Below are positions 1 to 64,000 of a DNA stretch of 64,000 nt, in pieces. Source of the stretch: an uncultured bacterium. GTDB taxonomy: Bacteria; Hydrothermota; UBA3072. The notes beneath the pieces were generated by a model that saw only the letters and a list, made by a program, of their open reading frames with translations, was not told the DNA's origin and did not search any database. The stretch covers positions 74,805-138,804 of the forward strand of contig CAZGHN010000006.1 in the NCBI GenBank assembly GCA_964525555.1, read 5' to 3'. Made by a program: the position numbers and the translations under genes. How positions within the stretch are numbered: position 1 is the stretch's first letter; the number at the start of each line of letters is the position of its first letter.

Positions 1-389
1 AACAATGGATAAAAGTAGATGTTGGCTCAACTAAAATATCTCCAAAAGGTAAATATGTTATGGTTTTAGACCGTTACCTGATTGATTTCACTGACGTTAA
101 ATCGGGGAAATCTCTCTGGCGAAAGAAAACAGGGGGCGAAGGCGGAATGGTTGAAGTCTTTTACGGCCTTGACGATGAATACATTGTTATAGAGGGACAG
201 TCAAACGAATACCTGACCTTCTTTTTGAATGAATATCGTGATTACAATATTTTTGTACTTAAATCGTCTTCGGGAGAAGTTGTAGGGAAATTTAAAGGAT
301 ATCAGCTTTCCTTCTCTAGTGAGTATAATATTTTATTTTTTAAAAATGGAGATACTCTTTTCTTTTACCAGCTTACTTTAGAGAAGTGA
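1..389 (+). CDS. hypothetical protein, C-terminal part (5' end outside window)
   Basis: Frame of ORF 60..389 stays open back to nt 3; no recognisable motif. Confidence 0.35.
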   Translation, partial: QWIKVDVGSTKISPKGKYVMVLDRYLIDFTDVKSGKSLWRKKTGGEGGMVEVFYGLDDEYIVIEGQSNEYLTFFLNEYRDYNIFVLKSSSGEVVGKFKGYQLSFSSEYNILFFKNGDTLFFYQLTLEK

Positions 390-460
390 CTGATGTCTTG
401 GTTAACCACAGATAGCCCAAACAATTTTGTTTTTTTAATTCAACATTCAAAATTCATAAT

Positions 461-532
461 TCAAAATTCTTAATCAATGCTTCGCATTGCTCCCTTGACT
501 TATGAGAATGATTTTTTAAATTTTATACTATG
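461..532. repeat. 72-bp interspersed element, copy 1 (palindrome CAATGC-TTC-GCATTG plus TTGACT and TATACT boxes)
   Basis: Exact 72-nt identity with 2046..2117; both copies preceded by TTCAAAAT oligo-repeats. Confidence 0.8.
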
Positions 533-1232
533 AGTATAAGAACAGTAATAGGAAAGTATAAACAGGAATCGGGCAAATTGTAAAAAGCATCGATGTTATA
601 ATAATTATCCATAATGTTACTCTCTGTAAAGTAGTTAAATTCTTTGCTCTATCACGTTTTATCAGTAGACCTACATCAAATATAAATAAAAGAGGTAAAA
701 CAAAAGGTGTGAATATAATAACAACCGAAAGTGGTAATATTTGAAGAGCATGACCAAAACCCATGAAAGTAAAGCTAAAGAAAAAGTAAAGCCATACCCA
801 TAAAACAATTTTAATTACTTTATCTCTTAAAAAAAGCTCCTCTTTTACATCCGAAAAAGAAAGCGACATTCCTGCAGGTTTCATTATCAGTGTTAGTAAA
901 CCAACTATAAGCCCTATCAATCCCCAGCCAATAGCGTTAACCAGCATTACCAGAGGATGAAAAAATCCTGTTTCAACATTATATTCGACCACTCCATTAA
1001 TTACATTGGAAACAGGATATATTTTTAACAGTAAACTTGGCCAATTGGCTATATAAAAAAGATTAGCGCCCACATTAACATAATCTTCTCCAACAGACAG
1101 AAATACACTTGTTGAGAGATCCCAAAATTTCAGTATCCAGAGCAACCCTATGAAAAATAACACTACAGTAATTATAAGTTTTGCTTTTTTAGATATTTTT
1201 TTCTTCATATATTTATTTTTACTAGTTCTCAT
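528..1232 (-). CDS. multi-pass integral membrane protein, function unknown
   Basis: 234-aa ORF with several long hydrophobic segments; lies between the two 72-bp repeat copies. Confidence 0.5.
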   Translation of the reverse strand: MRTSKNKYMKKKISKKAKLIITVVLFFIGLLWILKFWDLSTSVFLSVGEDYVNVGANLFYIANWPSLLLKIYPVSNVINGVVEYNVETGFFHPLVMLVNAIGWGLIGLIVGLLTLIMKPAGMSLSFSDVKEELFLRDKVIKIVLWVWLYFFFSFTFMGFGHALQILPLSVVIIFTPFVLPLLFIFDVGLLIKRDRAKNLTTLQRVTLWIIIITSMLFTICPIPVYTFLLLFLYS

Positions 1233-1346
1233 TTAAAAGTACTAAATTTCTATAAATTATCAACTCAACAACTAACACGAATGGTTTTTTTTGTTTTTGA
1301 CTTACGACTCGCTAAACCCGTAAAACTACGATCCACGATTCCGAAC

Positions 1347-1916
1347 TCAAAATCTATACGAAAGCGATAGTCCATAGCTTTCATGTTCTATATCGATTTC
1401 TGGCGATAGATAAAAACCTCTGTAATCACGAGCTGAACGATTGTATTTTTCGACCGAGTTCGGGCAGGTCCATATGTCAAACACAATAGACCCAAAGGTG
1501 GCCGCACCTGAAATTATTGTACCCCAAAGATACAAATCCTCATTTTCGAAATTTGCATCGTGTACATCACTAACAACGCTCAGGAGTCCGAAACTGCTCC
1601 AGAGAAAGGTGCCGGTACTGATTGCCCTAAAACCAGCAGACATGAGCCCTCTTTTTGTGTTTCCGGCATAGAAATGACCCACACTTGGTCCGACAACAAT
1701 CCCGGAGACGGATACCAAAAAACTTCCTCTGAATAAAAAATCGTTGTAATCCCCATTATCTAAACAGATACAAAACGCTATGCCGGAAAGAAATGTCGCC
1801 CCGATTGAGTAGGCAGTTGCAGTGGTTGAACTCTTTAACTCCAGTGATTTCCTCTCGTTGCCGTAAGTTACGCAGAAAGTAAATAACAATAACACTATTG
1901 AAATTTTATATTTCAT
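1347..1916 (-). CDS. small secreted outer-membrane beta-barrel-like protein
   Basis: Start placed at internal ATG 1916 preceded by AGGAGGG (1922-1928); signal-peptide-like N-terminus MKYKISIVLLLFTFCV; Gly/aromatic-rich; C-terminal ...LSYRF (terminal Phe typical of OMPs). Confidence 0.5.
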   Translation of the reverse strand: MKYKISIVLLLFTFCVTYGNERKSLELKSSTTATAYSIGATFLSGIAFCICLDNGDYNDFLFRGSFLVSVSGIVVGPSVGHFYAGNTKRGLMSAGFRAISTGTFLWSSFGLLSVVSDVHDANFENEDLYLWGTIISGAATFGSIVFDIWTCPNSVEKYNRSARDYRGFYLSPEIDIEHESYGLSLSYRF

Positions 1917-1954
1917 AATAACCCTCCTAATATCAAAGTACTTTGTTATATAAA

Positions 1955-1984
1955 GTAATATAATAATTTTTTTGGATTTGTCAA
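1955..1984 (-). promoter_or_regulatory. sigma70-like promoter (TTGACA-N16-TATATT) preceded by C-tract, for 1347..1916
   Basis: Minus strand reads CCCCACCCCCC-TTGACA-aatccaaaaaaattat-TATATT. Confidence 0.45.
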
Positions 1985-2045
1985 GGGGGGTGGGGGTGAC
2001 TGTTGGCTGGGTTTTTGTTTTCATTCAAAATTCAAAACTCAAAAT

Positions 2046-2117
2046 TCAAAATTCTTAATCAATGCTTCGCATTGCTCCCTTGACTTATGAGAATGATTTT
2101 TTAAATTTTATACTATG
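2046..2117. repeat. 72-bp interspersed element, copy 2; probable promoter/operator region of the 2207-6301 operon
   Basis: Identical to 461..532; lies about 90 nt upstream of 2207 on the same strand. Confidence 0.8.
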
Positions 2118-2206
2118 GGTATATGTTCTTATTTAGCTGTTCGACGATTTGACTGCTCTTTTATGTTTAAGAGCTATAAGTCTATTCAAAGGAGGTTTAT
2201 TGAAAA

Positions 2207-2872
2207 ATGATTGCAAAATTTAATCTATATGATTTCGTAGCAGCGGTAATACCTGGAATTCTATTTATCTGGGTATTTTCTTTGTTCTCGAGTTCCATAG
2301 ATATTCCTATTACTGGTGGACTTGCTGAAACCTCAATTCTTGTGGCTTTGGGATATGTGATTGGGATGATGCTACAAGGAATTAGCCAATTATTCACAGA
2401 AAAGATTTTATTGATACTTTGGGGTGGTTTTCCGTCTGCACGTTGGCTTCTCGAAGAGGATAATAAATTCAGCAGAGAATATAAAAACAAATTAAAAAAA
2501 TTAGTTGAAGATAAATATTCTGTTAAAATTGACGACAAACTGTCCAAAGAAGAACGTCTGAAGAAAAACCAAGAAGTTTTCTATCTTTGTTACAATGCCG
2601 TTGAAAAAGAGCGAATTAGCGACAGGCCTTATATATTCAATGCGCATTATGGTCTATTCAGATGCCTTCTAACCACATTTATTCTACTTTTTTTTGTTGA
2701 GCTGTACGCTCTTTTAATAGATAAACAGCAAAATAAAGCCGTTATCTATAGTGTTCTAATTCTTAGTATCATTGGTATAATAGTAAGTTATTTTCGTGCG
2801 AAACAGAGAGGCGAGGATTTTGCTAAATCTATCTATGATCTTTTTTTGGTGCGATTTTCAGAACGAGAGTAG
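2207..2872 (+). CDS. membrane protein (two N-terminal and two C-terminal TM helices), first gene of the MBL/E2-E1-JAB operon; possible effector
   Basis: Hydrophobic helices FVAAVIPGILFIWVFSLF, ILVALGYVIGMMLQGI, LLTTFILLFFVELYALLI, VIYSVLILSIIGIIVSYF; RBS AAAGGAGG before ATG; stop 16 nt before next gene. Confidence 0.55.
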   Translation: MIAKFNLYDFVAAVIPGILFIWVFSLFSSSIDIPITGGLAETSILVALGYVIGMMLQGISQLFTEKILLILWGGFPSARWLLEEDNKFSREYKNKLKKLVEDKYSVKIDDKLSKEERLKKNQEVFYLCYNAVEKERISDRPYIFNAHYGLFRCLLTTFILLFFVELYALLIDKQQNKAVIYSVLILSIIGIIVSYFRAKQRGEDFAKSIYDLFLVRFSERE

Positions 2873-2888
2873 CTAGGGAGGGTAATAG

Positions 2889-3956
2889 ATGTCAAACGTA
2901 GCAAAAGACATAATCATTCCAACTGAGCCTAATATCTTCCGAACAATATTCCTCTATGTCGGACAAGGAGACTCTACATTGCTAGTAGTCCCTGCGGGAG
3001 ACGGGTATAAGTATGTATTAATAGATTCAAATTATGACGAAGCCGCTGGTGGTATAGATATTATCAAACTCCTTGAGAACCTTTTCGAAGAAGAAGACGA
3101 AGGTTTAGATGTTTATATAAACACCCATCCCCATAAAGATCATCTCGGAAAGGTTAGGGAAATATATGAAAAGATAGGTATTGGCCAATTATGGCATTCA
3201 GGGCACAAGCCAGGCGGCGAGCATAATGAATCTTATAAAGACCTCGAATTTGTAATCAAAAAACTTGGGGAAGAAAATGTATTTCGCCTTCGAGGTAGCA
3301 GGGAAGAAAACAAATTAGATGAAGAAAAAATTATACTAGGCGACATAAATTACAACATTTTGGGCCCTGCCGATTATGTATCCGATGAAATAGAAGACGA
3401 AAAACCCAAAGAAAGATATACTAGGATTCATGAGCAATGCGCGGTAATTCGATTTAAATACGGAGAAGAAGAGAAACAGATACTCATTACTGGAGATGCA
3501 GATTACAAAGCATGGAAAGAACATATTACTGATTACCACGCGGATAGACTTCCTTCGACAGTGTTAAATGCTGCTCACCATGGTTCAAGGTCTTTTTTCT
3601 GGAAAGATGATAATATGGAGGAAGACCCTTACAAAAAACACTTAGAGAAAATCAAACCGACTTATATTACAGTTAGTGCCCCAAAAGAAAAGGAAAGTAG
3701 GCACGGCCACCCTCATAAAGAAGCCTTGAAGTTATACAAGGAAGAAGTAGGAACTGATGATAAGGTTTTTCATTTAGGCAAGAAAAGAGAATGCATAATT
3801 GTTGATATATACGCCGATGGTGATATAGACCTCTATCCTAATGATGAGTTGGTTAAGAGATATGGAAAAAAGAACGGAGACAATGGGGGTGACGACAAAA
3901 GAACAGGGATTCCGCCAACAGTCACAAAAATCGACAAGAAACCAATGGGTACTTGA
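2889..3956 (+). CDS. metallo-beta-lactamase-fold hydrolase (ComEC/Rec2-like MBL subfamily)
   Basis: GQGDS near N-terminus and HxHxDH motif THPHKDH (nt 3122-3142); later His/Asp ligands (HSGH, TGDADY, AAHHGS); strong RBS GGGAGGG; stop overlaps next start (TGATG). Confidence 0.75.
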   Translation: MSNVAKDIIIPTEPNIFRTIFLYVGQGDSTLLVVPAGDGYKYVLIDSNYDEAAGGIDIIKLLENLFEEEDEGLDVYINTHPHKDHLGKVREIYEKIGIGQLWHSGHKPGGEHNESYKDLEFVIKKLGEENVFRLRGSREENKLDEEKIILGDINYNILGPADYVSDEIEDEKPKERYTRIHEQCAVIRFKYGEEEKQILITGDADYKAWKEHITDYHADRLPSTVLNAAHHGSRSFFWKDDNMEEDPYKKHLEKIKPTYITVSAPKEKESRHGHPHKEALKLYKEEVGTDDKVFHLGKKRECIIVDIYADGDIDLYPNDELVKRYGKKNGDNGGDDKRTGIPPTVTKIDKKPMGT

Positions 3957-6301
3957 TGGAATGGTTCGCTCGTCACACTGGCTGGTTATATAGAGAAACA
4001 AGGGAACTTTCAAAAAATTCAATCTACAGTGAACAGCACCAATTTATAGACAAAACACTCATATCTAGCGGTAATATCTTAGTCCATAAGATAAAAACAG
4101 AATACTTTCCGATTTTAATCGTATATCCTGAAGCTACACCTTATGTCCCTCCTACGATATACCTTTTAGAAAATGAGATAAGTGAGGAAACAGCGAAAGA
4201 ATATTCGGAGCTTTCTCCTGAAGAGATAAGAAAAAGCGTAAAGGATAACATTGCATTTTTCTATAGGCGACATCAGAATGAAGATGGAAGCGTATGCTTT
4301 GTTGAAAGGGGTGACTTACATGATGAAAACCCAGAGAAATATCCTATTGAAAACATAATTAAAAGGTTGAGGGTATGGCTGTCTGGAAAGAAGATACCAA
4401 AGGACAGTCGTGAAGTTGAACTGTTTTATCATTTTCCAAACAGAACTTACGAAATTCAGTATCTCCTGCCGGATTTGTTCTTTGATAGGGAAATAGTAAA
4501 AGGAAAATTCTTTGCAGGACTGTCCAGCCTTATTACAGCAAAATACTTTACAGATGGTACCGAGAAAAGGACATTCATGGGAGTAATGATAGTCGGGGAA
4601 ACACAAGGAGGTGTGTCTCTTCCTCCCAAGTATTATGTAAAAAAACAGCTAATTCTATTTACTCACATTCCGGATATAGAGCATTTGATAACAAATAATG
4701 AGGAAAAAGCAAAGAAAATAGAAAATGGGGAATTAATAGAAGGACACTGGTGGAATATTACTAAAGAGCCTCTACCCTTTTCAAAATTAAATGAGCTTGC
4801 AAAATATATCGGTAACAATGATGAGGTAAAAGGATTTGATATGATGGTAGAAAGCTTAGAATCTGAATTGAAAGCATTTGAAGACTTCATTCACGTAGGA
4901 ATCAGATTTCCCGGAAGGTATAGAGAAAGAGATTGGCAAATGTTTAGACTCAACAAAGGAAGCCGTCCACCAATTATTGTATCCCAAAGGGAAGAATTGA
5001 AACAGCGGGTGCTCGATTACTCTATCGAAGCAGTGTATCAGGAGTATCTTACTGATGATTATTTCCACATGCGAAATAAGGGAAGAGCCGATAGAAGTAT
5101 CTTGAAGAATAAAACTATATCAATTATCGGTTGTGGTGCGCTTGGCTCTGAAACTACTGATGCACTGAGTAAAGCCGGAATAGGAAGATTTATTCTAGTA
5201 GATAGAGAAGTGATGAGGGCTCACAATACTGTTAGGCATAGTCTGGGTATAAATAAAGTAAGCATACCTAAGGCATGTGGTATGGCGGAACATTTGATTC
5301 TTCACAATCCTTTTATAAATATTGAATGGGAACATGAAGACATTCTGCTTGCCAAGATCGAAGATTATTTGCCCGAGGGTGCTATTGGGGTTTCAACCAT
5401 AGCTGATGACAATATAGAAGCTTACCTTAATGAAATAGCCATGAGTCAGGGAAGAACAATCTTCTATTGTAGGGCTTTGCGTGGTGGGAAAGCCGCGCGC
5501 ATATTCAGGGTCGTTCCGCAGATAGATGCATGCAAGACTTGTTTGGGGCTTTATCTCAGAGATAAAAATCCCTTTTTTATTAATATCCCAGAAGATGAGA
5601 GTCTTCCGGTTATAACAAATGAGTGCAACAACCCAGTAAGGCCTGCGAGTGCGGCCGATATGAAAATGATCTCTGGAGTTTTTGCGAGAATCATCATTGA
5701 TTTCCTACAGGGTAAGAGAACAGATAACAACCATTGGATTTGGACATCCGAATCTCTGGAAGGATTGAATATGGAAAATTCAACATATGGGTTTATAAAT
5801 GCAGAAAGCATAGCACCACACCCTCATTGTCTTGTTTGCCAGAAATTGGAAGACGCGAAAGTATATATTTTAAAAGATGTATTGGACTTCATGAAACGGG
5901 AAGCAACAAAATCTGGTAAAATCGAAACAGGGGGAGTTTTAATTGGACACATGTTGGCTAAAGGTGAGTATAAAATTTTAAAAGCAAGTAAGCCTGGCCC
6001 AAATGCTATAAGAACCGAGAATCGCTTTGAGAAAGATGAAAAATATTGTCAAAAAGTGCTTTTGGATGCTTTTGAAGAGCTCGATGATCAAGGCCTTTAT
6101 TTAGGAGAATGGCATTATCATCCTTTGGGTAGCAACGAACCAAGCGGAATAGATATCAATAGCCTAACAGAGATAGCAATTCAAGACAACTACCGGATAG
6201 ACAAACCAATAATGATAATATTATCACCGAAGTTGGAATATGCAATTACAATTCATAATAGGTTTGGCCGATGTGTTAAAATACCCTTGAAGATTGTATG
6301 A
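3956..6301 (+). CDS. E2(UBC-like)-E1(ThiF/MoeB-like)-JAB/MPN(JAMM) triple-domain ubiquitin-like conjugation enzyme
   Basis: N-terminal UBC-like signature YPEATPYVPP...RRHQNEDGSVCF (HPN-like motif plus Cys, nt 4271-4297); central Rossmann ISIIGCGALGSETTDALSKAGIGRFILVDREV (nt ~5123-5200); C-terminal JAMM motif E...HYHPLGSNEPSGID matching HxHx7Sx2D (nt 6113-6160). ATG 3956 used; ORF track begins at TTG 3953. Confidence 0.8.
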   Translation: MEWFARHTGWLYRETRELSKNSIYSEQHQFIDKTLISSGNILVHKIKTEYFPILIVYPEATPYVPPTIYLLENEISEETAKEYSELSPEEIRKSVKDNIAFFYRRHQNEDGSVCFVERGDLHDENPEKYPIENIIKRLRVWLSGKKIPKDSREVELFYHFPNRTYEIQYLLPDLFFDREIVKGKFFAGLSSLITAKYFTDGTEKRTFMGVMIVGETQGGVSLPPKYYVKKQLILFTHIPDIEHLITNNEEKAKKIENGELIEGHWWNITKEPLPFSKLNELAKYIGNNDEVKGFDMMVESLESELKAFEDFIHVGIRFPGRYRERDWQMFRLNKGSRPPIIVSQREELKQRVLDYSIEAVYQEYLTDDYFHMRNKGRADRSILKNKTISIIGCGALGSETTDALSKAGIGRFILVDREVMRAHNTVRHSLGINKVSIPKACGMAEHLILHNPFINIEWEHEDILLAKIEDYLPEGAIGVSTIADDNIEAYLNEIAMSQGRTIFYCRALRGGKAARIFRVVPQIDACKTCLGLYLRDKNPFFINIPEDESLPVITNECNNPVRPASAADMKMISGVFARIIIDFLQGKRTDNNHWIWTSESLEGLNMENSTYGFINAESIAPHPHCLVCQKLEDAKVYILKDVLDFMKREATKSGKIETGGVLIGHMLAKGEYKILKASKPGPNAIRTENRFEKDEKYCQKVLLDAFEELDDQGLYLGEWHYHPLGSNEPSGIDINSLTEIAIQDNYRIDKPIMIILSPKLEYAITIHNRFGRCVKIPLKIV

Positions 6302-6492
6302 TAAATAGATTTGCAAGAACCATTTTTAGAAATTAACAGACTTAGACATTGAAATGATTTCATAGATTCTTCGAATCAGTTGAATTGTCAAATCGTTGAA
6401 TAGTTGGATAGTAAGAAAAAACTTCGTGTCTTAGTGTCTTCGTGGCTAATTAGGGGTTGTGGGTTGCTGTCAGCCGTGAGCGGTCAATCGTC

Positions 6493-6520
6493 TTGACAAA
6501 TCGATTTATCTTTTTAATAT
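6493..6520 (+). promoter_or_regulatory. sigma70-like promoter TTGACA-N16-TAATAT for thi4
   Basis: TTGACA 6493-6498, TAATAT 6515-6520, RBS AAGGAGGG 6566-6573, ATG 6577. Confidence 0.5.
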
Positions 6521-6576
6521 CAATAAATTAAATATTTGATGAGTATATTCTTAAGTTTTAAGTCAAAGGAGGGTTA

Positions 6577-7368
6577 ATGAAGCTTGATGATGTAGAGATA
6601 TCGAAAGCGATAATTGATAACTACTACAAAAAATTGCTGGATTCCTTAGAGCTGGATGTGGCTCTTGTCGGGGCGGGTCCTTCAAATCTTATAGCTGGAA
6701 TACTTTTAGGAGAAAAGAAAATTAAAACTGCTGTTTTTGAATCAAAGCTCGCTCCGGGTGGAGGTGTTTGGGGTGGGGGAATGATGTTTAATGAGGTGGT
6801 TGTTCAGGATTCGGCTTTGCATATTTTGGATAAAGTCGGTGTGGATTATAAAGAAAAAAAGAAAGGATACTATACCGCGGACAGCGTTGAATTGGCTTCG
6901 ACTTTAATTTCAAAATGCGTTAAATCGGGAGTAAAAATATTTAACCTTATTAAAGTTGTGGATGTCATGTTCAGAGAGGAAGATGGCGAGAAAAAGGTTA
7001 ATGGACTTGTGCTTCAATGGTCTCCGATTGAGCATATTGGATTACACGTAGACCCCTTAACGGTAAGAGCTAAATTTGTTGTAGACGGAACCGGACATCC
7101 CGCAGAAGTTTGTTCTGTTCTTTCAAAGAAAATAGATGCGAGGCTCAGTACTAGAACGGGTAAAGTGATTGGTGAAATGTCTATGTGGGCTGATAGGGGG
7201 GAGGAATTGACTGTTAGTAATACTTCGGAGGTTTTTCCCGGTCTTTTTGTAACCGGTATGGCTGCAAATGCTGTAAAGGGCGCTCCGCGCATGGGTCCCA
7301 TTTTTGGAGGCATGTTGCTTTCGGGTGAGAAAGTCGCAAAGATTATCTCACAGAGGACACAACAGTAA
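6577..7368 (+). CDS. thi4: thiazole synthase, Thi4 family
   Basis: Dinucleotide-binding motif VALVGAGPSNLIAG; Thi4-like length and layout; next to thiE. Confidence 0.75.
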   Translation: MKLDDVEISKAIIDNYYKKLLDSLELDVALVGAGPSNLIAGILLGEKKIKTAVFESKLAPGGGVWGGGMMFNEVVVQDSALHILDKVGVDYKEKKKGYYTADSVELASTLISKCVKSGVKIFNLIKVVDVMFREEDGEKKVNGLVLQWSPIEHIGLHVDPLTVRAKFVVDGTGHPAEVCSVLSKKIDARLSTRTGKVIGEMSMWADRGEELTVSNTSEVFPGLFVTGMAANAVKGAPRMGPIFGGMLLSGEKVAKIISQRTQQ

Positions 7369-7449
7369 TTATGAATGTTGAATGTTAAATGTTGAATTCA
7401 AAACTCAAAATTCAAAATCCTAAATCCCAATTTGAAGGTTTAAAGCAGA

Positions 7450-8046
7450 ATGGATTTTAATTTCGGGGCATATGTTATAACGAGTAAAGATCACGTAAAA
7501 ATAGCCCGGGAGGCGTGCGAAGGCGGGGCACGCGTTGTTCAATATAGAGATAAAACTTCCATAAAGCAAGAAGTGTTGAATATTGCCGATAAAATCAGAG
7601 AGATAACGAGTAATTTTAATTCATTATTTATTGTTAATGATTTTATCGATATAGCTTTAATGTCGGGAGCGGATGGGGTTCATCTGGGACAGGATGATAT
7701 GCCGCTGCCGAGGGCAAGAAAAATCGTTCCTGATAATTTTATTATCGGTGTTTCCACCAATTCGTTGGAACAGGCGCTTAAGGCAGAAGAAGCCGGAGCC
7801 GATTATATCGGAATTGGTCCTGTTTTTGCTACGCCTACTAAAAAAAATTATAAGCCCATCGGGCTTTCTGCAGTTAAGGGAGTACTTGCCAGTGTAAGAA
7901 TTCCTGTTGTTGCTATTGGAGGTTTAAATCTTGATAATATCGGTGAGTTAACTGGAATAGGTGTTAGAAACGTTGCAATGGTAAGAGCCTTTCAAGAAAA
8001 TACAAGGGAAAAAGTCGAAAAAGTTAATTTTTTGCTGAAAGTATAG
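7450..8046 (+). CDS. thiE: thiamine-phosphate synthase
   Basis: ThiE-like TIM-barrel motifs GADGVHLGQDD and IGPVFATPTK. Confidence 0.8.
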   Translation: MDFNFGAYVITSKDHVKIAREACEGGARVVQYRDKTSIKQEVLNIADKIREITSNFNSLFIVNDFIDIALMSGADGVHLGQDDMPLPRARKIVPDNFIIGVSTNSLEQALKAEEAGADYIGIGPVFATPTKKNYKPIGLSAVKGVLASVRIPVVAIGGLNLDNIGELTGIGVRNVAMVRAFQENTREKVEKVNFLLKV

Positions 8047-8056
8047 AAAACATCCC

Positions 8057-8084
8057 TTGACATTAGAGAAATACTGTATAGATT
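8057..8084 (+). promoter_or_regulatory. candidate promoter cccTTGACA-N16-TAGATT for the por operon
   Basis: TTGACA 8057-8062; RBS AAAGGGAG before ATG 8107. Confidence 0.4.
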
Positions 8085-8106
8085 TGACTAAAAAGGGAGT
8101 TAAGTA

Positions 8107-8697
8107 ATGGCTAAGGATTTAATCGAGATTAGATGGCACGGCAGAGGAGGCCAGGGAGCTAAGACTGCTGCTTTGCTTTTCGGGGAAGCCGCCATCGATA
8201 CAGGTATGTATATTCAGGCATTTCCCGAATACGGCCCGGAGAGAACCGGCGCACCGGTCAACGCTTTCAATCGTTTGAGCGGAAAACCTATAAGATTGCA
8301 CAGCGGTGTTGACAGTCCACAGATTGTTCTGGTTCTCGACCCGAGTTTACTTGATACTGTGGATGTACTTAAAGGTCTGGGAGAAGGCGGCATTCTTATA
8401 GTTAATACTTCTGATTCGCCTGGAGAAATAAGAAAAAAATTGTCTGTTGATTCCAAAATAAAGGTTTATACTGTTGATGCTTCAAAAATAGCAATGGATA
8501 AAATAGGACTAAATAAACCCAATACTCCGATGCTCGGAGCATTATCTAAAGTTACGGATATTTTGGATTACAAGAAAATGCTTAAGAGTATCGAACATAA
8601 ATTGAAGATCAAATTCAGAGGTAAACCGGAAGAAATAGTGACAAAAAATATGGAAGCTATAAAAGCTGCTCATGAAGAAACGAAGGGAGAAGGCTGA
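8107..8697 (+). CDS. porG: pyruvate/2-oxoacid:ferredoxin oxidoreductase, gamma subunit
   Basis: N-terminal RWHGRGGQGAKTAA typical of POR gamma; gamma-delta-alpha-beta gene order. Confidence 0.8.
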   Translation: MAKDLIEIRWHGRGGQGAKTAALLFGEAAIDTGMYIQAFPEYGPERTGAPVNAFNRLSGKPIRLHSGVDSPQIVLVLDPSLLDTVDVLKGLGEGGILIVNTSDSPGEIRKKLSVDSKIKVYTVDASKIAMDKIGLNKPNTPMLGALSKVTDILDYKKMLKSIEHKLKIKFRGKPEEIVTKNMEAIKAAHEETKGEG

Positions 8698-8990
8698 TGG
8701 CAAAGAAGAAGGAAGGATGGAAAGAACTTCCTATTGGTGCGATTATAGTCGAACCCGGTTCAAGTGAAAAATTCAAGACCGGAGACTGGAGAGAAGGAAA
8801 GAAACCGTCTGTAGATAAGAATAAATGTACGAATTGTATGATATGTTGGATTTCCTGCCCTGATTCCGCGATTATTGTTAAAGACGGAGAAATGAAAGGT
8901 TTTAATCTGGATTATTGTAAAGGTTGCGCGATTTGTGCTTCACAATGTCCTGTTAAAGCCATAGAGATGGTCGACGAGGAGGAAGAATGA
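8697..8990 (+). CDS. porD: pyruvate/2-oxoacid:ferredoxin oxidoreductase, delta subunit (2x[4Fe-4S] ferredoxin)
   Basis: Two Cys clusters CTNCMICWISCP and CKGCAICASQCP. Confidence 0.8.
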   Translation: MAKKKEGWKELPIGAIIVEPGSSEKFKTGDWREGKKPSVDKNKCTNCMICWISCPDSAIIVKDGEMKGFNLDYCKGCAICASQCPVKAIEMVDEEEE

Positions 8991-10156
8991 AGGTTGCGGC
9001 TAAGACTGCCAATGAAGCTATGGCTGAAGCAATGAGACAGATAAACCCCGATGTGGTGGCTGCTTATCCTATAACACCTTCAACGGAGATAGTCCAGATT
9101 TTTTCGCAGTTTGTCGCGGATGGACTGGTCGACACTGAGTTTGTACCTGTCGAATCTGAACACTCGGCTGCAAGCGCCTGTACCGGTGCAGCTGCAGCTG
9201 GTGCAAGGGTAATGACTGCTACGGCATCTCAGGGCCTTGCTCTTATGAACGAGGTCCTTTTTGTTACAGCGGGACTTCGTCTTCCAATGGTTATTTGTGA
9301 GATAGCAAGAACCCTATCAGCTCCGATTAATATTCACTGCGATCATTCCGATACTATGGACCAGAGAGATACGGGATGGATGCAATTTTATGCGGAGGAT
9401 TCTCAGGAAGCTTACGACCTCGTTATACAGGCAATGAAGATTTCAGAAGAGGCGTTCCTGCCGGCTATGGTATCGGCAGATGCTTTTATTCTATCTCATT
9501 CTCTACAGCGAATAGATATGCTGGATGATAAAGAGGTGCAGGGTTTTATAGGTAAGCATAAATCTCCATTTAACCTTCTCGATACAGATAATCCTATTAC
9601 TGTTGGACCTCTTGACCTTCAGGATTATTATTTCGAGCATAAAAGATCTGAAGCCCAGGCTATGAAGGATTCGCATAAGCATGTAAAAAAGGTGTTTGGT
9701 GAATTTGGTAAGAAATTCGGAAGAAAGTATGGTATGATCGAAGAATATAAGATAAAAGATGCGGAAAGGGCTATTGTTATAATGGGCTCCACTGCAGGTA
9801 CAGCTAAAGAAGTGGTCGACATCTTAAGGGCTGATGGCGAGAAAGTAGGTCTTGTAAAAATCTGTACTTTTAGACCCTGGCCCACAGAGGAAGTAAATAA
9901 AGCATTGTCAAATGTTAAATATCTTGCCGTTATGGATAGGGCTGAAGGGATGAGTGGTTTTGGGGCTCCTCTTTTTACAGAGATACGCTCTTCCCTTTAT
10001 GATGGAAGCAAAAAGCCCGATACATACGGTTACGTATATGGATTGGGAGGAAGGGATGTGAAAACCGAAGACTTAAGATTAGTCTTTGATGATTTAAAAA
10101 AGGTGAAAAATGGTAAGAAACTTAATAGAAATAATTATTTGGGAGTGAGGGAATAG
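8987..10156 (+). CDS. porA: pyruvate/2-oxoacid:ferredoxin oxidoreductase, alpha subunit
   Basis: Length and domain order of POR alpha; overlapping start/stop with neighbours. Confidence 0.8.
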   Translation: MKVAAKTANEAMAEAMRQINPDVVAAYPITPSTEIVQIFSQFVADGLVDTEFVPVESEHSAASACTGAAAAGARVMTATASQGLALMNEVLFVTAGLRLPMVICEIARTLSAPINIHCDHSDTMDQRDTGWMQFYAEDSQEAYDLVIQAMKISEEAFLPAMVSADAFILSHSLQRIDMLDDKEVQGFIGKHKSPFNLLDTDNPITVGPLDLQDYYFEHKRSEAQAMKDSHKHVKKVFGEFGKKFGRKYGMIEEYKIKDAERAIVIMGSTAGTAKEVVDILRADGEKVGLVKICTFRPWPTEEVNKALSNVKYLAVMDRAEGMSGFGAPLFTEIRSSLYDGSKKPDTYGYVYGLGGRDVKTEDLRLVFDDLKKVKNGKKLNRNNYLGVRE

Positions 10157-10164
10157 GAGGTTTT

Positions 10165-11094
10165 ATGGGTGTAAATTTAAAAGAGTTATCTAAAAAAGAA
10201 GATTTGTTTGCCTCCGGGCATAGGGCATGCGCGGGTTGTGGTCCTGCGATAGCATTAAGACAGGCGCTTTTAGTTTCGGGAAAAGATACAATCGTGAGTT
10301 TTGCAACAGGTTGTATGGAAGTCGTATCTACAATATTCCCATACTCGTCCTGGAAAGTACCTTATATGCATTCTCTTTTTGAAAATTCTGCAGCTACAAT
10401 GAGTGGAATTGAGTCCGCTTATAATGCTTTAAAAAGAAAAGGGAAAGTAAAAAAGAATATAAACTTTATTGCATTCGGCGGAGACGGCGGAACTTATGAT
10501 ATTGGTCTGCAATCTCTATCAGGAGCAATGGAACGCGGGCATAACATGCTCTATATCTGTTACGATAACCAGGCTTACATGAATACCGGTATTCAGAGAT
10601 CCGGTGCTACTCCTTATGGCGCGAGCACAACAACCTCGCCGGCCGGAAAAGTAATTCCCGGTAAAAATAGACGTAGGAAAAACCTAACAGAAATTATGGC
10701 TGCGCATAATATTCCTTACGTTGCTCAAGCTTCTATCTCCGAATGGAGAGATTATATGACCAAGATAGAGAAAGCTCTTTCTCTTCCCGGTCCAAAATTT
10801 ATGGTCGTTTTTGCCCCATGTCAGCTTGGATGGTATTACAAAAAAGAAAACACAATTAAAATTGCCGATATGGCTGTTAAATCCAGATTTTGGCCGTTAT
10901 ATGAAGTAGAGAATGGTGTACATAAGATTACAAAGGATCCCAAAAAGGTTATTCCTGTTGAAGAATGGTTGAAGTTACAGGGAAGATTCAGGCATTTATT
11001 CAAAGGAGAAAACAGAAAAATTATTGAAGAAATCCAACAAGAAGTAGACGCCAACTGGGATAGATTAAAGAAGTTAGAGGAGGCAGGCGTTTAG
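10165..11094 (+). CDS. porB: pyruvate/2-oxoacid:ferredoxin oxidoreductase, beta subunit (TPP-binding)
   Basis: Cys ligands CAGCG...C and TPP motif GGDGG...YDNQAYMNTG. Confidence 0.8.
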   Translation: MGVNLKELSKKEDLFASGHRACAGCGPAIALRQALLVSGKDTIVSFATGCMEVVSTIFPYSSWKVPYMHSLFENSAATMSGIESAYNALKRKGKVKKNINFIAFGGDGGTYDIGLQSLSGAMERGHNMLYICYDNQAYMNTGIQRSGATPYGASTTTSPAGKVIPGKNRRRKNLTEIMAAHNIPYVAQASISEWRDYMTKIEKALSLPGPKFMVVFAPCQLGWYYKKENTIKIADMAVKSRFWPLYEVENGVHKITKDPKKVIPVEEWLKLQGRFRHLFKGENRKIIEEIQQEVDANWDRLKKLEEAGV

Positions 11095-11580
11095 ATGCCA
11101 ACTAAAGAAGAATCATTTGAAGCAGAATTTCAATCGATAAAAGATAATTTGGAAGACCTTTGCAGGGAGACAAAAGCGCTCTCGGTCTTGCTTATAGATA
11201 AGGCCGGGCAACTTATAACCTCTGCCGGGAATGTTTCTTCTATTGATATACCATCTTTTGCCACTCTATCGGCGGCTGATTTCGCAGCCACTTCAAATCT
11301 TGCAGATTTGATCGGAGAACATGATTTTTCAACTCTGTTTCACCAGGGAGTTCAAAAGAGTATTTATGTTTCATTAATTGCGGATAAGGTAATTCTTGCA
11401 GTTATTTTTACAAAGGAGACAACGCTGGGTTTGGTGCGTATAAAGGTTAAAAAAACGGCAGAAAAACTGGCAGGTTTGTTCGGAAAGATATTCGATGTTC
11501 TTGAGAGTGAGTATTCTGGAGCGGTAGATGATGATTTTATTAGTGAAGCGGAAACGGAACTTGATAGTCTTTTTGAATAA
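11095..11580 (+). CDS. mglB: Roadblock/LC7-domain protein (MglB-like GTPase-activating partner)
   Basis: Roadblock-like alpha/beta pattern; immediately upstream of MglA-like GTPase; start abuts porB stop. Confidence 0.6.
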   Translation: MPTKEESFEAEFQSIKDNLEDLCRETKALSVLLIDKAGQLITSAGNVSSIDIPSFATLSAADFAATSNLADLIGEHDFSTLFHQGVQKSIYVSLIADKVILAVIFTKETTLGLVRIKVKKTAEKLAGLFGKIFDVLESEYSGAVDDDFISEAETELDSLFE

Positions 11581-11592
11581 AATGGAGAAAAA

Positions 11593-12171
11593 ATGGCGCT
11601 TATAAATTATTCTTCGAAAGAGATAAATTGTAAAATAGTATATTACGGTCCTGGACTTGGCGGTAAAACTACGAATATCAAACACATATATTCAAAGGTA
11701 AATCCCGATCACAGGGGAAAATTGATGAGTCTCGATACAGAATTGGATAGAACACTTTTCTTTGATTTCTTACCTGTAGATTTGGGTACTGTTAAAGGTT
11801 TCTCAGTCCATTTTCATCTTTACACCGTTCCCGGTCAAGTTTATTATAATGCTTCCAGAAAACTTATATTGAAAGGTGTTGATGGGTTAATCTTTGTTGC
11901 CGATTCCCAGATAGAAAGATTTGAAGATAATATAGATTCGATGGAAAATCTTCACGACAATTTAAACGAATATCATAAGAAAGTTGAAGAGATACCTTTA
12001 GCAATTCAGTATAATAAAAGAGATTTGCCTAATATTGTTTCTCTTAATGAATTGGAAGACGCTTTGAATCCGCGAGGCGTTTTCTTCTGTGAAGGTGTTG
12101 CTGTAGAAGGTATTGGGGTTTTTGAACCTCTTAAAGAAGTTTCTAAAAAAGTCTTAAGAAAACTTAGATAG
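11593..12171 (+). CDS. mglA: MglA-like Ras-family small GTPase
   Basis: P-loop GPGLGGKTT, switch region and NKRD G4 motif. Confidence 0.7.
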   Translation: MALINYSSKEINCKIVYYGPGLGGKTTNIKHIYSKVNPDHRGKLMSLDTELDRTLFFDFLPVDLGTVKGFSVHFHLYTVPGQVYYNASRKLILKGVDGLIFVADSQIERFEDNIDSMENLHDNLNEYHKKVEEIPLAIQYNKRDLPNIVSLNELEDALNPRGVFFCEGVAVEGIGVFEPLKEVSKKVLRKLR

Positions 12172-12173
12172 CT

Positions 12174-12205
12174 TTAACGCGGCACAGCCGCGTTAATTTT
12201 GAATG
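12174..12205 (+). terminator. intrinsic terminator ending the por-mglBA operon
   Basis: Perfect 10-bp stem TTAACGCGGC-aca-GCCGCGTTAA followed by a T-rich run. Confidence 0.65.
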
Positions 12206-12235
12206 TTGAATTTTAAATTTTGAATTAGGAATTCC

Positions 12236-12583
12236 TTACAGTTTCTCTTTACTGGTTTTTACTATTGAGGTTAAAATTTTAATAATGTCATCAATTTCTT
12301 TAATATATATTTCAACATCACATTTTACAATTTGAGATCTTTGAATTAATCTTAGCCAATATTTAGTTTCACGAGCTTCTTTTGAAGAAATAGCCATTTT
12401 GTTTGTAAAGTCCTTTTTGCTCTGAGCCGCAGAAGCTTCTTCGATATTTGCTCCAATACTTGTTCCACTTCTTAGAACTTGCTTGGACAGAACGTATTCA
12501 TTATTTGCAATCATTTGTCTATACAGATCGATTATCTTTAATGCAAAATCAAAACTTTTATCTTTAATTAAATTCTCTTTCAT
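12236..12583 (-). CDS. four-helix-bundle protein (23S rRNA intervening-sequence protein family)
   Basis: Family-like motif GANIEEASAAQSKKDF...SSKEARETKYWLRLI. Confidence 0.65.
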   Translation of the reverse strand: MKENLIKDKSFDFALKIIDLYRQMIANNEYVLSKQVLRSGTSIGANIEEASAAQSKKDFTNKMAISSKEARETKYWLRLIQRSQIVKCDVEIYIKEIDDIIKILTSIVKTSKEKL

Positions 12584-12721
12584 TTTGTACCTTTTGTTAG
12601 TTCAGAATTCTAAATTAATAATTCATTACTTTTTTTAAGTTTTTCATTCAAAATTCAAAACTCAAAATTCAAAATTGTCATAGTTCATAATTATTATCAT
12701 TTTTGGATTTCTCTATATACT

Positions 12722-13888
12722 TTAGGTGGACTTAATTAATGGGATTATTTTGTTTTCCAGGATGGCGTCCCAGCTGAAATTATTGATTATTGTTCTTCTA
12801 TCTTGTACTATTTTATTATTCTCCAGAAATATATTGATAATTTTTGCTACTTTCTCAGGTTTTTCTTTGATATTAAAAAATATATGAGATTTGAAATGTT
12901 TTTCAATTTCTTTTAAAGGCGGAATGTCAGAAAGTGCAGCTGGCATTCGGAATAATGAAGCCTCAATGGCCGGTAATCCGAATCCTTCCATTTTGCTTGT
13001 AATAAGAAGAAAATCGCCCAGAAAATAGAAAGCTTGAATGTCTTTAATAGTACAATATTCGGAAAAAAGTATCAATTTAACCCCTTTTTTCTTTGCTCTT
13101 TCTTTAAGTTCGTTTCTATAAGATACGAAAGCAGGATTATGAGGATCGGGTGGGGCGGAGAGAAGTAGCAGCGGGGTTCCTTTTAATTTTGAAGTTATAT
13201 CGATTGCCAGCTCAAAATTTTTTCTTCTGGTAATCCTGGAAGGAAAAACGGCAACGGGATAGTAGGATAGTATTTTTAATTTTTTTGCAGTCTTTTTCAT
13301 GTCAGGTGGTAATATTACGTAAGGATCGATCCCATTGTGGATAACCTCTATTTGATTTTTCTTAATATTAAAGAAACTGGATAGTAATTGTTTTCTGTAA
13401 TTTGTTATTGTCACCCATTTTATTCCGGGAGTAGCATTGGATATGTATTTGAGTGGAGAATCCCCCGGAGAGGGTAAGTTGTATGTTGGATCGACATAAG
13501 AGAGATCATGAACCCAGGCTATAGTTTTTATTTCCTTTGACACCTGGATTAAAGCTGCGGTTGCTATTAGATTAAAATGCATTGTAAATATATTGTGGAC
13601 TATTAAAATATCGGAACCTTTTAATGCTTTAAGGATTTTCTTTTTTACTTTTTGGACTTCTTCGTTGAAATTTTCCGGTGTTTTACCTTTAAGTATTTTT
13701 CTGTTCATTTCTTTATAATAAGAAGATTTTAGTTCGGGAATAAATTTATCGGGTTTTCCGTCTCCAGCTATTATATTTACCTTAAAGTTTTTTTCCTTTA
13801 ATAATTTTGAGTGAATATCGACGGTTAGTTCTACCCCCCCGATTACCGGCAAGGCAGAATAATGGAGAATGGATACTACTTTCCCCAT
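12722..13888 (-). CDS. glycosyltransferase family 4 (GT-B fold)
   Basis: EGFGLPAIEA motif characteristic of GT4. Confidence 0.75.
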   Translation of the reverse strand: MGKVVSILHYSALPVIGGVELTVDIHSKLLKEKNFKVNIIAGDGKPDKFIPELKSSYYKEMNRKILKGKTPENFNEEVQKVKKKILKALKGSDILIVHNIFTMHFNLIATAALIQVSKEIKTIAWVHDLSYVDPTYNLPSPGDSPLKYISNATPGIKWVTITNYRKQLLSSFFNIKKNQIEVIHNGIDPYVILPPDMKKTAKKLKILSYYPVAVFPSRITRRKNFELAIDITSKLKGTPLLLLSAPPDPHNPAFVSYRNELKERAKKKGVKLILFSEYCTIKDIQAFYFLGDFLLITSKMEGFGLPAIEASLFRMPAALSDIPPLKEIEKHFKSHIFFNIKEKPEKVAKIINIFLENNKIVQDRRTIINNFSWDAILENKIIPLIKST

Positions 13889-15105
13889 TTTTCAAGAAGA
13901 TAGGATTTGTTCTCTTCGAAAGTAAGTGCAGCCTCTTCAATAAGATTTTCGAATTCGTCATTTTTCATTTTTATTGACGATTCGTAAAGAGAAGCCACTC
14001 TTAAATTATACAAAGGAAGCAGTGTGCTTATCAGTTTTGCGTGATGCCTTTTACAATGATGGAAAGCCGAGGCGAAATCATAAACAATTTTTGCCCAATT
14101 TTCATGATTAAGTAGAGAGTAATCTTTTTCTTTAGAAATTGTTTTTAAGAGTCTAAAAGAACGTTGGTTGAGGATATCATTCCATAATGAATGGAAATTT
14201 TTCCATCCTGATTTAAATGATTCGGCAAGGGAATTGAGGTCTATATCAAATTCTTCGGGTTCTAGTCCTATTTCTTCTCCTAGTATATCTACCTCTTCGG
14301 AGCCTTTTATTTTTTTCCATAAATCTTCAAAATCTCCCATCAGTTCAAAGGTTGTGATGACGACCTGAAGAAACATCGGTCCCAGCTGTTTTGATGGATC
14401 TTTTGCTTCGTGAAGTTTGGCTCCAAGTCTGGTTTGCCCCAATTTAAATCCGTTTTTGACAGCTGTTGTGGTTATCCAAGTATCGATACCGAATTTTGCT
14501 ACCTCCGTATCCCATCGTTTATCTTGCAATAAAGAGTTTACAAGATTAGCTGAAAATCCAAAATCCCCTCCTATAGGCTGTCTGACTCTTTTTCCCCATA
14601 TTGCTCGTATCAACATATAAGCAATATTGTTTGTAATTGTAGCATCGTATTTATATCTTTTATAATATGGAGCTATATAATCATAATCATCATTTATTAT
14701 TGGGCTGATGAGATTTTTCATCCATTTTGGTCCAATGGAGCGTAGGTCTGAATCTACCATAAGTGTTGCTTTGGCGTCAAGAAATTCCGCAGCTTCAAGG
14801 ATACCCCTTACAGCCGAACCCTTTCCGGGGTAACCTCTATATATGCTTACCGCTTTTTCAATGTAAGGAGGTAGTTCCGTGTTTTTTGCTACCTCTCTGG
14901 TGTCATCGACAGAACCACCGTCCGTAACCAGTATCAAACTCTTGAAGTCCTTCCAGTATTGGACTAATCCTTCTCCTATTTGTTTCATTACGAAGTCTAT
15001 AGTATCATCAACATTGTAAGAAGGAATACCGACTAATATATCAACTGATTTTATATCTTCGAGTCTTTTTCTTAAGTCGTCTCGTATTGCCGTTATGAGT
15101 TTCAT
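13876..15105 (-). CDS. GT-A fold glycosyltransferase (GT2/GT81-like)
   Basis: Motifs GIPSYNVDDTI, VTDGGSVDDT and DSD (DxD). Confidence 0.55.
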   Translation of the reverse strand: MKLITAIRDDLRKRLEDIKSVDILVGIPSYNVDDTIDFVMKQIGEGLVQYWKDFKSLILVTDGGSVDDTREVAKNTELPPYIEKAVSIYRGYPGKGSAVRGILEAAEFLDAKATLMVDSDLRSIGPKWMKNLISPIINDDYDYIAPYYKRYKYDATITNNIAYMLIRAIWGKRVRQPIGGDFGFSANLVNSLLQDKRWDTEVAKFGIDTWITTTAVKNGFKLGQTRLGAKLHEAKDPSKQLGPMFLQVVITTFELMGDFEDLWKKIKGSEEVDILGEEIGLEPEEFDIDLNSLAESFKSGWKNFHSLWNDILNQRSFRLLKTISKEKDYSLLNHENWAKIVYDFASAFHHCKRHHAKLISTLLPLYNLRVASLYESSIKMKNDEFENLIEEAALTFEENKSYLLEKWGK

Positions 15106-15106
15106 T

Positions 15107-16321
15107 CTACCTCCCGTTGAATTTATCGACTATATCAGGTATTCTCGAATTTAATAAATCGGGCATTGCAGAATCTATTCTTCCCCATGTAGGTATTAAA
15201 TGAGAACCCAGAGGGTGTTTGTTAAACTCTGATGCTGCTATGTCAAATGCCGTAGTGAACTTTTCAATTGCGATTATCTCTCTGTTTCTATCATACTTGA
15301 GACCGTTTATTAAAGCTAAATTCTTGTATTTTTCTACAAATTCCATGGCGTAATCATAATATGTTATTTTAAGAGTTCGTATCGTCTCAGAGGAGAAAAT
15401 TATTCCATCTTGAGAGAGTACTCTGAAAAACGTTCGTGCAATATCTATTGCCATTCTCATTATTCCCGATGTGATATTATCGGCATCGAATTCTTGATGT
15501 TTGTGGTCATATCTGTCTATTAAATCGACCTGACAAATGCTGGATAGATCCAGATTAGTGTAAATTTCACGCAATAGACCTATCTCTAGGCCCCAGTCTG
15601 AGGAAAAACGAACTCTTCGTGTTAGTTCCGTTGTCATTGCTACTTCTCCGGAAAGAGGATAGCGGAATGATTCGAGATAATCGAAAAACTCCCTGTTGCC
15701 GAAGATTTTCTTGAGTGCTTTTAAGAGTGGGGAAAAGAAAAGACGAACTGCTCTTCCGTGTAATACATCTGCAAATCTTGCGTAATAACCTTTTGCAAAA
15801 TCGTAATTGAGACGTTTGGAAAGAACGGGATAGGTAAGGCGCGCTAGAATATCTCTTGAGTATGAACGTATGTCGCAATCATGCAGGGTTACCATATAAA
15901 CTTCGCCTTTAGCCAGAATATATCCCATTGCCATCCAAACCCCTCTTCCTTTCCCTCTTTTACCGGGGTCAAGATCATCTTTCTTAAGCCTTTTGTAAAT
16001 ATCTTGAATTTGCGGAGAATCATTCCAGATAATGGTTGTTTTTGTCGGTATTTTAGAGAAAAATTTTCTTGCATGGTTAAACTGGGCCTTGTTTGCCTTA
16101 TCGAGAGAAACTACTACTTCGTGTATATAATCAGCTTTTTTTAATTGTTCCACAATTCCGGGAAGGCCTTTACCTTCGAGTTCCATGTAAAGAGAAGGCA
16201 GTAGAAGGGCAAATTTTCTTTCTTTAGAAATTTCTCGTACGCTGTTTTCTATTTTTTCAAGAGAATAGCTGGGTAATTTATGTAATGTTGTAATAATGCC
16301 ATTTTGAAAAAAATCAGACAT
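15107..16321 (-). CDS. glycosyltransferase, putative mannosyl-/glucosyl-3-phosphoglycerate synthase-like
   Basis: Overlaps by 8 nt with the MPGP-like HAD phosphatase gene; assignment is by context, no decisive motif. Confidence 0.4.
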   Translation of the reverse strand: MSDFFQNGIITTLHKLPSYSLEKIENSVREISKERKFALLLPSLYMELEGKGLPGIVEQLKKADYIHEVVVSLDKANKAQFNHARKFFSKIPTKTTIIWNDSPQIQDIYKRLKKDDLDPGKRGKGRGVWMAMGYILAKGEVYMVTLHDCDIRSYSRDILARLTYPVLSKRLNYDFAKGYYARFADVLHGRAVRLFFSPLLKALKKIFGNREFFDYLESFRYPLSGEVAMTTELTRRVRFSSDWGLEIGLLREIYTNLDLSSICQVDLIDRYDHKHQEFDADNITSGIMRMAIDIARTFFRVLSQDGIIFSSETIRTLKITYYDYAMEFVEKYKNLALINGLKYDRNREIIAIEKFTTAFDIAASEFNKHPLGSHLIPTWGRIDSAMPDLLNSRIPDIVDKFNGR

Positions 16322-17036
16322 ATTTCTCCTCCAGTACTTTTTCTACTACTTGTTTCCATACAAGCGGGCCAAAATCTTCGAAGCTTTTATATTTAGAGTT
16401 TTTTATATTGTTTTTACTATTCAATAATATCGGATAATCGCATTCATCCAGCATGGAATAATCGTTTGGAGAGTCTCCGATGCCGACTGAATATCCTTTC
16501 TTTTTTTTCTTAATTACCTTAACCGCTTTGCCTTTTGATGTTCCTCTGTATAATTGATAAAATTTCCCTCCCCAGTGAAGTGTGTAACCAAGTGATTTCA
16601 GCTCTTCGATGAATTCTTGATTTTCAGCGTTGAGAAATCGGAAAGGTTCTGAAAAATTTCTGTTTTTGGCGAGCGGTATCAAATGTTCGGGCAAACCGGT
16701 AAGTTCATGAATTTTTTCTTCAATCATTTCAGAAAATATCTCTATTCTTATATTATGTTCTTTTGCAATATGAAGTAAATCATTTTTTATCCCTGTAGAC
16801 TTTGTCCCTAATTCGTTTTTCTTGCCATCGATAACTACAAGTCCTCCGTTTTCGGCAGCATAGGGTCCTGTGAAGTTCATTTCTTTTAGGAAATAATCTA
16901 TTTCTGAGGATGTTTTGCTTGAGATAATAGATATTATGATTCCTTTATCAATTAAAGTATGTATAAAATCACGAATAGGAATCGCTGAAAATGTAGAATC
17001 CAGAAGGCAGTTGTCAAGATCTGTGAAAATTATCAT
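16314..17036 (-). CDS. HAD-IIB phosphatase, mannosyl-3-phosphoglycerate phosphatase (YedP/MpgP) family
   Basis: FTDLDNCLLD, SSKTSSEI, GIGDSPNDYSMLDECDYPILL align with YedP/MpgP motifs. Confidence 0.75.
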   Translation of the reverse strand: MIIFTDLDNCLLDSTFSAIPIRDFIHTLIDKGIIISIISSKTSSEIDYFLKEMNFTGPYAAENGGLVVIDGKKNELGTKSTGIKNDLLHIAKEHNIRIEIFSEMIEEKIHELTGLPEHLIPLAKNRNFSEPFRFLNAENQEFIEELKSLGYTLHWGGKFYQLYRGTSKGKAVKVIKKKKKGYSVGIGDSPNDYSMLDECDYPILLNSKNNIKNSKYKSFEDFGPLVWKQVVEKVLEEKYV

Positions 17037-18322
17037 TCAAGTACTCGTTTGAATATTTTTTCTTCATTTTTCAGATAACTTTTTGGATCGAACAGATTTT
17101 CCAGTTCCTCTTTGCTAATATATTTTTTAGCTCGTTTATCATTTTCTATTTTTTTCTTGAAATTACCACCCTTTTGCCAGACTTCCATTGCATTTTCCTG
17201 CACGATGTTGTAGGCTTCGTCTCTTTTAACCCCTTTATCAAGTAGGGTTATAAGCACTCTTTGAGAAAAAACGAGGCCGTTTGTTAACCAGATGTTTTTT
17301 TCTATGTTGTCTTTGTATATATTTATATCCTTAACTACGAAAGAAAGCTTCTTAAGCATATAAACTGTAAGCATTATGGCATCGGGAAAGTATATCCTTT
17401 CCGTGGAAGAGTGTGAAATGTCTCGCTCATTCCACAAAATTATATTTTCTAAAGCGGTTATTAAGTATGAACGAAGCAGGCGACTCATTCCGGATAGGCG
17501 TTCGCAAAGTATAGGGTTTCTCTTATGCGGCATTGCAGATGAGCCTTTCTGTCCTTTTTTGAAAGGTTCTTCTAATTCTCTTATTTCTGTCCGCTGCATA
17601 TGACGTATTTCATGTGCTATGTGTTCTATTGTTGTTCCTATGGTAGACAATGCAAATATGTATTCTGCGTACCTGTCTCGCGGAACTATTTGTGTTGAAA
17701 TAGGTTCCGGTTTTAAGTTTAGTTTTTTAAGAGCAAGTGCTTCTACTTCTGGATCAAGATGAGCAAAATTACCCATTGCGCCGGAAATTTTTCCGTATTC
17801 AGTTTCTTTCGAAGCTGTTTCAAAACGCTTATTTGCTCTTTTCATTTCCGAATACCAGGATAGAAACTTGAGTCCAAGGGATGTAGGTTCTCCGTGGATA
17901 CCATGGGTTCTCCCTACTATTGGTATTCCCTTACATTCGAGGGCTTTCTCTTTTAATAACTGAAGTATGTTTTTTATCTCCTTCTTTATAATTTTAGAAC
18001 ACTCTTTAACCTGAAGAGCGAAAGAGGTATCTACTATATCGGACGATGTTAGACCCTGGTGAAAAAAGCGTGTTGAATCTCCGCCTTTTTCTCCGACTGC
18101 CGTGATGAAAGATACGACATCATGTCTGGTCTCCTTTTCGATTTCTTTTATCCTTTCAGTAGAAACTTCGATTCCTTCTAATGATTTAGCTGTTCCGGAA
18201 GGTATTTGTCCCAGTTCTTCACGGGCGGAAAGAACGGCAAGTTCGACTTCAAACCACTTTTTGAATTTATTGTCATCCGACCAGATTTTGTCGATTTCTT
18301 CAATCGTATATCTTGGAATCAT
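17033..18322 (-). CDS. purB: adenylosuccinate lyase
   Basis: Fumarate-lyase signature GSSAMPHKRNP; PurB-like length. Confidence 0.85.
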   Translation of the reverse strand: MIPRYTIEEIDKIWSDDNKFKKWFEVELAVLSAREELGQIPSGTAKSLEGIEVSTERIKEIEKETRHDVVSFITAVGEKGGDSTRFFHQGLTSSDIVDTSFALQVKECSKIIKKEIKNILQLLKEKALECKGIPIVGRTHGIHGEPTSLGLKFLSWYSEMKRANKRFETASKETEYGKISGAMGNFAHLDPEVEALALKKLNLKPEPISTQIVPRDRYAEYIFALSTIGTTIEHIAHEIRHMQRTEIRELEEPFKKGQKGSSAMPHKRNPILCERLSGMSRLLRSYLITALENIILWNERDISHSSTERIYFPDAIMLTVYMLKKLSFVVKDINIYKDNIEKNIWLTNGLVFSQRVLITLLDKGVKRDEAYNIVQENAMEVWQKGGNFKKKIENDKRAKKYISKEELENLFDPKSYLKNEEKIFKRVLE

Positions 18323-18449
18323 TAAGCCCTCCTTAATATTTATGCTGTTTTTTCAGCTTTTAGATTATAAAAGTATATTTTGTAATGTCAAGTCCGAAAG
18401 AAGTTTGGGCCTTTGGTGTTTGCTCTCGCATTGTGATTGTAATAACCCC

Positions 18450-18477
18450 TTGACAAGGTTTGAAAAATCAGTATTAT
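18450..18477 (+). promoter_or_regulatory. promoter cccTTGACA-N16-TATTAT
   Basis: TTGACA 18450-18455, TATTAT 18472-18477, ATG 18488 (short leader). Confidence 0.45.
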
Positions 18478-18487
18478 TTATAATACT

Positions 18488-20104
18488 ATGAAGAAAATTA
18501 TAGAATATTTAAGTATAATTATAATAATTTTTTCATTTTTAATAGTTCCTAATTTTTATGCCCAGAGTTGTAGTTGGAGAAATTATATAGATCTTCCAAG
18601 TGCAAATATTACAGACGGTTTTTTTGTTAATCTTAATAGTGGTTATGCCCTCGCAAGTGACGTAGAGAAGAATTTTGATGTAAACGGTTCCATTGAATAC
18701 GGTATTGCAGGTTTTATTGCAGGTATAAAAATCTATACAGAGAAAACATTTTGTCTTGATTTAGGATATCAATTTATGGATGAGAGCGGAGGTTTTCCGA
18801 GTTTAGCAATTGGAGTTGAAAATATTACAAATAACAAATTTGTATCTCCTCTTGGAGATTCAGGTATGGTTGACGAAGTATATGCTTCCAGGCCTCCGGA
18901 GGTTGCTTCTGCTTATCTGGTTGCTACAAAAAGTTTTGGTAGTAACTTTGAAATGACTTTTGGTTTAGGACGAGGAAGATTTGTAGGTTACGGTCCTCGA
19001 AGTAAGTATTTAAACTTTGATGCCTTTTCCGATGAAAAGCACCCGGATTTTATGTTTGGGCTTTTTACCGGTATGAAGTTTTCTTTACCTGTTGGAGTTT
19101 CATTCATTATTGAAACTGATGGTAGGGACGCTAATGTAGGTTTGGGATATGAATCGGGTATATGGAAGAGTACTTTGAGTCTCGATAAATTCGAACACCT
19201 ATTTGCCAGCGATGGAAATCCGTTGATAAATGCGCCATGGGTGAGTTTATCTTTGTCGATTAATCCCGTTGGAGGTGGAGGGAAGAAGTCTCGGTCTACC
19301 GGAACATTAAGAATAGCTTTAAAGGATAAAGGTACCGGAAATCCTATTCAGGGTAAAATCATTGTGTCTCAAGGTAATGTTGAAAGGACTTTTGAAGTTT
19401 CGACTACACAGAAAAGAGTGCTTCAATTGAAAGCCGGTGTTTATAAAATAACTGTTTTTTCTGCAGGATATAAAATGAAAACAGCAAATATCCCGGTCAA
19501 AGCCGGGAAAGACATGGAATTTGATATTAGTTTATCAAAAGTTATAAATCCTGCAGTGAAACAATCCATGGATTTAACAAAAGCAGCAGCATTTGATTAT
19601 AAATATGGTCGGTTTAAGGAAGCAAAACAAAAACTTGAAGAAGCATTGACTTTATATCCCAATAATAAAAAAGCACAGAAAGGTTTACAATTGATTGATA
19701 AAGCCTTTGCAGATAATGTTAGTTCCTTGAAGAGTAAGGCAAGAGCTCGTGAGTCTGCCGGAGATATAAAAGGTGCGATAGCATTGTGGCAGGAAGTTGT
19801 TGCATGGGAGAAAGACCCGTCCGCAACACAGAAACATATACAATCTTTGAGAAATAAATTAGCCGCTGCGAGTAGAAAAAAACCGGTTAGAAGAACTACT
19901 ACTTCTAAGGTTACAAGGAGGGCTCCGGCAAAAAAGAAGCCTTCTCTGTCAAAACAACAAATAACAGACCTTTATACTAAAGGTCTTAGTGCTTATTTTG
20001 ACGGTAATTATAAAGAAGCAATAAAATATTTTCAACAAGTGCTTAGCGCAGATCCTTCTCACGCACAAGCTAAGCGTTATCTGGGAGAAGCCAAGAAACA
20101 TTAA
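18488..20104 (+). CDS. secreted protein with carboxypeptidase-regulatory-like domain and C-terminal TPR repeats
   Basis: Signal peptide; beta-sandwich-like segment; TPR-like helical repeats. Confidence 0.55.
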   Translation: MKKIIEYLSIIIIIFSFLIVPNFYAQSCSWRNYIDLPSANITDGFFVNLNSGYALASDVEKNFDVNGSIEYGIAGFIAGIKIYTEKTFCLDLGYQFMDESGGFPSLAIGVENITNNKFVSPLGDSGMVDEVYASRPPEVASAYLVATKSFGSNFEMTFGLGRGRFVGYGPRSKYLNFDAFSDEKHPDFMFGLFTGMKFSLPVGVSFIIETDGRDANVGLGYESGIWKSTLSLDKFEHLFASDGNPLINAPWVSLSLSINPVGGGGKKSRSTGTLRIALKDKGTGNPIQGKIIVSQGNVERTFEVSTTQKRVLQLKAGVYKITVFSAGYKMKTANIPVKAGKDMEFDISLSKVINPAVKQSMDLTKAAAFDYKYGRFKEAKQKLEEALTLYPNNKKAQKGLQLIDKAFADNVSSLKSKARARESAGDIKGAIALWQEVVAWEKDPSATQKHIQSLRNKLAAASRKKPVRRTTTSKVTRRAPAKKKPSLSKQQITDLYTKGLSAYFDGNYKEAIKYFQQVLSADPSHAQAKRYLGEAKKH

Positions 20105-21084
20105 TGCTGTATAAAGATGCAGGTGTTGATATCCGAAAGGCAACCGATGCTCTTTCGGAGATTAAACATTTAATAAAGAATACTTTAACAAGTAATGTTC
20201 TAACTTCCCCCGGACATTTCGGAGCAACATATAAAATTCCGTCAGGATATAAAAACCCTGTACTTGTTTCATCGATCGATAGCGTTGGGACCAAGGTACT
20301 TGTAGCTATCGAGCATGGCTATTATGAGGGTTTAGGACGTGATATTGTAAATCATTGCGTTGACGATATTTTAGTAATGGGTGCTAAACCTATGTATATT
20401 CTGGATTATTTTGCCTCAGGTAAGTTAGATAATAAGGTATTGATTGACGTTGTGAAGGGTATGGCCGATGCCTGTCAGGAAAATGAATGCTCTCTCATTG
20501 GAGGAGAAACCGCTGAGATGCCTGATTTGTATGAAAGTAATATATTTGATCTTGCCGTTCAGATAACAGGTATAGTTGAACAGGATAAAATAATAGACGG
20601 GAGTAAAATTGAGGAAGGAGATAAAGTTTTTGGTCTTGCTTCTTCTGGTTTTCATACTAATGGTTATTCTTTGATAAGAGCAATTATAAAAAAAGTCGGG
20701 CTTCCTTTAGGCGATTATATAGAAGAATTGAATGGGGTTCTGGGAGATTTATTACTTGTGCCTCATAAATCTTACTATAAAGAAGTTTTTCCGCATTTGA
20801 GTGAAATAAAAGGTATTTGCCATATAACCGGAGGAGGTTTTTACGGAAATATTCCTCGAATTTTACCGCAAGGGCTTTCTTGTTATATAGATTCCAGTAG
20901 TTTTAAAGTTCCCGAGCTTTTTAGATTCGTTCAAAAGAAGGGAGAAATACCGGAAAGAGAAATGTTTTCTGTATTTAATATGGGTATAGGAATGATTTTG
21001 GTCTGTGAGAGAGATATTGGAGTAGGAACTCAAATTGGTGAAATTAGAAAGGGTGAGGTATCGGTAGAAATTAATGAGGTTTGA
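20104..21084 (+). CDS. purM: phosphoribosylformylglycinamidine cyclo-ligase (AIR synthetase)
   Basis: N-terminal YKDAGVDI and PurM fold motifs. Confidence 0.85.
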   Translation: MLYKDAGVDIRKATDALSEIKHLIKNTLTSNVLTSPGHFGATYKIPSGYKNPVLVSSIDSVGTKVLVAIEHGYYEGLGRDIVNHCVDDILVMGAKPMYILDYFASGKLDNKVLIDVVKGMADACQENECSLIGGETAEMPDLYESNIFDLAVQITGIVEQDKIIDGSKIEEGDKVFGLASSGFHTNGYSLIRAIIKKVGLPLGDYIEELNGVLGDLLLVPHKSYYKEVFPHLSEIKGICHITGGGFYGNIPRILPQGLSCYIDSSSFKVPELFRFVQKKGEIPEREMFSVFNMGIGMILVCERDIGVGTQIGEIRKGEVSVEINEV

Positions 21085-21655
21085 CTTATTTAAAACAAGA
21101 AGAAATATAATATCGATTTTAGTGTCGGTAGTCATTGCGATTATTCTTTGGTATTATGCAAAAACTAATGAAACTATTGTTATTGAAAGTACTCTTATGG
21201 TGCAAATAAAAACCCCTAAAAATATAATTGTAAAAGGGGTATCTGCAGATTCAATTGTTTTGAGGATAAGAGCAAAAAAGAGACAGCTTAATATGTTGAA
21301 AAAAGTCTCTCCCATAATTAAATTATCATATGATTTTCCAGGTATTTATAAATTCAAACTTGAGGAGAGTAAACTTTCTTTTCCTATTCTTTTAGGTATC
21401 GATGATTTTGAAGTAGAATCTCCGGATTCTATTCAGGTAGAGCTTGACTCTTTAGTTAGAACGGAAGTTAGTATTACTTCCGTTAAAGGTAAAGCTTTTG
21501 AGCCTGATAAGGTTACAATAGTGGGTCCAAAAAGTATGGTGTCAAATATTGAATATCTTTCTCCTGATTCTATTCCAAAAGGAATTTTTACAACTATTAC
21601 AATAGATAATCCTTTAATCGAGGTTTTTCCGAATAAAATAAGAGTGAGACAGTGA
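21074..21655 (+). CDS. membrane-anchored hypothetical protein (YbbR-like?)
   Basis: N-terminal TM helix; translationally coupled between purM and tsaD. Confidence 0.4.
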   Translation: MRFDLFKTRRNIISILVSVVIAIILWYYAKTNETIVIESTLMVQIKTPKNIIVKGVSADSIVLRIRAKKRQLNMLKKVSPIIKLSYDFPGIYKFKLEESKLSFPILLGIDDFEVESPDSIQVELDSLVRTEVSITSVKGKAFEPDKVTIVGPKSMVSNIEYLSPDSIPKGIFTTITIDNPLIEVFPNKIRVRQ

Positions 21656-22629
21656 TAATCCTTGGACTAGAAACTTCTTGTGATGAGACAGGCGTAGCTC
21701 TTTTGGAAAACGAAAGGGTTTTAGCTAATAAAGTTTACTCTCAGCAGATTCATAGCAGGTTTGGTGGAGTTGTACCCGAGATAGCCTCGCGTGAACACAC
21801 CGAAAGATTACTTGCAATGACTAAAGAAATATTTGAAGAAAACAATATTTCCGTTAATGAAATTGATGGTATTGCTGTAACTTATGGTCCTGGTTTACTT
21901 TGTTCTCTTCTGATTGGTTTGAATTTCGTAAAAGGATTATCTTATTCAAGTGGAATTCCTTTTGTGGGTGTTAATCACCTTGAATCGCATATTTATTCGC
22001 CTTTTATTAGCTTTGATGAGTATTCTTATCCTTTTCTTTCTCTTTTGGTTTCAGGAGGACATACATCAATAGTGAAAGTTAATGATTTCAGAAACTATGA
22101 AGTCCTTGGTTCGACTCTTGATGATGCTTGCGGTGAGAGTTTTGATAAAGTTTCTAAACTTATCGGACTTGGATATCCCGGAGGTCCTGCAATTCAGAGT
22201 TTTGCTGAAGATGGAGACGAAAATGCCTTTAATTTCCCGGTTCCGGATCCCCAAGCTCTGGATTTTTCCTATTCTGGATTAAAGACCAGTGTTCTTTATA
22301 CATATCGGGATATGTCACAGGAGGAAAGAGTTTTAAGAATTCATGATATAGCTGCTTCTTTTCAAAAATCGGCAATAAGCTCATTGATTCTTAAATTAAA
22401 AAGAGCTATGAAGATAACGGGGATTAAAAAAGTAGCGGTAGCGGGCGGAGTTTCGGCAAATAAATTTTTAAGGAAGAGTCTTGAGGGATTGGATATACAA
22501 TGGATTGCACCCGAAAACCAATATACAGCCGATAACGGAGCAATGATTGGTTTTTTGGGTTATAAACTTTTAAAAGAAGGAATAACTTCAGACTTTAGTC
22601 TAAAAGCAGAACCACGTTTGTTTCTTTAA
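21652..22629 (+). CDS. tsaD: tRNA N6-adenosine threonylcarbamoyltransferase
   Basis: N-terminal ILGLETSCDETGVAL and Kae1/TsaD motifs. Confidence 0.85.
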   Translation: MIILGLETSCDETGVALLENERVLANKVYSQQIHSRFGGVVPEIASREHTERLLAMTKEIFEENNISVNEIDGIAVTYGPGLLCSLLIGLNFVKGLSYSSGIPFVGVNHLESHIYSPFISFDEYSYPFLSLLVSGGHTSIVKVNDFRNYEVLGSTLDDACGESFDKVSKLIGLGYPGGPAIQSFAEDGDENAFNFPVPDPQALDFSYSGLKTSVLYTYRDMSQEERVLRIHDIAASFQKSAISSLILKLKRAMKITGIKKVAVAGGVSANKFLRKSLEGLDIQWIAPENQYTADNGAMIGFLGYKLLKEGITSDFSLKAEPRLFL

Positions 22630-22658
22630 TTTTACCGCAGAAGACACAAAGAATAAAA

Positions 22659-22802
22659 ATAGGATTAGAAGCAGTGCAAGTCAGCAATTCTGGGATTATG
22701 GATTAAGTGGTAGTTTCTTTCTTAATCCTCGCTTTTCTTCGAAGCTTCTCATCTAATCCTTAATCCTAGCTCGACTACCAGGTGTTCTACTAATCCTCGA
22801 AA
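22659..22802. repeat. ~145-bp interspersed element (family R1, subtype i)
   Basis: Near-identical to 25128..25271 over about 110 bp; first ~55 bp shared with 28204.. and 29061.. Confidence 0.75.
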
Positions 22803-22854
22803 CCTTGCCCCCTAAACTTTAATCAACTACGAGCAAGGAACAAAGAACTCTTTA

Positions 22855-25002
22855 TTACCTTATCCTTATTACTTTCTTTGAAATTTTAATGTTTCCTGAT
22901 TTTAGTATACCAAAGTACAATCCCGACCCGAGTTTATTGCCTGAATGGTCGCTTCCGTCCCACAAAATAATTGTTGGAGAAGAGCTATTATTTTCTAAGG
23001 AAAAGGATTTTACCAGCTGTCCGTTTACGTTATAAATGGAAAAAGCGGCATCTTTTATGCTATTGTTACCGGCTAGATAGAGAATAAATTCCGTTCTATT
23101 GCTGAAAGGATTAAGCGAGATATTGAAACTTAGAGGTATTGAGTTGTTTGTAGGGGTTTCTATACCTGCTTCTTCATCCTGAAGGACCCAGACTGTTCCA
23201 CCCTCGTGACACATTACGTAGATTTTGTTCGTTTGCGAATTTACTCCAACTTCCCAGGGGGCATCTCCGACTTCGATAGTCGTAATCACGGAATCTGTAT
23301 TTCCGTCAATTACACTGGTATTGTCATTATACTCATTTGCTGCAAAGATGTGGTTCGACTGTGGGTTTACACCTAGTCCTTTTGGCCAGTTTTCGACATC
23401 AATAGTGTCAATCACTAAGTTAGTAGCCCCATCGATTACATGGATACTATCGCATGCAACATATATTCTGTTTGTCTGTGGGTTTATGGCGATCCCTTCA
23501 GGCCAGCTGCCGACCGCAATAGTGTCAATCACGGAGTCAATAGCACCATCGATTGCAACAACACTGTGATTATCCGATTCTGTCACATATATCCGGTTTG
23601 TTTCCGGATTTATGCACATTCCTGATAGCCAGCTTCCAATTGCAGCTGTATCAATAACGGAGTTAGTTGTGCCGTCGAGTACGACAACCTTAGTATTATC
23701 TTCTATTACATATATCCGGTTTGTTTGCGGATTTACGGACATATCTGATATCCAGCTTCCAATTGCAATAGTATCGATCAAGGTGTTAGTAGTTCCGTTA
23801 ATAACGCTAACCTCGTTCTCAGTTCCTACATATATCCGGTTTGTTTCCGGATTCACGCAAACTTCTGACGTATAACCTCCGAGTTCAATGCTGGTAATCA
23901 TGGAGTTGGTAACTCCGTCAATTACGTTGACGCTGTAGCTTTCTCCAGTTGTTACATAAGTTCGGTTTGTTTGTGGATTTACGGCAATATCATTGGGTTG
24001 AACTCCAAGCACGATAGTAGTAATGAGGGTGTGGGTAGTTGCGTCAATCACACTGGCAGTGTGGTTCCAATAATTCGCCGTATATATACGGTTCGTTTTC
24101 AGATTTATAGCAAGCTCCCGCGGTTCGCCTCCAAGTGCGATGGTATCAATAAGTGAATCGAGTGTTACATCAAACACGGTAATAGCGTAGTTGTTTCTGT
24201 CTAAAGAGTAAAGATGGTTGGTTTGTGGGTCTAGACTTATACTGGATGGTCTATGTCCGACATCAATAGTGTCAATCACAGAGTCAGTCTCACCGTCAAT
24301 TACAAAAATGTTACTATAATCATAATTTGCAACATAGATTAGATTTTTTATAGTATCTACCTCAACTCCGAGAGGTCGGTTTCCAACATCAATAGTGTCA
24401 ATCACGGAATCTATAGTTCCGTCAATTACGTGAACATCTTCATCAGCCCAGTTCGTTACATATATGCGCCTGGTTTTTGGATTTGCATCGATTCCATTTG
24501 GCATATTTCCAACCGTAATAGTAGTGATCAAAGAGTTGGTATTGGCATCGATAACACTAACATTGTCGTCACCTTCATTTGCCGTATAGATGAGGTTATT
24601 CTTTGGGTCTATGCTAATTTTATCGGGAGAGTTTCCGATTGCAATAGAATCAATTATGGAGTCAGTTGTCCCATCAATCACATAAATATTGTCGGTGGCC
24701 GGATTTGTCGTGTAAATAAGGTTTGTTTCAGAATTCACTCCGATTTCCCTTGCTGCGTTTGCTAATTCAATAGAGGCAATGACAGAATTGGTTGTACCGT
24801 CGATCACGGAAACATTGTCTGTGAATAAATTTACCACATAGATACGGTTTGTCGCATCATTTACATCAATTGCTGTAGGGCGCAATCCGTTTCCCGATTC
24901 TGGGCGAAGGTATATTGTATCAATAACCGTAACCTGGCTGAACCCAATAATTGTGTAACAGAATATTATAACTGACAATGCGCCTTTTTTTGAAAAAAAC
25001 AT
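22855..25002 (-). CDS. YVTN-family beta-propeller repeat protein with T9SS-type C-terminal sorting domain
   Basis: Many ~43-aa repeats (N..IYV.N..sv.ViDg.T); signal peptide from ATG 25002 with RBS AAGGAG; C-terminal beta-sandwich tail. Confidence 0.7.
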   Translation of the reverse strand: MFFSKKGALSVIIFCYTIIGFSQVTVIDTIYLRPESGNGLRPTAIDVNDATNRIYVVNLFTDNVSVIDGTTNSVIASIELANAAREIGVNSETNLIYTTNPATDNIYVIDGTTDSIIDSIAIGNSPDKISIDPKNNLIYTANEGDDNVSVIDANTNSLITTITVGNMPNGIDANPKTRRIYVTNWADEDVHVIDGTIDSVIDTIDVGNRPLGVEVDTIKNLIYVANYDYSNIFVIDGETDSVIDTIDVGHRPSSISLDPQTNHLYSLDRNNYAITVFDVTLDSLIDTIALGGEPRELAINLKTNRIYTANYWNHTASVIDATTHTLITTIVLGVQPNDIAVNPQTNRTYVTTGESYSVNVIDGVTNSMITSIELGGYTSEVCVNPETNRIYVGTENEVSVINGTTNTLIDTIAIGSWISDMSVNPQTNRIYVIEDNTKVVVLDGTTNSVIDTAAIGSWLSGMCINPETNRIYVTESDNHSVVAIDGAIDSVIDTIAVGSWPEGIAINPQTNRIYVACDSIHVIDGATNLVIDTIDVENWPKGLGVNPQSNHIFAANEYNDNTSVIDGNTDSVITTIEVGDAPWEVGVNSQTNKIYVMCHEGGTVWVLQDEEAGIETPTNNSIPLSFNISLNPFSNRTEFILYLAGNNSIKDAAFSIYNVNGQLVKSFSLENNSSSPTIILWDGSDHSGNKLGSGLYFGILKSGNIKISKKVIRIR

Positions 25003-25127
25003 ATACTTCTCCTTATTTTTACAGACAAATATATTTTGTTTTCCTATTATGTCAACCATTTACTTATAAAAATATCAGTTTATTACTTATAAGGTATTTT
25101 TGTTGCAGAGAGAACACAGAGAATAGA

Positions 25128-25271
25128 ATAGGATTAAAAGTAGAGCAAGTAGGATGTTCAAGGATTATGGATTAAGTGGTAGTTTCTTTCTTAATCCTCG
25201 CTTTTCTTCGAAGCTTCTCATCTAATCCTTAATCCTAGCTCGACTACCAGGTGTTCTACTAATCCTCGAAA
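25128..25271. repeat. ~145-bp interspersed element (family R1, subtype i)
   Basis: See 22659..22802; together they flank the YVTN gene as direct repeats. Confidence 0.75.
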
Positions 25272-25275
25272 TCTT

Positions 25276-26163
25276 TCATTCAAAATGTCTATATCCCCTT
25301 GGGGGAGTGAGTTCGTCGTCGATGTAAACACCTTTTCCGTTTGTTACATACCCGATTTCACGGACAAATTTCTCCTTTATATCATCCGGGGAGGTAAAAA
25401 GGAGTTCAAATTCTTCTCCTGATGTCAAAATTGATTCTTTTAAATCAAGAGAATGTTTTTTAGCAAATTGCTTACATTCAGGATGTTGAGGTATATTTTT
25501 GAAATATATATTAAGTCTTTTTCCGCTTTCTTTCGATATATGGTTGGAGTCTATTAAAAATCCATCTGATATATCTATCATAGAATTGATTCGGTATTTT
25601 TTTGTAAGCTTAATAGCTTCTTCGCATCTTATTTCAGGTTTTAGGTGATATTTGGTTACAGGGGATTTTACATTGTTCTGTAATGCGAAGAATCCCATAT
25701 AGGCTCCGCCAAGATTTCCGGTCAGGTAAATTTTATCATCTTTTTTTGCACTGGAGCGTAGTATTGGTTTTTTTGTAGTACCTACAACTGTAATAGATAG
25801 AAATAAAAAAGGGGATCTTGCTGTGTCTCCTCCCAGTAATTTGACGGAATATTTTTTCTCGAGGTATTGCATTCCGCGAAAAATTTCTTTGATTTCTTTA
25901 ATAGTTTGATTTTGTCTGATTCCAAGGTTTAGAAAATACGAATTTGGTTTGCCGCCTGAGGCTGAAATGTCAGATAGGGCAGAAGCCAGGGCTTTGTATC
26001 CGATATTATAAGGGGAAAAAATAGAGGGAGTAAAATGTACTCCCTCTATAAATGAATCTGTACTTACGATCTGTTTGCGGCTTATTTTAACTGTATCATT
26101 TCCAATCCAGGCTCTGTTTCTTCTTAGGGTCTGGATTATTTGTTGTTCCAGATCGTTAAATAT
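25276..26163 (-). CDS. thiL: thiamine-monophosphate kinase; N-terminus lacks a canonical start codon
   Basis: Frame open from stop at 26185-87; upstream part encodes IGNDTVKI...STDSFIEGVHF...YKALASALSD...GGDT matching ThiL; ORF track starts at internal ATG 25872. Confidence 0.6.
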   Translation of the reverse strand: MFNDLEQQIIQTLRRNRAWIGNDTVKISRKQIVSTDSFIEGVHFTPSIFSPYNIGYKALASALSDISASGGKPNSYFLNLGIRQNQTIKEIKEIFRGMQYLEKKYSVKLLGGDTARSPFLFLSITVVGTTKKPILRSSAKKDDKIYLTGNLGGAYMGFFALQNNVKSPVTKYHLKPEIRCEEAIKLTKKYRINSMIDISDGFLIDSNHISKESGKRLNIYFKNIPQHPECKQFAKKHSLDLKESILTSGEEFELLFTSPDDIKEKFVREIGYVTNGKGVYIDDELTPPRGYRHFE

Positions 26164-26168
26164 TTTTA

Positions 26169-26444
26169 CTACTTTACAGCGTCTTTAAGGCTTTTGCCTG
26201 CACGGAAAATAGGAACTTTTCGCGCTGGAACTCTTACTGTCTGATTCGGTTTCTGGGGATTCCTTGCGATTCTTGCTTTCCTGTGTTTGACGTCAAAAAC
26301 TCCAAACCCTACCATTACTACTCTGTCGCCCTTTTTCAGTGCCTTGACGATATTGTTGATGAGACTTTCTGTCATTTCTTTGGCTTCTGATTTTTTGCAC
26401 CCACAATCTTTCGCTACTGCGTCAATCAATTCCTTTTTATTCAT
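26169..26444 (-). CDS. hup: HU-family DNA-binding protein
   Basis: MNKKELIDAVA...GFGVF...PARKVP typical of HU/IHF. Confidence 0.85.
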   Translation of the reverse strand: MNKKELIDAVAKDCGCKKSEAKEMTESLINNIVKALKKGDRVVMVGFGVFDVKHRKARIARNPQKPNQTVRVPARKVPIFRAGKSLKDAVK

Positions 26445-26818
26445 TTAATAGCCTCCTTTTATTGTTACATAAGAAGTTTAAGCATTTTTGCTTATATGTC
26501 AAGGGTTTTTTTTAATATATGGTTAAAAATTTGCTAAAAGTCTTTTTTTATTTTTTAAACAAATTAGCTGTTTTTATGCAAATAAAACACAGAGCCAGCC
26601 TTTCTACGTGCCTTATTTTTTAGCCACAAAAGACACAGAGATTTTCTTTTATGTTTTTAAAGCTCAACGCACTACCTTGAATTAGCCGCAGATTTTCGCT
26701 TATAAATACGGGTTTCCCACCTACCCATTCTTTAATACTTTTTTGTTTTTAAATATTGAAATAAATTTTTTTAATCTGTGGGAATCCGTGGCTAATTTCG
26801 CCGGGGGTGGGGATGGGC

Positions 26819-26846
26819 TTGACAAGCGGGTTTTGATGGGTATATT
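26819..26846 (+). promoter_or_regulatory. strong sigma70-like promoter TTGACA-N16-TATATT with no ORF close downstream
   Basis: GTGGCTAA and GGGGGTGGGGATGGG tract immediately 5'; nearest + strand ORF starts at 27127. Confidence 0.45.
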
Positions 26847-27126
26847 CTATAAATCGACAAGGCCGATAAAATGTAAAAATAAAAATTCAAAATGGAAAAA
26901 TACAAATCAGAGTTCAAAAATATAAAAAAAAGAGAAATAACAAATTACACGAATAGCACAAAGGTTTTGGGGGGGTGGAGAAGAGATAATTTTACATTTT
27001 CATTTGTAATTTTGCTTTTTAAAATTTGATATTTTAATTATGAAAGAAATGAGATAATTTAAGTGAAATATTTTTTTGCAAGAAAAATAAAAAGTTAATT
27101 ATTTATAATGTAAAAACGGAGGATGC

Positions 27127-27381
27127 ATGCCGACATATGAATATGAGTGCTTAAAATGCAAGTATATATTCGAAAAATTTCAGGGAATAAAAGAGGAACC
27201 TTTGAAAAAATGTCCCAAGTGTGGTGGAAAAGTGAAAAGACTGATTGGTACAGGGGCAGGAATAATATTTAAAGGGAAAGGTTTTTATCATACTGATTAC
27301 AAAATATCGTCTAAAGATAGTATCGGTAAGAGAAAGTCGGAAATTAGTGAAAGTAAAAATTCGAGCAAGGATAAGGATTAA
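27127..27381 (+). CDS. FmdB-family zinc-ribbon protein
   Basis: MPTYEYECLKCKYIFE...CPKCGG. Confidence 0.7.
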   Translation: MPTYEYECLKCKYIFEKFQGIKEEPLKKCPKCGGKVKRLIGTGAGIIFKGKGFYHTDYKISSKDSIGKRKSEISESKNSSKDKD

Positions 27382-27401
27382 TAGTCATTAAAATATTAGT
27401 A

Positions 27402-28196
27402 ATGGGTTTTATCCTTTTTTTATCATTTATTTTTCTTGTATATTTGTATCTTAAGTATTATCAACACATTAAAATTTACGATCCCAGAGATAAATTATCT
27501 GCTTTTCCCGACGAGTTTGGAGTTGAATTTGAGGATGTAAATTTTTCCTCTCGAGATCAAGTATTGTTGAATGGTTGGTTTGTTAAGGGTGATTTAGATG
27601 ATGTTATTCTTTTCTGCCATGGTAATTATGGGAATATTTCAGTAAGAATAGATATTATTAAAGAATTGAATTTGCTTGGCTATAATGTTTTCATTTTTGA
27701 CTACAGAGGTTTTGGAATTAGTAATGGTGTGCCGAGTGAAAACGGTTTGTACTCCGATGGTCTGGGAGCTTACGATTACCTTAAAGAGAGGGGTTTTAGC
27801 GATAAAAATATTATAGTGTTCGGAAGATCCCTAGGAGCTGCGGTTGCTATCTTTCTTTGCGATTTAATTCATGGATTTAAGGGAATCATAATTGACAGCA
27901 CTTTCCAGTCATTACCGATCCTGGGTTATGATATACTTGGTTATAATCTTCCGAAGTTCTTAATATCGAATCGTTTCGAGTCTATTAAAAGGATAAAGAA
28001 CATAGAAATTCCGAAATTGATTATACATAGTGGGGAAGACGATTTAATACCTTTTCGCCATGGTGAAAAACTGTACGAGAAAGCAGTCGGACCTAAAGAG
28101 TTTCTTAAAATCCGGGGTTTGCATAATAATTGTATTTCGGAATCCAAAGATATTTATATGGCCGGGATCAAGGACTTTCTGAATAGTTTGGAATAA
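27402..28196 (+). CDS. membrane-anchored alpha/beta hydrolase
   Basis: N-terminal TM helix; nucleophile elbow GRSLG; downstream Asp/His. Confidence 0.65.
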   Translation: MGFILFLSFIFLVYLYLKYYQHIKIYDPRDKLSAFPDEFGVEFEDVNFSSRDQVLLNGWFVKGDLDDVILFCHGNYGNISVRIDIIKELNLLGYNVFIFDYRGFGISNGVPSENGLYSDGLGAYDYLKERGFSDKNIIVFGRSLGAAVAIFLCDLIHGFKGIIIDSTFQSLPILGYDILGYNLPKFLISNRFESIKRIKNIEIPKLIIHSGEDDLIPFRHGEKLYEKAVGPKEFLKIRGLHNNCISESKDIYMAGIKDFLNSLE

Positions 28197-28203
28197 ATTG
28201 GAG

Positions 28204-28348
28204 ATAGGATTAGAAGCAGTGCAAGTCAGCAGTTCTGGGATTATGGATTAAGTGGTAAGTTAAAATTTAGTCCAAAGTCCAAGGTCCTAAGTCCAAAGTC
28301 TTGAGTCAAAACTAAATCCTAAATCCCAAATCAAAACCCCTAGTATTA
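28204..28348. repeat. ~145-bp interspersed element (family R1, subtype ii)
   Basis: Near-identical to 29061..29204; together they flank gene 28440..28970 as direct repeats. Confidence 0.75.
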
Positions 28349-28439
28349 CTGATTTACTGATTCACTAATTTACTGATATACTGAAATTCCATTTCAAATA
28401 TTCAACAATTCGACCATTCAACTGATCCGAAGGATCTTT

Positions 28440-28970
28440 CTATCTAGAAGTTTTAAGGATTTGATCTAATAACTCATTATTTGTTTTTAATTCTTCCCAA
28501 ATAAGATCCGGGGAAGAGAAGCAGTCGAAAGGGTTTTTCTCATTCCATGAGATATGGTTTAAAGATAAATCTCCTTTTGGTCTAATGTAGAATCGGAATT
28601 CCCAGGTAAGTGGAGTTCCCAAATGGTAACTTATATAATATAAACGTATATATTTATTGCTGCCCGGAAGATAACTTGTGTTAATAAGGTTATATTCATA
28701 AAAATCTCCATATCGCCCATTCGGAGGTTCAATGAAAATACTGTCTAATTTAGTTCTATAATCATTTTTAGTTTTTTCTTTTGTGTCTTCATCCAAGTAA
28801 TAACCAGTTTCTTCAACTATCATTCGAGCGATTTTTTCTGTTCGTTTATTTTTGAGGTCATCGAAAAATTTTACAACAAATTCATTTACTTGTTTATCTG
28901 CTATTTGTTTATCTATTTTAGCTGTTATATATAAAGGAACGAACATAAGTATAAGAATATAAATTTTCAC
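28440..28970 (-). CDS. secreted hypothetical protein (GTG start) preceded by an rhs-core-like promoter module
   Basis: Signal peptide; upstream 28994-29025 is homologous to the rhs HLDRLGSP coding segment. Confidence 0.5.
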   Translation of the reverse strand: MKIYILILMFVPLYITAKIDKQIADKQVNEFVVKFFDDLKNKRTEKIARMIVEETGYYLDEDTKEKTKNDYRTKLDSIFIEPPNGRYGDFYEYNLINTSYLPGSNKYIRLYYISYHLGTPLTWEFRFYIRPKGDLSLNHISWNEKNPFDCFSSPDLIWEELKTNNELLDQILKTSR

Positions 28971-29060
28971 ATAGTCCTCCTTTTTTATTAATGAGTGTAA
29001 TAAGGGGTACCGAGTCTGTCAAGATGGGTTTAATTCTCACACTGAGACACAGAGACCAAA

Positions 29061-29204
29061 ATAGGATTAGAAGCAGTGCAAGTCAGCAGTTCTGGGATTA
29101 TGGATTAAGTGGTAAGTTAAAATTTAGTCCAAAGTCCAAGGTCCTAAGTCCAAAGTCTTGAGTCAAAACTAAATCCTAAATCCCAAATCCAAACCCCTAG
29201 TATT
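29061..29204. repeat. ~145-bp interspersed element (family R1, subtype ii)
   Basis: See 28204..28348. Confidence 0.75.
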
Positions 29205-29365
29205 GCCACAAAGTACACAAATAAAACAAAGATTTTTTTGTTTTAATTCAGAATTCATAGTTCAAAATTATCATCGTCCTTAATCCTGGCTTAACTTCTT
29301 GCTTTTCTTCTAATTACAAAACATTCCCCCCTTGCTCAAAGATTCAAAAAGAATATACTATTTAT

Positions 29366-30592
29366 ATGGAAAAGCTGTCTAATTTCGAGTTTTTTCTTGC
29401 TAAACGTTATATACGAATTAAAAAAGGCGAAGGTTTTAGGTCTTTGATTACTCTTTTTGCTGCAGGAGGAATCTGTCTTGGAGTTGCAACTCTTTTGGTC
29501 GTTTTATCCGTAATGAATGGTATGCAATCCGATCTTAAGCATAAGGTTCTTGGAGCGAGCGCTCCTTTAACGGTTTTAACTATTAATCAGGAAAATATAA
29601 AAGATTGGGAAAAGATTGCGGGCGACTTAAAAGAAAAAATACCTGAGATTCAGAATGCTACGCCATATATTTTTGAGAAAGCTCTTCTCAGATATGATAA
29701 AAGAACCGATGGAGCTATAATAAGAGGAGTAGATCCTGTTTCTTTTGGACTTGTTTCTGATATACCTAAGAATATAGAAGTCGGTGAATTTGATCTTTCG
29801 GGTAAGAGAGTTGTTCTTGGAAATTATCTTGCCAATCGCTTGTGGGCTCATGTAGGGGATACCATAACAATTTCATCTCCTTTTACTTCTGCGCCGACTC
29901 CCTTTGGGTTCCTTTTGCCTGCGGATGATTATATTCTGTCCGGAATATTCGATATGGGCATGTATGAATATAATGCTACACTCGCTATTATATCAGTTGA
30001 TAATGCGAGAAGGCTTTTTGGTATGAATGGGGTTTCGGGTATAGATTTTACTGTTGATGACCCCTATAAGGCTCCGGAACTTTCGATTGATATCGTTGCG
30101 GAGCTTGGATATCCTTATCGGGTGATTAATTGGATGGAAAGGAATAGAACTCTTCTTAGGGCTTTAGAAATCGAGAAAAAAGTAATGTTTATAATATTAA
30201 CTTTAATAATAATTGTTGCTGCTTTTAATATTATTTCTTCTTTGGTTCTTATCGTTCTAGGTAGAATGCGCGAAATAGGTATACTTAAAGCGCTCGGTTC
30301 TTCTTCTTCTTCAATTACAAGAATATTTCTTGTAGATGGGCTTATCGTTGGAGGTGGTGGTGCCCTTTTTGGTGTTTTAGTCGCCTTGATACTATGTTTT
30401 CTTCTTGGCAGGTATAAGTTTATCGATTTGCCTTCCGATATATATTTTCTTACAAAATTGCCTGTGGAAATGCAGTTATTCGATTTTCTTTTGGTATTTT
30501 TTTCTGCCATAATTTTATCTTTATTGGCAGCTTTATACCCGGCAAAGAAAGCCGCCAAACTTGACCCTGTGGAGGCGATCAGAAATGAGTGA
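29366..30592 (+). CDS. lipoprotein-releasing ABC transporter permease, LolC/LolE family
   Basis: FtsX-like permease with N-terminal TM, periplasmic domain and C-terminal three-TM bundle; paired with LolD-like ATPase. Confidence 0.75.
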   Translation: MEKLSNFEFFLAKRYIRIKKGEGFRSLITLFAAGGICLGVATLLVVLSVMNGMQSDLKHKVLGASAPLTVLTINQENIKDWEKIAGDLKEKIPEIQNATPYIFEKALLRYDKRTDGAIIRGVDPVSFGLVSDIPKNIEVGEFDLSGKRVVLGNYLANRLWAHVGDTITISSPFTSAPTPFGFLLPADDYILSGIFDMGMYEYNATLAIISVDNARRLFGMNGVSGIDFTVDDPYKAPELSIDIVAELGYPYRVINWMERNRTLLRALEIEKKVMFIILTLIIIVAAFNIISSLVLIVLGRMREIGILKALGSSSSSITRIFLVDGLIVGGGGALFGVLVALILCFLLGRYKFIDLPSDIYFLTKLPVEMQLFDFLLVFFSAIILSLLAALYPAKKAAKLDPVEAIRNE

Positions 30593-31271
30593 GATTATAA
30601 TATCTCTAAAAGACGTAAGTAAAGGTTTTCTTTCCGGAGCCGAAGAAATATCTGTTCTAAAAAGTGTAAATTTGGAAGTATGTAGAGGAGATTTTATAAC
30701 AATAAGCGGGCCATCGGGTTCAGGTAAGAGTACGCTTCTTCATATTTTGGGAGGACTTTTGCATCCTGATGAAGGAAATGTTTTACTTGAAGGTAAATCT
30801 TTGTATGATTATAAGGATAGAACACTTGCAAATATAAGAAATGAGAAGATAGGATTTATTTTTCAGTTTCATCACCTTCTCCTCGATTTTACAGTTGTTG
30901 AAAATTTGGCTATACCTCTTTTAATAAAAGGGGTAACTTTTAAGGAAGCTTACAAACAAGCAGAAAATTTACTTCTTCGCGTTGATCTTTCTTCCAGGAT
31001 GTATGCGAAACCTAGGACGCTATCAGGTGGAGAGAGGCAGCGAGTAGCGGTTCTTCGAGCTATTATAAACAATCCTTTGCTTTTACTTGCGGATGAGCCT
31101 ACTGGTGATTTGGATATGGCACATGCGGATGTGGTTTTAGATATGTTGACTCAAATCCATAAGGATAAAGGCATGACAGTTATACTTGTTAGTCATAATC
31201 AAAGGGTTGCAAAAATGGGACAAAAAACTTATAATTTACTTAAAGGGAAATTGAAAAAGAATGAAGTGTGA
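30585..31271 (+). CDS. lolD: lipoprotein-releasing ABC transporter ATP-binding protein
   Basis: Walker A GPSGSGKST, ABC signature LSGGERQRV, Walker B LLLADEPTGDLD; ATG 30585 overlaps permease stop. Confidence 0.8.
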   Translation: MSEIIISLKDVSKGFLSGAEEISVLKSVNLEVCRGDFITISGPSGSGKSTLLHILGGLLHPDEGNVLLEGKSLYDYKDRTLANIRNEKIGFIFQFHHLLLDFTVVENLAIPLLIKGVTFKEAYKQAENLLLRVDLSSRMYAKPRTLSGGERQRVAVLRAIINNPLLLLADEPTGDLDMAHADVVLDMLTQIHKDKGMTVILVSHNQRVAKMGQKTYNLLKGKLKKNEV

Positions 31272-31728
31272 TTTATGCGGAGCTAATGTAGCAAAATATA
31301 AATATTACGAAGTGGACTCTGATAAAGTTCGGGAAATAAACATTTGTGAACAGTGTGCCAGGGAAAAGGGAGTTGACGTTAAAAATAAAGATGATGTTAC
31401 GGAGATTAAAGACAAGGTGTGTCCAACTTGCGGATTGACTTTCTTTGAATATAAAAATTCTGGAAAGTTGGGATGTGTCGATTGCTATAAAGTTTTTTAT
31501 GATCAGGTTAAAACTTATCTGAAAGAGTTTCAATTGGGTGTTAATCACAAAGGTAAAGAACCAGTCAGAAATACAAAAGTCCTTTCTGTTAAAAAAGAAA
31601 TTTTGGAAATGAAGAAACAATTAGAAGATTATGTTGAAAGCGAGAAATTCGAAGAAGCGGTAAAGTTAAGAGATCAGATTGAAGAAAGAAAAGAAGAGCT
31701 TAAAACTATAAGGGGCAAAAATGATTGA
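31261..31728 (+). CDS. mcsA: McsA-like zinc-finger/UVR-domain protein
   Basis: Paired CxxC motifs (CDLCG...CEQC; CPTCG...CVDC) and C-terminal UVR-like helix; upstream of mcsB. Confidence 0.65.
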   Translation: MKCDLCGANVAKYKYYEVDSDKVREINICEQCAREKGVDVKNKDDVTEIKDKVCPTCGLTFFEYKNSGKLGCVDCYKVFYDQVKTYLKEFQLGVNHKGKEPVRNTKVLSVKKEILEMKKQLEDYVESEKFEEAVKLRDQIEERKEELKTIRGKND

Positions 31729-32761
31729 TTCTCTTGTTACTCGTTTCCCTGCCTGGCTTAAAAGAATTGGGCCTTATTCCGAGATGATACTGTTTTCCAA
31801 AATTTCTTTATATCGTAATCTTGGAGGATATAAGTTTAACAGTAAGACAACCGAAAAGGAAAAGGAAGAAATACTAAATTTCCTCTTTGAAGGTATATCT
31901 ACCCTTTCTTATTTTGAGAATTTTATTACTTTGAAAGATTTGAAAGAAAATGAAAAGGATTTTTTTATAGAAAGGAATTTTATAAAAAGAGAGGAGTCTA
32001 ATAAATTCGGGCAACTTGGTTTGGTTATAAATGATTCTCAAAACAGTGTACTTGTATTGAATTCAGACGAGCATCTTGAAATTTCTTCGGTGTTTTCTGA
32101 ATTGTCAATCAAAGAAGCTTATAATCAATGTGATGGTTTAGACGATGAACTTAACGAAGAATTTAGTTTTGCTTATGATAATGAATTAGGTTTTTTGACT
32201 TCATCAACCGATAAAGTCGGGACAGGCATGAAAATTTCCACCGTAGTTCATCTGCCGGCGCTTGTCATTACTGGTAAATTTGTGGATGTTATTGACGATC
32301 TTGAAGATTCTCTTTTTTCAATAGAGGGAGTTTTTAACATAGGTGAAAACGTGGAAGGGAGTTATTTTAAGATAAGCAACAAATTTACTCTGGGTGTCTC
32401 AGAAGAGGAAATACTAAAATTGTTTGAGAACAAGATTAAAGCTATAATTAAAGATGAAGTTGATAGCAGAGAGTATTTAACTCAGAAAGTCGGATATGAG
32501 ACTGAAGACAAAATTTGGAGATCTTATGGTATTCTTAAGAATGCAAGAATTTTATCGGTTACCGATTTTCTTAATTTGACATCGGCTGTAAGGCTCGGGA
32601 CTAGTTTAGGCATTATAAGAGATATTAGTATTGTGAATTTGAACGAATGGCTTTTTCAGGGCCTTCCCGGACACTTAAGGGTTCTAAATGAAGATGTTAG
32701 CAATGAAAAAGAAGAGAATATTCTTAGAGCCAAACTTATAAGAAATTATTTGGGAGGATAA
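31721..32761 (+). CDS. mcsB: protein-arginine kinase (ATP:guanido phosphotransferase)
   Basis: Phosphagen-kinase motifs DEHLEI and VGTGMKISTVVHLP. Confidence 0.75.
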   Translation: MIDSLVTRFPAWLKRIGPYSEMILFSKISLYRNLGGYKFNSKTTEKEKEEILNFLFEGISTLSYFENFITLKDLKENEKDFFIERNFIKREESNKFGQLGLVINDSQNSVLVLNSDEHLEISSVFSELSIKEAYNQCDGLDDELNEEFSFAYDNELGFLTSSTDKVGTGMKISTVVHLPALVITGKFVDVIDDLEDSLFSIEGVFNIGENVEGSYFKISNKFTLGVSEEEILKLFENKIKAIIKDEVDSREYLTQKVGYETEDKIWRSYGILKNARILSVTDFLNLTSAVRLGTSLGIIRDISIVNLNEWLFQGLPGHLRVLNEDVSNEKEENILRAKLIRNYLGG

Positions 32762-32765
32762 GAAT

Positions 32766-35216
32766 ATGTTTGGAGATGAAAAGTTTACGAAGAAATTGAT
32801 AGATGTGGTAAAATTAGCGAAAGACTTAGCTCAGGAATTCGGAGTAAAAGAAGTAACACCGGTTATTCTTTTACTTGCGATATTGAAACACGGAAACAAT
32901 ATTGCGATTACCGTTATCGAAGAAGTTGGAGTAGATATTGAATTGCTTGAAAATCGTGTTTTAAGAATTGTTAGCGGAAGCGGTGAGGTTTTAATTGCAG
33001 AGCAGCCAATGGGTTTGTCAGAGGATTCCCTTAATATTCTCGAACAAGCGAAAGAAGAGGCTATGATGCTTGGCAGGCAGATAATAGGTACAGAACACCT
33101 TCTTCTTGCGTTGCTTAAGGCTAGGGAAGAGGCATTTATAGAAGTGTTAAAGCCAGAAGAATTGGATTACTATTTGGCTAAACAAATGCTCCTTGATCTT
33201 TTTGATAAGGAAAGAATAAGCGATAAAAATAAAGAAAAGCCAAAATCCTCTGTTGATAGGGCGCTGGAATTTTATACGAGAGATCTTACCGAGCTTGCCA
33301 GAAAGGGAAAAATTGACCCTATCATTGGCAGGAAGGGCGAGATGGAACGGGTTATACAGACCTTATGCAGGAGAAAAAAGAATAATCCGGTCCTCGTCGG
33401 CGAGCCGGGTGTAGGAAAAACCGCTATTGTCGAAGGACTTGCTCAGAGAATTGTCTCCGGTTCCATACCTAAGATGTTACAGGGTAAGAAGATACTCTCT
33501 ATGGATCTCGCTTCAGTCATTGCCGGTACAAAATATCGTGGTCAATTTGAAAAGAGATTGAAACAAATTTTAGAATCTTTGAAAGATTCTGAAAACATTC
33601 TTTTTATCGATGAGATGCATACAATTGTTGGGGCGGGTGCAGCTGAGGGAGCCATAGATGCTTCTAATATGTTGAAGCCAATTCTTGCAAGAGGTGAGAT
33701 ACAGACTATTGGAGCTACTACAACTGAGGAATACAGGAAGTATATTGAGAAGGATGGCGCTCTGGAAAGAAGATTGCAGATGATTCTTATTGACCCTCCG
33801 ACTATAGATGAGACAATAGATATACTGGATGGTATTAAGCGCAAATATGAAGATTTTCATAAGGTTACTTATCCAGGTGAGGTTATTAAATCCGCAGTAA
33901 AGCTTTCCTGTCAGTATATAACAGACAGAAATCTTCCTGATAAAGCTATTGATGTTTTGGATGAGACGGGAGCTAAAGTGAGGTTAAGGGAGACAAAGGT
34001 TCCGGAAGAGATAGTAAAACTGGAGGCAGAACTCAGAGACGTAAAGGAAGAACTTATTAGGGTTAGGGAAGAGGGGAAATATGAAGTTGCGATTGAGTTA
34101 CGTGACAGAAGGGATGATATTGAAAAGAAATTAGAGGAAAGTCTGGAAGATTGGGGTAGATACGAGGGACTCAAACAGGTTAATGTCACCGAAGATGATA
34201 TAAGAGAAGTAATTTCTCTTTGGACTGGAATTCCTCTTAAGCGTCTCAGAGAAGAAGAAACAGAACGGCTTCTTTCTATGGAAGATGAAATTAAAAAAAG
34301 ACTTGTCGGACAGGATGAAGCGATCAGAGTTGTTTCTAAAGCAATCAGGAGAAGTAGGGCTGGTTTACGCGATTTAAGAAGGCCCTTAGGTGCTTTTCTA
34401 TTTCTTGGTCCTACGGGAGTGGGAAAAACCGAATTGGCTAAGCAGCTTGCCAAATTCCTTTTTAGTACAGAAGAAGCGCTTGTTAGAATAGATATGAGTG
34501 AATATATGGAGAGGTTTAATGTCTCTAAATTGATAGGAGCTCCTCCTGGATATGTAGGGTATGATGAAGGGGGTGTTTTAACTGAAGCTGTTAGAAGAAG
34601 ACCTTATTCTGTAATTCTTTTGGATGAGATAGAAAAATCTCATCCGGATGTCTATAACATTCTACTTCAGGTTTTTGATGAGGGTATGCTTACTGACGCT
34701 TATGGTAGAAAAGTTTCTTTTAAGAATACTGTTATAATTATGACATCGAATATAGGTACAAAAGAAATAATGCGCGGGGCGCATGTTGGCTTTAAAAAAC
34801 CTGATAAAAATGTTAAATACAAGGAGATGAAAGAATATCTTCTTGAAGAAATTAAAGAAAAATTCAATCCTGAATTTCTAAATAGGATTGATGAGAGTAT
34901 TGTTTTTCGTTCTCTTGATAAAGATATAATGTCTTCAATAGTTGATATATTTTTCAACGAAATAAGGGAAAGAGTTGAGGAAAAAGGTTTTGAAATTTCC
35001 CTTACGGATGAAGCAAAAGAATTTCTTATTGAAAAAGGTTTTGATCCCGAGTATGGGGCCAGGCCTTTAAAAAGAATCCTGCAAAGAAGTTTAGAAGACA
35101 AATTAGCAGAAGGGTTCTTAAAGGGAAAATGGGAAAAAGGAAATAAAATTGTTGTTTCAAGAGAGGAAAATGATTTAATTTTCTTCTCATCCCGTTCTGT
35201 AGCAGAAGTCATGTAA
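32766..35216 (+). CDS. clpC: ATP-dependent Clp protease ATP-binding subunit ClpC
   Basis: Clp_N repeats, two AAA+ modules ([15 protein letters not shown]; [12 protein letters not shown]), UVR linker. Confidence 0.85.
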
Positions 35217-35222
35217 TTTTAT

Positions 35223-36005
35223 ATGGGGAAAAGCATCTCAATCGTTAACCAGAAAGGTGGTGTAGGTAAAACAACTACTGCAGTTAATCTAGCCGCAGCA
35301 CTTGCTCTATATAATCAACGCTCTCTCATAATTGATATGGACCCACAGGCAAATGCTACTAGTGGGTTGGGTTTTACAGGTGTAACCCCAACTATTTATG
35401 ATGTCCTCGTGAAGGGAAGAAATCCGCAAAGTGTTATAAAAAAGACAGATGTCAAAAATCTTGATATTATTTCCTCGGATATTTCTCTTGTCGGAGCAGA
35501 GGTTGAACTTGTAGATGTCAGAGGAAGGGAAATGCAGCTAAAACGAAAGATTATGCCTCTAAAGAGGTATTATGATTTTATTTTAATTGATTCTCCGCCT
35601 TCACTTGGTTTGCTAACAGTAAATGCTCTTGTAAGCGCAGATTCTGTTTTGATCCCAATCCAGGCAGAATTTTATGCAATGGAAGGCTTAAGTAAACTTT
35701 TAAATACCGTAAGGAGTATTCAGCGCGAGTTGAATTCAAGGCTGACTATTGAGGGTGTACTTCTTACACTATTCGATACAAGATTGAATCTTGCTCATGA
35801 TGTTACTGATGAAGTTTGTAAATATTTTGGTGATAAAGTGTATGAGGTTATAATTCCCAGGAATGTTAAATTGGCGGAAGCTCCAAGTTATGGAAAACAC
35901 ATCTTTGATTATGATCTAAAATCCAGAGGGGCTGATGTTTATAGAAGATTAGCAGAAGAAGTTATGAGGAGAAATGGCAAGACGGGCGCTTGGCAAAGGA
36001 TTTGA
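35223..36005 (+). CDS. parA: chromosome partitioning ATPase ParA/Soj
   Basis: Deviant Walker A KGGVGKTTTAVNLA. Confidence 0.85.
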   Translation: MGKSISIVNQKGGVGKTTTAVNLAAALALYNQRSLIIDMDPQANATSGLGFTGVTPTIYDVLVKGRNPQSVIKKTDVKNLDIISSDISLVGAEVELVDVRGREMQLKRKIMPLKRYYDFILIDSPPSLGLLTVNALVSADSVLIPIQAEFYAMEGLSKLLNTVRSIQRELNSRLTIEGVLLTLFDTRLNLAHDVTDEVCKYFGDKVYEVIIPRNVKLAEAPSYGKHIFDYDLKSRGADVYRRLAEEVMRRNGKTGAWQRI

Positions 36006-36783
36006 TGCTCTTATTCCTACTGTAGAGGAAGATAAAATCCCGGTAGGGGAAATATTTCACTCTCCCTTACAGCCCAGAAGAAAAATAAATGAAGAGGATT
36101 TAAAGGATCTCATAGCTTCCATAAAACAGAACGGAATTTTGCAGCCTGTTTTACTGAGGAGAGTTGAAGACGGCAGGTGTGAGTTGGTTTACGGACACCG
36201 GCGTTTTGAGGCAGCAAAAAAGGCTGGGCTAAAAGAAATCCCTGCTGTTTTTAGAAGACTCTCTGATAGAGAAGTATTGGAGATTGCAATAATTGAGAAT
36301 GTACAAAGAGAAGATTTAAATCCTATTGAAGAAGCTGATGCTTATTATAACTTGAATGTAGAATTTAATCTTACGCAGGAGGAAATTGCCGAAAGAGTTG
36401 GAAAAGCAAGAACTACAATAACCAATAAGATGAGATTGCTAACGCTACCCGAAGAGGTTAAGAAAGCTTTATACGATAATAAGATAACTGAAGGACATGC
36501 AAGAGCACTTCTTGCTTTAAAAGATAAGAATAGAATTTTAAAGGAACTGAATAATATAATAAAAGGTGAGAAGACAGTAAGAGAAGCAGAGAGGGCATCC
36601 GGAGTAAAAAAGAAAAGAATAGAGTTGCCTTCTAAATATAAAGAATTAAGAGAAGAGCTTATGCATTTATTTAATACTGATGTTAAAATAAAAACAGGTA
36701 AAAAAAAGAATCAATTAATAATAGAGTTTTATTCTGATGAAGATTTGGAGAGAATATACAATTTAATAAAGGGCAAAAAATAA
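35974..36783 (+). CDS. parB: chromosome partitioning protein ParB/Spo0J
   Basis: ParB box GHRRFEAAK and HTH region. Confidence 0.85.
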   Translation: MARRALGKGFDALIPTVEEDKIPVGEIFHSPLQPRRKINEEDLKDLIASIKQNGILQPVLLRRVEDGRCELVYGHRRFEAAKKAGLKEIPAVFRRLSDREVLEIAIIENVQREDLNPIEEADAYYNLNVEFNLTQEEIAERVGKARTTITNKMRLLTLPEEVKKALYDNKITEGHARALLALKDKNRILKELNNIIKGEKTVREAERASGVKKKRIELPSKYKELREELMHLFNTDVKIKTGKKKNQLIIEFYSDEDLERIYNLIKGKK

Positions 36784-36913
36784 AAATCAAAAAAGATCTT
36801 AAAATACATTAACCACAGAGAACACAGAGGAATTAATTGTGATAAAAAAGAGAGAAACACCGGGAACACAGAGAAAAAACAAAAAGTTAATTAGTAATAT
36901 TATGATAGGTTAG

Positions 36914-37693
36914 GTGATGGGTATGAGGAAGTATACGATACAATTTATTCCTGAAAATGGTGATGTTAAAGAAATTCATCTATCTGGGAAAGTTATTGTT
37001 GTGCTTGGTATTGTTTCTTTTTTGATAATAGCTACCATTCTATATTTTTCTATAAATATTGGAAGATTGGCAGTAAATAAAATGGAATATAGTTTATTGA
37101 AGAATAGAGTTGCTAATCTTGAAAATAGAGGTCTGGAAATAGAGAAATTGAACAATAGAATAAAAAAATTCTATGATATTGCCGATAAATTGAATAAAGC
37201 ACTCGGTCTTGAAATTTCTCTTGAGGAGTTTTATAAGGCGGAGGAGGAGAAATTTACCTCAATAGAATCTTATAAGACAGATGAAATCGGCTCGTTAAAG
37301 GATGAAGCAGAGCGTTTACAGGATTTTGTGCCTAACATACTACCCACAGAAGAAGGATGGATAAGTAAAAGATTTTCTACGGACCATAAAGCAATAGATA
37401 TATCTTTAAAAGAAGGTACATCTATTTATTCTACTATGGAGGGTTCTGTTACTTTTGTGGGTGATAGAGAATATCTTGGATTAACGTTAGAAATAAATAA
37501 TGATGAGGGTTTTGCAATAAGGTTAAGTCATCTAAGTGAAGTTTTAGTTAAAAATGGACAAGAGGTCAAGAAAAACCAGCTGGTTGCTCTTTCTGGAAAT
37601 ACCGGAAGAAGTGATGCTCCTCATCTACACTATGGTTTACAAATGCAAGGGAAATGGGTTGACCCAATTAATTATTTACTTATTAGGAGGTAA
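36914..37693 (+). CDS. M23/LytM-family peptidase with N-terminal TM and coiled coil
   Basis: Catalytic region ...DAPHLHYGLQMQGKWVDP. Confidence 0.75.
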   Translation: MMGMRKYTIQFIPENGDVKEIHLSGKVIVVLGIVSFLIIATILYFSINIGRLAVNKMEYSLLKNRVANLENRGLEIEKLNNRIKKFYDIADKLNKALGLEISLEEFYKAEEEKFTSIESYKTDEIGSLKDEAERLQDFVPNILPTEEGWISKRFSTDHKAIDISLKEGTSIYSTMEGSVTFVGDREYLGLTLEINNDEGFAIRLSHLSEVLVKNGQEVKKNQLVALSGNTGRSDAPHLHYGLQMQGKWVDPINYLLIRR

Positions 37694-37695
37694 AT

Positions 37696-38058
37696 ATGCG
37701 ACAAGATGCAATAATGAATGTTTTCCATAAGGGTTCCACTGTTGATGGTAAAATAAGAATAAACGGATCTATACGAATAGATGGAAAACTAAAGGGAGAA
37801 GTTGAAGCGACAGATGCTGTCATTATAGGTGAAACAGGGATTATTGAAGGAGATATAAAAGCAAAGGAAGCAAATATTTCCGGTAAGTGCACAGGTCGTA
37901 TTGTGATTGAAAACTGTGTTCTTCTTCATGCTTCAGCTGAAATAAATGGGGATATCAAGTGTAAGAAATTAGTGGTCGATGAAGGTGTTACTATTGACGG
38001 TAATATAACTATGAGAGATAAGAGTAGGAATGTCCCGGAAGAAAAAGGAAAAATATAA
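37696..38058 (+). CDS. bactofilin (polymer-forming cytoskeletal protein)
   Basis: Beta-helical repeat pattern G.I.G.I...G typical of bactofilins. Confidence 0.7.
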   Translation: MRQDAIMNVFHKGSTVDGKIRINGSIRIDGKLKGEVEATDAVIIGETGIIEGDIKAKEANISGKCTGRIVIENCVLLHASAEINGDIKCKKLVVDEGVTIDGNITMRDKSRNVPEEKGKI

Positions 38059-38743
38059 TATTCGTCCGGTAGAAATTAAAGTTAACTATCTAAAGCTGGT
38101 TCCTGCTTCGGTATTGATAGAACAGGGGAATACTATTGTTCTAGTTTCTTCCACTCTTACTGATTCCGTGCCTACTTTTTTGAAAGGTTTGGGGCAAGGG
38201 TGGTTAACAGCTCAATATGGTATGCTGCCGAAAAGCTCTAACTCGAGATTAAATAGAGAAAGAAGCGGATTATCCGGAAGAAGTTATGAAATTCAACGAT
38301 TAATTGGAAGAGCGTTAAGACAGGCATTTAATTTGGAAGTCCTGGGAGAAAAGACTATTATTCTTGATTGTGATGTAATTCAGGCGGATGGAGGAACAAG
38401 AACAGCATCGATAACGGCTGGAATGGTGTCGGTTTATGAGCTTTTCCGTCAAATGGTTGAAATGAAGGAAATCAAAAAGATACCTATTAAACGTTGGATT
38501 GCAGCTATTTCGGGCGGTATAGTTAACGGTAAAATATTGCTGGACCTTAATTTCGAAGAAGATTCGAATGCGGATGCCGATATTAATCTTGCTATGGATG
38601 AAGACGGTAGAGTGATTGAGATTCAGGGAACTGCAGAAAGAAGTTCTTTTAGTTCAGAGCAACTTAATGAATTAATTGAGGTTGGTAAACAAGGAATAAA
38701 GGAACTCATTGCCAAGCAAAAAGAATCGCTCGGCTTAAAATAA
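38030..38743 (+). CDS. rph: ribonuclease PH
   Basis: N-terminal region aligns with RNase PH; DGGTRTASIT motif. Confidence 0.85.
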   Translation: MSRKKKEKYNIRPVEIKVNYLKLVPASVLIEQGNTIVLVSSTLTDSVPTFLKGLGQGWLTAQYGMLPKSSNSRLNRERSGLSGRSYEIQRLIGRALRQAFNLEVLGEKTIILDCDVIQADGGTRTASITAGMVSVYELFRQMVEMKEIKKIPIKRWIAAISGGIVNGKILLDLNFEEDSNADADINLAMDEDGRVIEIQGTAERSSFSSEQLNELIEVGKQGIKELIAKQKESLGLK

Positions 38744-38794
38744 GTTTCGAGTTACAAGTTTTGTGTTTCGTGTTTAATTTTCTATTCTTTATAT

Positions 38795-39838
38795 TTGGTA
38801 TCTCTAATGGAAAATAAAAGAGAAAATAATGGCATTGAAAATGTTTGGCGGGAAGATGTTAGGAGTGAGAATATTAGACTCGATACATATTTATCTAAAA
38901 GCAGTCTTCCATTTAGTAGAAGTAAGATAAAACAAAAAATTAAGAATAGGGAAATTCTTGTAAACGGGGAGCCCTCCAAACCCTCATATAGTGTTAAAAG
39001 GGGAGATATTATAGAAGCTGTATATGAACCCCAGGCTTCTTTTGAGATAAAGCCTCAGGAAATACCAATTTCCATAATATATGAAGATCAGGATATAATT
39101 GTTTTAAATAAGCAAAAAGACATGGTAGTGCACCCTGCTAAAGGAAACTCTGACGGTACACTTGTAAATGCTCTTCTTTACCATTGCTCTGACCTTTCGG
39201 AAGGTTCCGGTCTTGAAAGACCTGGCGTTATACATAGACTTGATGAAGATACGACCGGTGTTATAGTTTTCGCTAAAAGCCAGAGAGTGCACGCGAAAAT
39301 AGCGACCCAGTTTCAAAGGCGAGAAGTCGAAAAAATTTATCTTGCCGTAGTCTGGGGGACTCCTCCGATGAAAGAAGGAGAAATAAATTCACCTATAGGT
39401 AGAAGTTCTTTTGATAGAAAATTGATGTCGGTCACGCCTCTTAACTCCAGGGATTCCATTACTCGTTTTAAGGTTCTTCATTCGTATGGGTTTGCATCGA
39501 TTCTTAAAGTACAGCTTGAGACTGGAAGGACACATCAAATTAGGGTTCACCTTTCTCATTACGGATATCCCGTGATCGGAGATGCGGATTATGGAGGTAG
39601 AGATAAAAAAATTTTAAGAAGAATAGGACTTGACTATCGGTCCGCTTTTGATAAGATAATGGGAGTTATAGATAGACAGGCACTTCACGCTGCATCGATT
39701 GAATTTATGCATCCGGTGGAGAAAAAGAAAGTACGCTTTACCGCGCCGGTTCATGAAGATATGAAGAAGCTGATTGAATTTCTGAATGAAAATAATGCCA
39801 CTAAGACACGAAGACACAAAGGAGTATTGAATGATTAA
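38795..39838 (+). CDS. rluD: RluA/RluD-family 23S rRNA pseudouridine synthase
   Basis: S4 domain followed by HRLDEDTTGVIVFAK catalytic motif. Confidence 0.8.
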   Translation: MVSLMENKRENNGIENVWREDVRSENIRLDTYLSKSSLPFSRSKIKQKIKNREILVNGEPSKPSYSVKRGDIIEAVYEPQASFEIKPQEIPISIIYEDQDIIVLNKQKDMVVHPAKGNSDGTLVNALLYHCSDLSEGSGLERPGVIHRLDEDTTGVIVFAKSQRVHAKIATQFQRREVEKIYLAVVWGTPPMKEGEINSPIGRSSFDRKLMSVTPLNSRDSITRFKVLHSYGFASILKVQLETGRTHQIRVHLSHYGYPVIGDADYGGRDKKILRRIGLDYRSAFDKIMGVIDRQALHAASIEFMHPVEKKKVRFTAPVHEDMKKLIEFLNENNATKTRRHKGVLND

Positions 39839-39966
39839 ATTGTTAAATTATAAGGAAAGAAGAGTGTTTATCTTTATTGGATTATATGGGTACTTATTGA
39901 GCAGATCGCTTCAAAAAAATAACCCTGAAAACTTTGTGTTCTTTATGCCTTTGTGGCTAAAAAAAG

Positions 39967-42123
39967 ATGGATTTAATAATAGTTGAATCTCCGGCAAAAG
40001 CCAGAACAATTACCAATTATCTAAAGAAAACTAAGGTAATGGCAACAATGGGTCATATTAAGGATCTTCCGAAGAGTAAGATAGGTATAGATTTTGATAA
40101 TGGGTTCAATCCGGATTATAAAATAATAAAAGGGAAAGGAAAAATTGTAAAAGAGATAGTAAAAGCTAGTAAAAAGAGCGATAGGGTTTTTATAGCAACC
40201 GATCCGGATAGAGAAGGGGAGGCTATTGCCTATCATCTCCAGGAAGAACTGCCGGTTGCGCCCAAAAGAGTTATGTTCTATGAGATGACAAAAAACGGTA
40301 TAAATAAAGGCATCAGCGAACCTTGTGATGTCGATATGAATAAGGTTTTTTCTCAGCGTACAAGGAGAATTCTGGACAGATTAGTTGGGTATAAAATCAG
40401 TCCTTTGCTGTGGAAAGCTATTCGAAGGGGATTGTCTGCCGGGAGAGTTCAAAGTGTGGTTCTCCGGCTTATTTGCGAGAGGGAAGAGGAAATTGATAAT
40501 TTCGTGCCTGAGGATTACTGGGTATTCAAAGGTCTTTTTGTTCATCCCCACGGTGAATTCGAGGCAAATCTTGAAAAAATCGATGGGAAAAAGGCAAATA
40601 TCGCAACTAAAAAGGATGCTGAAAAAATTAAAAAAGCTTTGAAAAATGCTAGTTTTTCAGTTAAAGAATTCAATAAAAGTGACGTTAAGCAGTCTCCTTT
40701 TCCGCCTTTGATAACGAGTACTCTGCAAAGAGGTGCTTCCAACAATTTCGGGTTTCCTATAAAAAAGACAATGTATGTTGCGCAGCGCCTGTATGAGGGT
40801 ATTGCGCTTCCTGAGGGAACAACAGGTCTTATTACTTATATGAGAACAGATTCTTTTAGAATTTCCAAAGATGCCGAAGGAAGTATGCGAAAATTTATTA
40901 AGGATAATTATGGAGATAATTATCTGCCGGCAAAGCCCAATGTTTATAAATCAAAGAAAGGTGCGCAGGAAGCTCATGAGGCAATTAGACCGACAGATAT
41001 AACCAGGACACCGGAATCTATTAAAGAACATCTAAAGCCCGAGGAATATAAGCTCTATAAACTTATATGGGAAAGAGCGCTGGCCAGTCAGTTCGAAGAT
41101 GCTGTTTTTGATTCCAGAAAAGTTACGGTTGAAACTTCCTCTTATGAGTTCAAAGGTTCTTCAAAGAATTTGAAATTCGATGGATTTTATAAAATTCTTG
41201 CTCCTCCTAAGGAGCAAAATATTATACCCCTGATGGAAGTGGGTGATTCCGTAAGCCTTAAAAAACTTGATGACGAGAAAAAAACTACCGAACCTCCTGC
41301 AAGGTATTCCGAAGCTACAATGGTTAGAGAAATGGAAAAACGGGGGATAGGACGTCCAAGTACGTATTCTCCGACCATATCGACTCTTTTGGTAAGAACT
41401 TACATTAAAAAGATAAAAGGTTTTCTTGTGCCTCAGGAAATAGGTAAGATTGTAAATAAAGTTTTGGTTTCTAATTTTGGTTCAACGATTATAAATTGTG
41501 ATTTTACTTCTTCTATGGAAGAAGATTTGGATAAAATCGAGGAAGGTAAGGAAGACTGGCGTAAATCCGTCGAAGTTTTTTATGATTCTTTCAAGAATGA
41601 TCTTGAGGCAGTCGAGGAAAAAATTCCCGAGATTAGAGACAGTATAAGCGAAAAGACAGATAGAAAGTGTCCTAAATGCGGGAAAAATTTGATAGTAAAA
41701 TGGGGCCGTTACGGTAAATTTCTTGCTTGTCCGGGTTATCCGGAGGATTGCGAGGGCTATACTGAACCGCATGAAGATGACATTCTTAATGAGAAATGTC
41801 CTAAATGCGGGGGAAAGGTAATCCTACGTCAGGGGAGGTTCGGGAGGTTTAAAGCCTGCGGGAATTATCCCGAATGTGATTGGAGTGCTTCGGTTTCGAC
41901 CGGCGTAAAATGTCCCAAGTGCGGTAAAGGCGAATTTATTGAAAGAAAATCTAAAAAGGGGAGAGTTTTCTATCCTTGTTCTACCGAAGATTGCGATAAT
42001 GTTTTGTGGGATAAACCAGTTGGGGAAGAGTGCCCAAAATGTAATGCGCCTTTTATGGTTGAAAAGATGAACGCACGCCAGGATTATATTTACTGCCTTG
42101 AGTGTAAACATAAGGAAATGTAA
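39967..42123 (+). CDS. topA: DNA topoisomerase I
   Basis: Toprim start MDLIIVESPAKARTI; C-terminal repeated zinc ribbons CPKCG. Confidence 0.9.
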   Translation: MDLIIVESPAKARTITNYLKKTKVMATMGHIKDLPKSKIGIDFDNGFNPDYKIIKGKGKIVKEIVKASKKSDRVFIATDPDREGEAIAYHLQEELPVAPKRVMFYEMTKNGINKGISEPCDVDMNKVFSQRTRRILDRLVGYKISPLLWKAIRRGLSAGRVQSVVLRLICEREEEIDNFVPEDYWVFKGLFVHPHGEFEANLEKIDGKKANIATKKDAEKIKKALKNASFSVKEFNKSDVKQSPFPPLITSTLQRGASNNFGFPIKKTMYVAQRLYEGIALPEGTTGLITYMRTDSFRISKDAEGSMRKFIKDNYGDNYLPAKPNVYKSKKGAQEAHEAIRPTDITRTPESIKEHLKPEEYKLYKLIWERALASQFEDAVFDSRKVTVETSSYEFKGSSKNLKFDGFYKILAPPKEQNIIPLMEVGDSVSLKKLDDEKKTTEPPARYSEATMVREMEKRGIGRPSTYSPTISTLLVRTYIKKIKGFLVPQEIGKIVNKVLVSNFGSTIINCDFTSSMEEDLDKIEEGKEDWRKSVEVFYDSFKNDLEAVEEKIPEIRDSISEKTDRKCPKCGKNLIVKWGRYGKFLACPGYPEDCEGYTEPHEDDILNEKCPKCGGKVILRQGRFGRFKACGNYPECDWSASVSTGVKCPKCGKGEFIERKSKKGRVFYPCSTEDCDNVLWDKPVGEECPKCNAPFMVEKMNARQDYIYCLECKHKEM

Positions 42124-42140
42124 ACTGCTGAAAGCAGTTT
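42122..42140. terminator. hairpin between convergent topA and S8 peptidase genes (weak terminator candidate)
   Basis: AAACTGC-tgaaa-GCAGTTT stem-loop overlapping the topA stop; no clear T-tract. Confidence 0.3.
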
Positions 42141-42405
42141 ACAGTATATCAGTGAATTCGTGAATCAGTAAATTAGTATACTTATTTTACTAATAACTAA
42201 GTAATGTTGCCTTTGTGTGAGAAATTAGGTTTTAGGTCTTTGGTTTTGGGTTTTAGTAAAGAAGAAAATAAAATCTCTACATGTTCTACATGTTAAAAAT
42301 TAAATGGGGTGTGTTGTGTTTTAAATAAACACACATCATTCTTTTTTTCAGTGTGCTCTGAGTTTTTTTCTTTGTGCTCTCCGTGTCTTTGTGTGAGAAT
42401 CTATT

Positions 42406-44967
42406 TTATTTCGCTATTTTTATAATTTTCGTTTCTTCTACCTTTTCTCCGTCTATTTTTAAAACCGCGAAATAAACACCGGAAACGAGGTTCTCTCCCC
42501 ATTTCGTTGAGTAAGTACCAGGGTCCATTTTTTCATCCAGTAGAGTTGCCATTTTTCTTCCGGTTTTATCGAAAATAGATAAATTTATATCTGCTTTTGT
42601 TGTTATACTTAACTGTATATCCGTTTTATCTATAAAGGGGCTCTTGATGGATAAGTATTTATATTTACTTGCAGTTATATCATCTCCGTCAATGATGCCT
42701 CCTTGCGGAGCGAATCCTCCTACTGCGGCTACTGCAAAAGGTATTGAACCGTTAGGACAATTATAACCCTTAACAGTGATAGTGTAAGTACCGAATAGAC
42801 CGGAAGATAGCCATACTACTTCAACGTTATTTACCCTGTCTGCCGAGCCTCCTGTTTGGGAATATCCTCCGGAAAATACATTGCCTCTGTATCTATTGCT
42901 ATTGGGCGCTGTAACAATTAAATCCAGGTCGTTAATAAGTGTGGGATTCGCCAGTGTGCTTGCAGTCGTATCAGCCCATGCGAGAACAAATTTTAAAGGT
43001 TCTGTTGTGGTTGTAACATCGATTGTCATTACAGTTGAATCGTTTGTCGATACTCCTGAAGAGTTATCGTTTACGTACAGAAGTCTTGATTCTACCGAGA
43101 AATGAAGTGCATTATCGAGCACGACTCGTCCCCAGCCTTCTGCTCTACTTGGGACAGGATTCCCGTCATTCATATCAACTGAAGAGGCTATTAGTACTGC
43201 TTTAACGAGTGCCGCTGAAGGTGAAAGAGGTGTTCCCGATAGCGTGTCACCGGTCGGATAAAATCCGTCGAGAAAATACTGTCTAATCATAGCGCAGGCT
43301 CCTGATATTTGAGGAGCTGCCTGTGATGTTCCGACCATTCCTCCTAATTGTCCGTGAGCAGAATCTATAGCCCAGGTATATTCAGGATTTGCCCCCCAGA
43401 TAAAATGTCTGTAAGCTGAAAAAGGATCGGTACCTCCTGGAGCCACTACTTCGGGTTTTATTCTTCCGTCGGTTGTCCATCCTCTACCTGAAAAAGAAGC
43501 CATGGAATCTGGTGAAATGTCGTATGTCGGATTCCAGCACGCTCCTACTGCTATGCAGTTTTTAGCTGTCGCCGGACAACCTACGGTTGTATCTCTCGGA
43601 CCAAAATTGCCTGCCGAGAAGACAACGACAAAGTCTTTGTTATTCCAGACAGCATTATCAATATCTAATGCTGCTCCGAAATATTCTCCGAAGAGACTGG
43701 TGTAATCCCAGGAGTTTTGATGTATTCTTGAGTTATAGGTAGTATAAGCCTTGTTGAGAGAAGTAGCCAAGTTGAATGAACCCAGTTTACAGGAGTCATT
43801 TTGAGTATAACCCATATCCTGTATATATAGTCTTACAGGGAAATAATCCGGAGTATTTCCTCTTGTTTGTCCGCCCCAATCATATATTGACATTAAATTA
43901 GTACCTCTGGGATGATTATTAGCTATTGAAGGATTGGCGGCTACGATAGAAGAAACATTTGTTCCGTGGGAACATCCGCCTGGGGCAACAGGAGTTCTTG
44001 TTTCTACTAAATCTCCTCCTTCGTCTGTATATGCCTGTACAGATATGTGATTACTTCCAGGAGGGTCATCCTGTGGGTCCTGGAAAAATCCGCTCCAGTA
44101 ATCCAGTCCTGTATCAAAAATAGTTACGATTTCTCCTTTACCTGTTACTCCTTTATCCGCGAGTGTAATTCCGCTTGTTACCGTATCCCAGAGTTGTCCC
44201 AGGTCTATATCCGATGCCATTGTAAAGCTATCCAGAGGAACCTGAACTGAATATCTCCAGGTGGAGGAAGAAAGCACTTTTTTCGCGTATCGGACTATGG
44301 ATTCTACTCCCTTTATCTTTGCTAGCGCGTTTAGCGAATCGGGTCGTATTCTAACGATCATTCTGTTGTTATTTTTCTCTATTTGCTGTATATCCGAACC
44401 CCAGTTTTTCAGTTGTTCTGAGATATCATATATTGAAACACCTTCAAAAACTTGAACGGAAAGTTGAAGTAAAGGGTCATTTTCTCTCCATAATTCGTCT
44501 TTTCCGCAATTGCATTCCCCTTTGCTTATAATTTCTAATTGTCCATCTTTAAACCTTCCGGTAGCCATAGGAAGTTTATTTTCTATTTCTTCTTCTCTTG
44601 TTTTGTAAGCACTCGGATGAATTTTGTATTCTGGATGAAATAATCCTATCCATCTTACGAATGGTAATTGTTCTGCATTTGCCTTTTCTTCGGGTGTCAT
44701 CTCCACTATATACGCGAAATGGGGGATATAGTCGTGGAATACGCCTCCTGCCTCGGCTATTTTTTCTTTCCACTCGGTATAAATCGGTCCTGTGAATTGT
44801 AAGATATAATAGTTTTCTCCGTCTACTTCAGTTGCCTGCAGTGCACTTCGCAGTTTCGGAGTGCTTTTAAGCGGATCGAATTTGTTGTTTACAAGTGAAA
44901 TTGACATATCATTTGAAGCGAAAATAGAGTAAGTTATAAAAAGAAACATTACGAATAGTTTTTTCAT
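42406..44967 (-). CDS. subtilisin-like S8 serine peptidase with T9SS-type C-terminal sorting domain
   Basis: Catalytic triad contexts DTGLDYW, HGTNVSS, GTSQAAPQISG; signal peptide; C-terminal beta-sandwich tail. Confidence 0.8.
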   Translation of the reverse strand: MKKLFVMFLFITYSIFASNDMSISLVNNKFDPLKSTPKLRSALQATEVDGENYYILQFTGPIYTEWKEKIAEAGGVFHDYIPHFAYIVEMTPEEKANAEQLPFVRWIGLFHPEYKIHPSAYKTREEEIENKLPMATGRFKDGQLEIISKGECNCGKDELWRENDPLLQLSVQVFEGVSIYDISEQLKNWGSDIQQIEKNNNRMIVRIRPDSLNALAKIKGVESIVRYAKKVLSSSTWRYSVQVPLDSFTMASDIDLGQLWDTVTSGITLADKGVTGKGEIVTIFDTGLDYWSGFFQDPQDDPPGSNHISVQAYTDEGGDLVETRTPVAPGGCSHGTNVSSIVAANPSIANNHPRGTNLMSIYDWGGQTRGNTPDYFPVRLYIQDMGYTQNDSCKLGSFNLATSLNKAYTTYNSRIHQNSWDYTSLFGEYFGAALDIDNAVWNNKDFVVVFSAGNFGPRDTTVGCPATAKNCIAVGACWNPTYDISPDSMASFSGRGWTTDGRIKPEVVAPGGTDPFSAYRHFIWGANPEYTWAIDSAHGQLGGMVGTSQAAPQISGACAMIRQYFLDGFYPTGDTLSGTPLSPSAALVKAVLIASSVDMNDGNPVPSRAEGWGRVVLDNALHFSVESRLLYVNDNSSGVSTNDSTVMTIDVTTTTEPLKFVLAWADTTASTLANPTLINDLDLIVTAPNSNRYRGNVFSGGYSQTGGSADRVNNVEVVWLSSGLFGTYTITVKGYNCPNGSIPFAVAAVGGFAPQGGIIDGDDITASKYKYLSIKSPFIDKTDIQLSITTKADINLSIFDKTGRKMATLLDEKMDPGTYSTKWGENLVSGVYFAVLKIDGEKVEETKIIKIAK

Positions 44968-44990
44968 AAAACCTCCATGGTTATGCTTAT

Positions 44991-45019
44991 ATTATGCGAA
45001 ATTTTACTCGATATGTCAA
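44991..45019 (-). promoter_or_regulatory. promoter TTGACA-N17-CATAAT for the S8 peptidase gene
   Basis: Minus strand GTGGCAAAA...TTGACA(45019-45014)...CATAAT(44996-44991); RBS GGAGG before ATG 44967. Confidence 0.45.
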
Positions 45020-45043
45020 TGGTTTATTTTGCCACGAAGACAA

Positions 45044-45180
45044 ACAAAAAACATTTAACACAGAGTACACAGAGAAAAACAAAAAACACAGAGATCACAG
45101 AGAAAAAACTATGTTTCGTGTTTTTAAAACCCAACCCGCCTCAGTTAATTTTTCACATGTAGAACATGTAGGTATTGTAG
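45044..45180. repeat. ~137-bp interspersed element (family R2): four CACAGAG boxes plus conserved block with CATGT-AGA-ACATG palindrome
   Basis: Over 90 percent identical to 60998..61134; both sit just upstream of promoters of secreted-protein genes. Confidence 0.8.
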
Positions 45181-45411
45181 TTTTGTTTTTTACAATTTAA
45201 CTATTTTTCTATTTAACAATTCAACTGATTCGAAGAATCTATAACACTGATTCACCGATTCACTATTTTACTGAATCACTGCTGTCTATTGATGCAATTT
45301 TTTCATAAGTGATACCGTTGATATTTTCATTGGTGACCCCAATTATACGCCAATTACGCAATTACAGAAGATTCAAAACCAATTTCATTGATATTGAATA
45401 TCAAAGTAATC

Positions 45412-46716
45412 TTAGTCAGATACCTTGGGTTCCCATAATTTTAGTTCGCTTATACATGCGTCATTATATTTGGAACCCTTGTATATATCTTTAATAATGA
45501 ATTTGACGGATTTAGTAACATGTGGTTCGATTTTAATCTTTTGTAAATCCATAGTATCTTTTAAATCTAGATTCATTGTTGAGCCATCCGAGAATGATAT
45601 CTCAAGGGTTTTTATTCTATTATTGGCATTAAATATGGCTTTTGATTTAGAGTAACCTGAAATGATATCAATTCTTTCGATATTATATTCCTCATCGAAA
45701 TCCAATTGTATCCATTCGCCTATACCGTCTCCTTCCGAACCTTCAACCCAGGCTGTATTATCATCATTATCAAATATATTGTCTATATCATATAAAAACT
45801 TGTTATTTTTATCGGTAAGAGTAGAAGAGCAGGTCACTTTCATATGATGTCTTTGAATTAACCCTTCGTTTTTCTTTAATTCCGCGATAATATTGTCTAA
45901 GTCTAACTCATAACAATCGACAAGTAGCCCGTTATCTCTGTTTTTCTCAAGGAAATCTATGACTTCCGGATTACAGATTTCTTCTATGTGAGAAAGGAAA
46001 TCATCAATTGGATAATAAACATCAGGTTTATTTATACTTTCTTCGAACGAATTAAGAATAAAATTAAGATTTTTCTCGTACTCATGATTGACCAGACAAT
46101 AAGCTTCCGCAATCGCTAATTCCTCTCTTATTCCCTTTGGCTTGAAATTCTTTAAAACTTCTACAATCCTTTTATCTCGTAATTCTGCCAATCTCCATAA
46201 AATTGGTAATGTAGATATATTTTTACTTTTAAACGGACCATCGAATGGACTCTTATTATCTTTATTGTGTAATTCATTATAGAGTTCTTGCATAAGATAG
46301 TCAAAAACTTTTGGTTTATTTATCTTCTCTAAAATAGATAAAGCAATATATAATGAATATTCACCTTTTTCGATATATCTCTTAACTTTACTATATAAAT
46401 TTGATTTTCTATCTGATGATATTTCTTTTAGAATCGACTCAAATAAATGTAATAATTTCTTTTCTTCAATATCGTCAGATAGCGAAAAGCTTTCAATTAT
46501 ACTTTTACTGGCTTCATCTGTACCAATCTCAATTAAATTTTCATAAGCTTGTTTTATTTTTTGATGATCTTCTTTGGTATTGATGCCTTCTGCAAGAATA
46601 TTTCTAATAATATTAGCGTGACGTTCAACATCTAAATCTTGTGATTTGTCTCCATTTGCTGATAATTGATAGCAAGAGCTAACAAAACATAGAATTATAA
46701 GGATACACGTTTTCAT
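45412..46716 (-). CDS. lipoprotein with helical N-terminal region and C-terminal galactose-binding/discoidin-like domain
   Basis: Lipobox LCFVSSC; C-terminal NTAWVEGSEGDGIGEWIQLDF...ISELKLW. Confidence 0.45.
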   Translation of the reverse strand: MKTCILIILCFVSSCYQLSANGDKSQDLDVERHANIIRNILAEGINTKEDHQKIKQAYENLIEIGTDEASKSIIESFSLSDDIEEKKLLHLFESILKEISSDRKSNLYSKVKRYIEKGEYSLYIALSILEKINKPKVFDYLMQELYNELHNKDNKSPFDGPFKSKNISTLPILWRLAELRDKRIVEVLKNFKPKGIREELAIAEAYCLVNHEYEKNLNFILNSFEESINKPDVYYPIDDFLSHIEEICNPEVIDFLEKNRDNGLLVDCYELDLDNIIAELKKNEGLIQRHHMKVTCSSTLTDKNNKFLYDIDNIFDNDDNTAWVEGSEGDGIGEWIQLDFDEEYNIERIDIISGYSKSKAIFNANNRIKTLEISFSDGSTMNLDLKDTMDLQKIKIEPHVTKSVKFIIKDIYKGSKYNDACISELKLWEPKVSD

Positions 46717-46784
46717 ATTCTATACTCCTTTTTTAGATTTAACGCTCAGTGTTAAGTAATTCATGGTTCTAAGATTTATCAGCG

Positions 46785-47738
46785 TTATTCCCAATAATAG
46801 TTGGGTCCGGCAAGGTCGGTTTTCGGATTAAACACCCGGGTGTTATCTGTTGGTGAAAGCAAAGATTGTAATGTATTATCTTCGGTAAACATTATATAAA
46901 TGTTATCTTCTTTAGGGTCGAAATCTTTGAAGTTCGCGTAAAAAGCTTTTTCATCTTCTCTGCTCATGAAAAGTACGCATCCTGCACTTTTTTCACCAAA
47001 GTGAAATAAACATAAAGTTTTATAATTTTTACCCGAGGCTGATTGAGTCACTGTTAATGAAATTTTAGTCCCTATTTCATTTGGCCACAAGTCTTTTCCA
47101 CCACGATCAGAAGCGTCAAGATTAGCTATATAAAGTGGAACTCCCTTGTTGGTTTTTGTAAATGTATTACTTTCCTTAAACACACCAGCATATTTAACAT
47201 TTGATGGCACAGATAAATATGGCTTGCCATTTTCTGCTGATGTATTTGCTTGACTATTTACCCTAAATTGAGAATTTAAGATAAATTTGTCATCCGCTGT
47301 CAGCCTTAGATTATCACAGTAACCTCCCGAATACCCAACATAATTCCTTACTACATTAATATTATAATCGGTTAAGCCACCAAGGTCAATTCGATTAATC
47401 GGATCATTTGTCGCGTACACATAAGGATTTAGACTTTGTGGGCCGGTTAAAAATAAATCTTGAGGCATAAGCGTATGCGGATCAGGGGTTATAAATCTCC
47501 CGGTATTACTGCTATAATACCTTGCTCCAAAGTAATTGAATCCAGACTTATCTTTTTCCTTTCCGGTGAAATCCCTATTGTCTTCAAGTGTTCCTGAAGT
47601 GCTTAAATTTATACCAAAACTCTCATATGACTTCTCCTTCACAATATCATCCTCATCTGTAATCATAATGGGGGAACCCAGTCTGTCAAGATGATAGAAA
47701 TACAATTTCCCATCCTTTTCTTTGGCAAGGAGGCGGTT
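46785..47738 (-). CDS. orphan rhs C-terminal cassette (start-less): core end (YFYHLDRLGSP...DPINRIDLGGL) plus unique toxin tip
   Basis: Frame opens directly after a stop; homology to rhs begins at NRLLAKEKDGKLYFYHLDRLGSP; no ATG or RBS. Confidence 0.6.
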   Translation of the reverse strand, partial: NRLLAKEKDGKLYFYHLDRLGSPIMITDEDDIVKEKSYESFGINLSTSGTLEDNRDFTGKEKDKSGFNYFGARYYSSNTGRFITPDPHTLMPQDLFLTGPQSLNPYVYATNDPINRIDLGGLTDYNINVVRNYVGYSGGYCDNLRLTADDKFILNSQFRVNSQANTSAENGKPYLSVPSNVKYAGVFKESNTFTKTNKGVPLYIANLDASDRGGKDLWPNEIGTKISLTVTQSASGKNYKTLCLFHFGEKSAGCVLFMSREDEKAFYANFKDFDPKEDNIYIMFTEDNTLQSLLSPTDNTRVFNPKTDLAGPNYYWE

Positions 47739-47755
47739 TTAAAAGAATTTAATAT

Positions 47756-48781
47756 TTATTTTTTAAGGTTAACCAGAAAAACTTTGTCCTTTGAATCTTT
47801 ATCACGCATTAAAAAAACTATCTTCAAACCATCAGGAGACCATTTAGCTGCATGGTTTTTCCTGTATTCTTCTTTGAACCCAAATATTTTCACTGATTTT
47901 CCGGTCTCTAAAGAATATATAAAGACTCCTTCGATAGTTGAATATACCAATTTTTTATCATCCGGAGAAAATGCGCCTGGTGCGAAACCTGGTAGGTATC
48001 GAAAATTATCATCGTTAAAACTAAATAACTTAATATATTTTAAAGTATTAACATTGTAAATCCAATATTCATAAACCGAATTCTCATTTTCAGAAGGCCG
48101 ATAACTAGCATAAAATAAGAACATATTTCCGTCCGAGGACCATACTGGATCCGGATAAGCGGATTTTAAGTCTGTAAGACCGGGAATAACTACTTTTTTG
48201 AATTTCTGCTCTTCCAGATTAAAAAACCACATTCTTTCATCGTAATTTGGTTCTCCCGTCAATGAATCCCTTGGATTACATAAGTCTATAACAATAAAAA
48301 GATCGGTCCGAGTTCCAAAATTTATAGCGCTATTATCGCTGGCATACCTTTGGAATCCCTCAGGGAGACTAACGCTTTTCTTCTCTCCTGACGGATATTT
48401 TATTCTAAGTGTATCTTTATATATCCTGACCACGTATTCCCTGCAGGGACTTACAGCCCAATCATATCCAAACTTCTTAATCGTGTCTACATCAAAGACT
48501 TCTTTTATATTCTCCTTGTTCTTACAATTATCATAGTATAATCTTATAAACTCCATTTCATTAATGCGTAAAGAATCTTTAGTTTCCAGGTCAAGAAGAT
48601 AATATTCGTTATAAGGTTTATATATGGTTTTACCAGAACCTCTATATAGGATTTTATTGGATTCAGTCCACTCATATAGGTATTCTATCTTGTCCGCTTC
48701 AAATATTGCCTGAGCTTTGTAATAGTCAGAGCTACACATACTTATGGTTAGACAGATTAAATTAAGATTAAATAGAAACAT
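47756..48781 (-). CDS. PD40/TolB-like beta-propeller lipoprotein (candidate immunity protein)
   Basis: Start at ATG 48781 with RBS GGAGGA; lipobox LTISMC; repeated SPDG/SSDG motifs. Confidence 0.55.
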   Translation of the reverse strand: MFLFNLNLICLTISMCSSDYYKAQAIFEADKIEYLYEWTESNKILYRGSGKTIYKPYNEYYLLDLETKDSLRINEMEFIRLYYDNCKNKENIKEVFDVDTIKKFGYDWAVSPCREYVVRIYKDTLRIKYPSGEKKSVSLPEGFQRYASDNSAINFGTRTDLFIVIDLCNPRDSLTGEPNYDERMWFFNLEEQKFKKVVIPGLTDLKSAYPDPVWSSDGNMFLFYASYRPSENENSVYEYWIYNVNTLKYIKLFSFNDDNFRYLPGFAPGAFSPDDKKLVYSTIEGVFIYSLETGKSVKIFGFKEEYRKNHAAKWSPDGLKIVFLMRDKDSKDKVFLVNLKK

Positions 48782-48862
48782 CTTGTTTCTCCTCCAATTT
48801 TTCATTTTTTTATATTAAAGATAATACATTTCTATACTTATTCATACTTACCTTAACTCATT

Positions 48863-50383
48863 TCACAATGGAGAAATATAAGGTTCAGGCTCGAAAGACT
48901 CAAAAATCGCTTGCGGTGGATCTTTCATTACTTCGCAATCCTCAGGCGTCTCTTCTGAATCATTCTTTTCGAGTTCATCAATTTGACCTGTTAAATCTTT
49001 CATATCATCATTTGATAACCTTATACACCCATTGGTAGCCCTCAGTTCTTCTGTAGCCTCGGAGAGTTTTCCTCCATGGATTCTAAATAAATCACGATTA
49101 GACTTCTTTGCTTCGCCTGATTTTGGGTCAAGAAGTATTTTTCCGTTAGGACCAAAAGAGCTTAATTTTTTCCCTGTCAATTTCGATGTACTTTGTCTTC
49201 CTGTTATGTCGTAAGTTCCGTAAGGGGTATCTCCATTTTCAGCCATCCTGTCTCTATGATTTCCTCTCCCTAAGGCATCCCAGCTTTTAACAACAATTCC
49301 CTGTCTATTGCGTAAGTATAACCTACCAGTCGTACTACGGTCGTCAGAAAAAGCAACATCTATAGACCATAAACCATTCGGGTCTACACGCGTAAGTGGC
49401 GCATTTAAACAATACACATAAGGATTCAGTTCCTGTGGGTTAGCTAACTTCAATCCTCCAGGCATCAATGTATGCGGATCGGGGGTCAGGAATCTTCCGA
49501 TACTACTACTATAATACCTCGCACCAAAGTAATTGAATCCAGACTTATCTTTTTCTTTACCGGTGAAATCCCGATTGTCTTCGTTAACACCCGTACTACT
49601 AAGGGCAGTACCGAAACTCTCATAAGATTTTTCCTTCACAATATCATCCTCATCTGTAATCATAATGGGGGAACCCAGTCTGTCAAGATGATAATAATAG
49701 ATGTGTCCGTCTTCATCTTTGGCAAGGAGACGGTTTCCCGCATAGAAATACTTCTTCGGAGGAGTTCGCTCTGAACCCGATTCGCATCGGGCGTTATCCA
49801 CCCATAATTTTCCGCCGCCTAACATTCTTGCTATATGAAACTTAAAATTAGCCGCGCCTGAAGGGATATCTCCAGGATTTATCGTTACTGAAATCTTCAT
49901 CCAGTTATTTGTGCCTGTTATTATAGCCGATGATTTCCCTCCGAAACTCTGGGACCAATCCGCACTCCAGAAATCGACCATTACTTTCACTCCTCCCGAT
50001 AGATTTTGAGTCTTTACCCAGACGGAAGCGGTAAAGGGTTTTTTTACCTCTGATAATGAATTATGCTGTATCATGAGTTCCGTTGTGCCCATAGATTGAA
50101 AGAATGGGGAGTATAGGCAATATTTACCTTCCTGGGATTGCTGGGAGGTCACAGACCAATTAAAATCACCTTCCCATTGTCCCCAGCCCGTCTTATCTCC
50201 TGTTTCAAATCCGGGATTTTCAAGAATATTAGGTGAATCATCATCTTCTAAGATGAGGTTGCCCGCGTTATCATGGAAATAATTAATTATTTCAGTATTC
50301 GAAGTAGGACAGTCGGTGATCTCCTGACGAATTCTCGGATATCCTTTATAGGAATATTTATAATTACACAAATATGTCCCGGA
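48863..50383 (-). CDS. orphan rhs C-terminal cassette (start-less): CBM4/9-like domain, rhs core end, L,D-transpeptidase-fold toxin tip
   Basis: Homology to full-length rhs from YKGYPRIRQEIT onward; YYYHLDRLGSP...DPNGL; tip contains HGG-x17-TNGCIRL (YkuD catalytic signature); only a TTG at 50371, no RBS. Confidence 0.6.
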   Translation of the reverse strand, partial: SGTYLCNYKYSYKGYPRIRQEITDCPTSNTEIINYFHDNAGNLILEDDDSPNILENPGFETGDKTGWGQWEGDFNWSVTSQQSQEGKYCLYSPFFQSMGTTELMIQHNSLSEVKKPFTASVWVKTQNLSGGVKVMVDFWSADWSQSFGGKSSAIITGTNNWMKISVTINPGDIPSGAANFKFHIARMLGGGKLWVDNARCESGSERTPPKKYFYAGNRLLAKDEDGHIYYYHLDRLGSPIMITDEDDIVKEKSYESFGTALSSTGVNEDNRDFTGKEKDKSGFNYFGARYYSSSIGRFLTPDPHTLMPGGLKLANPQELNPYVYCLNAPLTRVDPNGLWSIDVAFSDDRSTTGRLYLRNRQGIVVKSWDALGRGNHRDRMAENGDTPYGTYDITGRQSTSKLTGKKLSSFGPNGKILLDPKSGEAKKSNRDLFRIHGGKLSEATEELRATNGCIRLSNDDMKDLTGQIDELEKNDSEETPEDCEVMKDPPQAIFESFEPEPYISPL

Positions 50384-50405
50384 CTAAAATGTGTAGTTAA
50401 GTGAT

Positions 50406-50726
50406 CTACTCGATTTCTATCTCAATCCCGCCTATTTTTCGGGAAAGGAAATTGTAGAAAAGTCCTCCTAATAATCCAAATAAAAATCCACCAGTACCAT
50501 ACATAATTGGAAATAAAATGAAGCTTACTCTTCTATATATCCAGGATAGTATTGTCCCAGACAGCATAGGAGAATATCTTCCATATTCTGTTCCTATATA
50601 TATGCCTATTATTACGCCTGGAATAAGATAAAGAAAAGCGCAAATCTTCGCTACTGAAAGTACTCCTACTTTTTTTATCTCTACTACCTTTTTACCCTGT
50701 AATTCTTCTTCTTGTAAAGCTATCAT
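50406..50726 (-). CDS. small two-TM membrane protein (candidate immunity protein)
   Basis: 106 aa with two hydrophobic helices; lies between toxin cassettes. Confidence 0.4.
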   Translation of the reverse strand: MIALQEEELQGKKVVEIKKVGVLSVAKICAFLYLIPGVIIGIYIGTEYGRYSPMLSGTILSWIYRRVSFILFPIMYGTGGFLFGLLGGLFYNFLSRKIGGIEIEIE

Positions 50727-50742
50727 TATTTATTATCCCCTG

Positions 50743-51834
50743 TTATTTTTGAGGATACCAGGAGATTTCTCCGCAAGAATAAGCGTGAATCCCTATAATT
50801 TTTCTCTTATTTGTCCCGTTGTTATTCATAACCCAGATTTCAGTATATTTATCATCCTCTATCTCTTCTACAATATATGCGATAAATTTATCATCAGGTG
50901 ATACCATGGGAGAATACTCATATATATCTGGCGAATTTGTCAGGTTCTTTTGGTTTTTACCATCACTATCCATCACAAAAATTTCACTTGGGAAATCTTT
51001 GGTTTCCCTTTTTATACTCCAGTCTATACATCTGCTAAAATAGATTTTCTTGCCGTCATTAGACCAACAAGGATCAAAATCAGGAAGATTATTATTTGTC
51101 AGTCTTTTATATTTTCCGTTCTCTATATTTATTACAAAGATCTCTGAGATAGAAGATTCAAAGGCAGTTCTACTTAGAGAGTCCGGAAGGGTGTAAGGGA
51201 GCCTTGTTTGTTCCGCTTCTAATTGTGTACTAAAAGCAATTTCTTTTTCATCCGGAGAAAGAGCAAAATCACCATAAAAGTTAGCTAATTCAGGACTTAT
51301 TTTCATGGCATTAAAAGAGATTTTGGACTGGACAGTGTCATGAACTATAAACTCATATCCGTCAAGATTAAATATAATCTTTCCTGAAGAAGTAGGTGCT
51401 ATAGAACAAATAATTCCATCTAGGTCTTTATATTTCTCTCTCTCGCTTTTTGGAAGGTTTTCCCAGCATCTAATTATTCTTCTTGTTCCCGTTGTATTCA
51501 TAATATAAATATCTGGATCATCTTGCCAACCCACAATACCATCGTCATATAAACCGGTCTCAAACCTTGTCCCAAGAAATAAAATTCCCGAGCCATCTGG
51601 TAACCAGACAGGATCTTCCAGAGGGTATCTTGTATTAGTTAACTGATATAGAGTATGAGGCGAATCTACTTTAACTGCAAATATCTGGGGATCTTTAATC
51701 GGATTACTGTTTGTATCCGCGGTAAAGAGTATAGTATTTGTGAAATCCACATTAGCCGGCAATTTCTCTACTTCAGCGTTACATCCGGTTAAGATTACAA
51801 TGAAAAGAAAGAAGACATTTATTTTTTTAATCAT
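50743..51834 (-). CDS. PD40/TolB-like beta-propeller lipoprotein (candidate immunity protein)
   Basis: Start at ATG 51834 with RBS GAGGAG, 11 nt after the stop of cassette 51845..53086; lipobox ILTGC; repeated LPDG/SNDG/SPDD motifs. Confidence 0.55.
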   Translation of the reverse strand: MIKKINVFFLFIVILTGCNAEVEKLPANVDFTNTILFTADTNSNPIKDPQIFAVKVDSPHTLYQLTNTRYPLEDPVWLPDGSGILFLGTRFETGLYDDGIVGWQDDPDIYIMNTTGTRRIIRCWENLPKSEREKYKDLDGIICSIAPTSSGKIIFNLDGYEFIVHDTVQSKISFNAMKISPELANFYGDFALSPDEKEIAFSTQLEAEQTRLPYTLPDSLSRTAFESSISEIFVINIENGKYKRLTNNNLPDFDPCWSNDGKKIYFSRCIDWSIKRETKDFPSEIFVMDSDGKNQKNLTNSPDIYEYSPMVSPDDKFIAYIVEEIEDDKYTEIWVMNNNGTNKRKIIGIHAYSCGEISWYPQK

Positions 51835-51844
51835 TATGCTCCTC

Positions 51845-53086
51845 TTACCAGTTTTGAATATCCTGAGGTATGACTTGAATATTTCCGTTATCATAAGACC
51901 CAATTGGACTATAACCACTAACTGCGTTATAATGTTGAAGGAAATCATTATCATATTTGCCTCCACCTCTTTTAATAAGACTCTTCGGATCTTTTCCTCG
52001 ATGTACTTCCTTTACAAATTTTTTCATTCTTGCAAGTTCTATCTCTGCTACCTCTGCTCCGTTCTTCTGGTCTTTATAAACTTTACTAAGATCTAGCCGG
52101 TCGTAACCCTCATAACCTGGCACTATTGCTTCCTCATGTTTGTGAGCAAACATTCCCATGCAGATTTTATCTATATCCCCTTCGCGGATTGTATTCATAG
52201 TACTAAAAAGGGTAACAATTCCCCAGAAAGCAGTAGTTGGAACGCCGGTAAATGCCGCCCCAGCCCAAAACCAATCTTCACCTGTTACAATTTCTGCGGA
52301 GGGGTAAGGTATCTCTTCAGGAGCTGTGGTTAAAGCTCCTGGGAAACGTCTCCTAAGGGTTAAAAATACACTACCCATTGGTACTATCGAACCAGCTGTT
52401 TCAGCCGTCCCTCGACCCAAAGTTACCCTATATACCATATTATCTGTAGTAGTGCGGAATAGGCCTTTCTTATCCACATAATACAACGGATCATTTGTGC
52501 AATAAACATACGGATTAAATGTTTGCGGGTCCGAAAGTTCCAAATTCCCCGGCATAAGCGTATGCGGATCAGGGGATATAAATCTTCCGGTATTACTACT
52601 ATAATACCTCGCACCAAAGTAATTGAATCCCGACTTATCTTTCTCTTTACCAGTAAACTCCCTATTATCCTCATGAGTCCCACTTGATGAGACCACCGCT
52701 CCAAACCCTTCATACGTTTTATCTTTCACAATATCATCCTCATCTGTAATCATAATGGGGGAACCGAGTCTGTCAAGATGATAATAATAGAGATGACCGT
52801 CTTCTTCTTTGGCAAGGAGACGGTTTCCCGCATAGAAATACTTCTTCGGAGGAGTTCGCTCTGAACCCGATTCGCATCGGGCGTTATCCACCCATAATTT
52901 TCCTGAACCGGATAGTTTTATAAGCATTACCTTAAGGGCTTCTACTTCCCATTCGGGCATATTTCCTTCATCTACCGTTAACAATATCTTTTGCCAGTTG
53001 TTTGTTCCTGTTATTGGATTAGATGTTATAAATTTGTTATGACCGATAGAGAGTAAGAATTGTCCAATGTCGAGATGCGACCCCAA
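51845..53086 (-). CDS. orphan rhs C-terminal cassette (start-less): partial CBM-like domain, rhs core end, unique toxin tip
   Basis: YYYHLDRLGSP...NDPLYYVDKKGL; frame opens after stop at 53087-89 (TTG only); 5' end abuts tandem repeat 53079..53151. Confidence 0.6.
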   Translation of the reverse strand: MGSHLDIGQFLLSIGHNKFITSNPITGTNNWQKILLTVDEGNMPEWEVEALKVMLIKLSGSGKLWVDNARCESGSERTPPKKYFYAGNRLLAKEEDGHLYYYHLDRLGSPIMITDEDDIVKDKTYEGFGAVVSSSGTHEDNREFTGKEKDKSGFNYFGARYYSSNTGRFISPDPHTLMPGNLELSDPQTFNPYVYCTNDPLYYVDKKGLFRTTTDNMVYRVTLGRGTAETAGSIVPMGSVFLTLRRRFPGALTTAPEEIPYPSAEIVTGEDWFWAGAAFTGVPTTAFWGIVTLFSTMNTIREGDIDKICMGMFAHKHEEAIVPGYEGYDRLDLSKVYKDQKNGAEVAEIELARMKKFVKEVHRGKDPKSLIKRGGGKYDNDFLQHYNAVSGYSPIGSYDNGNIQVIPQDIQNW

Positions 53087-53151
53087 TTACACACGACCCC
53101 AATTACACGACCCCAATTACAACCCCAATTACACACGACCCCAATTACACA
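53079..53151. repeat. tandem repeat, about five copies of a 13-16-bp unit GACCCCAATTACAC(AC)
   Basis: Direct reading of 53079-53151, ending in inverted GGGGTC. Confidence 0.8.
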
Positions 53152-53576
53152 AGGGGTCAACTTTATTGTATCCAAATTTAAAAATCACTTTGCTGTGATC
53201 AATATAAAATAATTTGCTGCGATTAATAATCCCCTCCTTAATTTAAGATTCTTTATAATTAAAAAATATGTATTTGAAAATAAATGTCAATAGTGGTATG
53301 CAGGGAATATATCGAACGAAGAATTATAAAAAATAGAAGAGGAATCACCCAGAAATGTTTTTAATATTAATTTAAACAGGAGGTAAAAAAAGATTAATTT
53401 AACCCCACCCCTTGACACTTTTCAAAGAAGGTCTGACCCTGTTGCCCCCACTGTTGCCCCCAGAGAAAAGAACGCACGTTAATCTTGACCCTAGATACAT
53501 AGATACACTCATTATACTCCAGCATCATAATCTTAAACCCTTGATTTTTATTTGTAAACCAATATTATTAAAAGAC

Positions 53577-54755
53577 ATGAAAGAAGTAAATTTAGGAAAG
53601 AGAATAAAAAAACTGTTCCTTTTTCATATAGTATTTCTTGGTGTAATAGTATTTATTTCGTGTTCACGAGAACAAGGAAACAATGCAACAGTGAAAGTTG
53701 AAATTCCAATCGATTCTAAATCTAATATATATGAACTAATTTTAAAAGAAAAAATTGATTTTAGTCATTTAATCAAAAAAGCTGACTCATTATTTGATGT
53801 TGGAGAATATGTTAAAGCCGAATCTCTATATAATAAAGCGCACAATCTTTCGCTGGAATCCGGTAATAAAAAATTAATCGGAGTTACTTTAATTGGTATC
53901 GGAGCGTCTAAAGATAGACAATTTGAATATGAAGAAGCCATTGAGATATTTAACAACACAATGGAATATAAAAGTTTAATGGATAATCCTAGTTTATATC
54001 TATTGTTTTTTAACAAAGGTGTTTCTTTACAAAAAACAGATAAGCTGGAAGGCGCATTAAATTCATATAAGAATGCAATTCTAATAGATTCTAACTTAAC
54101 GGAAGCTTACATTAATCTGGCAAAAATTTACTATAGTGAAAATCAAAAAGATAAAGCATTTAAGGAACTTTCTAAAGCGATTGATTTAGGTTCTAAATAT
54201 TATGATGCTTACTTAGGAAGAGGTATTATCTATCTTAAGAAAGAAGAATATCAGAAAGCTTTAAAAGACCTCAATTTCGCTATAAAGCTGAATCCAAAAT
54301 CTGTTAAAGCCTATAAAGCACGTGGAATGATTTATGGCGATGAAGGAAAGATTGAAAAAGCTTTATCTGACTTTAATAAAGCTATAGAATTGGAACCCAA
54401 AAATTCCGACCTTTATTCTTTAAAAGCGTTTATTTTTTACGAAAAGGAAAGTTACAATAAAGCTCTCCGAAACTTAAATAAAGCAATTGAATTAAATTCT
54501 AATTCTCACAAAGATTACCACCTTAGAGGTATTATTTATGGGAAGAAAGGTAAATATGATCAAGCAATAGATGAATTTACCAAAGCAATCAATTTAGAAC
54601 CCCAAAGTTATGAATCATATTATTTCAGAGGTTTGTCTTACGCTAATAAAGGTAATTATAAAGAAGCAATAACTGATTACAAAAAAACATTAGATTTGAA
54701 TCCAAGATTTGATGAAGCACAGGAAAGGCTAAGAGAATTAAAACAATTTAAGTAA
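53577..54755 (+). CDS. TPR-repeat lipoprotein
   Basis: Start at ATG 53577 (signal/lipobox VFISCS) instead of track TTG 53412; at least eight TPR-like 34-aa repeats. Confidence 0.65.
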   Translation: MKEVNLGKRIKKLFLFHIVFLGVIVFISCSREQGNNATVKVEIPIDSKSNIYELILKEKIDFSHLIKKADSLFDVGEYVKAESLYNKAHNLSLESGNKKLIGVTLIGIGASKDRQFEYEEAIEIFNNTMEYKSLMDNPSLYLLFFNKGVSLQKTDKLEGALNSYKNAILIDSNLTEAYINLAKIYYSENQKDKAFKELSKAIDLGSKYYDAYLGRGIIYLKKEEYQKALKDLNFAIKLNPKSVKAYKARGMIYGDEGKIEKALSDFNKAIELEPKNSDLYSLKAFIFYEKESYNKALRNLNKAIELNSNSHKDYHLRGIIYGKKGKYDQAIDEFTKAINLEPQSYESYYFRGLSYANKGNYKEAITDYKKTLDLNPRFDEAQERLRELKQFK

Positions 54756-54957
54756 GCTTAAAACAAAGAAAATATAAGAAATTATTATAACTTCGATTAT
54801 TTATTAAATATATCAGTAGTTGTAGTTTATATTTGAAGTTTTTCTGTCGTTCTCTCTTTTTATCTCCTCTAAATCATGTTGCAGAAATATAAGACATCTA
54901 ATATAGTTTTTTTAAGTATTTTTTAGTAAAACGAACTACGGCTATCTCCTTTCTAGC

Positions 54958-55233
54958 TTACATTGTTTTAATAAAAACATAAAAAAGAAAAAATCCTATA
55001 CAAACGCAAAGAAAACCCATTACCCTAATGTATATAATATACGATTTGCTTTTCACCCAATCTACATAGGAAGAAATATCAACGTAACGATTCCGATTGA
55101 ATATAGACATATTATATATGGCTAAATTTTGAGTCTTATAGGGGAACAGCAATACTAATACCCCCACACTGATGAGAAAGAAACCGAATAACAGAACCTT
55201 CACATTAACAAGATTTTCTGAACCCATTGGCAC
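54958..55233 (-). CDS. small two-TM membrane protein immediately after rhs (candidate immunity protein)
   Basis: 91 aa, two hydrophobic helices; starts 16 nt after the rhs stop. Confidence 0.45.
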   Translation of the reverse strand: MPMGSENLVNVKVLLFGFFLISVGVLVLLFPYKTQNLAIYNMSIFNRNRYVDISSYVDWVKSKSYIIYIRVMGFLCVCIGFFLFYVFIKTM

Positions 55234-55248
55234 TCTCTCCTTTAAATC

Positions 55249-58200
55249 TTACCACTCAATTTCTTCAAACCTATAAATCTTCCCAGAATCCCAGTAATAA
55301 GTCGCACCTAACATAGGAACATAAACACCACCTTCCGTAGTCCAACCACTTCCAAAGAAATAATCTCCTTGAACGCCAATTATAGAGCCTCCGGCTGTCT
55401 CAATAGACTTTCTGGTCAGGCATTTTGAAAGTTCGTCTTCAGTTGGCGCTCGACGCCATCGGTTCATCTTACACATAGTACCCGCTGACAAACTACCAGA
55501 TAAAGGTATTAAAGATTTTCCCAGCTGTGGGCCATGTCCAAAGTACACATTCCCATACCTATCCAACTTTAAATTTATACTATATCCAATAATAGATCCT
55601 AAATTAATAGTAAGATTAAGATAATCAGGCCATTGTCCTCTCCAAAACTCATTAACAGCTTCTTGCATCGTAGGTCCTTGATAAATACCAAGATAAAAAC
55701 CCAAATAATTGAAAAAATGATACGGATCCATACTTGATGCGGTAACGATAATAGGATCCATTAAAAATATATCATCACCTATTTGGGTCGGTTCCAATCC
55801 CCATGGGTCAAAGAAATTTACTGGATCGTTATGGCAATACACATAAGGATTAAGTGTCTGCGGACGCTCTAAATTCACAAGTAGTGGATACAAGTTAATC
55901 GGATCAGGTGTAAAAAACCTACCGATATCCGCACTGTAATACCTCGCTCCAAAATAATGGAAACCGGTCTTATCTTTTTCTTTCCCAGTGAATTCACGGT
56001 TGTCATTATATGTACCATTGGACCAGCGTAAATTCCCAAACGCCTCATATAATCTTTCTTTTACAACATTACCATCTTCATCTGTTATCATAAGCGGTGA
56101 ACCGAGACGGTCAAGATGATAAAAATGAAGGTCTCCGTCATTTTCAGTCGCAAGAAGACGGTTCCCCGCATAGATATATCTTTTGGGAGCTGTAGTCTCA
56201 CTATCGTCATCCTCGAGAATGAGATTACCCGCGATATCATAGAAGTAATTAAAAATTTCCTTAGTTCCTGCCGGATACTGTGTAATTTTCTGTCTTATTC
56301 GCTGACTCCCTTTGTAATAATAATTGTACACTCTATCGGTTTCCATTGAATTAAGCGAAACAAGATTTCCATCCACATCATAGGTAAGACTGGCATCTTC
56401 CGAGACGCTGGTAAATCCATTTATCCTGCCATTTTCATCGTATGAATAGTTAAATTCACCGTCATTCTTTAACCTGTTGGTTCCGGAATAATAAGTATAA
56501 TTAGTACTATTGACGCTTTTCCTATTTCCGACCGTATCATAGGTGAAAATGAGTGTGTAACCCGGAATATAGGGATAACGACCGTAATAAATATTTTTCT
56601 TATCCTGCGTAAGTCTTCCGAGTTTATCGTATTGGTAAGATTTTACAATATCTCCAGGCCCGTCATCATGCCTGACTTCTTGATACACCTCTCCTCGTTT
56701 ATTGTAGCAAAATTGTGCTATATAGGGGTTGGCGGAAGGAATATTCTTTATTTCCATCCAGTACATCCAATTCCTTGGTCTATATGCAAATGTATCGGTA
56801 ATTCCACCGGGGAAATTTATGCCTCTTAAGAGGCCTGCTGCTGTGGATGAAAGATTGATCGTTTTGTAATCGTTAATTTCTACCGACGAGATATTGCCAA
56901 GTTTATCATATTCATATTCGACTTTGTACTCGTCCGGGTATTCCAGTTTAGTTAATCTTCCCCACAGATCGTAGGAATATTTGAATGTCTGTTCATCTAT
57001 ATCACCAATTAATGGTATTACAAGCTTTTCCCCAAGGTTTCCGAATTTATCGTAAAAATATACTTCCCTTACATTTGGATTTTGGAAACCCGTAAGTCTT
57101 CCTTTTGGAAAATTTAATCCTGAAGGTGCAGTATAAGGTGTACCTTTTATAGTATAGTTATCGTAGAAATATTCCTCCAGTGTATCAGGGAAAAACATGT
57201 AGCTTAATGAATCGTTTGTTATCACAAGGACTGATTTAATTGAATCTAGCCAGTTTTGTGATCCATGTGCAGGATAACCAGGAATAGCGGAATCAGTATG
57301 TTGGATCGCCATCCCACAAATAGTATTCCCAATATAATCCTCGCCTGGGTAAAGAAGAAAAGAATGATCTTGTTGCCAGGTTTTATTAATTGAAGAAAAG
57401 CCTTCTTGAATGGTGAACTCGCTACCAAAAGTATCGGCCGGATTTTCGAAATACACGAATAATGAACATATTCCGAAATAATTAGGAGGGTCAAATACCC
57501 AGGTTTTTGAATTAAATCTTATCCTTATCTCTTCACCTTCATCTTGCATTACATTTGCATCCTCAATGTCCCAGTATAGCCGACCAAGTTCGCGGTGGGG
57601 ATACATCCAGCTTTTACCAGGCACATACAATAAAGTGTCTTCAACCATATAGAATAGTGTATCCGGAGCAGGATCATGTATAGCCGGATTGATTTTGGTT
57701 TTTAATCTACCAAGATTATCATAAGTATAATAGATTGAATCACCGATATTTGTTCTACGAAGCTTTAAATTCCCATCAGGATAATATTCGAATGAATCTA
57801 CGCCTCTGTCAGGACCTTCTCTACGGATTAGTTCACCTAACCAGTTATAGTTAAAATCAGTGAATTTTCCTTCTGCGCCTTCAATTTCTATTAAGTTTCC
57901 GTTTGCGTCGTAATCGTAATAAGTATGATAATCGAGAGCATCTATGACCTCTACCAAGCTGCCTGTTGCATCGTTAATTAATGTGGTATAATATCCTTTC
58001 TCATCTCTTACATCTGTTATATTCCCATTATATTCATAGGTAACAAATTCGGCTCCAGGATCTTCAGAGCTTTTGGGATATTCTATCTCGGTTACTCTTC
58101 CAAGTGCATCGAAAGTCTTTTTTACTGTGTCCGCGTTTGCTGCACTGTTAAACCGTAGTGCTGTTTCCTTATTCATACGCCCATTATTATCATAAAAATA

Positions 58201-60846
58201 TTCCTTTATTACATGCTCGCCAGGATCTCCTAATACCGAATCTTGTTTAAGCCTTCCTAACTGGTCGTAACAGTAGATTATAGTGCTTGAGTCCGAAGAA
58301 GAAGAAAAAGATTTTGCTTTTGCAATCCTGTCGAAATCGTCATATTTATATTTGTTTAAAACATCGCTGCCGATTTTATCCAGAGTAAGTCTTCCGTAAC
58401 AATCATATTCGAATTCTCTTGAAACTTCATTCTTATCAGTGTGCCCTATAAGTTGCCCATCCGAATTAAAGTCGAAGTCCTCTTTTGAGCCATCAGGATA
58501 TATTACTGTGTCAGGGAATACCTCATTAGAACAGTAATCGAATTGAGATTCCTCTCCCATGTAATCTCGCATTTTTACTAGATTCCCGCAAATGTCATAC
58601 CAGTATTCCTGTGTACGGGATTCGGAATTGTTTGTCCATTCTATTTTCTTGGTGAGGTTCCCGCGGATTTTAAAATCAGCACCAAAGTCTTCAGAATCAT
58701 GAAAACCCGGGTTAGAAATGTTGCTTAAATTAGTTTCATCATACCGAAAATAAGTTTTTCCTATTCTTTGTCCTGTAATTTTAAATTTGTGTATTGCTAT
58801 CGGAAGATTGCACAACACACGATGATGGAAATTCCAACCTCCTTCTCCACCATAGCAATCCTCACACCATTCTGCAAGCTCGATATATAGAGCATCTACT
58901 TCATGTTTAAAATGCTTTATCTCTTTCCAGCTGTCATCTAAATCCAGGTCCTCGTAAGAAATTTTTTCGTTATCAACCTTATCTAAGTCTAAGCCTGGCA
59001 TAATAGCTGTAGTAAATACAGTTAGCAAGTATGGAAAATCAAATTCTTCAATACTTTCCCATCCTATACCTGTACATTCCACATCCCCTCGATAAATGTA
59101 TTCTCTTATATTACCAAACCTATCATAACTGTTATATTCGTATAGTTCTACAATATCTCCAATACCTACCTCAAGATCAGATGGATCTTTCTGTACGGCT
59201 TTGCATTTCAATGTTGGGCGTAAATGAATTGGCGGCATAAACAAATAGAGACTATCTATTGCCCAATATAAACGCGTCAATTCTAAAGTGTCTCCTTCTT
59301 TATCAAATTTTACTACCTTGTAAGGTTTACCGTAAATAAATTTCCTTGCCTTAGGGATGACCCTTTCGGAGATTACCACCTCATCTCTACCTTCATGTTC
59401 GAAAAATCTGTAATGATCCCCATTCTCCAGATATTCATTATTAATATGCCAGTAAACTATACTATCTCCTTCGGGCATAACAACCGCGCATTTTTTATAC
59501 ATGGGATAATATCCAAATATTTGCGAATTTACCCCATGAGACCAATTATCTTTAAAATCTCCATGAGTACATTCCATTTCACCTACAGAACTCACCGCGA
59601 GTGAATCATGACCTGGATAATGATATTCATACACTAAAGTTTTGGAATCCTCAGAAAGAAAAACTTCTTTCTTTTTGATTCTGCGGTATTTGGTAGGCGC
59701 GGCGATGCCTGAGCCAGACACCGTCTCATACTCATAACTGTATTCCGCGCCGTCAGGAGTGATAAATCTGACGAGTTCCCCTGTATTATTATCATAAAAA
59801 AACTGATAAGAAGGTTTCATTTTTTGCCCTTCAAAATGAAAAGATATCGAATCCAGAAGTGCGTGTTCACGAACATACCAGTATTCAATTGCATCGTCTA
59901 AATGTTTAGCCGTATAGTAGAATTTAACCTTGTAACAACCATCGTTTATCCAATGAACTAAGCTATCAATAAGATAAAACTTATCCCAACAAGGCCTATC
60001 TGGGTAAATAGGGTCTAACATTTTAGGATAAAATTTACAGTGAGAGGTAGGAGTAATAATACTATCGGGGATTCTGCCAGCCGGAGGGCAAGGGGCCGCA
60101 TCCTGCCAGGTAAATCGCACATAATTGCCATTCCTGTCCTCCATCTCTGTTAGCATATAATCAAGTCTGCGTCTCTTCTCCGGTTCTGATGGGTACTCAG
60201 GATCGGGACCGTAATCCAGTATATTCTCGAAGGTATATTTATATTCTGGCGTTGCAACAAAAGCTCTAAGATTACTTGCGAAACCAATCCAATTTTTTTC
60301 ACCTAAAACATGCCACAACCAAGCATCAAAAACATTGAAAGTTTTTTGCACAGTGTAAAACTGCCCATTAATACACGTGAAACCCACATCGCCCGTAGCA
60401 ATATTGCCAGTTCCCGGGGATCCGGGAACAGAAAATTCTCCCGGCATTACATTCCAACCTAAACCACAGGTACCTATATCCCCAGTAACCAAAAAAGCAT
60501 CATTTAGCGCCACATTAGAATGCGAATAGCAATCACCTGGAGTGAGCTGCGTCACCGATAAGGGAGAACCTCGATAGGTTAAATATACATTATAATCTTT
60601 ATTTCCTCTCATTGGCAAACTTGTAAGTTTTATTTTGAGAGACACAGTCCCGTTTGAAACATCTATATTTTCCGCAACAGTATTAGTCGATATGGTCGTT
60701 TTGTTAAAACCTACCGAGTATGCATCAAAACCGTGTGAATACATATCCTCAGTAATTTCATCAGAGGTTTTTATTTCAAGCGAATCATAAGCGGCAAGGG
60801 GGTTAGCTACGGAACTCCCAATGTTGCCAAATAAAAATACTATCAT
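55249..60846 (-). CDS. rhs: full-length RHS/YD-repeat polymorphic toxin
   Basis: 1865 aa; many YD repeats (e.g. YEYDANGNLIEI); core end FYHLDRLGSPLMITDEDG...DPWGL followed by a ~230-aa unique C-terminal tip. Confidence 0.85.
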   Translation of the reverse strand: MIVFLFGNIGSSVANPLAAYDSLEIKTSDEITEDMYSHGFDAYSVGFNKTTISTNTVAENIDVSNGTVSLKIKLTSLPMRGNKDYNVYLTYRGSPLSVTQLTPGDCYSHSNVALNDAFLVTGDIGTCGLGWNVMPGEFSVPGSPGTGNIATGDVGFTCINGQFYTVQKTFNVFDAWLWHVLGEKNWIGFASNLRAFVATPEYKYTFENILDYGPDPEYPSEPEKRRRLDYMLTEMEDRNGNYVRFTWQDAAPCPPAGRIPDSIITPTSHCKFYPKMLDPIYPDRPCWDKFYLIDSLVHWINDGCYKVKFYYTAKHLDDAIEYWYVREHALLDSISFHFEGQKMKPSYQFFYDNNTGELVRFITPDGAEYSYEYETVSGSGIAAPTKYRRIKKKEVFLSEDSKTLVYEYHYPGHDSLAVSSVGEMECTHGDFKDNWSHGVNSQIFGYYPMYKKCAVVMPEGDSIVYWHINNEYLENGDHYRFFEHEGRDEVVISERVIPKARKFIYGKPYKVVKFDKEGDTLELTRLYWAIDSLYLFMPPIHLRPTLKCKAVQKDPSDLEVGIGDIVELYEYNSYDRFGNIREYIYRGDVECTGIGWESIEEFDFPYLLTVFTTAIMPGLDLDKVDNEKISYEDLDLDDSWKEIKHFKHEVDALYIELAEWCEDCYGGEGGWNFHHRVLCNLPIAIHKFKITGQRIGKTYFRYDETNLSNISNPGFHDSEDFGADFKIRGNLTKKIEWTNNSESRTQEYWYDICGNLVKMRDYMGEESQFDYCSNEVFPDTVIYPDGSKEDFDFNSDGQLIGHTDKNEVSREFEYDCYGRLTLDKIGSDVLNKYKYDDFDRIAKAKSFSSSSDSSTIIYCYDQLGRLKQDSVLGDPGEHVIKEYFYDNNGRMNKETALRFNSAANADTVKKTFDALGRVTEIEYPKSSEDPGAEFVTYEYNGNITDVRDEKGYYTTLINDATGSLVEVIDALDYHTYYDYDANGNLIEIEGAEGKFTDFNYNWLGELIRREGPDRGVDSFEYYPDGNLKLRRTNIGDSIYYTYDNLGRLKTKINPAIHDPAPDTLFYMVEDTLLYVPGKSWMYPHRELGRLYWDIEDANVMQDEGEEIRIRFNSKTWVFDPPNYFGICSLFVYFENPADTFGSEFTIQEGFSSINKTWQQDHSFLLYPGEDYIGNTICGMAIQHTDSAIPGYPAHGSQNWLDSIKSVLVITNDSLSYMFFPDTLEEYFYDNYTIKGTPYTAPSGLNFPKGRLTGFQNPNVREVYFYDKFGNLGEKLVIPLIGDIDEQTFKYSYDLWGRLTKLEYPDEYKVEYEYDKLGNISSVEINDYKTINLSSTAAGLLRGINFPGGITDTFAYRPRNWMYWMEIKNIPSANPYIAQFCYNKRGEVYQEVRHDDGPGDIVKSYQYDKLGRLTQDKKNIYYGRYPYIPGYTLIFTYDTVGNRKSVNSTNYTYYSGTNRLKNDGEFNYSYDENGRINGFTSVSEDASLTYDVDGNLVSLNSMETDRVYNYYYKGSQRIRQKITQYPAGTKEIFNYFYDIAGNLILEDDDSETTAPKRYIYAGNRLLATENDGDLHFYHLDRLGSPLMITDEDGNVVKERLYEAFGNLRWSNGTYNDNREFTGKEKDKTGFHYFGARYYSADIGRFFTPDPINLYPLLVNLERPQTLNPYVYCHNDPVNFFDPWGLEPTQIGDDIFLMDPIIVTASSMDPYHFFNYLGFYLGIYQGPTMQEAVNEFWRGQWPDYLNLTINLGSIIGYSINLKLDRYGNVYFGHGPQLGKSLIPLSGSLSAGTMCKMNRWRRAPTEDELSKCLTRKSIETAGGSIIGVQGDYFFGSGWTTEGGVYVPMLGATYYWDSGKIYRFEEIEW

Positions 60847-60943
60847 TAATAAATTCGTTTAATACCTCCTTACTAAATATTGTTTCCATAAAAATTAATT
60901 AACATGTTATAATTTTGATAATTTTAGTAACATTACAAAAATT

Positions 60944-60980
60944 ATTGTAGGGAAAATGAAACTTTTGTCAAGAGGTTTTT
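60944..60980 (-). promoter_or_regulatory. promoter GTGGCTAA-N9-TTGACA-N16-TACAAT for rhs
   Basis: Minus strand reading of 60980-60944. Confidence 0.45.
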
Positions 60981-60997
60981 TTAGCCACACCCACCAC

Positions 60998-61134
60998 CAA
61001 AAAACATTCACCACAGAGAACACAGAGAAAAAGAAAAAACACAGAGCACACTGAGAAAAAAACTATGTTTCGTGTTTTTAAAACCCAACCCACCTCAGTT
61101 AATTTTTCACATGTAGAACATGTAGAAATTGTAG
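60998..61134. repeat. ~137-bp interspersed element (family R2), copy upstream of rhs
   Basis: See 45044..45180. Confidence 0.8.
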
Positions 61135-61253
61135 ATACTGTGTTCTCTTTGATTATTTTACTAATTAACAAATATACTAATCAACCAATTAACAGATTCG
61201 AAGAATTTTTGAATCTAAATCAAAAGATGCAATTTTTTCTTAGGCGGTACCAA

Positions 61254-61826
61254 TTATCCTCCATGCATTTTTCTTGATTCTACAATTATTGTATCCGCGT
61301 TAATTATTATGTTTAGTCCTGTTTTTATTTTTTTAAGTTCGGCTCCCATATATTTTACATTTGGAGGATATTTGATCTGGTCGCCAAAATCAAAAATCCT
61401 CATTTTATATCCTTCTTTAGCATCACCAAATAAAACAAAATGAATTACAACTTCATCACCCGAATTAAAACAGGCAATATAATATAATTGGATTGCCCGC
61501 TGTCCTAAAACAGGCAGATATGAATCAAAAACAATCTCTTTTATACCTCCAGATTCCTCGAAGTAAACTTTTTCCATCGCATCTCTGAATTCTTCAAAAG
61601 TAAATTCTTTTAAAAGATCCGGATGAAATTGTAGAAAAACTTCTTTATAATTCTTATTGAAAAGTCCAAAAAGAACCTTGTTGGTAATCGTTACTGCCTT
61701 AAAAGTGTCGTGTTCCAGCTGGCGAACACAATGAGATAGGACAATGATGGACGAAATTAAGATTAAAATTATAAAAGAACACTTTTTCTTCATATATTTA
61801 GTATATTTAGGGTCAAATCGCGGCAT
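61254..61826 (-). CDS. secreted/lipoprotein-like hypothetical protein preceded by an rhs-core-like promoter module
   Basis: RBS AGGAGG 61835-61840; upstream 61853-61881 encodes HLDRLGHPY-stop, homologous to the rhs core segment. Confidence 0.5.
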   Translation of the reverse strand: MPRFDPKYTKYMKKKCSFIILILISSIIVLSHCVRQLEHDTFKAVTITNKVLFGLFNKNYKEVFLQFHPDLLKEFTFEEFRDAMEKVYFEESGGIKEIVFDSYLPVLGQRAIQLYYIACFNSGDEVVIHFVLFGDAKEGYKMRIFDFGDQIKYPPNVKYMGAELKKIKTGLNIIINADTIIVESRKMHGG

Positions 61827-62200
61827 TGCATTATCCTCCTTTTTTATTAATGATTTTAATAAGGGTGTCCAAGCCTGTCAAGATGGGTTGAATAAGGTTA
61901 GGTTGTTAGAAGGTTAGGTGGTTTCAAAAAAAATCCGATCCAACAGTGTTTTATAACTAGTTCCTGGTACCCGGTACCTGATATCTAAAATTGACCATAG
62001 AGATCGCAGAGATTTTTAAATGTTGGTCTGTTGATCTGTTAGTCTGTTTTTTCCCCACCTACACACTAACTTTATTTATCTTTTGACCCATGACTCAAGA
62101 CGCGGGACTCACCGACTCGGTTGAAATTGTCAAGCGTTGAGATTTACCCCCAATTATTTACGTATGTACCCTCGTCTATATGAGAAGATCGTCTCTCGTG

Positions 62201-62683
62201 TTATTTATACACTAAAATAAAAATCAAAATCTCCCAGAAAGGTACAGTTAAAATCAAAACAACGCTGGAGATCCTTAACCTTTTATTTTTTCTTTCTATT
62301 TCCTCCGTTATTTTTTCCCTTTTGCTTAACACTTCCGAAGAAAAATGATAACAAGAAATTCCACTTAAAAAAAGTGCTATGGTTAAAGGAAATATATACA
62401 TCATGAAACTTCCCGGAATATTACCGAACTCGGGGACAATATCTAATATCTCCTCAACACATATCAAAAGTATGATGTAAATAACCCCTATCGCCATAGG
62501 TATACTAACCAATTTATTGGTTATCCTTAAAAACTTTTTTACTTTTTCATTCCCTATAAAAGGAAAGAAAGGACGATATAGTTTCACAACAGCACCTACG
62601 TATTTATCTGCAAAGAAAAAGAAAGTTAAAAATAAAAGATAGAAACAGTAAATCCCTAAAGCGGCTAAGACTTTAATTGCCAT
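62201..62683 (-). CDS. four-TM membrane protein immediately after an rhs toxin tip (candidate immunity protein)
   Basis: 160 aa with several hydrophobic helices; begins 4 nt after the stop of 62687.. Confidence 0.5.
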   Translation of the reverse strand: MAIKVLAALGIYCFYLLFLTFFFFADKYVGAVVKLYRPFFPFIGNEKVKKFLRITNKLVSIPMAIGVIYIILLICVEEILDIVPEFGNIPGSFMMYIFPLTIALFLSGISCYHFSSEVLSKREKITEEIERKNKRLRISSVVLILTVPFWEILIFILVYK

Positions 62684-62686
62684 TTA

Positions 62687-64000
62687 TTATTTTCCCTCCC
62701 ATACAATAAAGGCAGAGGCGCCTAAACCACCGACAACAAAGACTCCTGACTCCACATAAAATCCACTCCACCATGGGTTAGCGGGACCCCAACCCACCTG
62801 AGTACCTAAAACAAATCCTGCTTGAACACTTATGTTCAAACCAGGAGAAGGCTCCTTATAGCCATCATTTACCATTACCATGGCACCCGGAGGTATACTT
62901 ACACTTGGAGAGATCCCAAGATAATAATATGGTTTTCCATCGTCAGTGATTATTTTTCCTCCAGTAATTATTACTACACTTACACCTAAATCTACGTAAT
63001 CAACCGAAGGATCCTCCTCAAAGTGCTTGGCAAACGTTGCCCAGTCTGGATCCTTTTTTGTATCGTCTTGACCCTTTTCATTAAAAACACCCGTCTGAGC
63101 ATTAGTACTGGTATTATCAGCAGCAACAAAAGCCCAGGAAGGGTTATCGAAATACATAATTGAACCAGACCCATACTGATTAATTATATCCTGCTGCCTT
63201 TTATAATCCCAATACGCAATGGGATCTTCTTCATAGCTTATTGGTGACTCTTGTAATCCTAATAAATCCACATATTTAAGTGGGCTATTTCTACAGTAAA
63301 TATACGGATTTAAACTCTGTGGAATTGCCAATGTAAGCCCAGCGGGCGTAAGCGTATGCGGATCAGGGATCAGGAATCTTCCGATGTCGCCGCTGTAATA
63401 TCTCGCGCCGAAGTAATGAAATCCTGTCGGGTCTTTTTCCTTTCCCGTGAATTCTCGGTTATCTTCGAGTGTACCTGAAGAAGATACTAAGTTACCAAAT
63501 GCTTCGTATTCTCTCCGTTTTACCACAATACCATTCTCATCTGTAATCATAATCGGAGAACCAAGACGGTTAAGATGATAGAAATGAAGCTCTCCGTCGA
63601 TTTCGGATGCAAGGAGACGGTTTCCAGCATAATAGTATTTCGTTTCAGGTGTTCGCTCGGTTCCCGATTCACATCTGGCGTTATCAACCCATAGTTGTCC
63701 ACTTCCTAACATTCTTGCTATATGAAATTTGAAATTAACCGCGCCGGAAGGTATATCTCCAGGATTTATCGTTACTGAAATCTTTTGCCAGTTATGTGTG
63801 CCTGTTATTATTGCCGATGATTTGCCTCCATAACTCTGAGACCAATCCTCACTCCAGAAATCGACCATTACCTTCACTCCTCCCGATAAATTCTTAGTCT
63901 TTACCCAGACGGAAGCGGTAAAGGATTTTTTTACCTTTGATAATGAAAATTGCTGTATCATGAGTTCCATTGTGCCCATCGTTTGAAAATATGGGGAGTA
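62687..64000 (-). CDS. rhs: RHS toxin C-terminal region (CBM4/9-like domain, core end, unique tip); N-terminus beyond window end
   Basis: Frame open to nt 64000 (YSPYFQTMGTMELMIQQ parallels the orphan cassettes); HFYHLNRLGSP...VDLLGL then a unique ~200-aa tip. Confidence 0.7.
   Translation of the reverse strand, partial: YSPYFQTMGTMELMIQQFSLSKVKKSFTASVWVKTKNLSGGVKVMVDFWSEDWSQSYGGKSSAIITGTHNWQKISVTINPGDIPSGAVNFKFHIARMLGSGQLWVDNARCESGTERTPETKYYYAGNRLLASEIDGELHFYHLNRLGSPIMITDENGIVVKRREYEAFGNLVSSSGTLEDNREFTGKEKDPTGFHYFGARYYSGDIGRFLIPDPHTLTPAGLTLAIPQSLNPYIYCRNSPLKYVDLLGLQESPISYEEDPIAYWDYKRQQDIINQYGSGSIMYFDNPSWAFVAADNTSTNAQTGVFNEKGQDDTKKDPDWATFAKHFEEDPSVDYVDLGVSVVIITGGKIITDDGKPYYYLGISPSVSIPPGAMVMVNDGYKEPSPGLNISVQAGFVLGTQVGWGPANPWWSGFYVESGVFVVGGLGASAFIVWEGK

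Follow-up and report, generated by a model that had tools for sequence, protein, structure and literature searches.

In Firmicutes such as Bacillus subtilis the arginine kinase McsB is encoded in a ctsR-mcsA-mcsB-clpC operon. Its catalytic elements have been defined as C167 and the NEEDH motif, and McsAB homologues have also been noted in some Proteobacteria (PMC11046695). The phospho-arginine (pArg) receptor of McsB is made up of R337, D338, R341 and S285 (PMC8370763). In the B. subtilis enzyme even an R-to-K change at R29, R31, R125, R176, R207 or R337 abolishes kinase activity, and the C167S protein is kinase-inactive in vivo but retains an adaptor role that needs no kinase activity (PMC7235348). 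Adaptor activity of B. subtilis McsB on ClpC was first reported, as cited in PMC7235348, to require kinase activity and autophosphorylation, so a pArg-independent adaptor is not the default expectation. Chlamydia possesses ClpC together with McsAB (PMC10128030), and the sole cultured strain of WOR-3 has inner and outer membranes (PMC12285271).

The stretch analysed here (64,000 nt, hereafter the window) comes from a member of candidate phylum WOR-3 (Stahlbacteria-like). Its closest named relatives are WOR-3/Stahlbacteria metagenome-assembled genomes, which agrees with the apparently diderm host proposed in the initial annotation. The window carries a plus-strand string of seven open reading frames at 29366-36783 (lolCE, lolD, mcsA, mcsB, clpC, parA and parB), followed on the same strand by M23 peptidase, bactofilin, RNase PH, pseudouridine synthase and topoisomerase I genes. 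We think it reasonably likely that this is a conserved WOR-3 diderm housekeeping operon in which a predicted pseudokinase derived from McsB acts with McsA as a pArg-independent adaptor or regulator of ClpCP. The features are as follows.

29326..29359, +, putative promoter P1: C-run and TTGCTC (29332-29337), 16-nt spacer, TATACT (29354-29359)
29366..30592, +, lolCE-type lipoprotein-release ABC permease, 408 aa (Pfam MacB_PCD and FtsX)
30585..31271, +, lolD-type ABC ATPase, 228 aa (Pfam ABC_tran)
31207..31235, +, candidate internal promoter P2 inside the 3' end of lolD: TTGCAA, 17 nt, TATAAT
31261..31728, +, mcsA, 155 aa (UVR/McsA; two 4-Cys zinc fingers, L3 loop, UVR coiled coil)
31721..32761, +, mcsB-like predicted pseudokinase, 346 aa (ATP-gua_Ptrans/McsB)
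32766..35216, +, clpC, class I AAA+ unfoldase, 816 aa (Pfam Clp_N, two AAA modules, ClpB_D2-small)
35223..36005, +, parA, 260 aa (Pfam AAA_31/CbiA)
35974..36783, +, parB, 269 aa (Pfam ParB_N, HTH_ParB and ParB_C)
36784..36916, parB/M23 intergenic gap, 133 nt, with CACAGAGA-type short repeats (repeat matches at 36813-36874)
36917-37693, +, M23 peptidase (Pfam Peptidase_M23)
37696-38058, +, bactofilin (Pfam Bactofilin)
38030-38743, +, RNase PH (Pfam RNase_PH; TIGR01966 over cut-off)
38807-39838, +, RluD-type pseudouridine synthase (gene call and Pfam on the identical contig L001)
39967-42123, +, topoisomerase I (gene call and Pfam on the identical contig L001)

The coordinates, strand and overlapping or <10-nt junctions of the seven back-to-back genes were all verified. 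Read from the sequence, lolCE and lolD overlap by 8 nt, lolD and mcsA by 11 nt, mcsA and mcsB by 8 nt (ATGATTGA) and parA and parB by 32 nt; mcsB and clpC are separated by 4 nt and clpC and parA by 6 nt. Junction lengths are near-identical in 14 related genomes and are therefore not due to chance. The start of parA has no obvious ribosome-binding site, and its junction with clpC is conserved in relatives. An alternative lolD start (TTG at 30561) was rejected, as the ATG at 30585 has a GGAGG ribosome-binding site; this ATG was also chosen when the identical contig was gene-called independently. All seven products have the expected families as best matches (Pfam and NCBIfam), so the gene identities of the initial annotation are right at the family level, with NCBIfam equivalog scores under the curated cut-offs for lolCE (TIGR02212, 338.5 bits against 362.45), LolD (TIGR02211, 253.9 against 307.75), McsA (104 against 210) and McsB (277 against 385). 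A tight and probably co-transcribed string, as first suggested, is supported.

The TATACT box of P1 lies 6 nt before the lolCE ATG, and the block CCCCCTTGC...TATACT-N6/7-(A/G)TG is retained in 15/15 clade loci examined, where the flanking intergenic DNA is unalignable. P1 is absent from consensus-scan matches because its -35 fits at only 3/6 positions. The position of the -10 box predicts a leaderless transcript; no Shine-Dalgarno sequence was found upstream of the lolCE ATG, and lolCE may well be translated without a leader. P2 ends 25 nt upstream of the mcsA ATG and matches the consensus at 10/12 positions. Both of its hexamers are retained in the 16 clade loci examined, some with TTGCAC as the first. 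Codons 203-221 of lolD, which span P2, score highest among the seven genes for synonymous-site conservation (0.90-0.91 vs a gene mean of 0.66). This is no more than suggestive of a promoter signal, and is weakened by AT-rich codon bias and by one equally high window in mcsB. P2 also falls within a coding region, and in a genome this AT-rich codons often spell out TATAAT-like strings. Across the region, the number of promoter-like matches is at chance level (46 seen, 45.4 expected). Terminator-like sites are no commoner than in shuffled sequence and none falls at any junction. Independent promoters and terminators between the modules had been named initially as evidence against a single string; a conserved promoter-like element does occur just upstream of mcsA, but no terminators separate the modules.

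ParA has a deviant Walker A motif (KGGVGKTT). ParB begins with MARRALGKGFDALIP, a typical ParB start, and has an N-terminal LGKGFDALI peptide, the arginine patch GHRRFEAA and a TIGR00180 score of 188.6 bits (cut-off 58.45). No parS-like site at ≤2 mismatches was found in the 64-kb window. The gap after parB measures 9-51 nt in 12/15 relatives, so the usually short spacer has expanded in this lineage to the 133 nt seen here; no terminator-like hairpin was found in it. The M23-bactofilin-RNase PH order is retained in every clade locus that is long enough. Pairs of M23 peptidase and bactofilin are known as cell-shape modules, with Csd1-CcmA of Helicobacter as one example. The topoisomerase I gene ends a conserved 12-gene block, with rluD-topA synteny in loci L003-L019. 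Thirteen related species-level genomes carry all 12 genes in this order, even where McsB identity falls to 48%; a fourteenth contig stops after the M23 gene.

Beyond this clade, lolD and mcsA lie upstream of diderm-type mcsB in 35/44 informative metagenomic loci, with an extra gene between them in 11 of the 35; lysS-lolCE-lolD is found in 26/33 informative loci and clpC lies downstream in 43/53. The dominant arrangement of diderm-type mcsB is therefore lysS-lolCE-lolD-mcsA-mcsB-clpC, and loci with lolCE-lolD-mcsA-mcsB(-clpC) were found in other WOR-3 as well as in Fibrobacterota/Chitinivibrionales, unnamed lineages and contigs of Gemmatimonadales type. The fusion of lol, mcs and par genes had been presented as peculiar. 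Its lol-mcs link is ancestral and widespread, and only the join of the core to parAB-M23-bactofilin-rph-rluD-topA, seen in each related locus of adequate length, is specific to the clade. Nor are McsA, McsB and ClpC unusual in a diderm, as had been supposed, since Chlamydia has them, homologues are noted in some Proteobacteria, and canonical forms are common in WOR-3, Fibrobacterota and Gemmatimonadota. It is possible, though we doubt it, that the neighbourhood has no functional meaning and reflects essential-gene compaction in a small, gene-dense genome together with descent, so that lol, mcs/clpC and par share only a transcript. The inserted genes between lolD and mcsA would fit this, as would the unrelated housekeeping genes rph, rluD and topA in the string and the differing genes downstream of the core, which vary by lineage (bamA-skp-lpxD..., mlaEFD, selA, tusA-dsrEFH or parAB). 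However, the lolD-mcsA linkage spans three or more named phyla whose McsB is ~30-35% identical to the window protein, and persists while the flanks turn over, which exceeds the neutral-synteny expectation at such divergence; the cluster also lies repeatedly among envelope-biogenesis genes. A functional tie of the string to lipoprotein export may exist.

The McsB homologue retains 0/10 core catalytic residues (C167S; NEEDH changed to NSDEH). In B. subtilis numbering its substitutions are R29K, R31S, E120S, E121D, R125E, C167S, N170K, R176K, R207E, E212I, S285V, R337E and D338N; R34 and R341 are retained. B. subtilis McsB has seven arginines that are each essential; a single one of them is kept here, and the pArg receptor R337 is a glutamate. 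Among the 120 closest homologue clusters, 75 have 10/10 core residues, the 45 most window-like have 0-2 and none is intermediate. Some replacements are fixed or nearly so in these 45 (S31 in 40, S167 in 43, K/R170 and E337 in all 45). The protein is nevertheless predicted to fold as McsB (AF2 pLDDT 85.5; Foldseek TM 0.90 to McsB 6fh1), and its dN/dS of 0.06-0.09 indicates purifying selection. Because substitutions affect the ATP-phosphate-binding arginines, the catalytic Glu and Cys residues and the arginine of the pArg receptor alike, we predict from sequence that it is a pseudokinase that has lost kinase activity. The label 'arginine-kinase system' in the initial annotation is not supported: of the seven essential arginines the homologue has lost six, along with the pArg receptor arginine, the catalytic Cys and the two glutamates of NEEDH. 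A search of the proteome for phospho-arginine would most probably find none, barring a second kinase gene elsewhere in the genome.

The partners of this protein look intact. McsA matches B. subtilis McsA 8wtb_B (phmmer E 6e-22), has zinc-finger Cys3/6/29/32 and Cys54/57/72/75 conserved across all clade loci, and retains the McsB-contacting H124/K127/R131 equivalents as H96/K99/R103; it thus appears to be a canonical-looking activator or partner (dN/dS 0.07-0.08). ClpC has Walker A and B motifs in both modules, a short UVR-like M-domain and a ClpP-docking loop (HVGFKK, a V/LGF loop), with a dN/dS of 0.03-0.05; that of lolCE is 0.06-0.07. The ClpC N-terminal domain (NTD) has V, S and L at the positions equivalent to E32, T81 and K85, respectively; its T7 and E106 equivalents (pArg1) are retained, which would be compatible with residual pArg recognition. 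Taken together, sequence and model indicate a folded, strongly constrained pseudo-McsB beside an intact McsA and a ClpP-competent ClpC.

A new enzyme activity or ligand sensor, in which a remodelled pocket (K29, S31, S120, E122, H123, S167, K/R170) regulates ClpC, seems to us rather improbable. A rewired active site is formally conceivable because several replacement residues are conserved, some almost invariantly, H123 and the GTG loop are retained, purifying selection is strong, and the pocket-forming fold is kept. However, R125 (E/K/Q), R176 (V/I/E/K), R207 (G/E/D) and E212 (I/T/V/M/D), the nucleotide-phosphate-binding positions of phosphagen kinases and McsB, vary in the clade; this implies relaxed constraint and not the emergence of a defined new site, and no new conserved motif was identified in the McsB homologue. 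A working Firmicute-style pArg system, in which McsA-activated McsB tags substrates for ClpC-ClpP and is co-expressed with lipoprotein-export and chromosome-partitioning genes, is very improbable: although the best family matches of the three proteins, the B. subtilis-like mcsA-mcsB-clpC order, the retained T7 and E106 of the main pArg1 site (PMC12583610) and the fully canonical McsB of sister lineages with the same gene order would favour it, the core residues are gone, C167S is the standard kinase-dead allele, the six lost arginines are each fatal as a single R-to-K change in B. subtilis, the receptor arginine is lost clade-wide, the pArg2 site of ClpC has changed (E32V, T81S), the McsB score is under every NCBIfam equivalog cut-off, and no ctsR or ywlE-type phosphatase was found in the 64-kb window.

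In the favoured reading, a housekeeping operon with a pArg-independent adaptor, the lolCE-lolD-mcsA-mcsB-clpC core would have been inherited from an arrangement common to the Fibrobacterota/Gemmatimonadota/WOR-3 neighbourhood, usually with lysS upstream, and in the window's clade would then have been joined to parA-parB-M23 peptidase-bactofilin-rph-rluD-topA. Transcription would most likely start at P1, with lolCE as the leaderless first gene, and continue across the junctions, whose overlaps and close spacing favour translational coupling; P2 could raise mcsA-mcsB-clpC output separately. McsA and pseudo-McsB would form a non-catalytic complex on ClpC as adaptor or activity regulator, making ClpCP targeting independent of phospho-arginine.

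Compared with B. subtilis, the window shares the mcsA-mcsB-clpC order with overlapping or abutting genes, a McsA with two 4-Cys zinc fingers and a UVR coiled coil, the two-domain McsB fold and a ClpC with NTD, short M-domain, two AAA modules and ClpP loop. It differs in having lolCE-lolD where ctsR would be, a diderm host, a McsB without the kinase and receptor residues listed above and a ClpC NTD without E32 and K85 equivalents. The engineered B. subtilis C167S protein has the identical Cys-to-Ser change, and its reported adaptor behaviour is that proposed here; unlike it, the window protein has about a dozen more active-site and receptor-site substitutions and has evolved clade-wide under selection. 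The canonical clusters of WOR-3, Fibrobacterota, Gemmatimonadota and many unnamed metagenomic lineages have the same five-gene core in identical order and orientation, and the WOR-3 locus L024 even has the 11-nt lolD/mcsA overlap, but their McsB has 10/10 catalytic residues and they carry lysS upstream and no parAB downstream. Where the NTD is alignable, ClpC of canonical-McsB loci (L021, L026, L027) retains both GTEH motifs and FTP(R/K)AKK; that of L024 has VTAEH in the first repeat. Chlamydia trachomatis likewise has ClpC and McsA/McsB homologues in a diderm (PMC10128030), but its mcsAB is unlinked from clpC, its ClpCP degrades a pArg-tagged substrate, and nothing suggests a degenerate kinase or lol linkage. 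MecA-type adaptors relieve the ClpC resting state by stoichiometric binding to the NTD and M-domain with no covalent tag (PMC12583610), the mode proposed here; pseudo-McsB has no sequence or fold relationship to them, and its ClpC binding is a proposal. Finally, the string resembles ParABS loci with bactofilin/M23 (LytM) modules in its deviant-Walker-A ParA, its ParB with ParA-stimulating peptide, arginine patch and HTH, and an M23 peptidase-bactofilin pair directly after parB; unlike them it has no parS-like site at ≤2 mismatches in the 64-kb window, and the probable transcriptional attachment of its parAB to clpC is a clade-specific trait.

The seven genes lolCE-lolD-mcsA-mcsB-clpC-parA-parB, described in the initial annotation as a string with overlapping or <10-nt junctions, are all present as + strand ORFs in the ORF listing of the window, and that description of the junctions stands.

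Genes of the string
29366-30592, + strand, lolCE, MacB_PCD and FtsX domains; top NCBIfam model lolCE
30561/30585-31271, + strand, lolD, NCBIfam LolD
31261-31728, + strand, mcsA, McsA family
31721-32761, + strand, mcsB, ATP-gua_Ptrans/McsB
32766-35216, + strand, clpC, ClpC-type double AAA+ protein
35223-36005, + strand, parA, ParA family
35974-36783, + strand, parB, ParB family

Read from the sequence, the junctions are overlaps of 8 nt (lolCE/lolD), 11 nt (lolD/mcsA) and 8 nt (mcsA/mcsB), gaps of 4 nt (mcsB/clpC) and 6 nt (clpC/parA), and an overlap of 32 nt (parA/parB). The lolD start is the ATG at 30585, which has GGAGG ahead of it and is also the start in an independent gene call on an identical 13-kb contig, such as sample SRR14802572 carries. 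Past 36783 and a 133-nt gap, the string extends along the + strand with genes for an M23 peptidase, a bactofilin, RNase PH, a pseudouridine synthase and topoisomerase I. The putative LolCDE transporter has one permease gene only (homodimeric LolCE type) adjoining the LolD ATPase, and its top NCBIfam matches, lolCE (338.5 bits, cut-off 362.45) and LolD (253.9 bits, cut-off 307.75), are slightly under the equivalog cut-offs. As the equivalog scores of lolCE, LolD, McsA and McsB all fall under the curated cut-offs, these proteins are divergent members of their families. An Rfam gathering scan and a tRNA scan of the window gave no matches.

McsB is treated as the enzyme defining bacterial phospho-arginine (pArg) degradation tagging. 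The window homologue has the McsB fold, with both PF00217 and PF27454 (phosphagen-kinase-like catalytic domain and C-terminal dimerisation domain), a phmmer match to 6fh1 at E 1e-51, and an AlphaFold2 model (pLDDT 85.5), made from an alignment of the clade (the window genome and relatives carrying a degenerate McsB), that superimposes on McsB structures, including 6fh1, with a TM of 0.90. It scores below two NCBIfam cut-offs (NF002194, the top model, 277.4 bits against 385; NF053707, 230.6 against 500). The homologue was aligned with B. subtilis and G. stearothermophilus McsB sequences taken from PDB matches. B. subtilis numbering is used, and was checked against the published C167 and S166 (PMC11046695) and R190/R194, R337/D338/R341/S285 (PMC8370763); residue definitions follow PMC11046695, PMC8370763, PMC12583610 and PMC7235348.

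McsB motifs in B. subtilis and their equivalents in the window
SSRIRLARN in B. subtilis, FSKISLYRN in the window
NEEDHIRIQ in B. subtilis, NSDEHLEIS in the window
TSCPTNVGTGLR in B. subtilis, TSSTDKVGTGMK in the window
VRGIYGEGS in B. subtilis, IEGVFNIGE in the window
ERDIRRA in B. subtilis, EENILRA in the window

The catalytic cysteine C167 is absent, the TSCPTNVGTG loop reading TSSTDKVGTG; position 167 is S in 43 of the 45 clade proteins, T in the other two and C in all 75 canonical homologues. In vivo work in B. subtilis has relied on C167S as its kinase-inactive allele (PMC7235348). NEEDH, which is part of the catalytic site (PMC11046695), has become NSDEH (E120 to S, E121 to D). The active-site arginines correspond to K29, S31, R34, E125, K176 and E207, with only R34 retained, and in B. 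subtilis a single R-to-K change at R29, R31, R34, R125, R176, R207 or R337 each abolishes kinase activity in vitro (PMC7235348). The pArg receptor, defined as R337-D338-x-x-R341 together with S285 (PMC8370763), reads E-N-I-L-R with S285 changed to V, leaving only R341; R337 is replaced by E, as it is in 45/45 clade clusters. Scoring of ten core residues (R29, R31, E120, E121, R125, C167, N170, R176, R207 and E212) divided the best 120 homologue clusters into 75 that retain 10/10 and the 45 nearest the window (P0001-P0045) that retain 0-2, with none between.

Because the defining catalytic tests of McsB gave negative results, we refer to the window protein as McsB-like, a predicted pseudokinase, and predict that it has no arginine kinase activity. 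The arginine-kinase system that had been proposed here is accordingly not borne out for McsB, in which the catalytic and pArg-receptor residues are replaced. Several sources use the name "protein arginine kinase" in this clade, JGI for many of its degenerate members; judged by the residues, it is probably a misnomer for P0001-P0045. The protein is not decaying, its dN/dS (0.06-0.09) being comparable to that of lolCE and mcsA. Some replacement residues are fixed in clade McsB (S31, S167, K/R170 and E337), and the former phosphate-binding positions vary. A less likely rival explanation is a McsB-like protein with a neofunctionalised pocket. An earlier description of a degenerate McsB clade was not found in a literature search confined largely to non-subscription papers, which is absence of evidence only.

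The predicted pseudokinase has an identical counterpart in an NCBI contig, and its closest named relatives are from candidate division WOR-3. A scan of species-representative genomes, made with a clade-only McsB alignment, recovered 18 related MAG loci (labels including WOR-3, Candidatus Stahlbacteria and TA06) and 4 more distant ones, the taxon names of loci being MAG labels. In a second WOR-3 lineage (L020:2167-3243 and L022:9956-11032), the same lolCE-lolD-mcsA-mcsB-clpC order encloses a differently degenerate McsB, with motifs FTKVQLRRN, GDQDHVKLI, TASPHF(A/T)GTG and GIRPVYETGG. The kinase motifs are fully canonical in another WOR-3 locus (L024) and in Fibrobacterota loci. Catalysis was therefore probably lost inside WOR-3, in a gene that kept its place in the operon, and since the two lineages are differently degenerate, loss of the kinase motifs either predates the window clade or occurred twice. 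The one WOR-3 strain in culture is Gram-negative and has both an inner and an outer membrane (PMC12285271), and the diderm host assumed at the outset is thus supported at phylum level. The presence of McsAB/ClpC in a diderm, which had been thought unusual, has precedents in Chlamydia (PMC10128030) and some Proteobacteria (PMC11046695).

A further rival explanation is that the synteny of the string is meaningless. Its extent was followed by tblastn of window proteins against homologous loci fetched from other genomes. The order lolCE-lolD-mcsA-mcsB-clpC-parA-parB-M23-bactofilin-rph-rluD-topA occurs in 13/13 sufficiently long clade contigs, at McsB identities down to 48%; a fourteenth (L012) stops after the M23 gene. 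Junction lengths (-8, -11, -8, +4, +6 and -32 nt) are near-constant across relatives. The parB/M23 spacer is 9-51 nt in most of them, and the window gap is a local expansion due to one repeat cluster and packed with CACAGAGA-type repeats. Outside the clade, the lolCE-lolD-mcsA-mcsB(-clpC) core is found in other WOR-3 (L020, L022 and L024), in Fibrobacterota/Chitinivibrionales (L021 and L023) and in four further lineages (L026-L029), in the last four usually with lysS upstream. The genes 3' of the core in L026-L029 vary (bamA-skp-lpxD-fabZ/lpxC-lpxA, mlaE-mlaF-mlaD, selA or tusA-dsrEFH), and a Planctomycete locus has mcsA-mcsB only. A metagenome scan was seeded with canonical diderm-type McsB; among its best 80 matches, which were drawn with one query family and are not taxonomically balanced, lolD and mcsA lie upstream on the same strand in 35 of the 44 loci with enough upstream sequence (24 directly adjoining, 11 with one inserted gene), lysS-lolCE-lolD is present in 26/33 and clpC follows mcsB in 43/53. 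One locus type is from Gemmatimonadales, its proteins being 83-88% identical to named ones.

This recurrence across lineages makes the linkage of lol, mcs and clpC an ancestral one, common in that part of the bacterial tree, and the join of lol and mcs genes pointed out in the initial annotation is not a peculiarity of this genome. The parAB attachment is the only part of the string specific to the window clade. Two lineages whose McsB is canonical have bamA-skp-lpxD-fabZ/lpxC-lpxA (L026:11585-17068) or mlaE-mlaF-mlaD (L027:11501-13811) immediately after clpC, which places mcs/clpC among outer-membrane biogenesis genes. That the module is repeatedly linked with lolCE-lolD and other envelope genes suggests a possible functional tie with lipoprotein or outer-membrane biogenesis. 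A full-text literature search for McsB and LolD together, confined largely to non-subscription papers, returned only an unrelated proteomics paper.

The partners of the McsB homologue keep their recognisable features. McsA, encoded directly upstream of mcsB, has C3/C6/C29/C32 and C54/C57/C72/C75, HKGKEP in the L3 loop and a C-terminal UVR domain, and the eight zinc-finger cysteines, HxGKxP loop and UVR coiled coil are retained in the window and all clade loci. Its NCBIfam score (103.7 against a cut-off of 210) is low partly because the Z1-Z2 linker is short. By alignment, residues corresponding to the B. subtilis interface (H124/K127/R131 in McsA and D146/D147 in McsB) are retained. ClpC has the Clp_N double repeat, two AAA modules with Walker A/B, a short UVR-type M-domain and HVGFKK as its ClpP-docking loop, and of 13 ClpC sequences inspected from the clade, 12 have a V/LGF docking loop. 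The pArg-pocket residues E32, E106 and T7 of ClpC are defined in PMC12583610; pairing of T81 with E32 in pArg2 is inferred, the two Clp_N repeats being symmetrical. The window N-terminal domain retains T7 and E106 of pArg1; its pArg2 has S for T81 and, as throughout the window's subclade, V for E32, and K85 is replaced by L. ClpC beside canonical McsB (L021, L026 and L027) has GTEH in both repeats and FTP(R/K)AKK. GTEH is generic to Clp_N repeats, so its retention alone is no proof of pArg binding. An active pArg system in the clade, to which the retained pArg1 residues might be thought to point, is unlikely with a McsB so altered, unless a second McsB is encoded outside the 64 kb of the genome examined. 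Loss of the ClpC K85-D356 anchor was considered as a marker of derepression and dropped, as lineages with canonical McsB differ at the D356 position too (L024 has Y, L027 S and L026 D). Pfam annotation of 50 window ORFs revealed no ctsR, clpP or ywlE-type phosphatase. In the Planctomycete locus, a Sua5/YciO domain fused to LMWPc (YwlE family; L025:1553-2623) lies ~5 kb from mcsA-mcsB and is a possible pArg phosphatase candidate for that lineage.

A conserved block, P1 (29326-29359 in the window), lies upstream of lolCE in all clade loci: CCCCCTTGC(T/C)C, 16 nt, TATACT, 6-7 nt and the start codon. The intergenic DNA around it is otherwise unalignable among clade loci, and no Shine-Dalgarno sequence precedes the lolCE start; P1 has the geometry expected of a promoter giving a leaderless mRNA. 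A candidate internal promoter for mcsA-mcsB-clpC, P2 (TTGCAA-17-TATAAT, 31207-31235, scoring 10/12), lies within the last 65 nt of lolD. Its hexamers are retained in 16 clade loci (with a TTGCAC variant in some), and synonymous-site conservation across the seven genes peaks most strongly there, at 0.90-0.91 (gene mean, 0.66); given coding constraints and AT-rich codon usage, this evidence is suggestive only. The junctions of the string have no terminator-like hairpin, and such hairpins show no enrichment. A sigma-70/terminator consensus scan missed P1 and is uninformative alone, its counts equalling shuffled expectation. The upstream promoter block, junctions of -32 to +6 nt and lack of junction terminators agree with an operon. 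Promoters and terminators between the modules had been named as evidence against one: terminators are absent from the junctions, and a conserved promoter-like element does exist within lolD. High synonymous conservation at mcsB codons 322-334 was not read as regulatory, because it falls on the invariant EENILRA motif, encoded there with codons ending in A or T. An AGTCCAA heptamer array upstream of lolCE was rejected as a CtsR-box analogue, since differing heptamer arrays fill many window gaps and ctsR is absent.

These arrays are short tandem heptamers (AATTCAA, ATTCAAA, AGTCCAA and TTAGGTT) that, with clusters of the 9-mer CACAGAGAA, fill many intergenic gaps. With at most one mismatch, ACACAGAGA occurs 29 times in the window against 9.7 +/- 3.1 expected, and those of its exact copies that were compared with the ORF map all fall between ORFs.

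Intergenic repeats in the window
First group: 437-474, 2023-2054, 7395-7425, 12646-12676, 28269-28311, 29126-29168, 42225-42256
Second group: 25114, 26587-26641, 29039-29055, 36813-36874, 42378-42394, 45058-45103, 61011-61057

Of the features of chromosomal ParABS, ParA has a deviant Walker A, and ParB has the N-terminal peptide, arginine patch and HTH. Genes parAB are normally near the origin. No parS consensus within 2 mismatches is present in the 64-kb window, where two 3-mismatch matches lie far from parB, and DnaA boxes are at chance level without a cluster, so the origin could not be placed. Cumulative GC skew peaks at ~42-44 kb, only ~5 kb from parAB, where + genes (18-42 kb) meet - genes (42-64 kb) and a hairpin occurs at 42119-42143 (window ~42100-42420); the peak may mark a terminus-like convergence or simply reflect coding-strand bias. 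Directly after parAB in every sufficiently long clade locus, M23 (LytM-type) peptidase and bactofilin genes (36917-38058) lie 2 nt apart. The top NCBIfam match of the peptidase is the helical-shape peptidase Pgp3, and the two genes together resemble a module for cell shape or division attached to the partition genes.

Among other features of the window, consecutive genes at 2889-7368 encode a metallo-beta-lactamase-fold protein, a large ThiF(E1-like)+JAB fusion of 782 aa and Thi4, with thiamine-phosphate synthase next, possibly a sulfur-carrier/JAB-processed thiazole pathway. At 11095-12171 a Roadblock/LC7-domain protein is followed after 12 nt by a small Arf/Ras-like GTPase, a MglB-MglA-like polarity pair. 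An NHL/beta-propeller gene (22855-25059), with a FlgD_ig-type C-terminal domain, contains a 123-nt unit repeated 2.3 times (23578-23859). On the - strand, a 1865-aa RHS-repeat protein (55249-60846) lies beside same-strand small ORFs without Pfam match (61254-63979), possibly forming a polymorphic toxin locus.

We suggest that P1 drives a single transcript of the whole string, possibly with added transcription from P2, and that translation would be coupled across the gene overlaps. McsA and the pseudo-McsB probably make up a complex without catalytic activity that would bind ClpC as adaptor or regulator, and ClpCP would therefore work without pArg. There is precedent in B. subtilis, where McsB C167S is reported to retain a kinase-independent adaptor contribution (PMC7235348). 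A more ambitious proposal, to which we give only a slim chance, is that McsB became a dead subunit across the clade, that with McsA it serves as a pArg-independent ClpCP adaptor, and that this machinery, like its active lolCE-lolD-wired ancestors in several phyla, is dedicated to cytoplasmic-side quality control of lipoprotein/outer-membrane precursor traffic.

An evolutionarily stable, natural McsB that is predicted to be kinase-dead and still travels with McsA and ClpC gives researchers a system already at hand in which to test whether McsB acts as an adaptor independently of its kinase activity, a matter of long debate. Diderm mcsA-mcsB-clpC is physically tied to lolCE-lolD in at least three phyla, often beside bamA/skp/lpx or mla; the possible connection of proteolysis in the cytoplasm with export of envelope lipoproteins is testable in cultivable Gemmatimonadota or Fibrobacterota. 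The locus also provides a conserved, predicted leaderless promoter for genome annotation of an uncultured phylum. To our knowledge, almost all work on McsB has been done in Gram-positive bacteria. The window system resembles, and descends from, the Firmicute mcsA-mcsB-clpC module, but its McsB homologue differs from Firmicute McsB in failing the catalytic tests that define that enzyme.

Follow-up and report, generated by a model that had tools for sequence, protein, structure and literature searches.

R2 repeats upstream of the S8 peptidase and RHS promoters as a probable subfamily of modular intergenic repeats in WOR-3-type bacteria

The R2 elements upstream of the S8 peptidase and RHS promoters are probably a local subfamily of a modular repeat family dispersed among the intergenic regions of bacteria of the WOR-3 (Caldifarciminota) type. 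The family resembles REP/BIME or BOX elements; its core would be recognised by a putative protein, and any effect on promoters would be incidental. It is confined to noncoding DNA and is indifferent to the identity or direction of the neighbouring genes. The R2 pair represents local copies of a short repeat found between genes of every kind in uncultured WOR-3 bacteria and is not a switch dedicated to S8 and RHS.

Results

The R2 copies and the adjoining promoters

The window is the whole stretch of 64,000 nucleotides that was analysed, and all coordinates refer to it. The genes, promoters, and R2 copies are as follows.

42406-44967, minus strand: S8 peptidase gene
55249-60846, minus strand: RHS protein gene
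45019..44991, minus strand: S8 promoter TTGACA-17-CATAAT, kept in orthologous loci without R2
60971..60944, minus strand: RHS promoter TTGACA-16-TACAAT
45022..45239, plus strand: R2 copy A, full composite element, aligning with copy B and with composites in L019, L015, L020, L009, and L016
60974..61207, plus strand: R2 copy B, likewise a full composite, in front of the RHS promoter
61135..61148, plus strand: 14-nt insert ATACTGTGTTCTCT, in copy B only, complementary to the box array at 61012-61025 and forming a long hairpin with it
42226..42400 (about), minus strand: R2 copy C, inverted and diverged, with the module order of A and B, in the convergent spacer between the 3' ends of topA and S8

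The pair of about 137 bp (45044-45180 and 60998-61134), previously described as over 90% identical, matched at 126 of 138 columns (91.3%) with one internal indel, and the likeness continued, more weakly, out to about 45022-45239 and 60974-61207. As had also been reported, both repeats lie directly upstream of the S8 and RHS promoters, which are near-consensus sigma-70 promoters (11/12 positions) adjoining the repeats on the minus strand. The left edge of copy A adjoins the -35 of the S8 promoter, and its right end is the GATTCGAAGAATC hairpin. Within copy B, the boxes are located at 61012-61055, the core at 61103-61134, and GATTCGAAGAAT at 61195-61206; its long hairpin had a z of -4.2, compared with -1.05 for copy A. 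The duplication that gave copies A and B is unusually recent. Copy C, which is 71-74% identical to A and B, carries the exact core TTTTTAACATGTAGAACATGTAG at 42277-42299, and its 3'-3' spacer holds no promoter. In short-read assemblies of the same strain, contig breaks fall within copies A and C.

CACAGAG boxes in the window

The box arrays and coreless module groups of the window are listed below.

45059..45102, plus strand: boxes of copy A, arranged as two pairs of tandem 9-bp units, with CACAGAG at 45059, 45068, 45087, and 45096
36814..36873, plus strand: box array without core, CCACAGAGAACACAGAG ... AACACAGAG, between parB and the M23 peptidase gene
26588..26690, plus strand: boxes and U-unit tail, GCCACAAAAGACACAGAG..TTTTTAAAGCTCAACGCAC, without core
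25106..25121, plus strand: box pair CAGAGAGAACACAGAG, beside the D7 hairpin repeat and upstream of the minus-strand NHL-repeat gene
29035..29054, plus strand: box pair CACTGAGACACAGAG, 8 bp upstream of a minus-strand -35 and beside the D6 repeat
6365..6460, minus strand: modules without core (GATTCGAAGAATC, AATTCAAC array, T-run, GCCACGAAGACACTAAGACAC boxes, and C-rich block), upstream of thi4

Four boxes had been counted in each copy. This number is exact for copy A, whereas copy B contains three exact CACAGAG (61012, 61021, and 61040) and the variant CACTGAG at 61049; the leading A of ACACAGAG is present in some boxes only. The boxes had also been described as helically spaced, but the real intervals are 9, 19, and 9 bp rather than a 10.5-bp phasing, and the boxes therefore form two pairs of 9-bp tandem units. 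The further CACAGAG sites reported earlier were found at 25115, 26588, 26634, 29048, and 36814-36873. In the whole window, CACAGAG occurred 18 times against 3.0 expected, a six-fold excess (0 of 100 shuffles reached 18), and 17 of the 18 were on the plus strand. Fourteen were noncoding, although noncoding DNA makes up 11% of the window (P = 7e-11), and the four inside coding DNA equal the chance expectation. Thus, the boxes are not equally dense in coding DNA, the random distribution that the sequence-only reading had itself named as evidence against its proposal. Five of the six box clusters in the window lie a short way upstream of promoters that serve surface or secreted protein genes on the minus strand, and these clusters may have a local regulatory effect within this window. 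Box sequences vary among copies inside one genome, and variants elsewhere in the family include CACGGAG, CACGAAG, and CACAAGATT, among others.

Core block and module order

The remaining modules of copy A are arranged around its core.

45103..45148, plus strand: "U-unit" tail common to the family, consisting of an A-run, CTATGTTTCGTG, TTTTTAAAAC, and a C-rich G-free block
45149..45191, plus strand: conserved core block, TTTTT-C-ACATGTAGA-ACATGTAGG-TATTGTAG followed by a T-run
45192..45239, plus strand: right-hand modules, ACAATTTAAC..AATTCAAC array and GATTCGAAGAATC hairpin (45227-45239)

R2 is a 190-230-bp composite made of short tandem units. Its left end is a 7-9-nt tandem box array followed by an A-run, TAT, and a T/G-run; TTGTTTAAAAC, the C-rich G-free block, and the near-invariant core (TTTTT-N-ACATGTAGA-ACATGTAG-N4-TGTAG, then a T-run) form the middle; and the right end consists of a second array (ACTAATTAAC and similar) and the small GATTCGAAGAATC hairpin. 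Across the family, the invariant block is TTTTT-N-ACATGTAGAACATGTAG-N4-TGTAG-T-run. The core of copy A is composed of three 9-bp TGTAG units and contains an ACATGT-AGA-ACATGT hairpin or palindrome. The previously noted CATGT-N3-ACATG palindrome was confirmed as CATGTAGAACATG, exact in A and B, and a further exact occurrence on the minus strand at 42280-42292 had been missed. The CACAGAG boxes fit the same ACA...AGA frame as the core units, and the G content of the 20 nt preceding the core is 3%. The right-hand modules of copy A are about 75-90% alike in L019, L015, L020, and L009, and the GATTCGAAGAATC hairpin shows one compensatory change and G-U wobbles. Length and module content vary widely in the family, from about 45 to 230 bp or more, and minimal copies consist of T5-core-T-run alone (L006, L018, and L024). 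Conservation is maximal in the middle of the element and not at its ends, the core being far better kept than the flanks.

Distribution in related genomes

A scan with the exact 22-mer gave 25 sites in 8 MAGs, 16 of them within one MAG, and a scan of metagenome contigs added 23 loci; the block is thus found in at least 8 related MAGs plus metagenome contigs. One core-bearing MAG is labelled candidate division WOR-3. In the loci of the 22-mer sites, diverged further copies amount to 3-5 per 8 kb. Several related MAGs have one exact copy each, a pattern that is odd whether the family is actively mobile or serves as a genome-wide signal. Among 56 non-redundant copies, 54 cores lay outside ORFs (P = 6e-39), and the spacer types (14 convergent, 19 tandem, and 10 divergent) corresponded to random expectation. 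Box arrays adjoined the 5' end of a gene 18 times and the 3' end 18 times, once straight after a tRNA, and about half of the copies came straight after a stop codon or tRNA. The flanking genes were mixed (rnpA, purD, apgM, alr, queA, and OTCase as well as secreted proteins).

When the window was compared with non-syntenic loci, sharing at the DNA level was limited to the elements (70-85% over 60-190 bp), and composite subfamilies reappeared at non-orthologous sites across genomes. In 25 copies from a single genome, the core was intact while the flanks averaged about 37% ungapped identity; across at least nine genomes the core was invariant and the flanks near-saturated, and decayed cores also exist. 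R2 accordingly has the features of a generic dispersed intergenic repeat, being multi-copy, noncoding, and present at non-orthologous sites in several genomes. The earlier suggestion that the pair marks the end of a miniature mobile element was right as to a dispersed repeat, but the copies are whole composites without terminal inverted repeats or target duplications.

Orthologous and syntenic spacers

S8 orthologues in four relatives (66-73% identity) keep the promoter and 5'UTR and lack the boxes and core; judging from these loci, the S8 promoter in the relatives can do without the element. In the rnpA/aldose-epimerase spacer of three species, whose flanking proteins are 74-89% identical, the core and T-run were invariant and the flanking modules swapped, and the box copy number was unequal between two close relatives. 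The syntenic relative L046 (77-81% nucleotide identity) has cores at two spacers lacking one in the window; a core is present in L046 at the spacer matching 6365..6460, upstream of thi4. Orthologous spacers differ by wholesale module replacement, so that an insertion junction is undefinable, and no precise junction or clean empty site was found among them. As the compared sequences indicate, modules are gained, lost, and changed in copy number between relatives. The core has been retained at an orthologous site in different species, a sign of selection in place, and a host function would explain this no less well than a selfish element.

Fold, RNA, and signal searches

No match was obtained in an Rfam gathering scan of the whole window, a tRNA search of the window found none, and a permissive Rfam scan of the element (E up to 5) gave only two chance snoRNA matches with E of about 3. 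The consensus fold was weak (-6 kcal/mol over 275 columns, two tiny hairpins), and the fold of copy A was no better than those of shuffled sequences (z = -1.05 and -1.5). The core stem is the 6-bp ACATGT/ACATGT only, with -5 kcal/mol for 61 nt as DNA and a z of about -2.4. In L019 (twice) and L010, and possibly also in L009 and L063, a core and an inverted core make up a doublet that has an 18-bp hairpin (z = -5); such doublets take in roughly 4-6 of the 56 cores, the remaining cores being singletons. Long-range pairing between the flanking arrays was rejected, as it holds in copy B alone.

Several candidate signals were also discarded. A terminator-like GC stem is absent in or beside A and B, where a weak hairpin lies 9 nt away from the T-run; a terminator or Rho site was rejected given this lack of a GC stem, the canonical terminator that coexists with the element in the rnpA spacer, and the copies in divergent spacers. 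As internal promoters, TTNACA-18-TGTAGT, TTGTTT...AAATT, and a TATAAT-like motif before GTTTAAAAC were considered, none of which has a proper -10/-35 at fixed spacing. No parS site with fewer than 3 mismatches was found, and the count was at chance level. For a reverse-strand G-quadruplex, the number of G-tracts was inconsistent among copies by inspection. Replication-strand polarity was considered because 17 of the 18 CACAGAG are on the plus strand; it was rejected, as GC skew tracks the orientation of genes and is inconsistent in intergenic DNA, and adjacent cores were co-oriented in 11 versus 6 cases. A link to viruses, plasmids, or phages was likewise dismissed: the 17-mer core had 16 matches in viral contigs, all in unrelated contexts without the T5/TGTAG/T-run frame, and plasmid and phage BLAST gave no match. 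No recurrent transposase or RAYT-like family was present among 348 ORFs in 412 kb of loci. A scan of A, B, and C for terminal inverted repeats returned just A/T-run matches and a B-specific internal pair, and no flanking direct duplication of a target site was seen at A or B. A literature search on the motif, WOR-3 repeats, and Caldifarciminota found nothing relevant.

Discussion

The sequence-only reading had proposed a shared cis-regulatory module, in which a regulator bound to the CACAGAG array and/or ACATGT-N3-ACATGT co-regulates the S8 peptidase and RHS genes. The identical geometry with which A and B adjoin the -35 of strong promoters is consistent with this proposal, as are the other box pairs of the window, which lie upstream of promoters for surface-type genes on the minus strand at a distance of 10-70 bp, and the arrangement of the boxes as tandem direct repeats, which is that of many operator arrays. 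However, copy C is in a promoterless 3'-3' spacer, the family favours neither promoters nor any gene class (random spacer types, 18 and 18 gene ends, mixed neighbours), the box sequence changes from copy to copy in one genome, the distance from core to -35 ranges from about 75 to 150 bp, and the S8 orthologues keep their promoter without boxes or core. Such a module is very improbable, and with no evidence of a secreted-protein regulon, a tempting false lead is removed. An element acting as RNA, with the G-poor forward strand transcribed and working as an sRNA, as a site of Rho loading with a terminator, or as an element for 3' ends or stability, and bearing the ACAUGU hairpin, the U-run, and the GAUUC hairpin, would account for the steady strand asymmetry (C > G over about 200 nt in core orientation), the T-run directly after the core, and the many copies that follow a stop codon or tRNA. 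The pairing of the GATTC/GAATC hairpin, kept via one compensatory change and forward-strand G-U wobbles, also agrees with it. Nevertheless, the Rfam and folding results given above, the lack of a terminator-like stem, the canonical terminator beside the element in the rnpA spacer, the 23% of copies in divergent spacers, and the lack of a convincing internal promoter make an RNA element improbable.

The small size, multiple copies, intergenic position, and assembly-breaking character of R2 would also be expected of a classical MITE, which would derive by deletion from an insertion sequence, carry terminal inverted repeats, and depend on a DDE transposase for its movement, and the 14-nt inverted match of copy B to its own box array could be taken in the same sense. 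This origin is hardly credible, since the copies share no inverted termini or target duplications, conservation peaks centrally instead of terminally, length and module content are widely variable, and the ORFs of the loci examined include no transposase. A further reading is a host-functional, genome-wide DNA signal: an invariant core with phased T-tracts would serve nucleoid architecture, DNA uptake, or recombination and be kept by selection or molecular drive, the flanking arrays being mere local sequence. Such a signal is suggested by the invariance of the core in at least nine genomes despite near-saturated flanks, its retention at one orthologous site in three species, its independence of context and orientation, and the minimal copies. 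It is nonetheless unlikely, given the uneven copy number (16 exact copies in one MAG versus one in several), the syntenic spacers of the window without cores, the decayed cores, and the flanks, which are conserved repeat modules shared across genomes and are unexplained by a pure "site" model.

We favour the modular repeat family. Its copies would have been spread and reshuffled via duplication, slippage, recombination, or mobilisation in trans, like REP/BIME or pneumococcal BOX elements. The core of about 43 bp would persist because a putative sequence-specific protein, possibly a mobilising or recombining enzyme or a nucleoid protein, recognises it. The place before the S8 and RHS promoters would be incidental, with at most an UP-element-like contribution of the A-tract at -38 to -50. 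More tentatively, the 43-bp core block (TTTTT-N-ACATGTAGA-ACATGTAG-N4-TGTAG-T7) might be a functional genomic "punctuation" site of WOR-3/Caldifarciminota, kept by selection across species and read by a putative protein via 9-bp ACA-NNN-AGA-type tandem units. We regard this as doubtful; if true, it would be a signal of a new kind, for chromosome organisation, uptake, or recombination, and not selfish DNA.

This repeat family of an uncultured phylum is undescribed in the literature searched and in Rfam. Such repeats fragment short-read MAG assemblies and can change the strength of adjacent promoters. They also offer homology for rearrangement; in this window, the 137-bp direct repeats lie on either side of the RHS toxin cluster, and the S8 protease gene is enclosed by inverted copies. 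A core that stays invariant over 17-43 bp in different species implies that a dedicated protein binds it, and this putative protein would offer a handle on DNA transactions in unculturable organisms.

Comparison with known repeat systems

The REP, BIME, and REPIN sequences of Proteobacteria are GTAG-tagged palindromic repeats (PMC3733652, PMC2817692); in REPs and REPINs, one end of the palindrome bears GTAG (or CGTC) as an unpaired tag (PMC3733652). Like REP/BIME, the R2 family is short, high-copy, and extragenic, forms mosaic composites with other motifs, has a core better conserved than its surroundings, and breaks short-read assemblies. Some R2 copies are, like REPINs, inverted doublets folding into a long hairpin, whereas most are singletons. 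The R2 core has three GTAG at 9-bp spacing, which overlap or follow the stem rather than precede it as the REP tag does. Unlike the 20-40-bp GC-rich palindrome of REPs, it consists of three direct 9-bp units and a 6-bp AT-rich hairpin; the family has no bias to 3' ends or convergent spacers, and no gene for a RAYT (Y1 HUH transposase) was found among the 348 ORFs in the 412 kb of R2 loci.

The tandem direct repeats and A-tract of A and B directly upstream of the -35 resemble operator or iteron arrays and the UP elements of sigma-70 promoters. Unlike operator or iteron arrays, R2 arrays also occur after stop codons and between convergent genes, and are missing at orthologous promoters.

STRRs are short tandemly repeated repetitive heptamer arrays of heterocystous cyanobacteria. 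R2 shares with them intergenic 7-9-nt tandem arrays, strand-asymmetric composition, and variable copy number, but STRRs are simple arrays without the conserved unique core and fixed module order of R2. MITEs such as Correia/NEMIS or ERIC (PMC3184786) are, like R2, small, non-coding, dispersed, and able to carry or modify promoters. Unlike these MITEs, the R2 family is without terminal inverted repeats, target duplication, or uniform length.

BOX elements of Streptococcus pneumoniae are modular and intergenic, with the order boxA-boxB(n)-boxC and variable tandem subunits. R2 is unrelated to them in sequence, its subunits are 7-9 nt long compared with about 45 nt, and the family is almost without structure whereas BOX folds stably. 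Like BOX, however, the R2 family is modular, intergenic, about 100-300 bp long, and without an encoded protein, and R2 often lies near promoters, where an incidental change in expression is possible.

Copies of the R2 element in the window

The alignment of 45044-45180 with 60998-61134 has one indel and 126 matching positions among 138 columns (91.3%), which agrees with the identity above 90% claimed by the sequence-only reading. Weaker similarity continues on both sides, to the left up to the -35 hexamers and to the right up to a common GATTCGAAGAATC hairpin, indicating full elements at approximately 45022-45239 (copy A) and 60974-61207 (copy B). At 91% identity, this is an unusually young pair. 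Both elements touch near-consensus promoters, and their proposed position directly upstream of the S8 peptidase and RHS promoters was thus confirmed.

Features at copies A and B
45059, 45068, 45087, and 45096: four exact CACAGAG boxes of copy A
42406-44967, minus strand: S8 peptidase gene, downstream of copy A
45019..44991, minus strand: near-consensus S8 promoter touched by copy A, TTGACA-17-CATAAT
55249-60846, minus strand: RHS protein gene, downstream of copy B
60971..60944, minus strand: near-consensus RHS promoter touched by copy B, TTGACA-16-TACAAT

Copy B contains three exact CACAGAG boxes and a CACTGAG variant. The box spacing of 9/19/9 bp indicates two pairs of tandem 9-mers rather than the roughly helical spacing suggested by the sequence-only reading. 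In copy B, a 14-nt insert is complementary to the boxes of the same copy (z = -4.2); no such insert is present in copy A (z = -1.05).

An exact CATGTAGAACATG on the minus strand at 42280-42292 belongs to a third copy, C (42226-42400); read on that strand, its modules follow the order seen in A and B, to which it shows 71-74% identity. It occupies the convergent spacer formed by the 3' ends of topA and the S8 gene, a place without any promoter that it could regulate. The S8 gene is accordingly bracketed by the inverted copies C and A. Copies A and B, in direct orientation at a distance of 15,954 bp, bracket the main RHS gene and its orphan cassettes. Logan short-read contigs of the same strain terminate at 42371-42399 (in C) and 45132-45148 (in A), as is usual for assemblers at multi-copy sequence.

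The window contains 18 CACAGAG sites where 3.0 were expected, and none of 100 shuffles gave as many. Boxes equally dense in coding DNA would have spoken against the sequence-only reading, and this is not the pattern observed: noncoding DNA makes up 11% of the window and contains 14 of the 18 sites (P = 7e-11), and the four coding matches equal the chance expectation.

Anatomy of the element

In copies anchored on the core, conservation extends from about -30 to +37 and covers a C-rich, G-free stretch (3% G), TTTTT-N-ACATGTAGA-ACATGTAG-N4-TGTAG, and a T-run. The core is composed of three tandem 9-bp units, and its secondary structure is limited to a 6-bp ACATGT/ACATGT hairpin. To its left, at a distance of 29-34 nt, TTGTTTAAAAC is present in about 20 of 54 copies, preceded upstream by a T/G-run, TAT, an A-run, and the box array. 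This U unit was also found without a core and in tandem; at locus L055, three to four units stand in a row, with a core on only one. The box varies among copies (CACAGAG, CACGGAG, CACGAAG, CACAAAG, CACAAGATT, and CAGGATT), and the flanks show a 7-9-nt periodicity. To the right of the core, a second array (ACTAATTAAC..) is followed by the GATTCGAAGAATC hairpin, whose pairing is kept through one compensatory change and G-U wobbles. In a few copies, an inverted core about 34 nt downstream creates an 18-bp hairpin (z = -5). The copies have neither inverted termini nor target duplications in common, and a MITE was rejected for lack of both.

Distribution and genomic context

When one genome per species was scanned for exact matches to TTTTTNACATGTAGAACATGTAG, 25 sites were found across eight MAGs (16 in CAZGBM01, four in CAYYUB01, two in CAZRYJ01, and one in each of five others), one of which bears the title candidate division WOR-3 bacterium. 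With a profile derived from these sites, further, diverged copies were detected within the same 8-kb loci (a maximum of five in one locus), and a metagenome scan added 23 loci. The 17-mer alone also occurred in viral contigs, every time in unrelated contexts, which served as a negative control. Except for the syntenic contig L046, these loci resemble the window at the DNA level only in the elements (70-85% over 60-190 bp). The S8 protein belongs to a tight orthologue group (60-78% identity) with one member annotated as WOR-3 bacterium, and CAZGBM01 holds an orthologue in the same RluD-topA/S8 synteny; these results place the window organism in the same lineage. In the NCBI taxonomy, WOR-3 is now the phylum Caldifarciminota.

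With ORFs defined as at least 80 codons, 54 of 56 non-redundant cores lie outside ORFs, against a noncoding share of 17% in these loci (P = 6e-39). Where genes were present on both sides, the spacers were convergent (14), tandem (19), or divergent (10), as expected from a random 1:2:1 ratio. Box-pair arrays, counted separately, numbered 39 in intergenic DNA, 12 of them followed by a core; 18 face a gene 5' end and 18 a 3' end, and one array directly follows a tRNA. The neighbours include genes for secreted T9SS and RHS proteins together with rnpA, purD, apgM, alr, queA, and genes for an ornithine/aspartate carbamoyltransferase and a biotin ligase. The random orientations, the 5'/3' parity, and the mixed neighbours indicate no link to promoters, terminators, or gene class. 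R2 is a dispersed family and is not gene-specific.

Retention and turnover between relatives

Three species, with 74-89% identity of the flanking proteins, have the element at the same place and in the same orientation in the rnpA/aldose-epimerase spacer; promoter, terminator, core, and T-run are conserved, and other modules have replaced those in the flanks. Two close relatives have unequal numbers of CACGGAG units there. In the same spacer, the box arrays upstream of rnpA in L007 (4213-4228) and L021, relatives with 92% nucleotide identity, are distinguished by exactly one CACGGAGA unit of 8 nt, which is direct evidence of array change by slippage.

L046 is syntenic with window positions 7461-18392 (77-81% identity) and has cores in two spacers whose counterparts in the window have none. 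One window spacer has the other modules without the core. In the other, inverted arrays flank a 23S-rRNA-IVS-protein gene; this region (12171-12722) encodes a 115-aa protein (PF05635) with TTCAAAATTCAAAA-type arrays around it, and L046 has a TGTAG-core element instead.

CAZGBM01 and three other relatives share a conserved S8 promoter and 5'UTR with the window, and the homology reaches farther upstream through TAAATGTTTTTT..TCTTCGTG; upstream of S8 in these four, the box array and the core are absent. A coreless U unit lies in the S8/topA spacer of CAZGBM01. Within this MAG, the flanks of the 25 intact cores average about 37% ungapped identity.

Other repeats and genes in the window

The upstream neighbour of S8 differs in relatives (V-ATPase genes, DUF6057, or endonuclease V), indicating that the RHS cluster borders a lineage-specific rearrangement. 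Between A and B (45181-60997) lie the main RHS gene with its promoter and, downstream of it, the orphan RHS-tip and immunity-like cassettes. A coding repeat in five copies (47373-47739, 49370-49936, 52460-53026, 55795-56164, and 63254-63823; 340-570 bp, 63-88% identity) is the conserved RHS core end, common to the full-length gene and several shorter RHS-tip ORFs with differing C-terminal domains, e.g., YkuD/Tlde1. This is a typical orphan toxin cassette array. About five tandem GACCCCAATTACAC(AC)-like units (53085-53165) lie in the spacer that separates an RHS-tip ORF from a TPR gene.

A 112-bp repeat (427-538 and 2012-2123, 94% identical) precedes two different genes, contains a CATTCAAAATTCAAAA array and a complete TTGACT-N17-TTATACT promoter, and recurs at 85-87% in another MAG (L005:1776-1843). 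The pairs 22658-22806/25127-25275 (93%) and 28204-28347/29061-29204 (99%) are GGATTA/TAATCC-type arrays able to form long hairpins; the copies at 25127 and 29061 begin right after a CACAGAG box pair. A 65-bp promoter and 5'UTR block (28970-29034 and 61829-61893, 85% identical) with TTGACA-17-TAAAAT and a GGAGG ribosome-binding site precedes genes of 176 and 190 codons, which have no Pfam match and may be paralogues. Tandem 117-126-bp coding repeats (23338-24815) lie within the gene for a 734-aa NHL-repeat/FlgD-Ig protein (22855-25059). The approximately 1.5-kb region 25873-27401 has no ORF of at least 100 codons and contains a minus-strand promoter-like site (~26500) and a box/U unit without a core. 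A box array (36814-36873) lies just downstream of parB (35974-36783, Pfam), which is preceded by an unannotated ORF (35223-36005); no parS site with fewer than three mismatches was found in the window.

Interpretation

The sequence-only reading proposed a regulatory module shared by the subtilase and rhs genes. This is now unlikely, since copy C has no promoter, the contexts are random, and the S8 promoters of relatives have neither boxes nor core upstream. A local, incidental effect on a promoter is possible, e.g., from the A-tract at -38 to -50. The evidence agrees with a family of modular repeats, dispersed in the manner of REP/BIME or BOX elements. Its short tandem units would be reshuffled by slippage, duplication, recombination, or mobilisation in trans, and the core would be kept because something, presumably a binding protein, recognises it. 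We consider it rather doubtful that the core is specifically a selected recognition site for a putative protein reading the 9-bp units.

A DNA signal functional for the host remains a candidate, in agreement with the conserved core at an orthologous site; however, copy number differs widely between relatives, and the flanks are themselves shared repeat modules. An RNA element also remains to be considered: although the strand asymmetry, the T-run, and the wobble-tolerant hairpin would suit a transcript, a conserved fold is nearly absent, an internal promoter is lacking, and copies occur in divergent spacers.

The R2 family had no match in Rfam, plasmid or phage records, or the searchable literature. 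Pneumococcal BOX elements are modular and cyanobacterial STRRs are short tandem arrays; R2 resembles the former in its modularity and the latter in its arrays, whereas it is unrelated to both in sequence and lacks their structure. Compared with GTAG-tagged REPs (PMC3733652, PMC2817692), R2 lacks the defining palindrome and the 3'-end location bias, but shares the GTAG motif, extragenic high copy number, mosaic composites, and occasional inverted doublets.

Follow-up and report, generated by a model that had tools for sequence, protein, structure and literature searches.

Why does a bacterial locus with two parental rhs genes also keep three toxin tips on cassettes that lack the 5' part of the gene? 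In the window (the whole 64-kb stretch of DNA that was analysed), all five rhs-type frames lie on the minus strand within positions 45412-64000. Their sequences support an rhs polymorphic-toxin locus made up of two parental genes and three tip cassettes truncated at the 5' end, with a candidate immunity gene after each cassette. We consider it probable (about 0.8) that this is a chromosomal Rhs polymorphic-toxin locus with displaced or acquired cassettes of a third rhs lineage, which are retained under selection. The arrangement itself is well known; several of the predicted toxins and antidotes are new.

Organization of the rhs locus

The gene positions given by the sequence-only reading that preceded this study were correct, exact to the codon for all five open frames. 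The locus comprises the following features:

62687..64000, minus strand: rhs1, 3' part, open to the window end; CBM-like insert about 63635..63997, core end 63254..63622, tip 62690..63253 (188 aa)
62201..62683, minus strand: 160-aa protein with four TM-like segments, candidate immunity for the rhs1 tip, 3 nt past the rhs1 stop
61254..61826, minus strand: protein of 190 aa, exported or lipoprotein-like; candidate immunity or accessory gene, the second in the rhs1 module
60966..61171, no strand: copy of a REP/MITE-like dispersed intergenic repeat just upstream of rhs2, 83.7% identical to 45014..45219
55249..60846, minus strand: rhs2, complete, 1865 aa, ATG start; core end 55795..56163, tip 55252..55794 (181 aa)
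54958..55233, minus strand: protein of about 90 aa (91 aa) with two TM-like segments, candidate immunity for rhs2, 15 nt past the rhs2 stop
53412..54755, plus strand: TPR lipoprotein gene, likely start near 53577, convergent with the rhs2 operon and located between rhs2 and the orphan block
53078..53151, no strand: five tandem copies of GTAATTGGGGTC(GTGT), which abut and form the 5' end of the orphan-1 frame
51845..53086, minus strand: orphan 1; last ~60 aa of the CBM-like insert, core end 52460..52825, tip 51848..52459 (204 aa)
50743..51834, minus strand: PD40 beta-propeller lipoprotein (lipobox LTGC; Pfam PD40 E 1.9e-16), candidate immunity for tip 1, 10 nt past the orphan-1 stop
50406..50726, minus strand: 106-aa protein, two TM-like segments, at the end of the orphan-1 module
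48863..50383, minus strand: orphan 2; last YD repeats, complete CBM-like insert 49754..50233, core end 49370..49735, tip 48866..49369 (168 aa)
47756..48805, minus strand: PD40 beta-propeller lipoprotein of 349 aa (lipobox ISMC), candidate immunity for the Tlde1-like tip of orphan 2, 57 nt past the orphan-2 stop, paired by adjacency alone
46785..47738, minus strand: orphan 3; starts at NRLLA, 17 nt past the stop of the preceding gene; core end 47373..47738, tip 46788..47372 (195 aa)
45412..46716, minus strand: 434-aa lipoprotein (lipobox VSSC; Pfam NADase_transloc E 2e-39, NCBIfam NF047619), candidate immunity for tip 3
45014..45219, no strand: REP/MITE-like repeat again (second copy), beyond the last array gene

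YD-repeat and RHS core homology, on which the sequence-only reading depended, was found by profile search: TIGR03696 (Rhs_assc_core) matched 5/5 copies with 64-70 bits against a cutoff of 32.5 (69.7 bits for rhs1), and RHS_repeat matched rhs2 (E 1.3e-22). Aligned with one another, the five copies agree at about 70 columns from NRLLA through DxxGL; the first PDP and the D, G and L residues of the closing DxxGL are the same in every copy. Similarity stops at DxxGL. The tips that follow (168-204 aa) showed no significant similarity in pairwise comparison, which bears out the earlier description of conserved core ends with different tips. When the tips were scanned alone for domains, only that of orphan 2 was assigned, to YkuD/Tlde1_dom; the other four had no recognisable family. 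Word-index protein searches, which were insensitive (2/3 missed the query's own protein), gave no homologues of the rhs1 tip, the rhs2 tip or the insert. An independent Logan assembly (run SRR14802572) reproduces both the segment with the rhs1 3' part, the 160-aa gene and the 190-aa gene and the segment with rhs2, the 91-aa gene and the TPR gene. The related sequences compared below (L-numbered contigs) are from JGI environmental metagenomes, and the host is a low-GC, uncultivated organism.

rhs2 combines a short hydrophobic N-terminus with a YD-repeat shell. It aligns from residue 1 with relatives of 1780-2020 aa and resembles solved Rhs, teneurin-like and TcC structures in a PDB comparison; a profile search found no PAAR, VgrG or SpvB domains at E<=0.01. 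The rhs1 tip has no Pfam match; BLASTP shows a weak relationship (E 3e-5) to an orphan tip in L006. As noted previously, both rhs genes are followed by small hydrophobic proteins with TM-like segments; neither the 160-aa protein, whose gene has a GGAGG Shine-Dalgarno sequence, nor the 91-aa protein matched Pfam. The 190-aa protein is listed as a second candidate because its homologues come after Rhs tips in relatives (L022, L025 and L027, 40% identity); another lies 5' of an orphan in L012 (73%). In L020 a full-length rhs is likewise followed by a convergent TPR homologue (35% identity, E 8e-74), and L007 has a TPR gene at the corresponding position, too.

Orphan modules and candidate immunity genes

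L006 has an orphan tip with 75% identity to that of orphan 1, likewise followed by a PD40 homologue (77% identical). Between these two loci dS is 1.03 for the core end and 0.36 for the tip; dN/dS is 0.42 for the tip and 0.25 for the PD40 gene. The 106-aa protein at the end of this module might provide additional immunity or be a remnant.

Orphan 2 carries an L,D-transpeptidase/Tlde1-like tip (YkuD 38.7 bits, cutoff 23.4; Tlde1_dom 30.3 bits, cutoff 30.1) with an intact H...GC catalytic-type motif. Its PD40 protein is only distantly related to that of orphan 1.

Tip 3 is known only from truncated cassettes. HMMER, run exhaustively against 1.84 billion representatives, gave only 3 matches, all of 287-334 aa. 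Frames are intact in all seven known members of the family and the motif FH.G..S.GC is invariant; the structure model reached a pLDDT of 36. The 434-aa lipoprotein consists of an N-terminal portion of about 290 aa without assignment and a C-terminal NADase-type discoidin (F5/8 type C) domain. Every tip-3 homologue examined has a homologue of this lipoprotein downstream (50-81% identity in L007-L015, 35% in L016), and the pair occurs in six other contexts, one of them (L016) on an unrelated Rhs core type.

A third type of core end

The sequence-only reading described a CBM4/9-like insert that is shared by rhs1 and the orphans and missing from rhs2. The insert is real: it matches Pfam CBM_4_9 with E 2.4e-4 (21.9 bits, under the cutoff of 25.9), and its AF2 model (pLDDT 70-83 across residues 60-150) has CBM4-2 (1k42) as the top Foldseek match in the PDB, followed by CBM16, 28 and 22. 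It is common in relatives and, in the window, complete in orphan 2, cut by the window end in rhs1, reduced in orphan 1 and absent from rhs2. Orphan 3 starts downstream of the insert position; therefore, the claim of sharing holds for two of the three orphans. The insert does mark a lineage distinct from that of rhs2, but the proposal of two lineages exchanging tips falls short in number. As proteins, the orphan core ends share 77-78% identity among themselves and 63-69% with those of rhs1 and rhs2, and they have a one-codon deletion in common. By this comparison the three orphans represent a third core-end type, probably from a third rhs lineage and not from the two resident genes. The window contains no full-length parent of this type; another part of the genome might encode one close enough in sequence to recombine.

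Exchange of tips and recombinational switching

Over 505 bp that end at the PDPHT codons, L006 and L012 are 94% identical; beyond this point the tips differ, and each has its own downstream gene. Alternative junctions, which had been suggested as a check, are thus found at the same core-end block in relatives. A 211-aa tip (90.5% identical) is carried by a full-length 1833-aa gene in L022 and by a 326-aa orphan in L027. Judging from these comparisons, and from the higher dS of the orphan-1 core end than of its tip against L006, members of this clade do exchange cassettes at the core-end block. L022 has one full-length gene and one orphan; L027 has six orphan core ends within 14 kb, and PD40 lipoproteins come after another orphan there as well.

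Could the orphans then be silent spare tips, with RecA-mediated recombination fusing a resident shell to a new tip within the lineage, as in evolved Salmonella LT2 (PMC3967940)? The homologous core-end block of about 370 bp that all five copies have in common, the Salmonella precedent and the junctions and the parent/orphan tip just described would fit this model. However, the orphan core ends are 70-71% identical to that of rhs2 by local BLAST (67-68% globally; longest exact match 13-17 bp) and 72-78% to that of rhs1 (66-68% globally; 18-20 bp), against 95% over 522 bp between the recombining copies in Salmonella (PMC3967940). With such divergence and exact matches of at most 20 bp, ready in-cell switching between orphans and resident genes is therefore unlikely, and the claim that the cassettes are kept for switching with the residents is not sustained. 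Moreover, rhs2 and the orphans are separated by the convergent TPR gene, which a rhs2-orphan fusion would remove together with the rhs2 immunity gene. We regard this model as quite improbable.

Expression and retention of the orphan cassettes

The orphans had also been called silent, for want of a start codon or ribosome-binding site. Each cassette has in-frame stops immediately upstream, the frames of orphans 2 and 3 open about 20 nt past the preceding gene, and an ATG with a Shine-Dalgarno sequence, which about 60% of the genes in the window have, occurs at none of the three 5' ends (0/3). To this extent the description was right, but TTG codons are present at or near all three 5' ends, and in the NCBI record the cassettes are annotated as protein-coding (413, 502 and 293 aa). 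Silence itself is placed in doubt by purifying selection on the tips (dN/dS 0.17-0.57, bootstrap upper bounds below 1), by the intact frames of the tip-3 family and by Salmonella, where orphans are expressed via internal promoters and non-ATG starts, as is the main rhs (PMC7043789).

It is tempting to speculate that the cassettes are autonomously expressed toxin-immunity modules, in which an internal promoter and a non-ATG start within the core end would yield a short protein of core end plus tip along with the immunity gene. In 3/3 orphans the HLDRLGSPIMIT codons contain a sigma-70-like site (TTGACA-16-TATGAT, 11/12 positions), which coincides with the orphans' longest exact nucleotide identity (41-62 bp) and is followed by GAGGA and an in-frame GTG (52729, 49639 and 47642). 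Selection on the tips, the restriction of tip 3 to truncated cassettes and the Salmonella precedent (PMC7043789) point in the same direction. However, the hexamers are also present in the full-length relatives L017, L019, L020 and L023; therefore, the site is not orphan-specific, and conserved amino acids could explain it. A promoter scan of the region was not enriched (86 sites vs 73 +/- 8 in shuffles), some orphans of relatives (L007 type) start downstream of the block, and the immunity proteins are exported, so that a toxin made in the cytoplasm would miss them. We consider autonomous expression rather unlikely. Alternatively, the tips might be decaying relics that hitch-hike in an immunity island where selection acts on the orphan immunity genes only. 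The immunity candidates are indeed more constrained than the tips (dN/dS 0.16-0.25), the cassettes lack canonical starts, and orphan immunity arrays are known (PMC5361080, PMC10539506). Yet decay sits poorly with frames intact in 3/3 tips and 7/7 tip-3 family members despite dS up to about 0.9, with dN/dS confidence intervals that exclude 1, and with the conservation of catalytic-type motifs (H...GC in the Tlde1-like tip, DxxGL in every core end), and we consider this account unlikely.

We favor retention of displaced or acquired third-lineage cassettes under selection. In each orphan, a fragment of the core end would lead into a toxin tip of its own, with the gene for an exported immunity lipoprotein tightly linked to it. 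The orphans would have arisen by cassette displacement or acquisition, with recombination inside the core-end block, roughly at the GRF..PDPHT codons, and would be too diverged from the resident genes to serve as ready-to-use switch partners. The most plausible pair of reasons for their retention is that the orphan immunity genes guard against relatives deploying such toxins and that the tips form a reservoir exchangeable over evolutionary time.

Predicted export and target of the toxins

By analogy with solved Rhs proteins, rhs1 and rhs2 would encode large YD-repeat shells that enclose the C-terminal toxin, which aspartyl autoproteolysis at DxxGL would free; in Photorhabdus Rhs1, mutation of the DxxGL aspartate abolishes cleavage (PMC8636562). 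The small membrane protein after each of the two genes would protect the producer. All candidate immunity proteins have TM segments or lipoboxes and one tip resembles a peptidoglycan L,D-transpeptidase; therefore, the toxins probably act on the envelope of the target cell. Tlde1a works in the periplasm (PMC9638812). No type VI genes were found within the 64-kb window, and they could lie outside it. From the short, uncharged, hydrophobic N-terminus common to relatives, we infer export via this signal-like segment.

Comparison with known systems

The layout resembles that of Salmonella Typhimurium LT2 (STM0291/STM0292; PMC3967940, PMC7043789), where a full-length rhs and its immunity gene are followed by 5'-truncated core-end/tip/immunity cassettes without a normal start, and where exchange takes place at the conserved core-end block. 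In LT2, however, main and orphan copies are adjacent and 95% identical over 522 bp, whereas here they are 66-78% identical, the three orphans are of a third lineage and a convergent gene separates them from rhs2. The LT2 gene is also type VI-linked, unlike this locus, where neither type VI genes nor PAAR were found and the N-terminus is signal-peptide-like.

The orphan-2 tip is like the Tlde1/Tldi1 type VI effectors (PMC9638812) in exceeding both profile cutoffs, in keeping H...GC and in its pairing with an exported protein, which fits periplasmic action. It differs in being an Rhs C-terminal tip on a truncated cassette, with no type VI context found, and in having a PD40 beta-propeller lipoprotein as candidate immunity.

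rhs2 shares with WapA-type and bacterial teneurin-like YD toxins (PDB 9pt5/9ifo) the large YD shell and the Rhs core end without PAAR/VgrG, and matches teneurin-like chains with E 1e-11 to 2e-12. This resemblance to Sec-dependent or type VI-independent YD-repeat toxins may serve as a lead only. The glycine-rich tips of rhs1 and rhs2, followed by small multi-pass membrane proteins, recall Tse5, the pore-forming Rhs toxin of Pseudomonas aeruginosa (PMC10684867). Such an arrangement would be expected for membrane-acting toxins, purely as an analogy: the tips have no detectable similarity to Tse5-CT, and the PDB matches between rhs2 and Tse5 are in the shell only.

Tandem displaced toxin/immunity modules 3' of a parental gene are also known from the orphan rhs-CT/rhsI and cdiA-CT/cdiI arrays of Poole et al. 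2011 (PMC3150448). In contrast to those arrays, the host here is an uncultivated environmental lineage, and the cassettes of relatives often have a conserved non-Rhs 5' junction from a REP-like repeat. The REP/MITE-like repeat of the window has inverted arms of 14 nt, and more copies occur at 42269..42407, at 36801..36879 and in L007. Six matches to GTAATTGGGGTC(GTGT) were found in the window against 0.26 expected; the sixth (45335..45346) lies past the last gene of the array, where degenerate copies of the TAATTGG motif (45335..45370) are found ahead of the repeat copy at 45014..45219.

Organization of the rhs locus

Rhs loci with a main gene and orphan cassettes are a textbook case of contact-dependent weapon diversification in bacteria, and the locus in the window belongs to this known architecture. 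The open frames listed in the sequence-only reading were found exactly as given, all of them on the minus strand (45.4-64 kb), and its description of two parental rhs genes with three 5'-truncated cassettes was borne out. The orphans keep a core-end fragment and a tip, the variable C-terminal toxin part after the core-end DxxGL; only 122-338 aa of Rhs sequence stand before the tip and the delivery shell is absent.

Rhs genes and orphan cassettes (minus strand; orphan frames are stop-to-stop), each with the gene that follows its tip
62687 to beyond the window end, minus: rhs1, 3' part of an rhs gene, open at the window end with the shell outside the window; tip of 188 aa; 3 nt past the stop a protein of 160 aa that has four TM-like segments, and after it an exported protein of 190 aa
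55249..60846, minus: rhs2, complete, 1865 aa; tip of 181 aa; followed by a protein of ~90 aa with two TM-like segments
51845..53086, minus: orphan 1, capped by an in-frame stop at 53087; tip of 204 aa; 10 nt past the stop a lipoprotein with PD40 beta-propeller repeats (50743..51834), then a 106-aa two-TM protein
48863..50383, minus: orphan 2, capped by an in-frame stop at 50384; tip of 168 aa; followed by a second PD40 lipoprotein (47756..48805), distant kin of the PD40 protein after orphan 1
46785..47738, minus: orphan 3, capped by an in-frame stop at 47739; tip of 195 aa; followed by a 434-aa lipoprotein (45412..46716) with a C-terminal NADase-type discoidin domain

The assignment to the rhs family was confirmed by profile matches. 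The YD repeats of rhs2 matched Pfam RHS_repeat (E 1.3e-22) and TIGR01643 (E 1e-12), rhs2 also matched solved Rhs, teneurin-like and TcC structures, and the TIGR03696 Rhs-associated core domain was detected in all five copies at 64-70 bits (cutoff 32.5). A five-way alignment has ~70 invariant columns from NRLLA to the final DxxGL, where the likeness ends. The invariant residues include the PDP motif as well as D, G and L in the final DxxGL, and the pair of DPxGx-type motifs expected of Rhs toxins is present in all five copies. The second of these motifs (DxxGL) would hold the catalytic Asp and mark the cleavage site; in Photorhabdus Rhs1 this aspartate catalyses C-terminal autocleavage (PMC8636562). 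Unusual features of the present locus are the non-type VI context, a CBM-like insert, immunity candidates that are large and exported, and toxin families found so far only on truncated cassettes.

No PAAR, VgrG or SpvB domain and no type VI-type N-terminal domain was detected in rhs2 (Pfam, E<=0.01), and no type VI genes were present among the 39 other window ORFs scanned, which are housekeeping genes (e.g. topA, clpC, PFOR, thiamine synthesis, parA). The locus extends the main-plus-orphan pattern to an uncultivated environmental lineage without type VI context. rhs2 aligns with its relatives from residue 1, and the N-terminus of each is a brief hydrophobic stretch (MSLLMIIFL type), which is suggestive of Sec-type export. 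At the rhs2 start (60846..60875) an ACG occupies the codon homologous to the M(S/N)LL start of the relatives. This ACG is immediately preceded by TAA, and AAGGAGG stands 6 nt upstream of it. Four codons after the ACG, 18 nt from the Shine-Dalgarno sequence, comes the first ATG. The ancestral start codon may have mutated, possibly lowering rhs2 expression. Scanning the window against Rfam and for tRNAs gave no hits. An NHL-repeat beta-propeller protein of 734 aa, encoded elsewhere in the window (22855..25059), has a FlgD-Ig-like domain at its end. Such a domain is characteristic of C-terminal sorting domains of the FCB group and candidate phyla, and it is the sole clue to the host taxon.

The core end is separated from the last YD repeats by an insert of ~160 aa. 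The claim that a CBM4/9-like insert is common to the orphans and the upstream gene and missing from rhs2 held for orphan 2 (complete), for rhs1 (cut by the window end), in part for orphan 1 (only the C-terminal 60 aa) and for its absence from rhs2; orphan 3 starts only past the site of the insert. The insert scored 21.9 bits against Pfam CBM_4_9, below the cutoff of 25.9. The best Foldseek match of a partial AF2 model (mean pLDDT 58) was CBM4-2 (E 3e-4, TM ~0.41), and other carbohydrate-binding modules were matched too. Homologous inserts occupy the same place in many full-length genes of relatives; therefore the insert is a lineage trait. It is plausibly a surface-exposed binding domain, and a carbohydrate-binding-like insert in the shell could be a target-recognition element.

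Tips and candidate immunity genes

The five tips are mutually unrelated in sequence, and each has a gene starting 3-68 nt after it. Given the predicted TM segments and lipoproteins downstream of the tips, all candidate immunity proteins would be membrane-bound or exported. Of the five tips, that of orphan 2 alone belongs to a known family. It matched YkuD (38.7 bits, cutoff 23.4) and Tlde1_dom (30.3 bits, cutoff 30.1) and keeps the His...Gly-Cys motif, which reads IHGG...NGCIRL. Tlde1a is a periplasm-acting effector with an L,D-transpeptidase fold (PMC9638812). Tlde1 toxins go with a Tldi1-type immunity protein and type VI delivery; the orphan-2 module has a PD40 lipoprotein as neighbour, and no type VI context was seen in the window. 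A Tlde1-like tip is here carried on an Rhs scaffold. Tip 3 was considered as a second YkuD/Tlde1-like enzyme on the basis of an FH.G..S.GC motif and rejected, as there was no Pfam or pairwise support; its AF2 model (pLDDT 36) was unusable. A single family of the rhs1 and rhs2 tips was likewise not retained, the similarity being marginal (BLASTP E 0.04). The rhs1 tip is akin to an orphan tip on the metagenome contig L006 (E 3e-5), and a PDB search with the rhs1 and rhs2 tips gave no matches.

Tips 1 and 3 were searched against 5.8 billion proteins. The seven matches were all 278-413 aa long, i.e. truncated. On L006 a tip-1 homologue (75% identity) is followed by a PD40 gene 77% identical to that of orphan 1, and on contigs L007-L015 every tip-3 homologue (57-76% identity) precedes a homologue of the 434-aa gene. 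When 1.84 billion representatives were searched exhaustively with an HMMER profile, the tip-3 family was represented by three clusters only, all of 287-334 aa. The most distant of them, P0014 (L016), has an unrelated Rhs core type, yet carries tip 3 with a 437-aa discoidin protein. Thus, two of the five tip-immunity pairs are co-conserved in other organisms, and this co-inheritance across great divergence is strong evidence, at the sequence level, that tip 1/PD40 and tip 3/discoidin are cognate pairs. They add two familyless tips with large exported partners (the PD40 lipoprotein and the 434-aa discoidin lipoprotein) to the candidate toxin-immunity pairs.

In several related loci (L020, L022, L027 at 3.., 5388.. 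and 12507.., and L031) a segment of ~40 aa after DPWGL, GEGVTV(I/T)GRR..FDAYTW(W/Y)..YQFF, is common to otherwise different tips. It looks like a conserved pre-toxin linker, and the start of the rhs2 tip, DPIIVTASSMDPYHFFNY, may be a diverged version of it. A protein of 452 aa, encoded past the tip of a full-length rhs gene on L020 (2804..4162), contains an Rce1-like CAAX protease (Abi-type) domain. The Rce1-like CAAX protease family is often tied to bacteriocin self-immunity.

Origin of the orphans and proposed recombinational switching

The sequence-only reading had proposed that the displaced tips are kept for recombinational switching, and that two rhs lineages exchange tips. The first overstates how readily switching could occur, and the second was not supported. 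In the core end, protein identity is 77-78% between orphans and 63-69% between the orphans and rhs1 or rhs2, and a one-codon deletion (DEDDI-VKEK) is common to the three orphans. At the DNA level, the orphans and rhs2 are 70-71% identical by local BLAST and 67-68% over the global core end, with a longest exact match of 13-17 bp; for rhs1 the values are 72-78%, 66-68% and 18-20 bp. In the Salmonella switch shown by experiment, 95% identity extends over 522 bp (PMC3967940), whereas the homology to rhs1 or rhs2 here, 66-78% with at most 20 bp of exact match, is far below that level. Ready switching in this cell would be unlikely on these figures, and orphans alone do not imply it. [quoted passage not shown] Because the orphans resemble each other more than the resident genes, and because of the TPR gene in between, we consider them a third lineage with its parent outside the window.

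In relatives, alternative junctions at the core end, of the kind envisaged in the sequence-only reading, were found (L006/L012; L022/L027). L006 and L012 have 505 bp in common at 94% identity, comprising a 5' junction of non-Rhs sequence and a truncated core end that reaches to the PDPHT codons; past PDPHT they diverge into tip 1 with a PD40 gene and tip 3 with a discoidin gene. Between orphan 1 and L006, dS is 1.03 in the core end and 0.36 in the tip. Tip-specific likeness begins ~35 aa before DxxGL; therefore exchange would take place in the conserved GRF..PDP block rather than at the cleavage site. Screening metagenome DNA for the HLDRLGSPIMITDE block recovered 15 more loci, including full-length relatives of 1780-2020 aa. 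Also among these loci, contig L027 (14 kb) has six orphan core ends, and L022 carries a full-length gene and an orphan. The 211-aa tip of the full-length L022 gene is 90.5% identical to an L027 orphan tip, and each copy is followed by a homologue of the 190-aa gene of the window. These comparisons support the view that cassettes have been displaced and exchanged during the evolution of the clade. A scan of genome collections for close relatives returned only distant Bacteroidales MAG fragments.

Possible expression, and selection, of the orphan cassettes

The orphans had been described as silent and without a start. No ATG with a Shine-Dalgarno sequence was found at any of the three 5' ends, while a clear one precedes ~60% of window genes. 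TTG codons lie at or near the 5' ends (53086, 50371, 47705), a GAGGA-GTG is conserved internally, and the database annotation lists the three cassettes as CDS. dN/dS was 0.42 for tip 1 and 0.17-0.57 for tip 3 (orphan-only comparisons), with all bootstrap upper bounds <1, and the frames are intact in all tip family members. By this measure the tips are under purifying selection, and silence was overstated. This sharpens the question of what maintains orphan toxins.

Inside the core end of all three orphans, a sigma-70-like TTGACA-16-TATGAT is followed by GAGGA and an in-frame GTG. This promoter-like block coincides with the longest exact nucleotide identity among the orphans; the hexamers are perfect in all of them and imperfect in rhs1 and rhs2. 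An orphan-specific internal promoter was rejected, since a metagenome scan found the same hexamers in four full-length relatives. Internal expression of rhs has a precedent in Salmonella (PMC7043789), and internal expression of the cassettes is possible by analogy. Upstream of orphan 1 (53181..53290) we observed a promoter-like TTGACA-16-TATTTT, a 24-bp direct repeat (53181..53228) and a strong Shine-Dalgarno-like AAGGAGGGG without a start codon after it; these features might represent the remains of a gene start, or else an operator.

Repeats, junctions and transposases

A dispersed REP/MITE-like intergenic repeat of ~200 bp has CTCTGTG and CTACATGT sub-repeats and 14-nt inverted arms.

Copies of the REP/MITE-like repeat
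Window: 60966..61171, 45014..45219, 42269..42407 and 36801..36879
L007: 6854..6913, 10201..10256 and 13050..13099

One copy stands on either side of the segment that runs from rhs2 through the last orphan gene, and short-read contigs of Logan, an independent assembly resource, break inside the repeat. This flanking pair, a 209-bp direct repeat, was considered as an island boundary or att site and rejected, as the repeat is dispersed in intergenic regions, with more copies at 42269, at 36801 and in relatives.

Many orphans of relatives share a non-Rhs 5' junction, ...NKNSV.S.A.CEN followed by K(K/I)YEAFGN..., at the same core-end codon and with differing tips (L007 3.., 1998.. and 2236..; L022 8805..; L027 8138.. 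and 10765..; and the protein P0006). This junction appears to be derived from the REP-like repeat. A second junction type, just before YHLDR, occurs in L006 and L012. The shared junctions suggest either an adaptor that has been propagated or a site at which insertion is preferred.

An IS200-like Y1 transposase of ~315 aa, usually with a fused DnaA C-terminal HTH (RAYT-like), adjoins rhs arrays on a number of independent contigs from metagenomes; none was present among the scanned window ORFs.

Y1 transposase genes next to rhs arrays
L006: 104..1054
L007: 4771..5718
L008: 2558..3505
L009: 2586..3533
L021: 6286..7311

A speculative idea, which we regard as rather improbable, is that truncated cassettes form a self-sustaining unit. 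The REP-like/core-end 5' adaptor would serve as a landing pad for tip swaps without a full-length gene, some toxin families (tip 3 with its discoidin partner) would exist only there and be kept via autonomous expression, and RAYT-like Y1 transposases might help to build or move the arrays.

The motif GTAATTGGGGTC was not found in the 15 loci searched for it. In the window it has 6 matches vs 0.26 expected. Five stand in tandem (53078..53151) directly upstream of orphan 1 and give the first codons of its frame; one, with two degenerate copies, lies at 45335..45370, just past the last gene of the array. The same motif heads the REP-like element.
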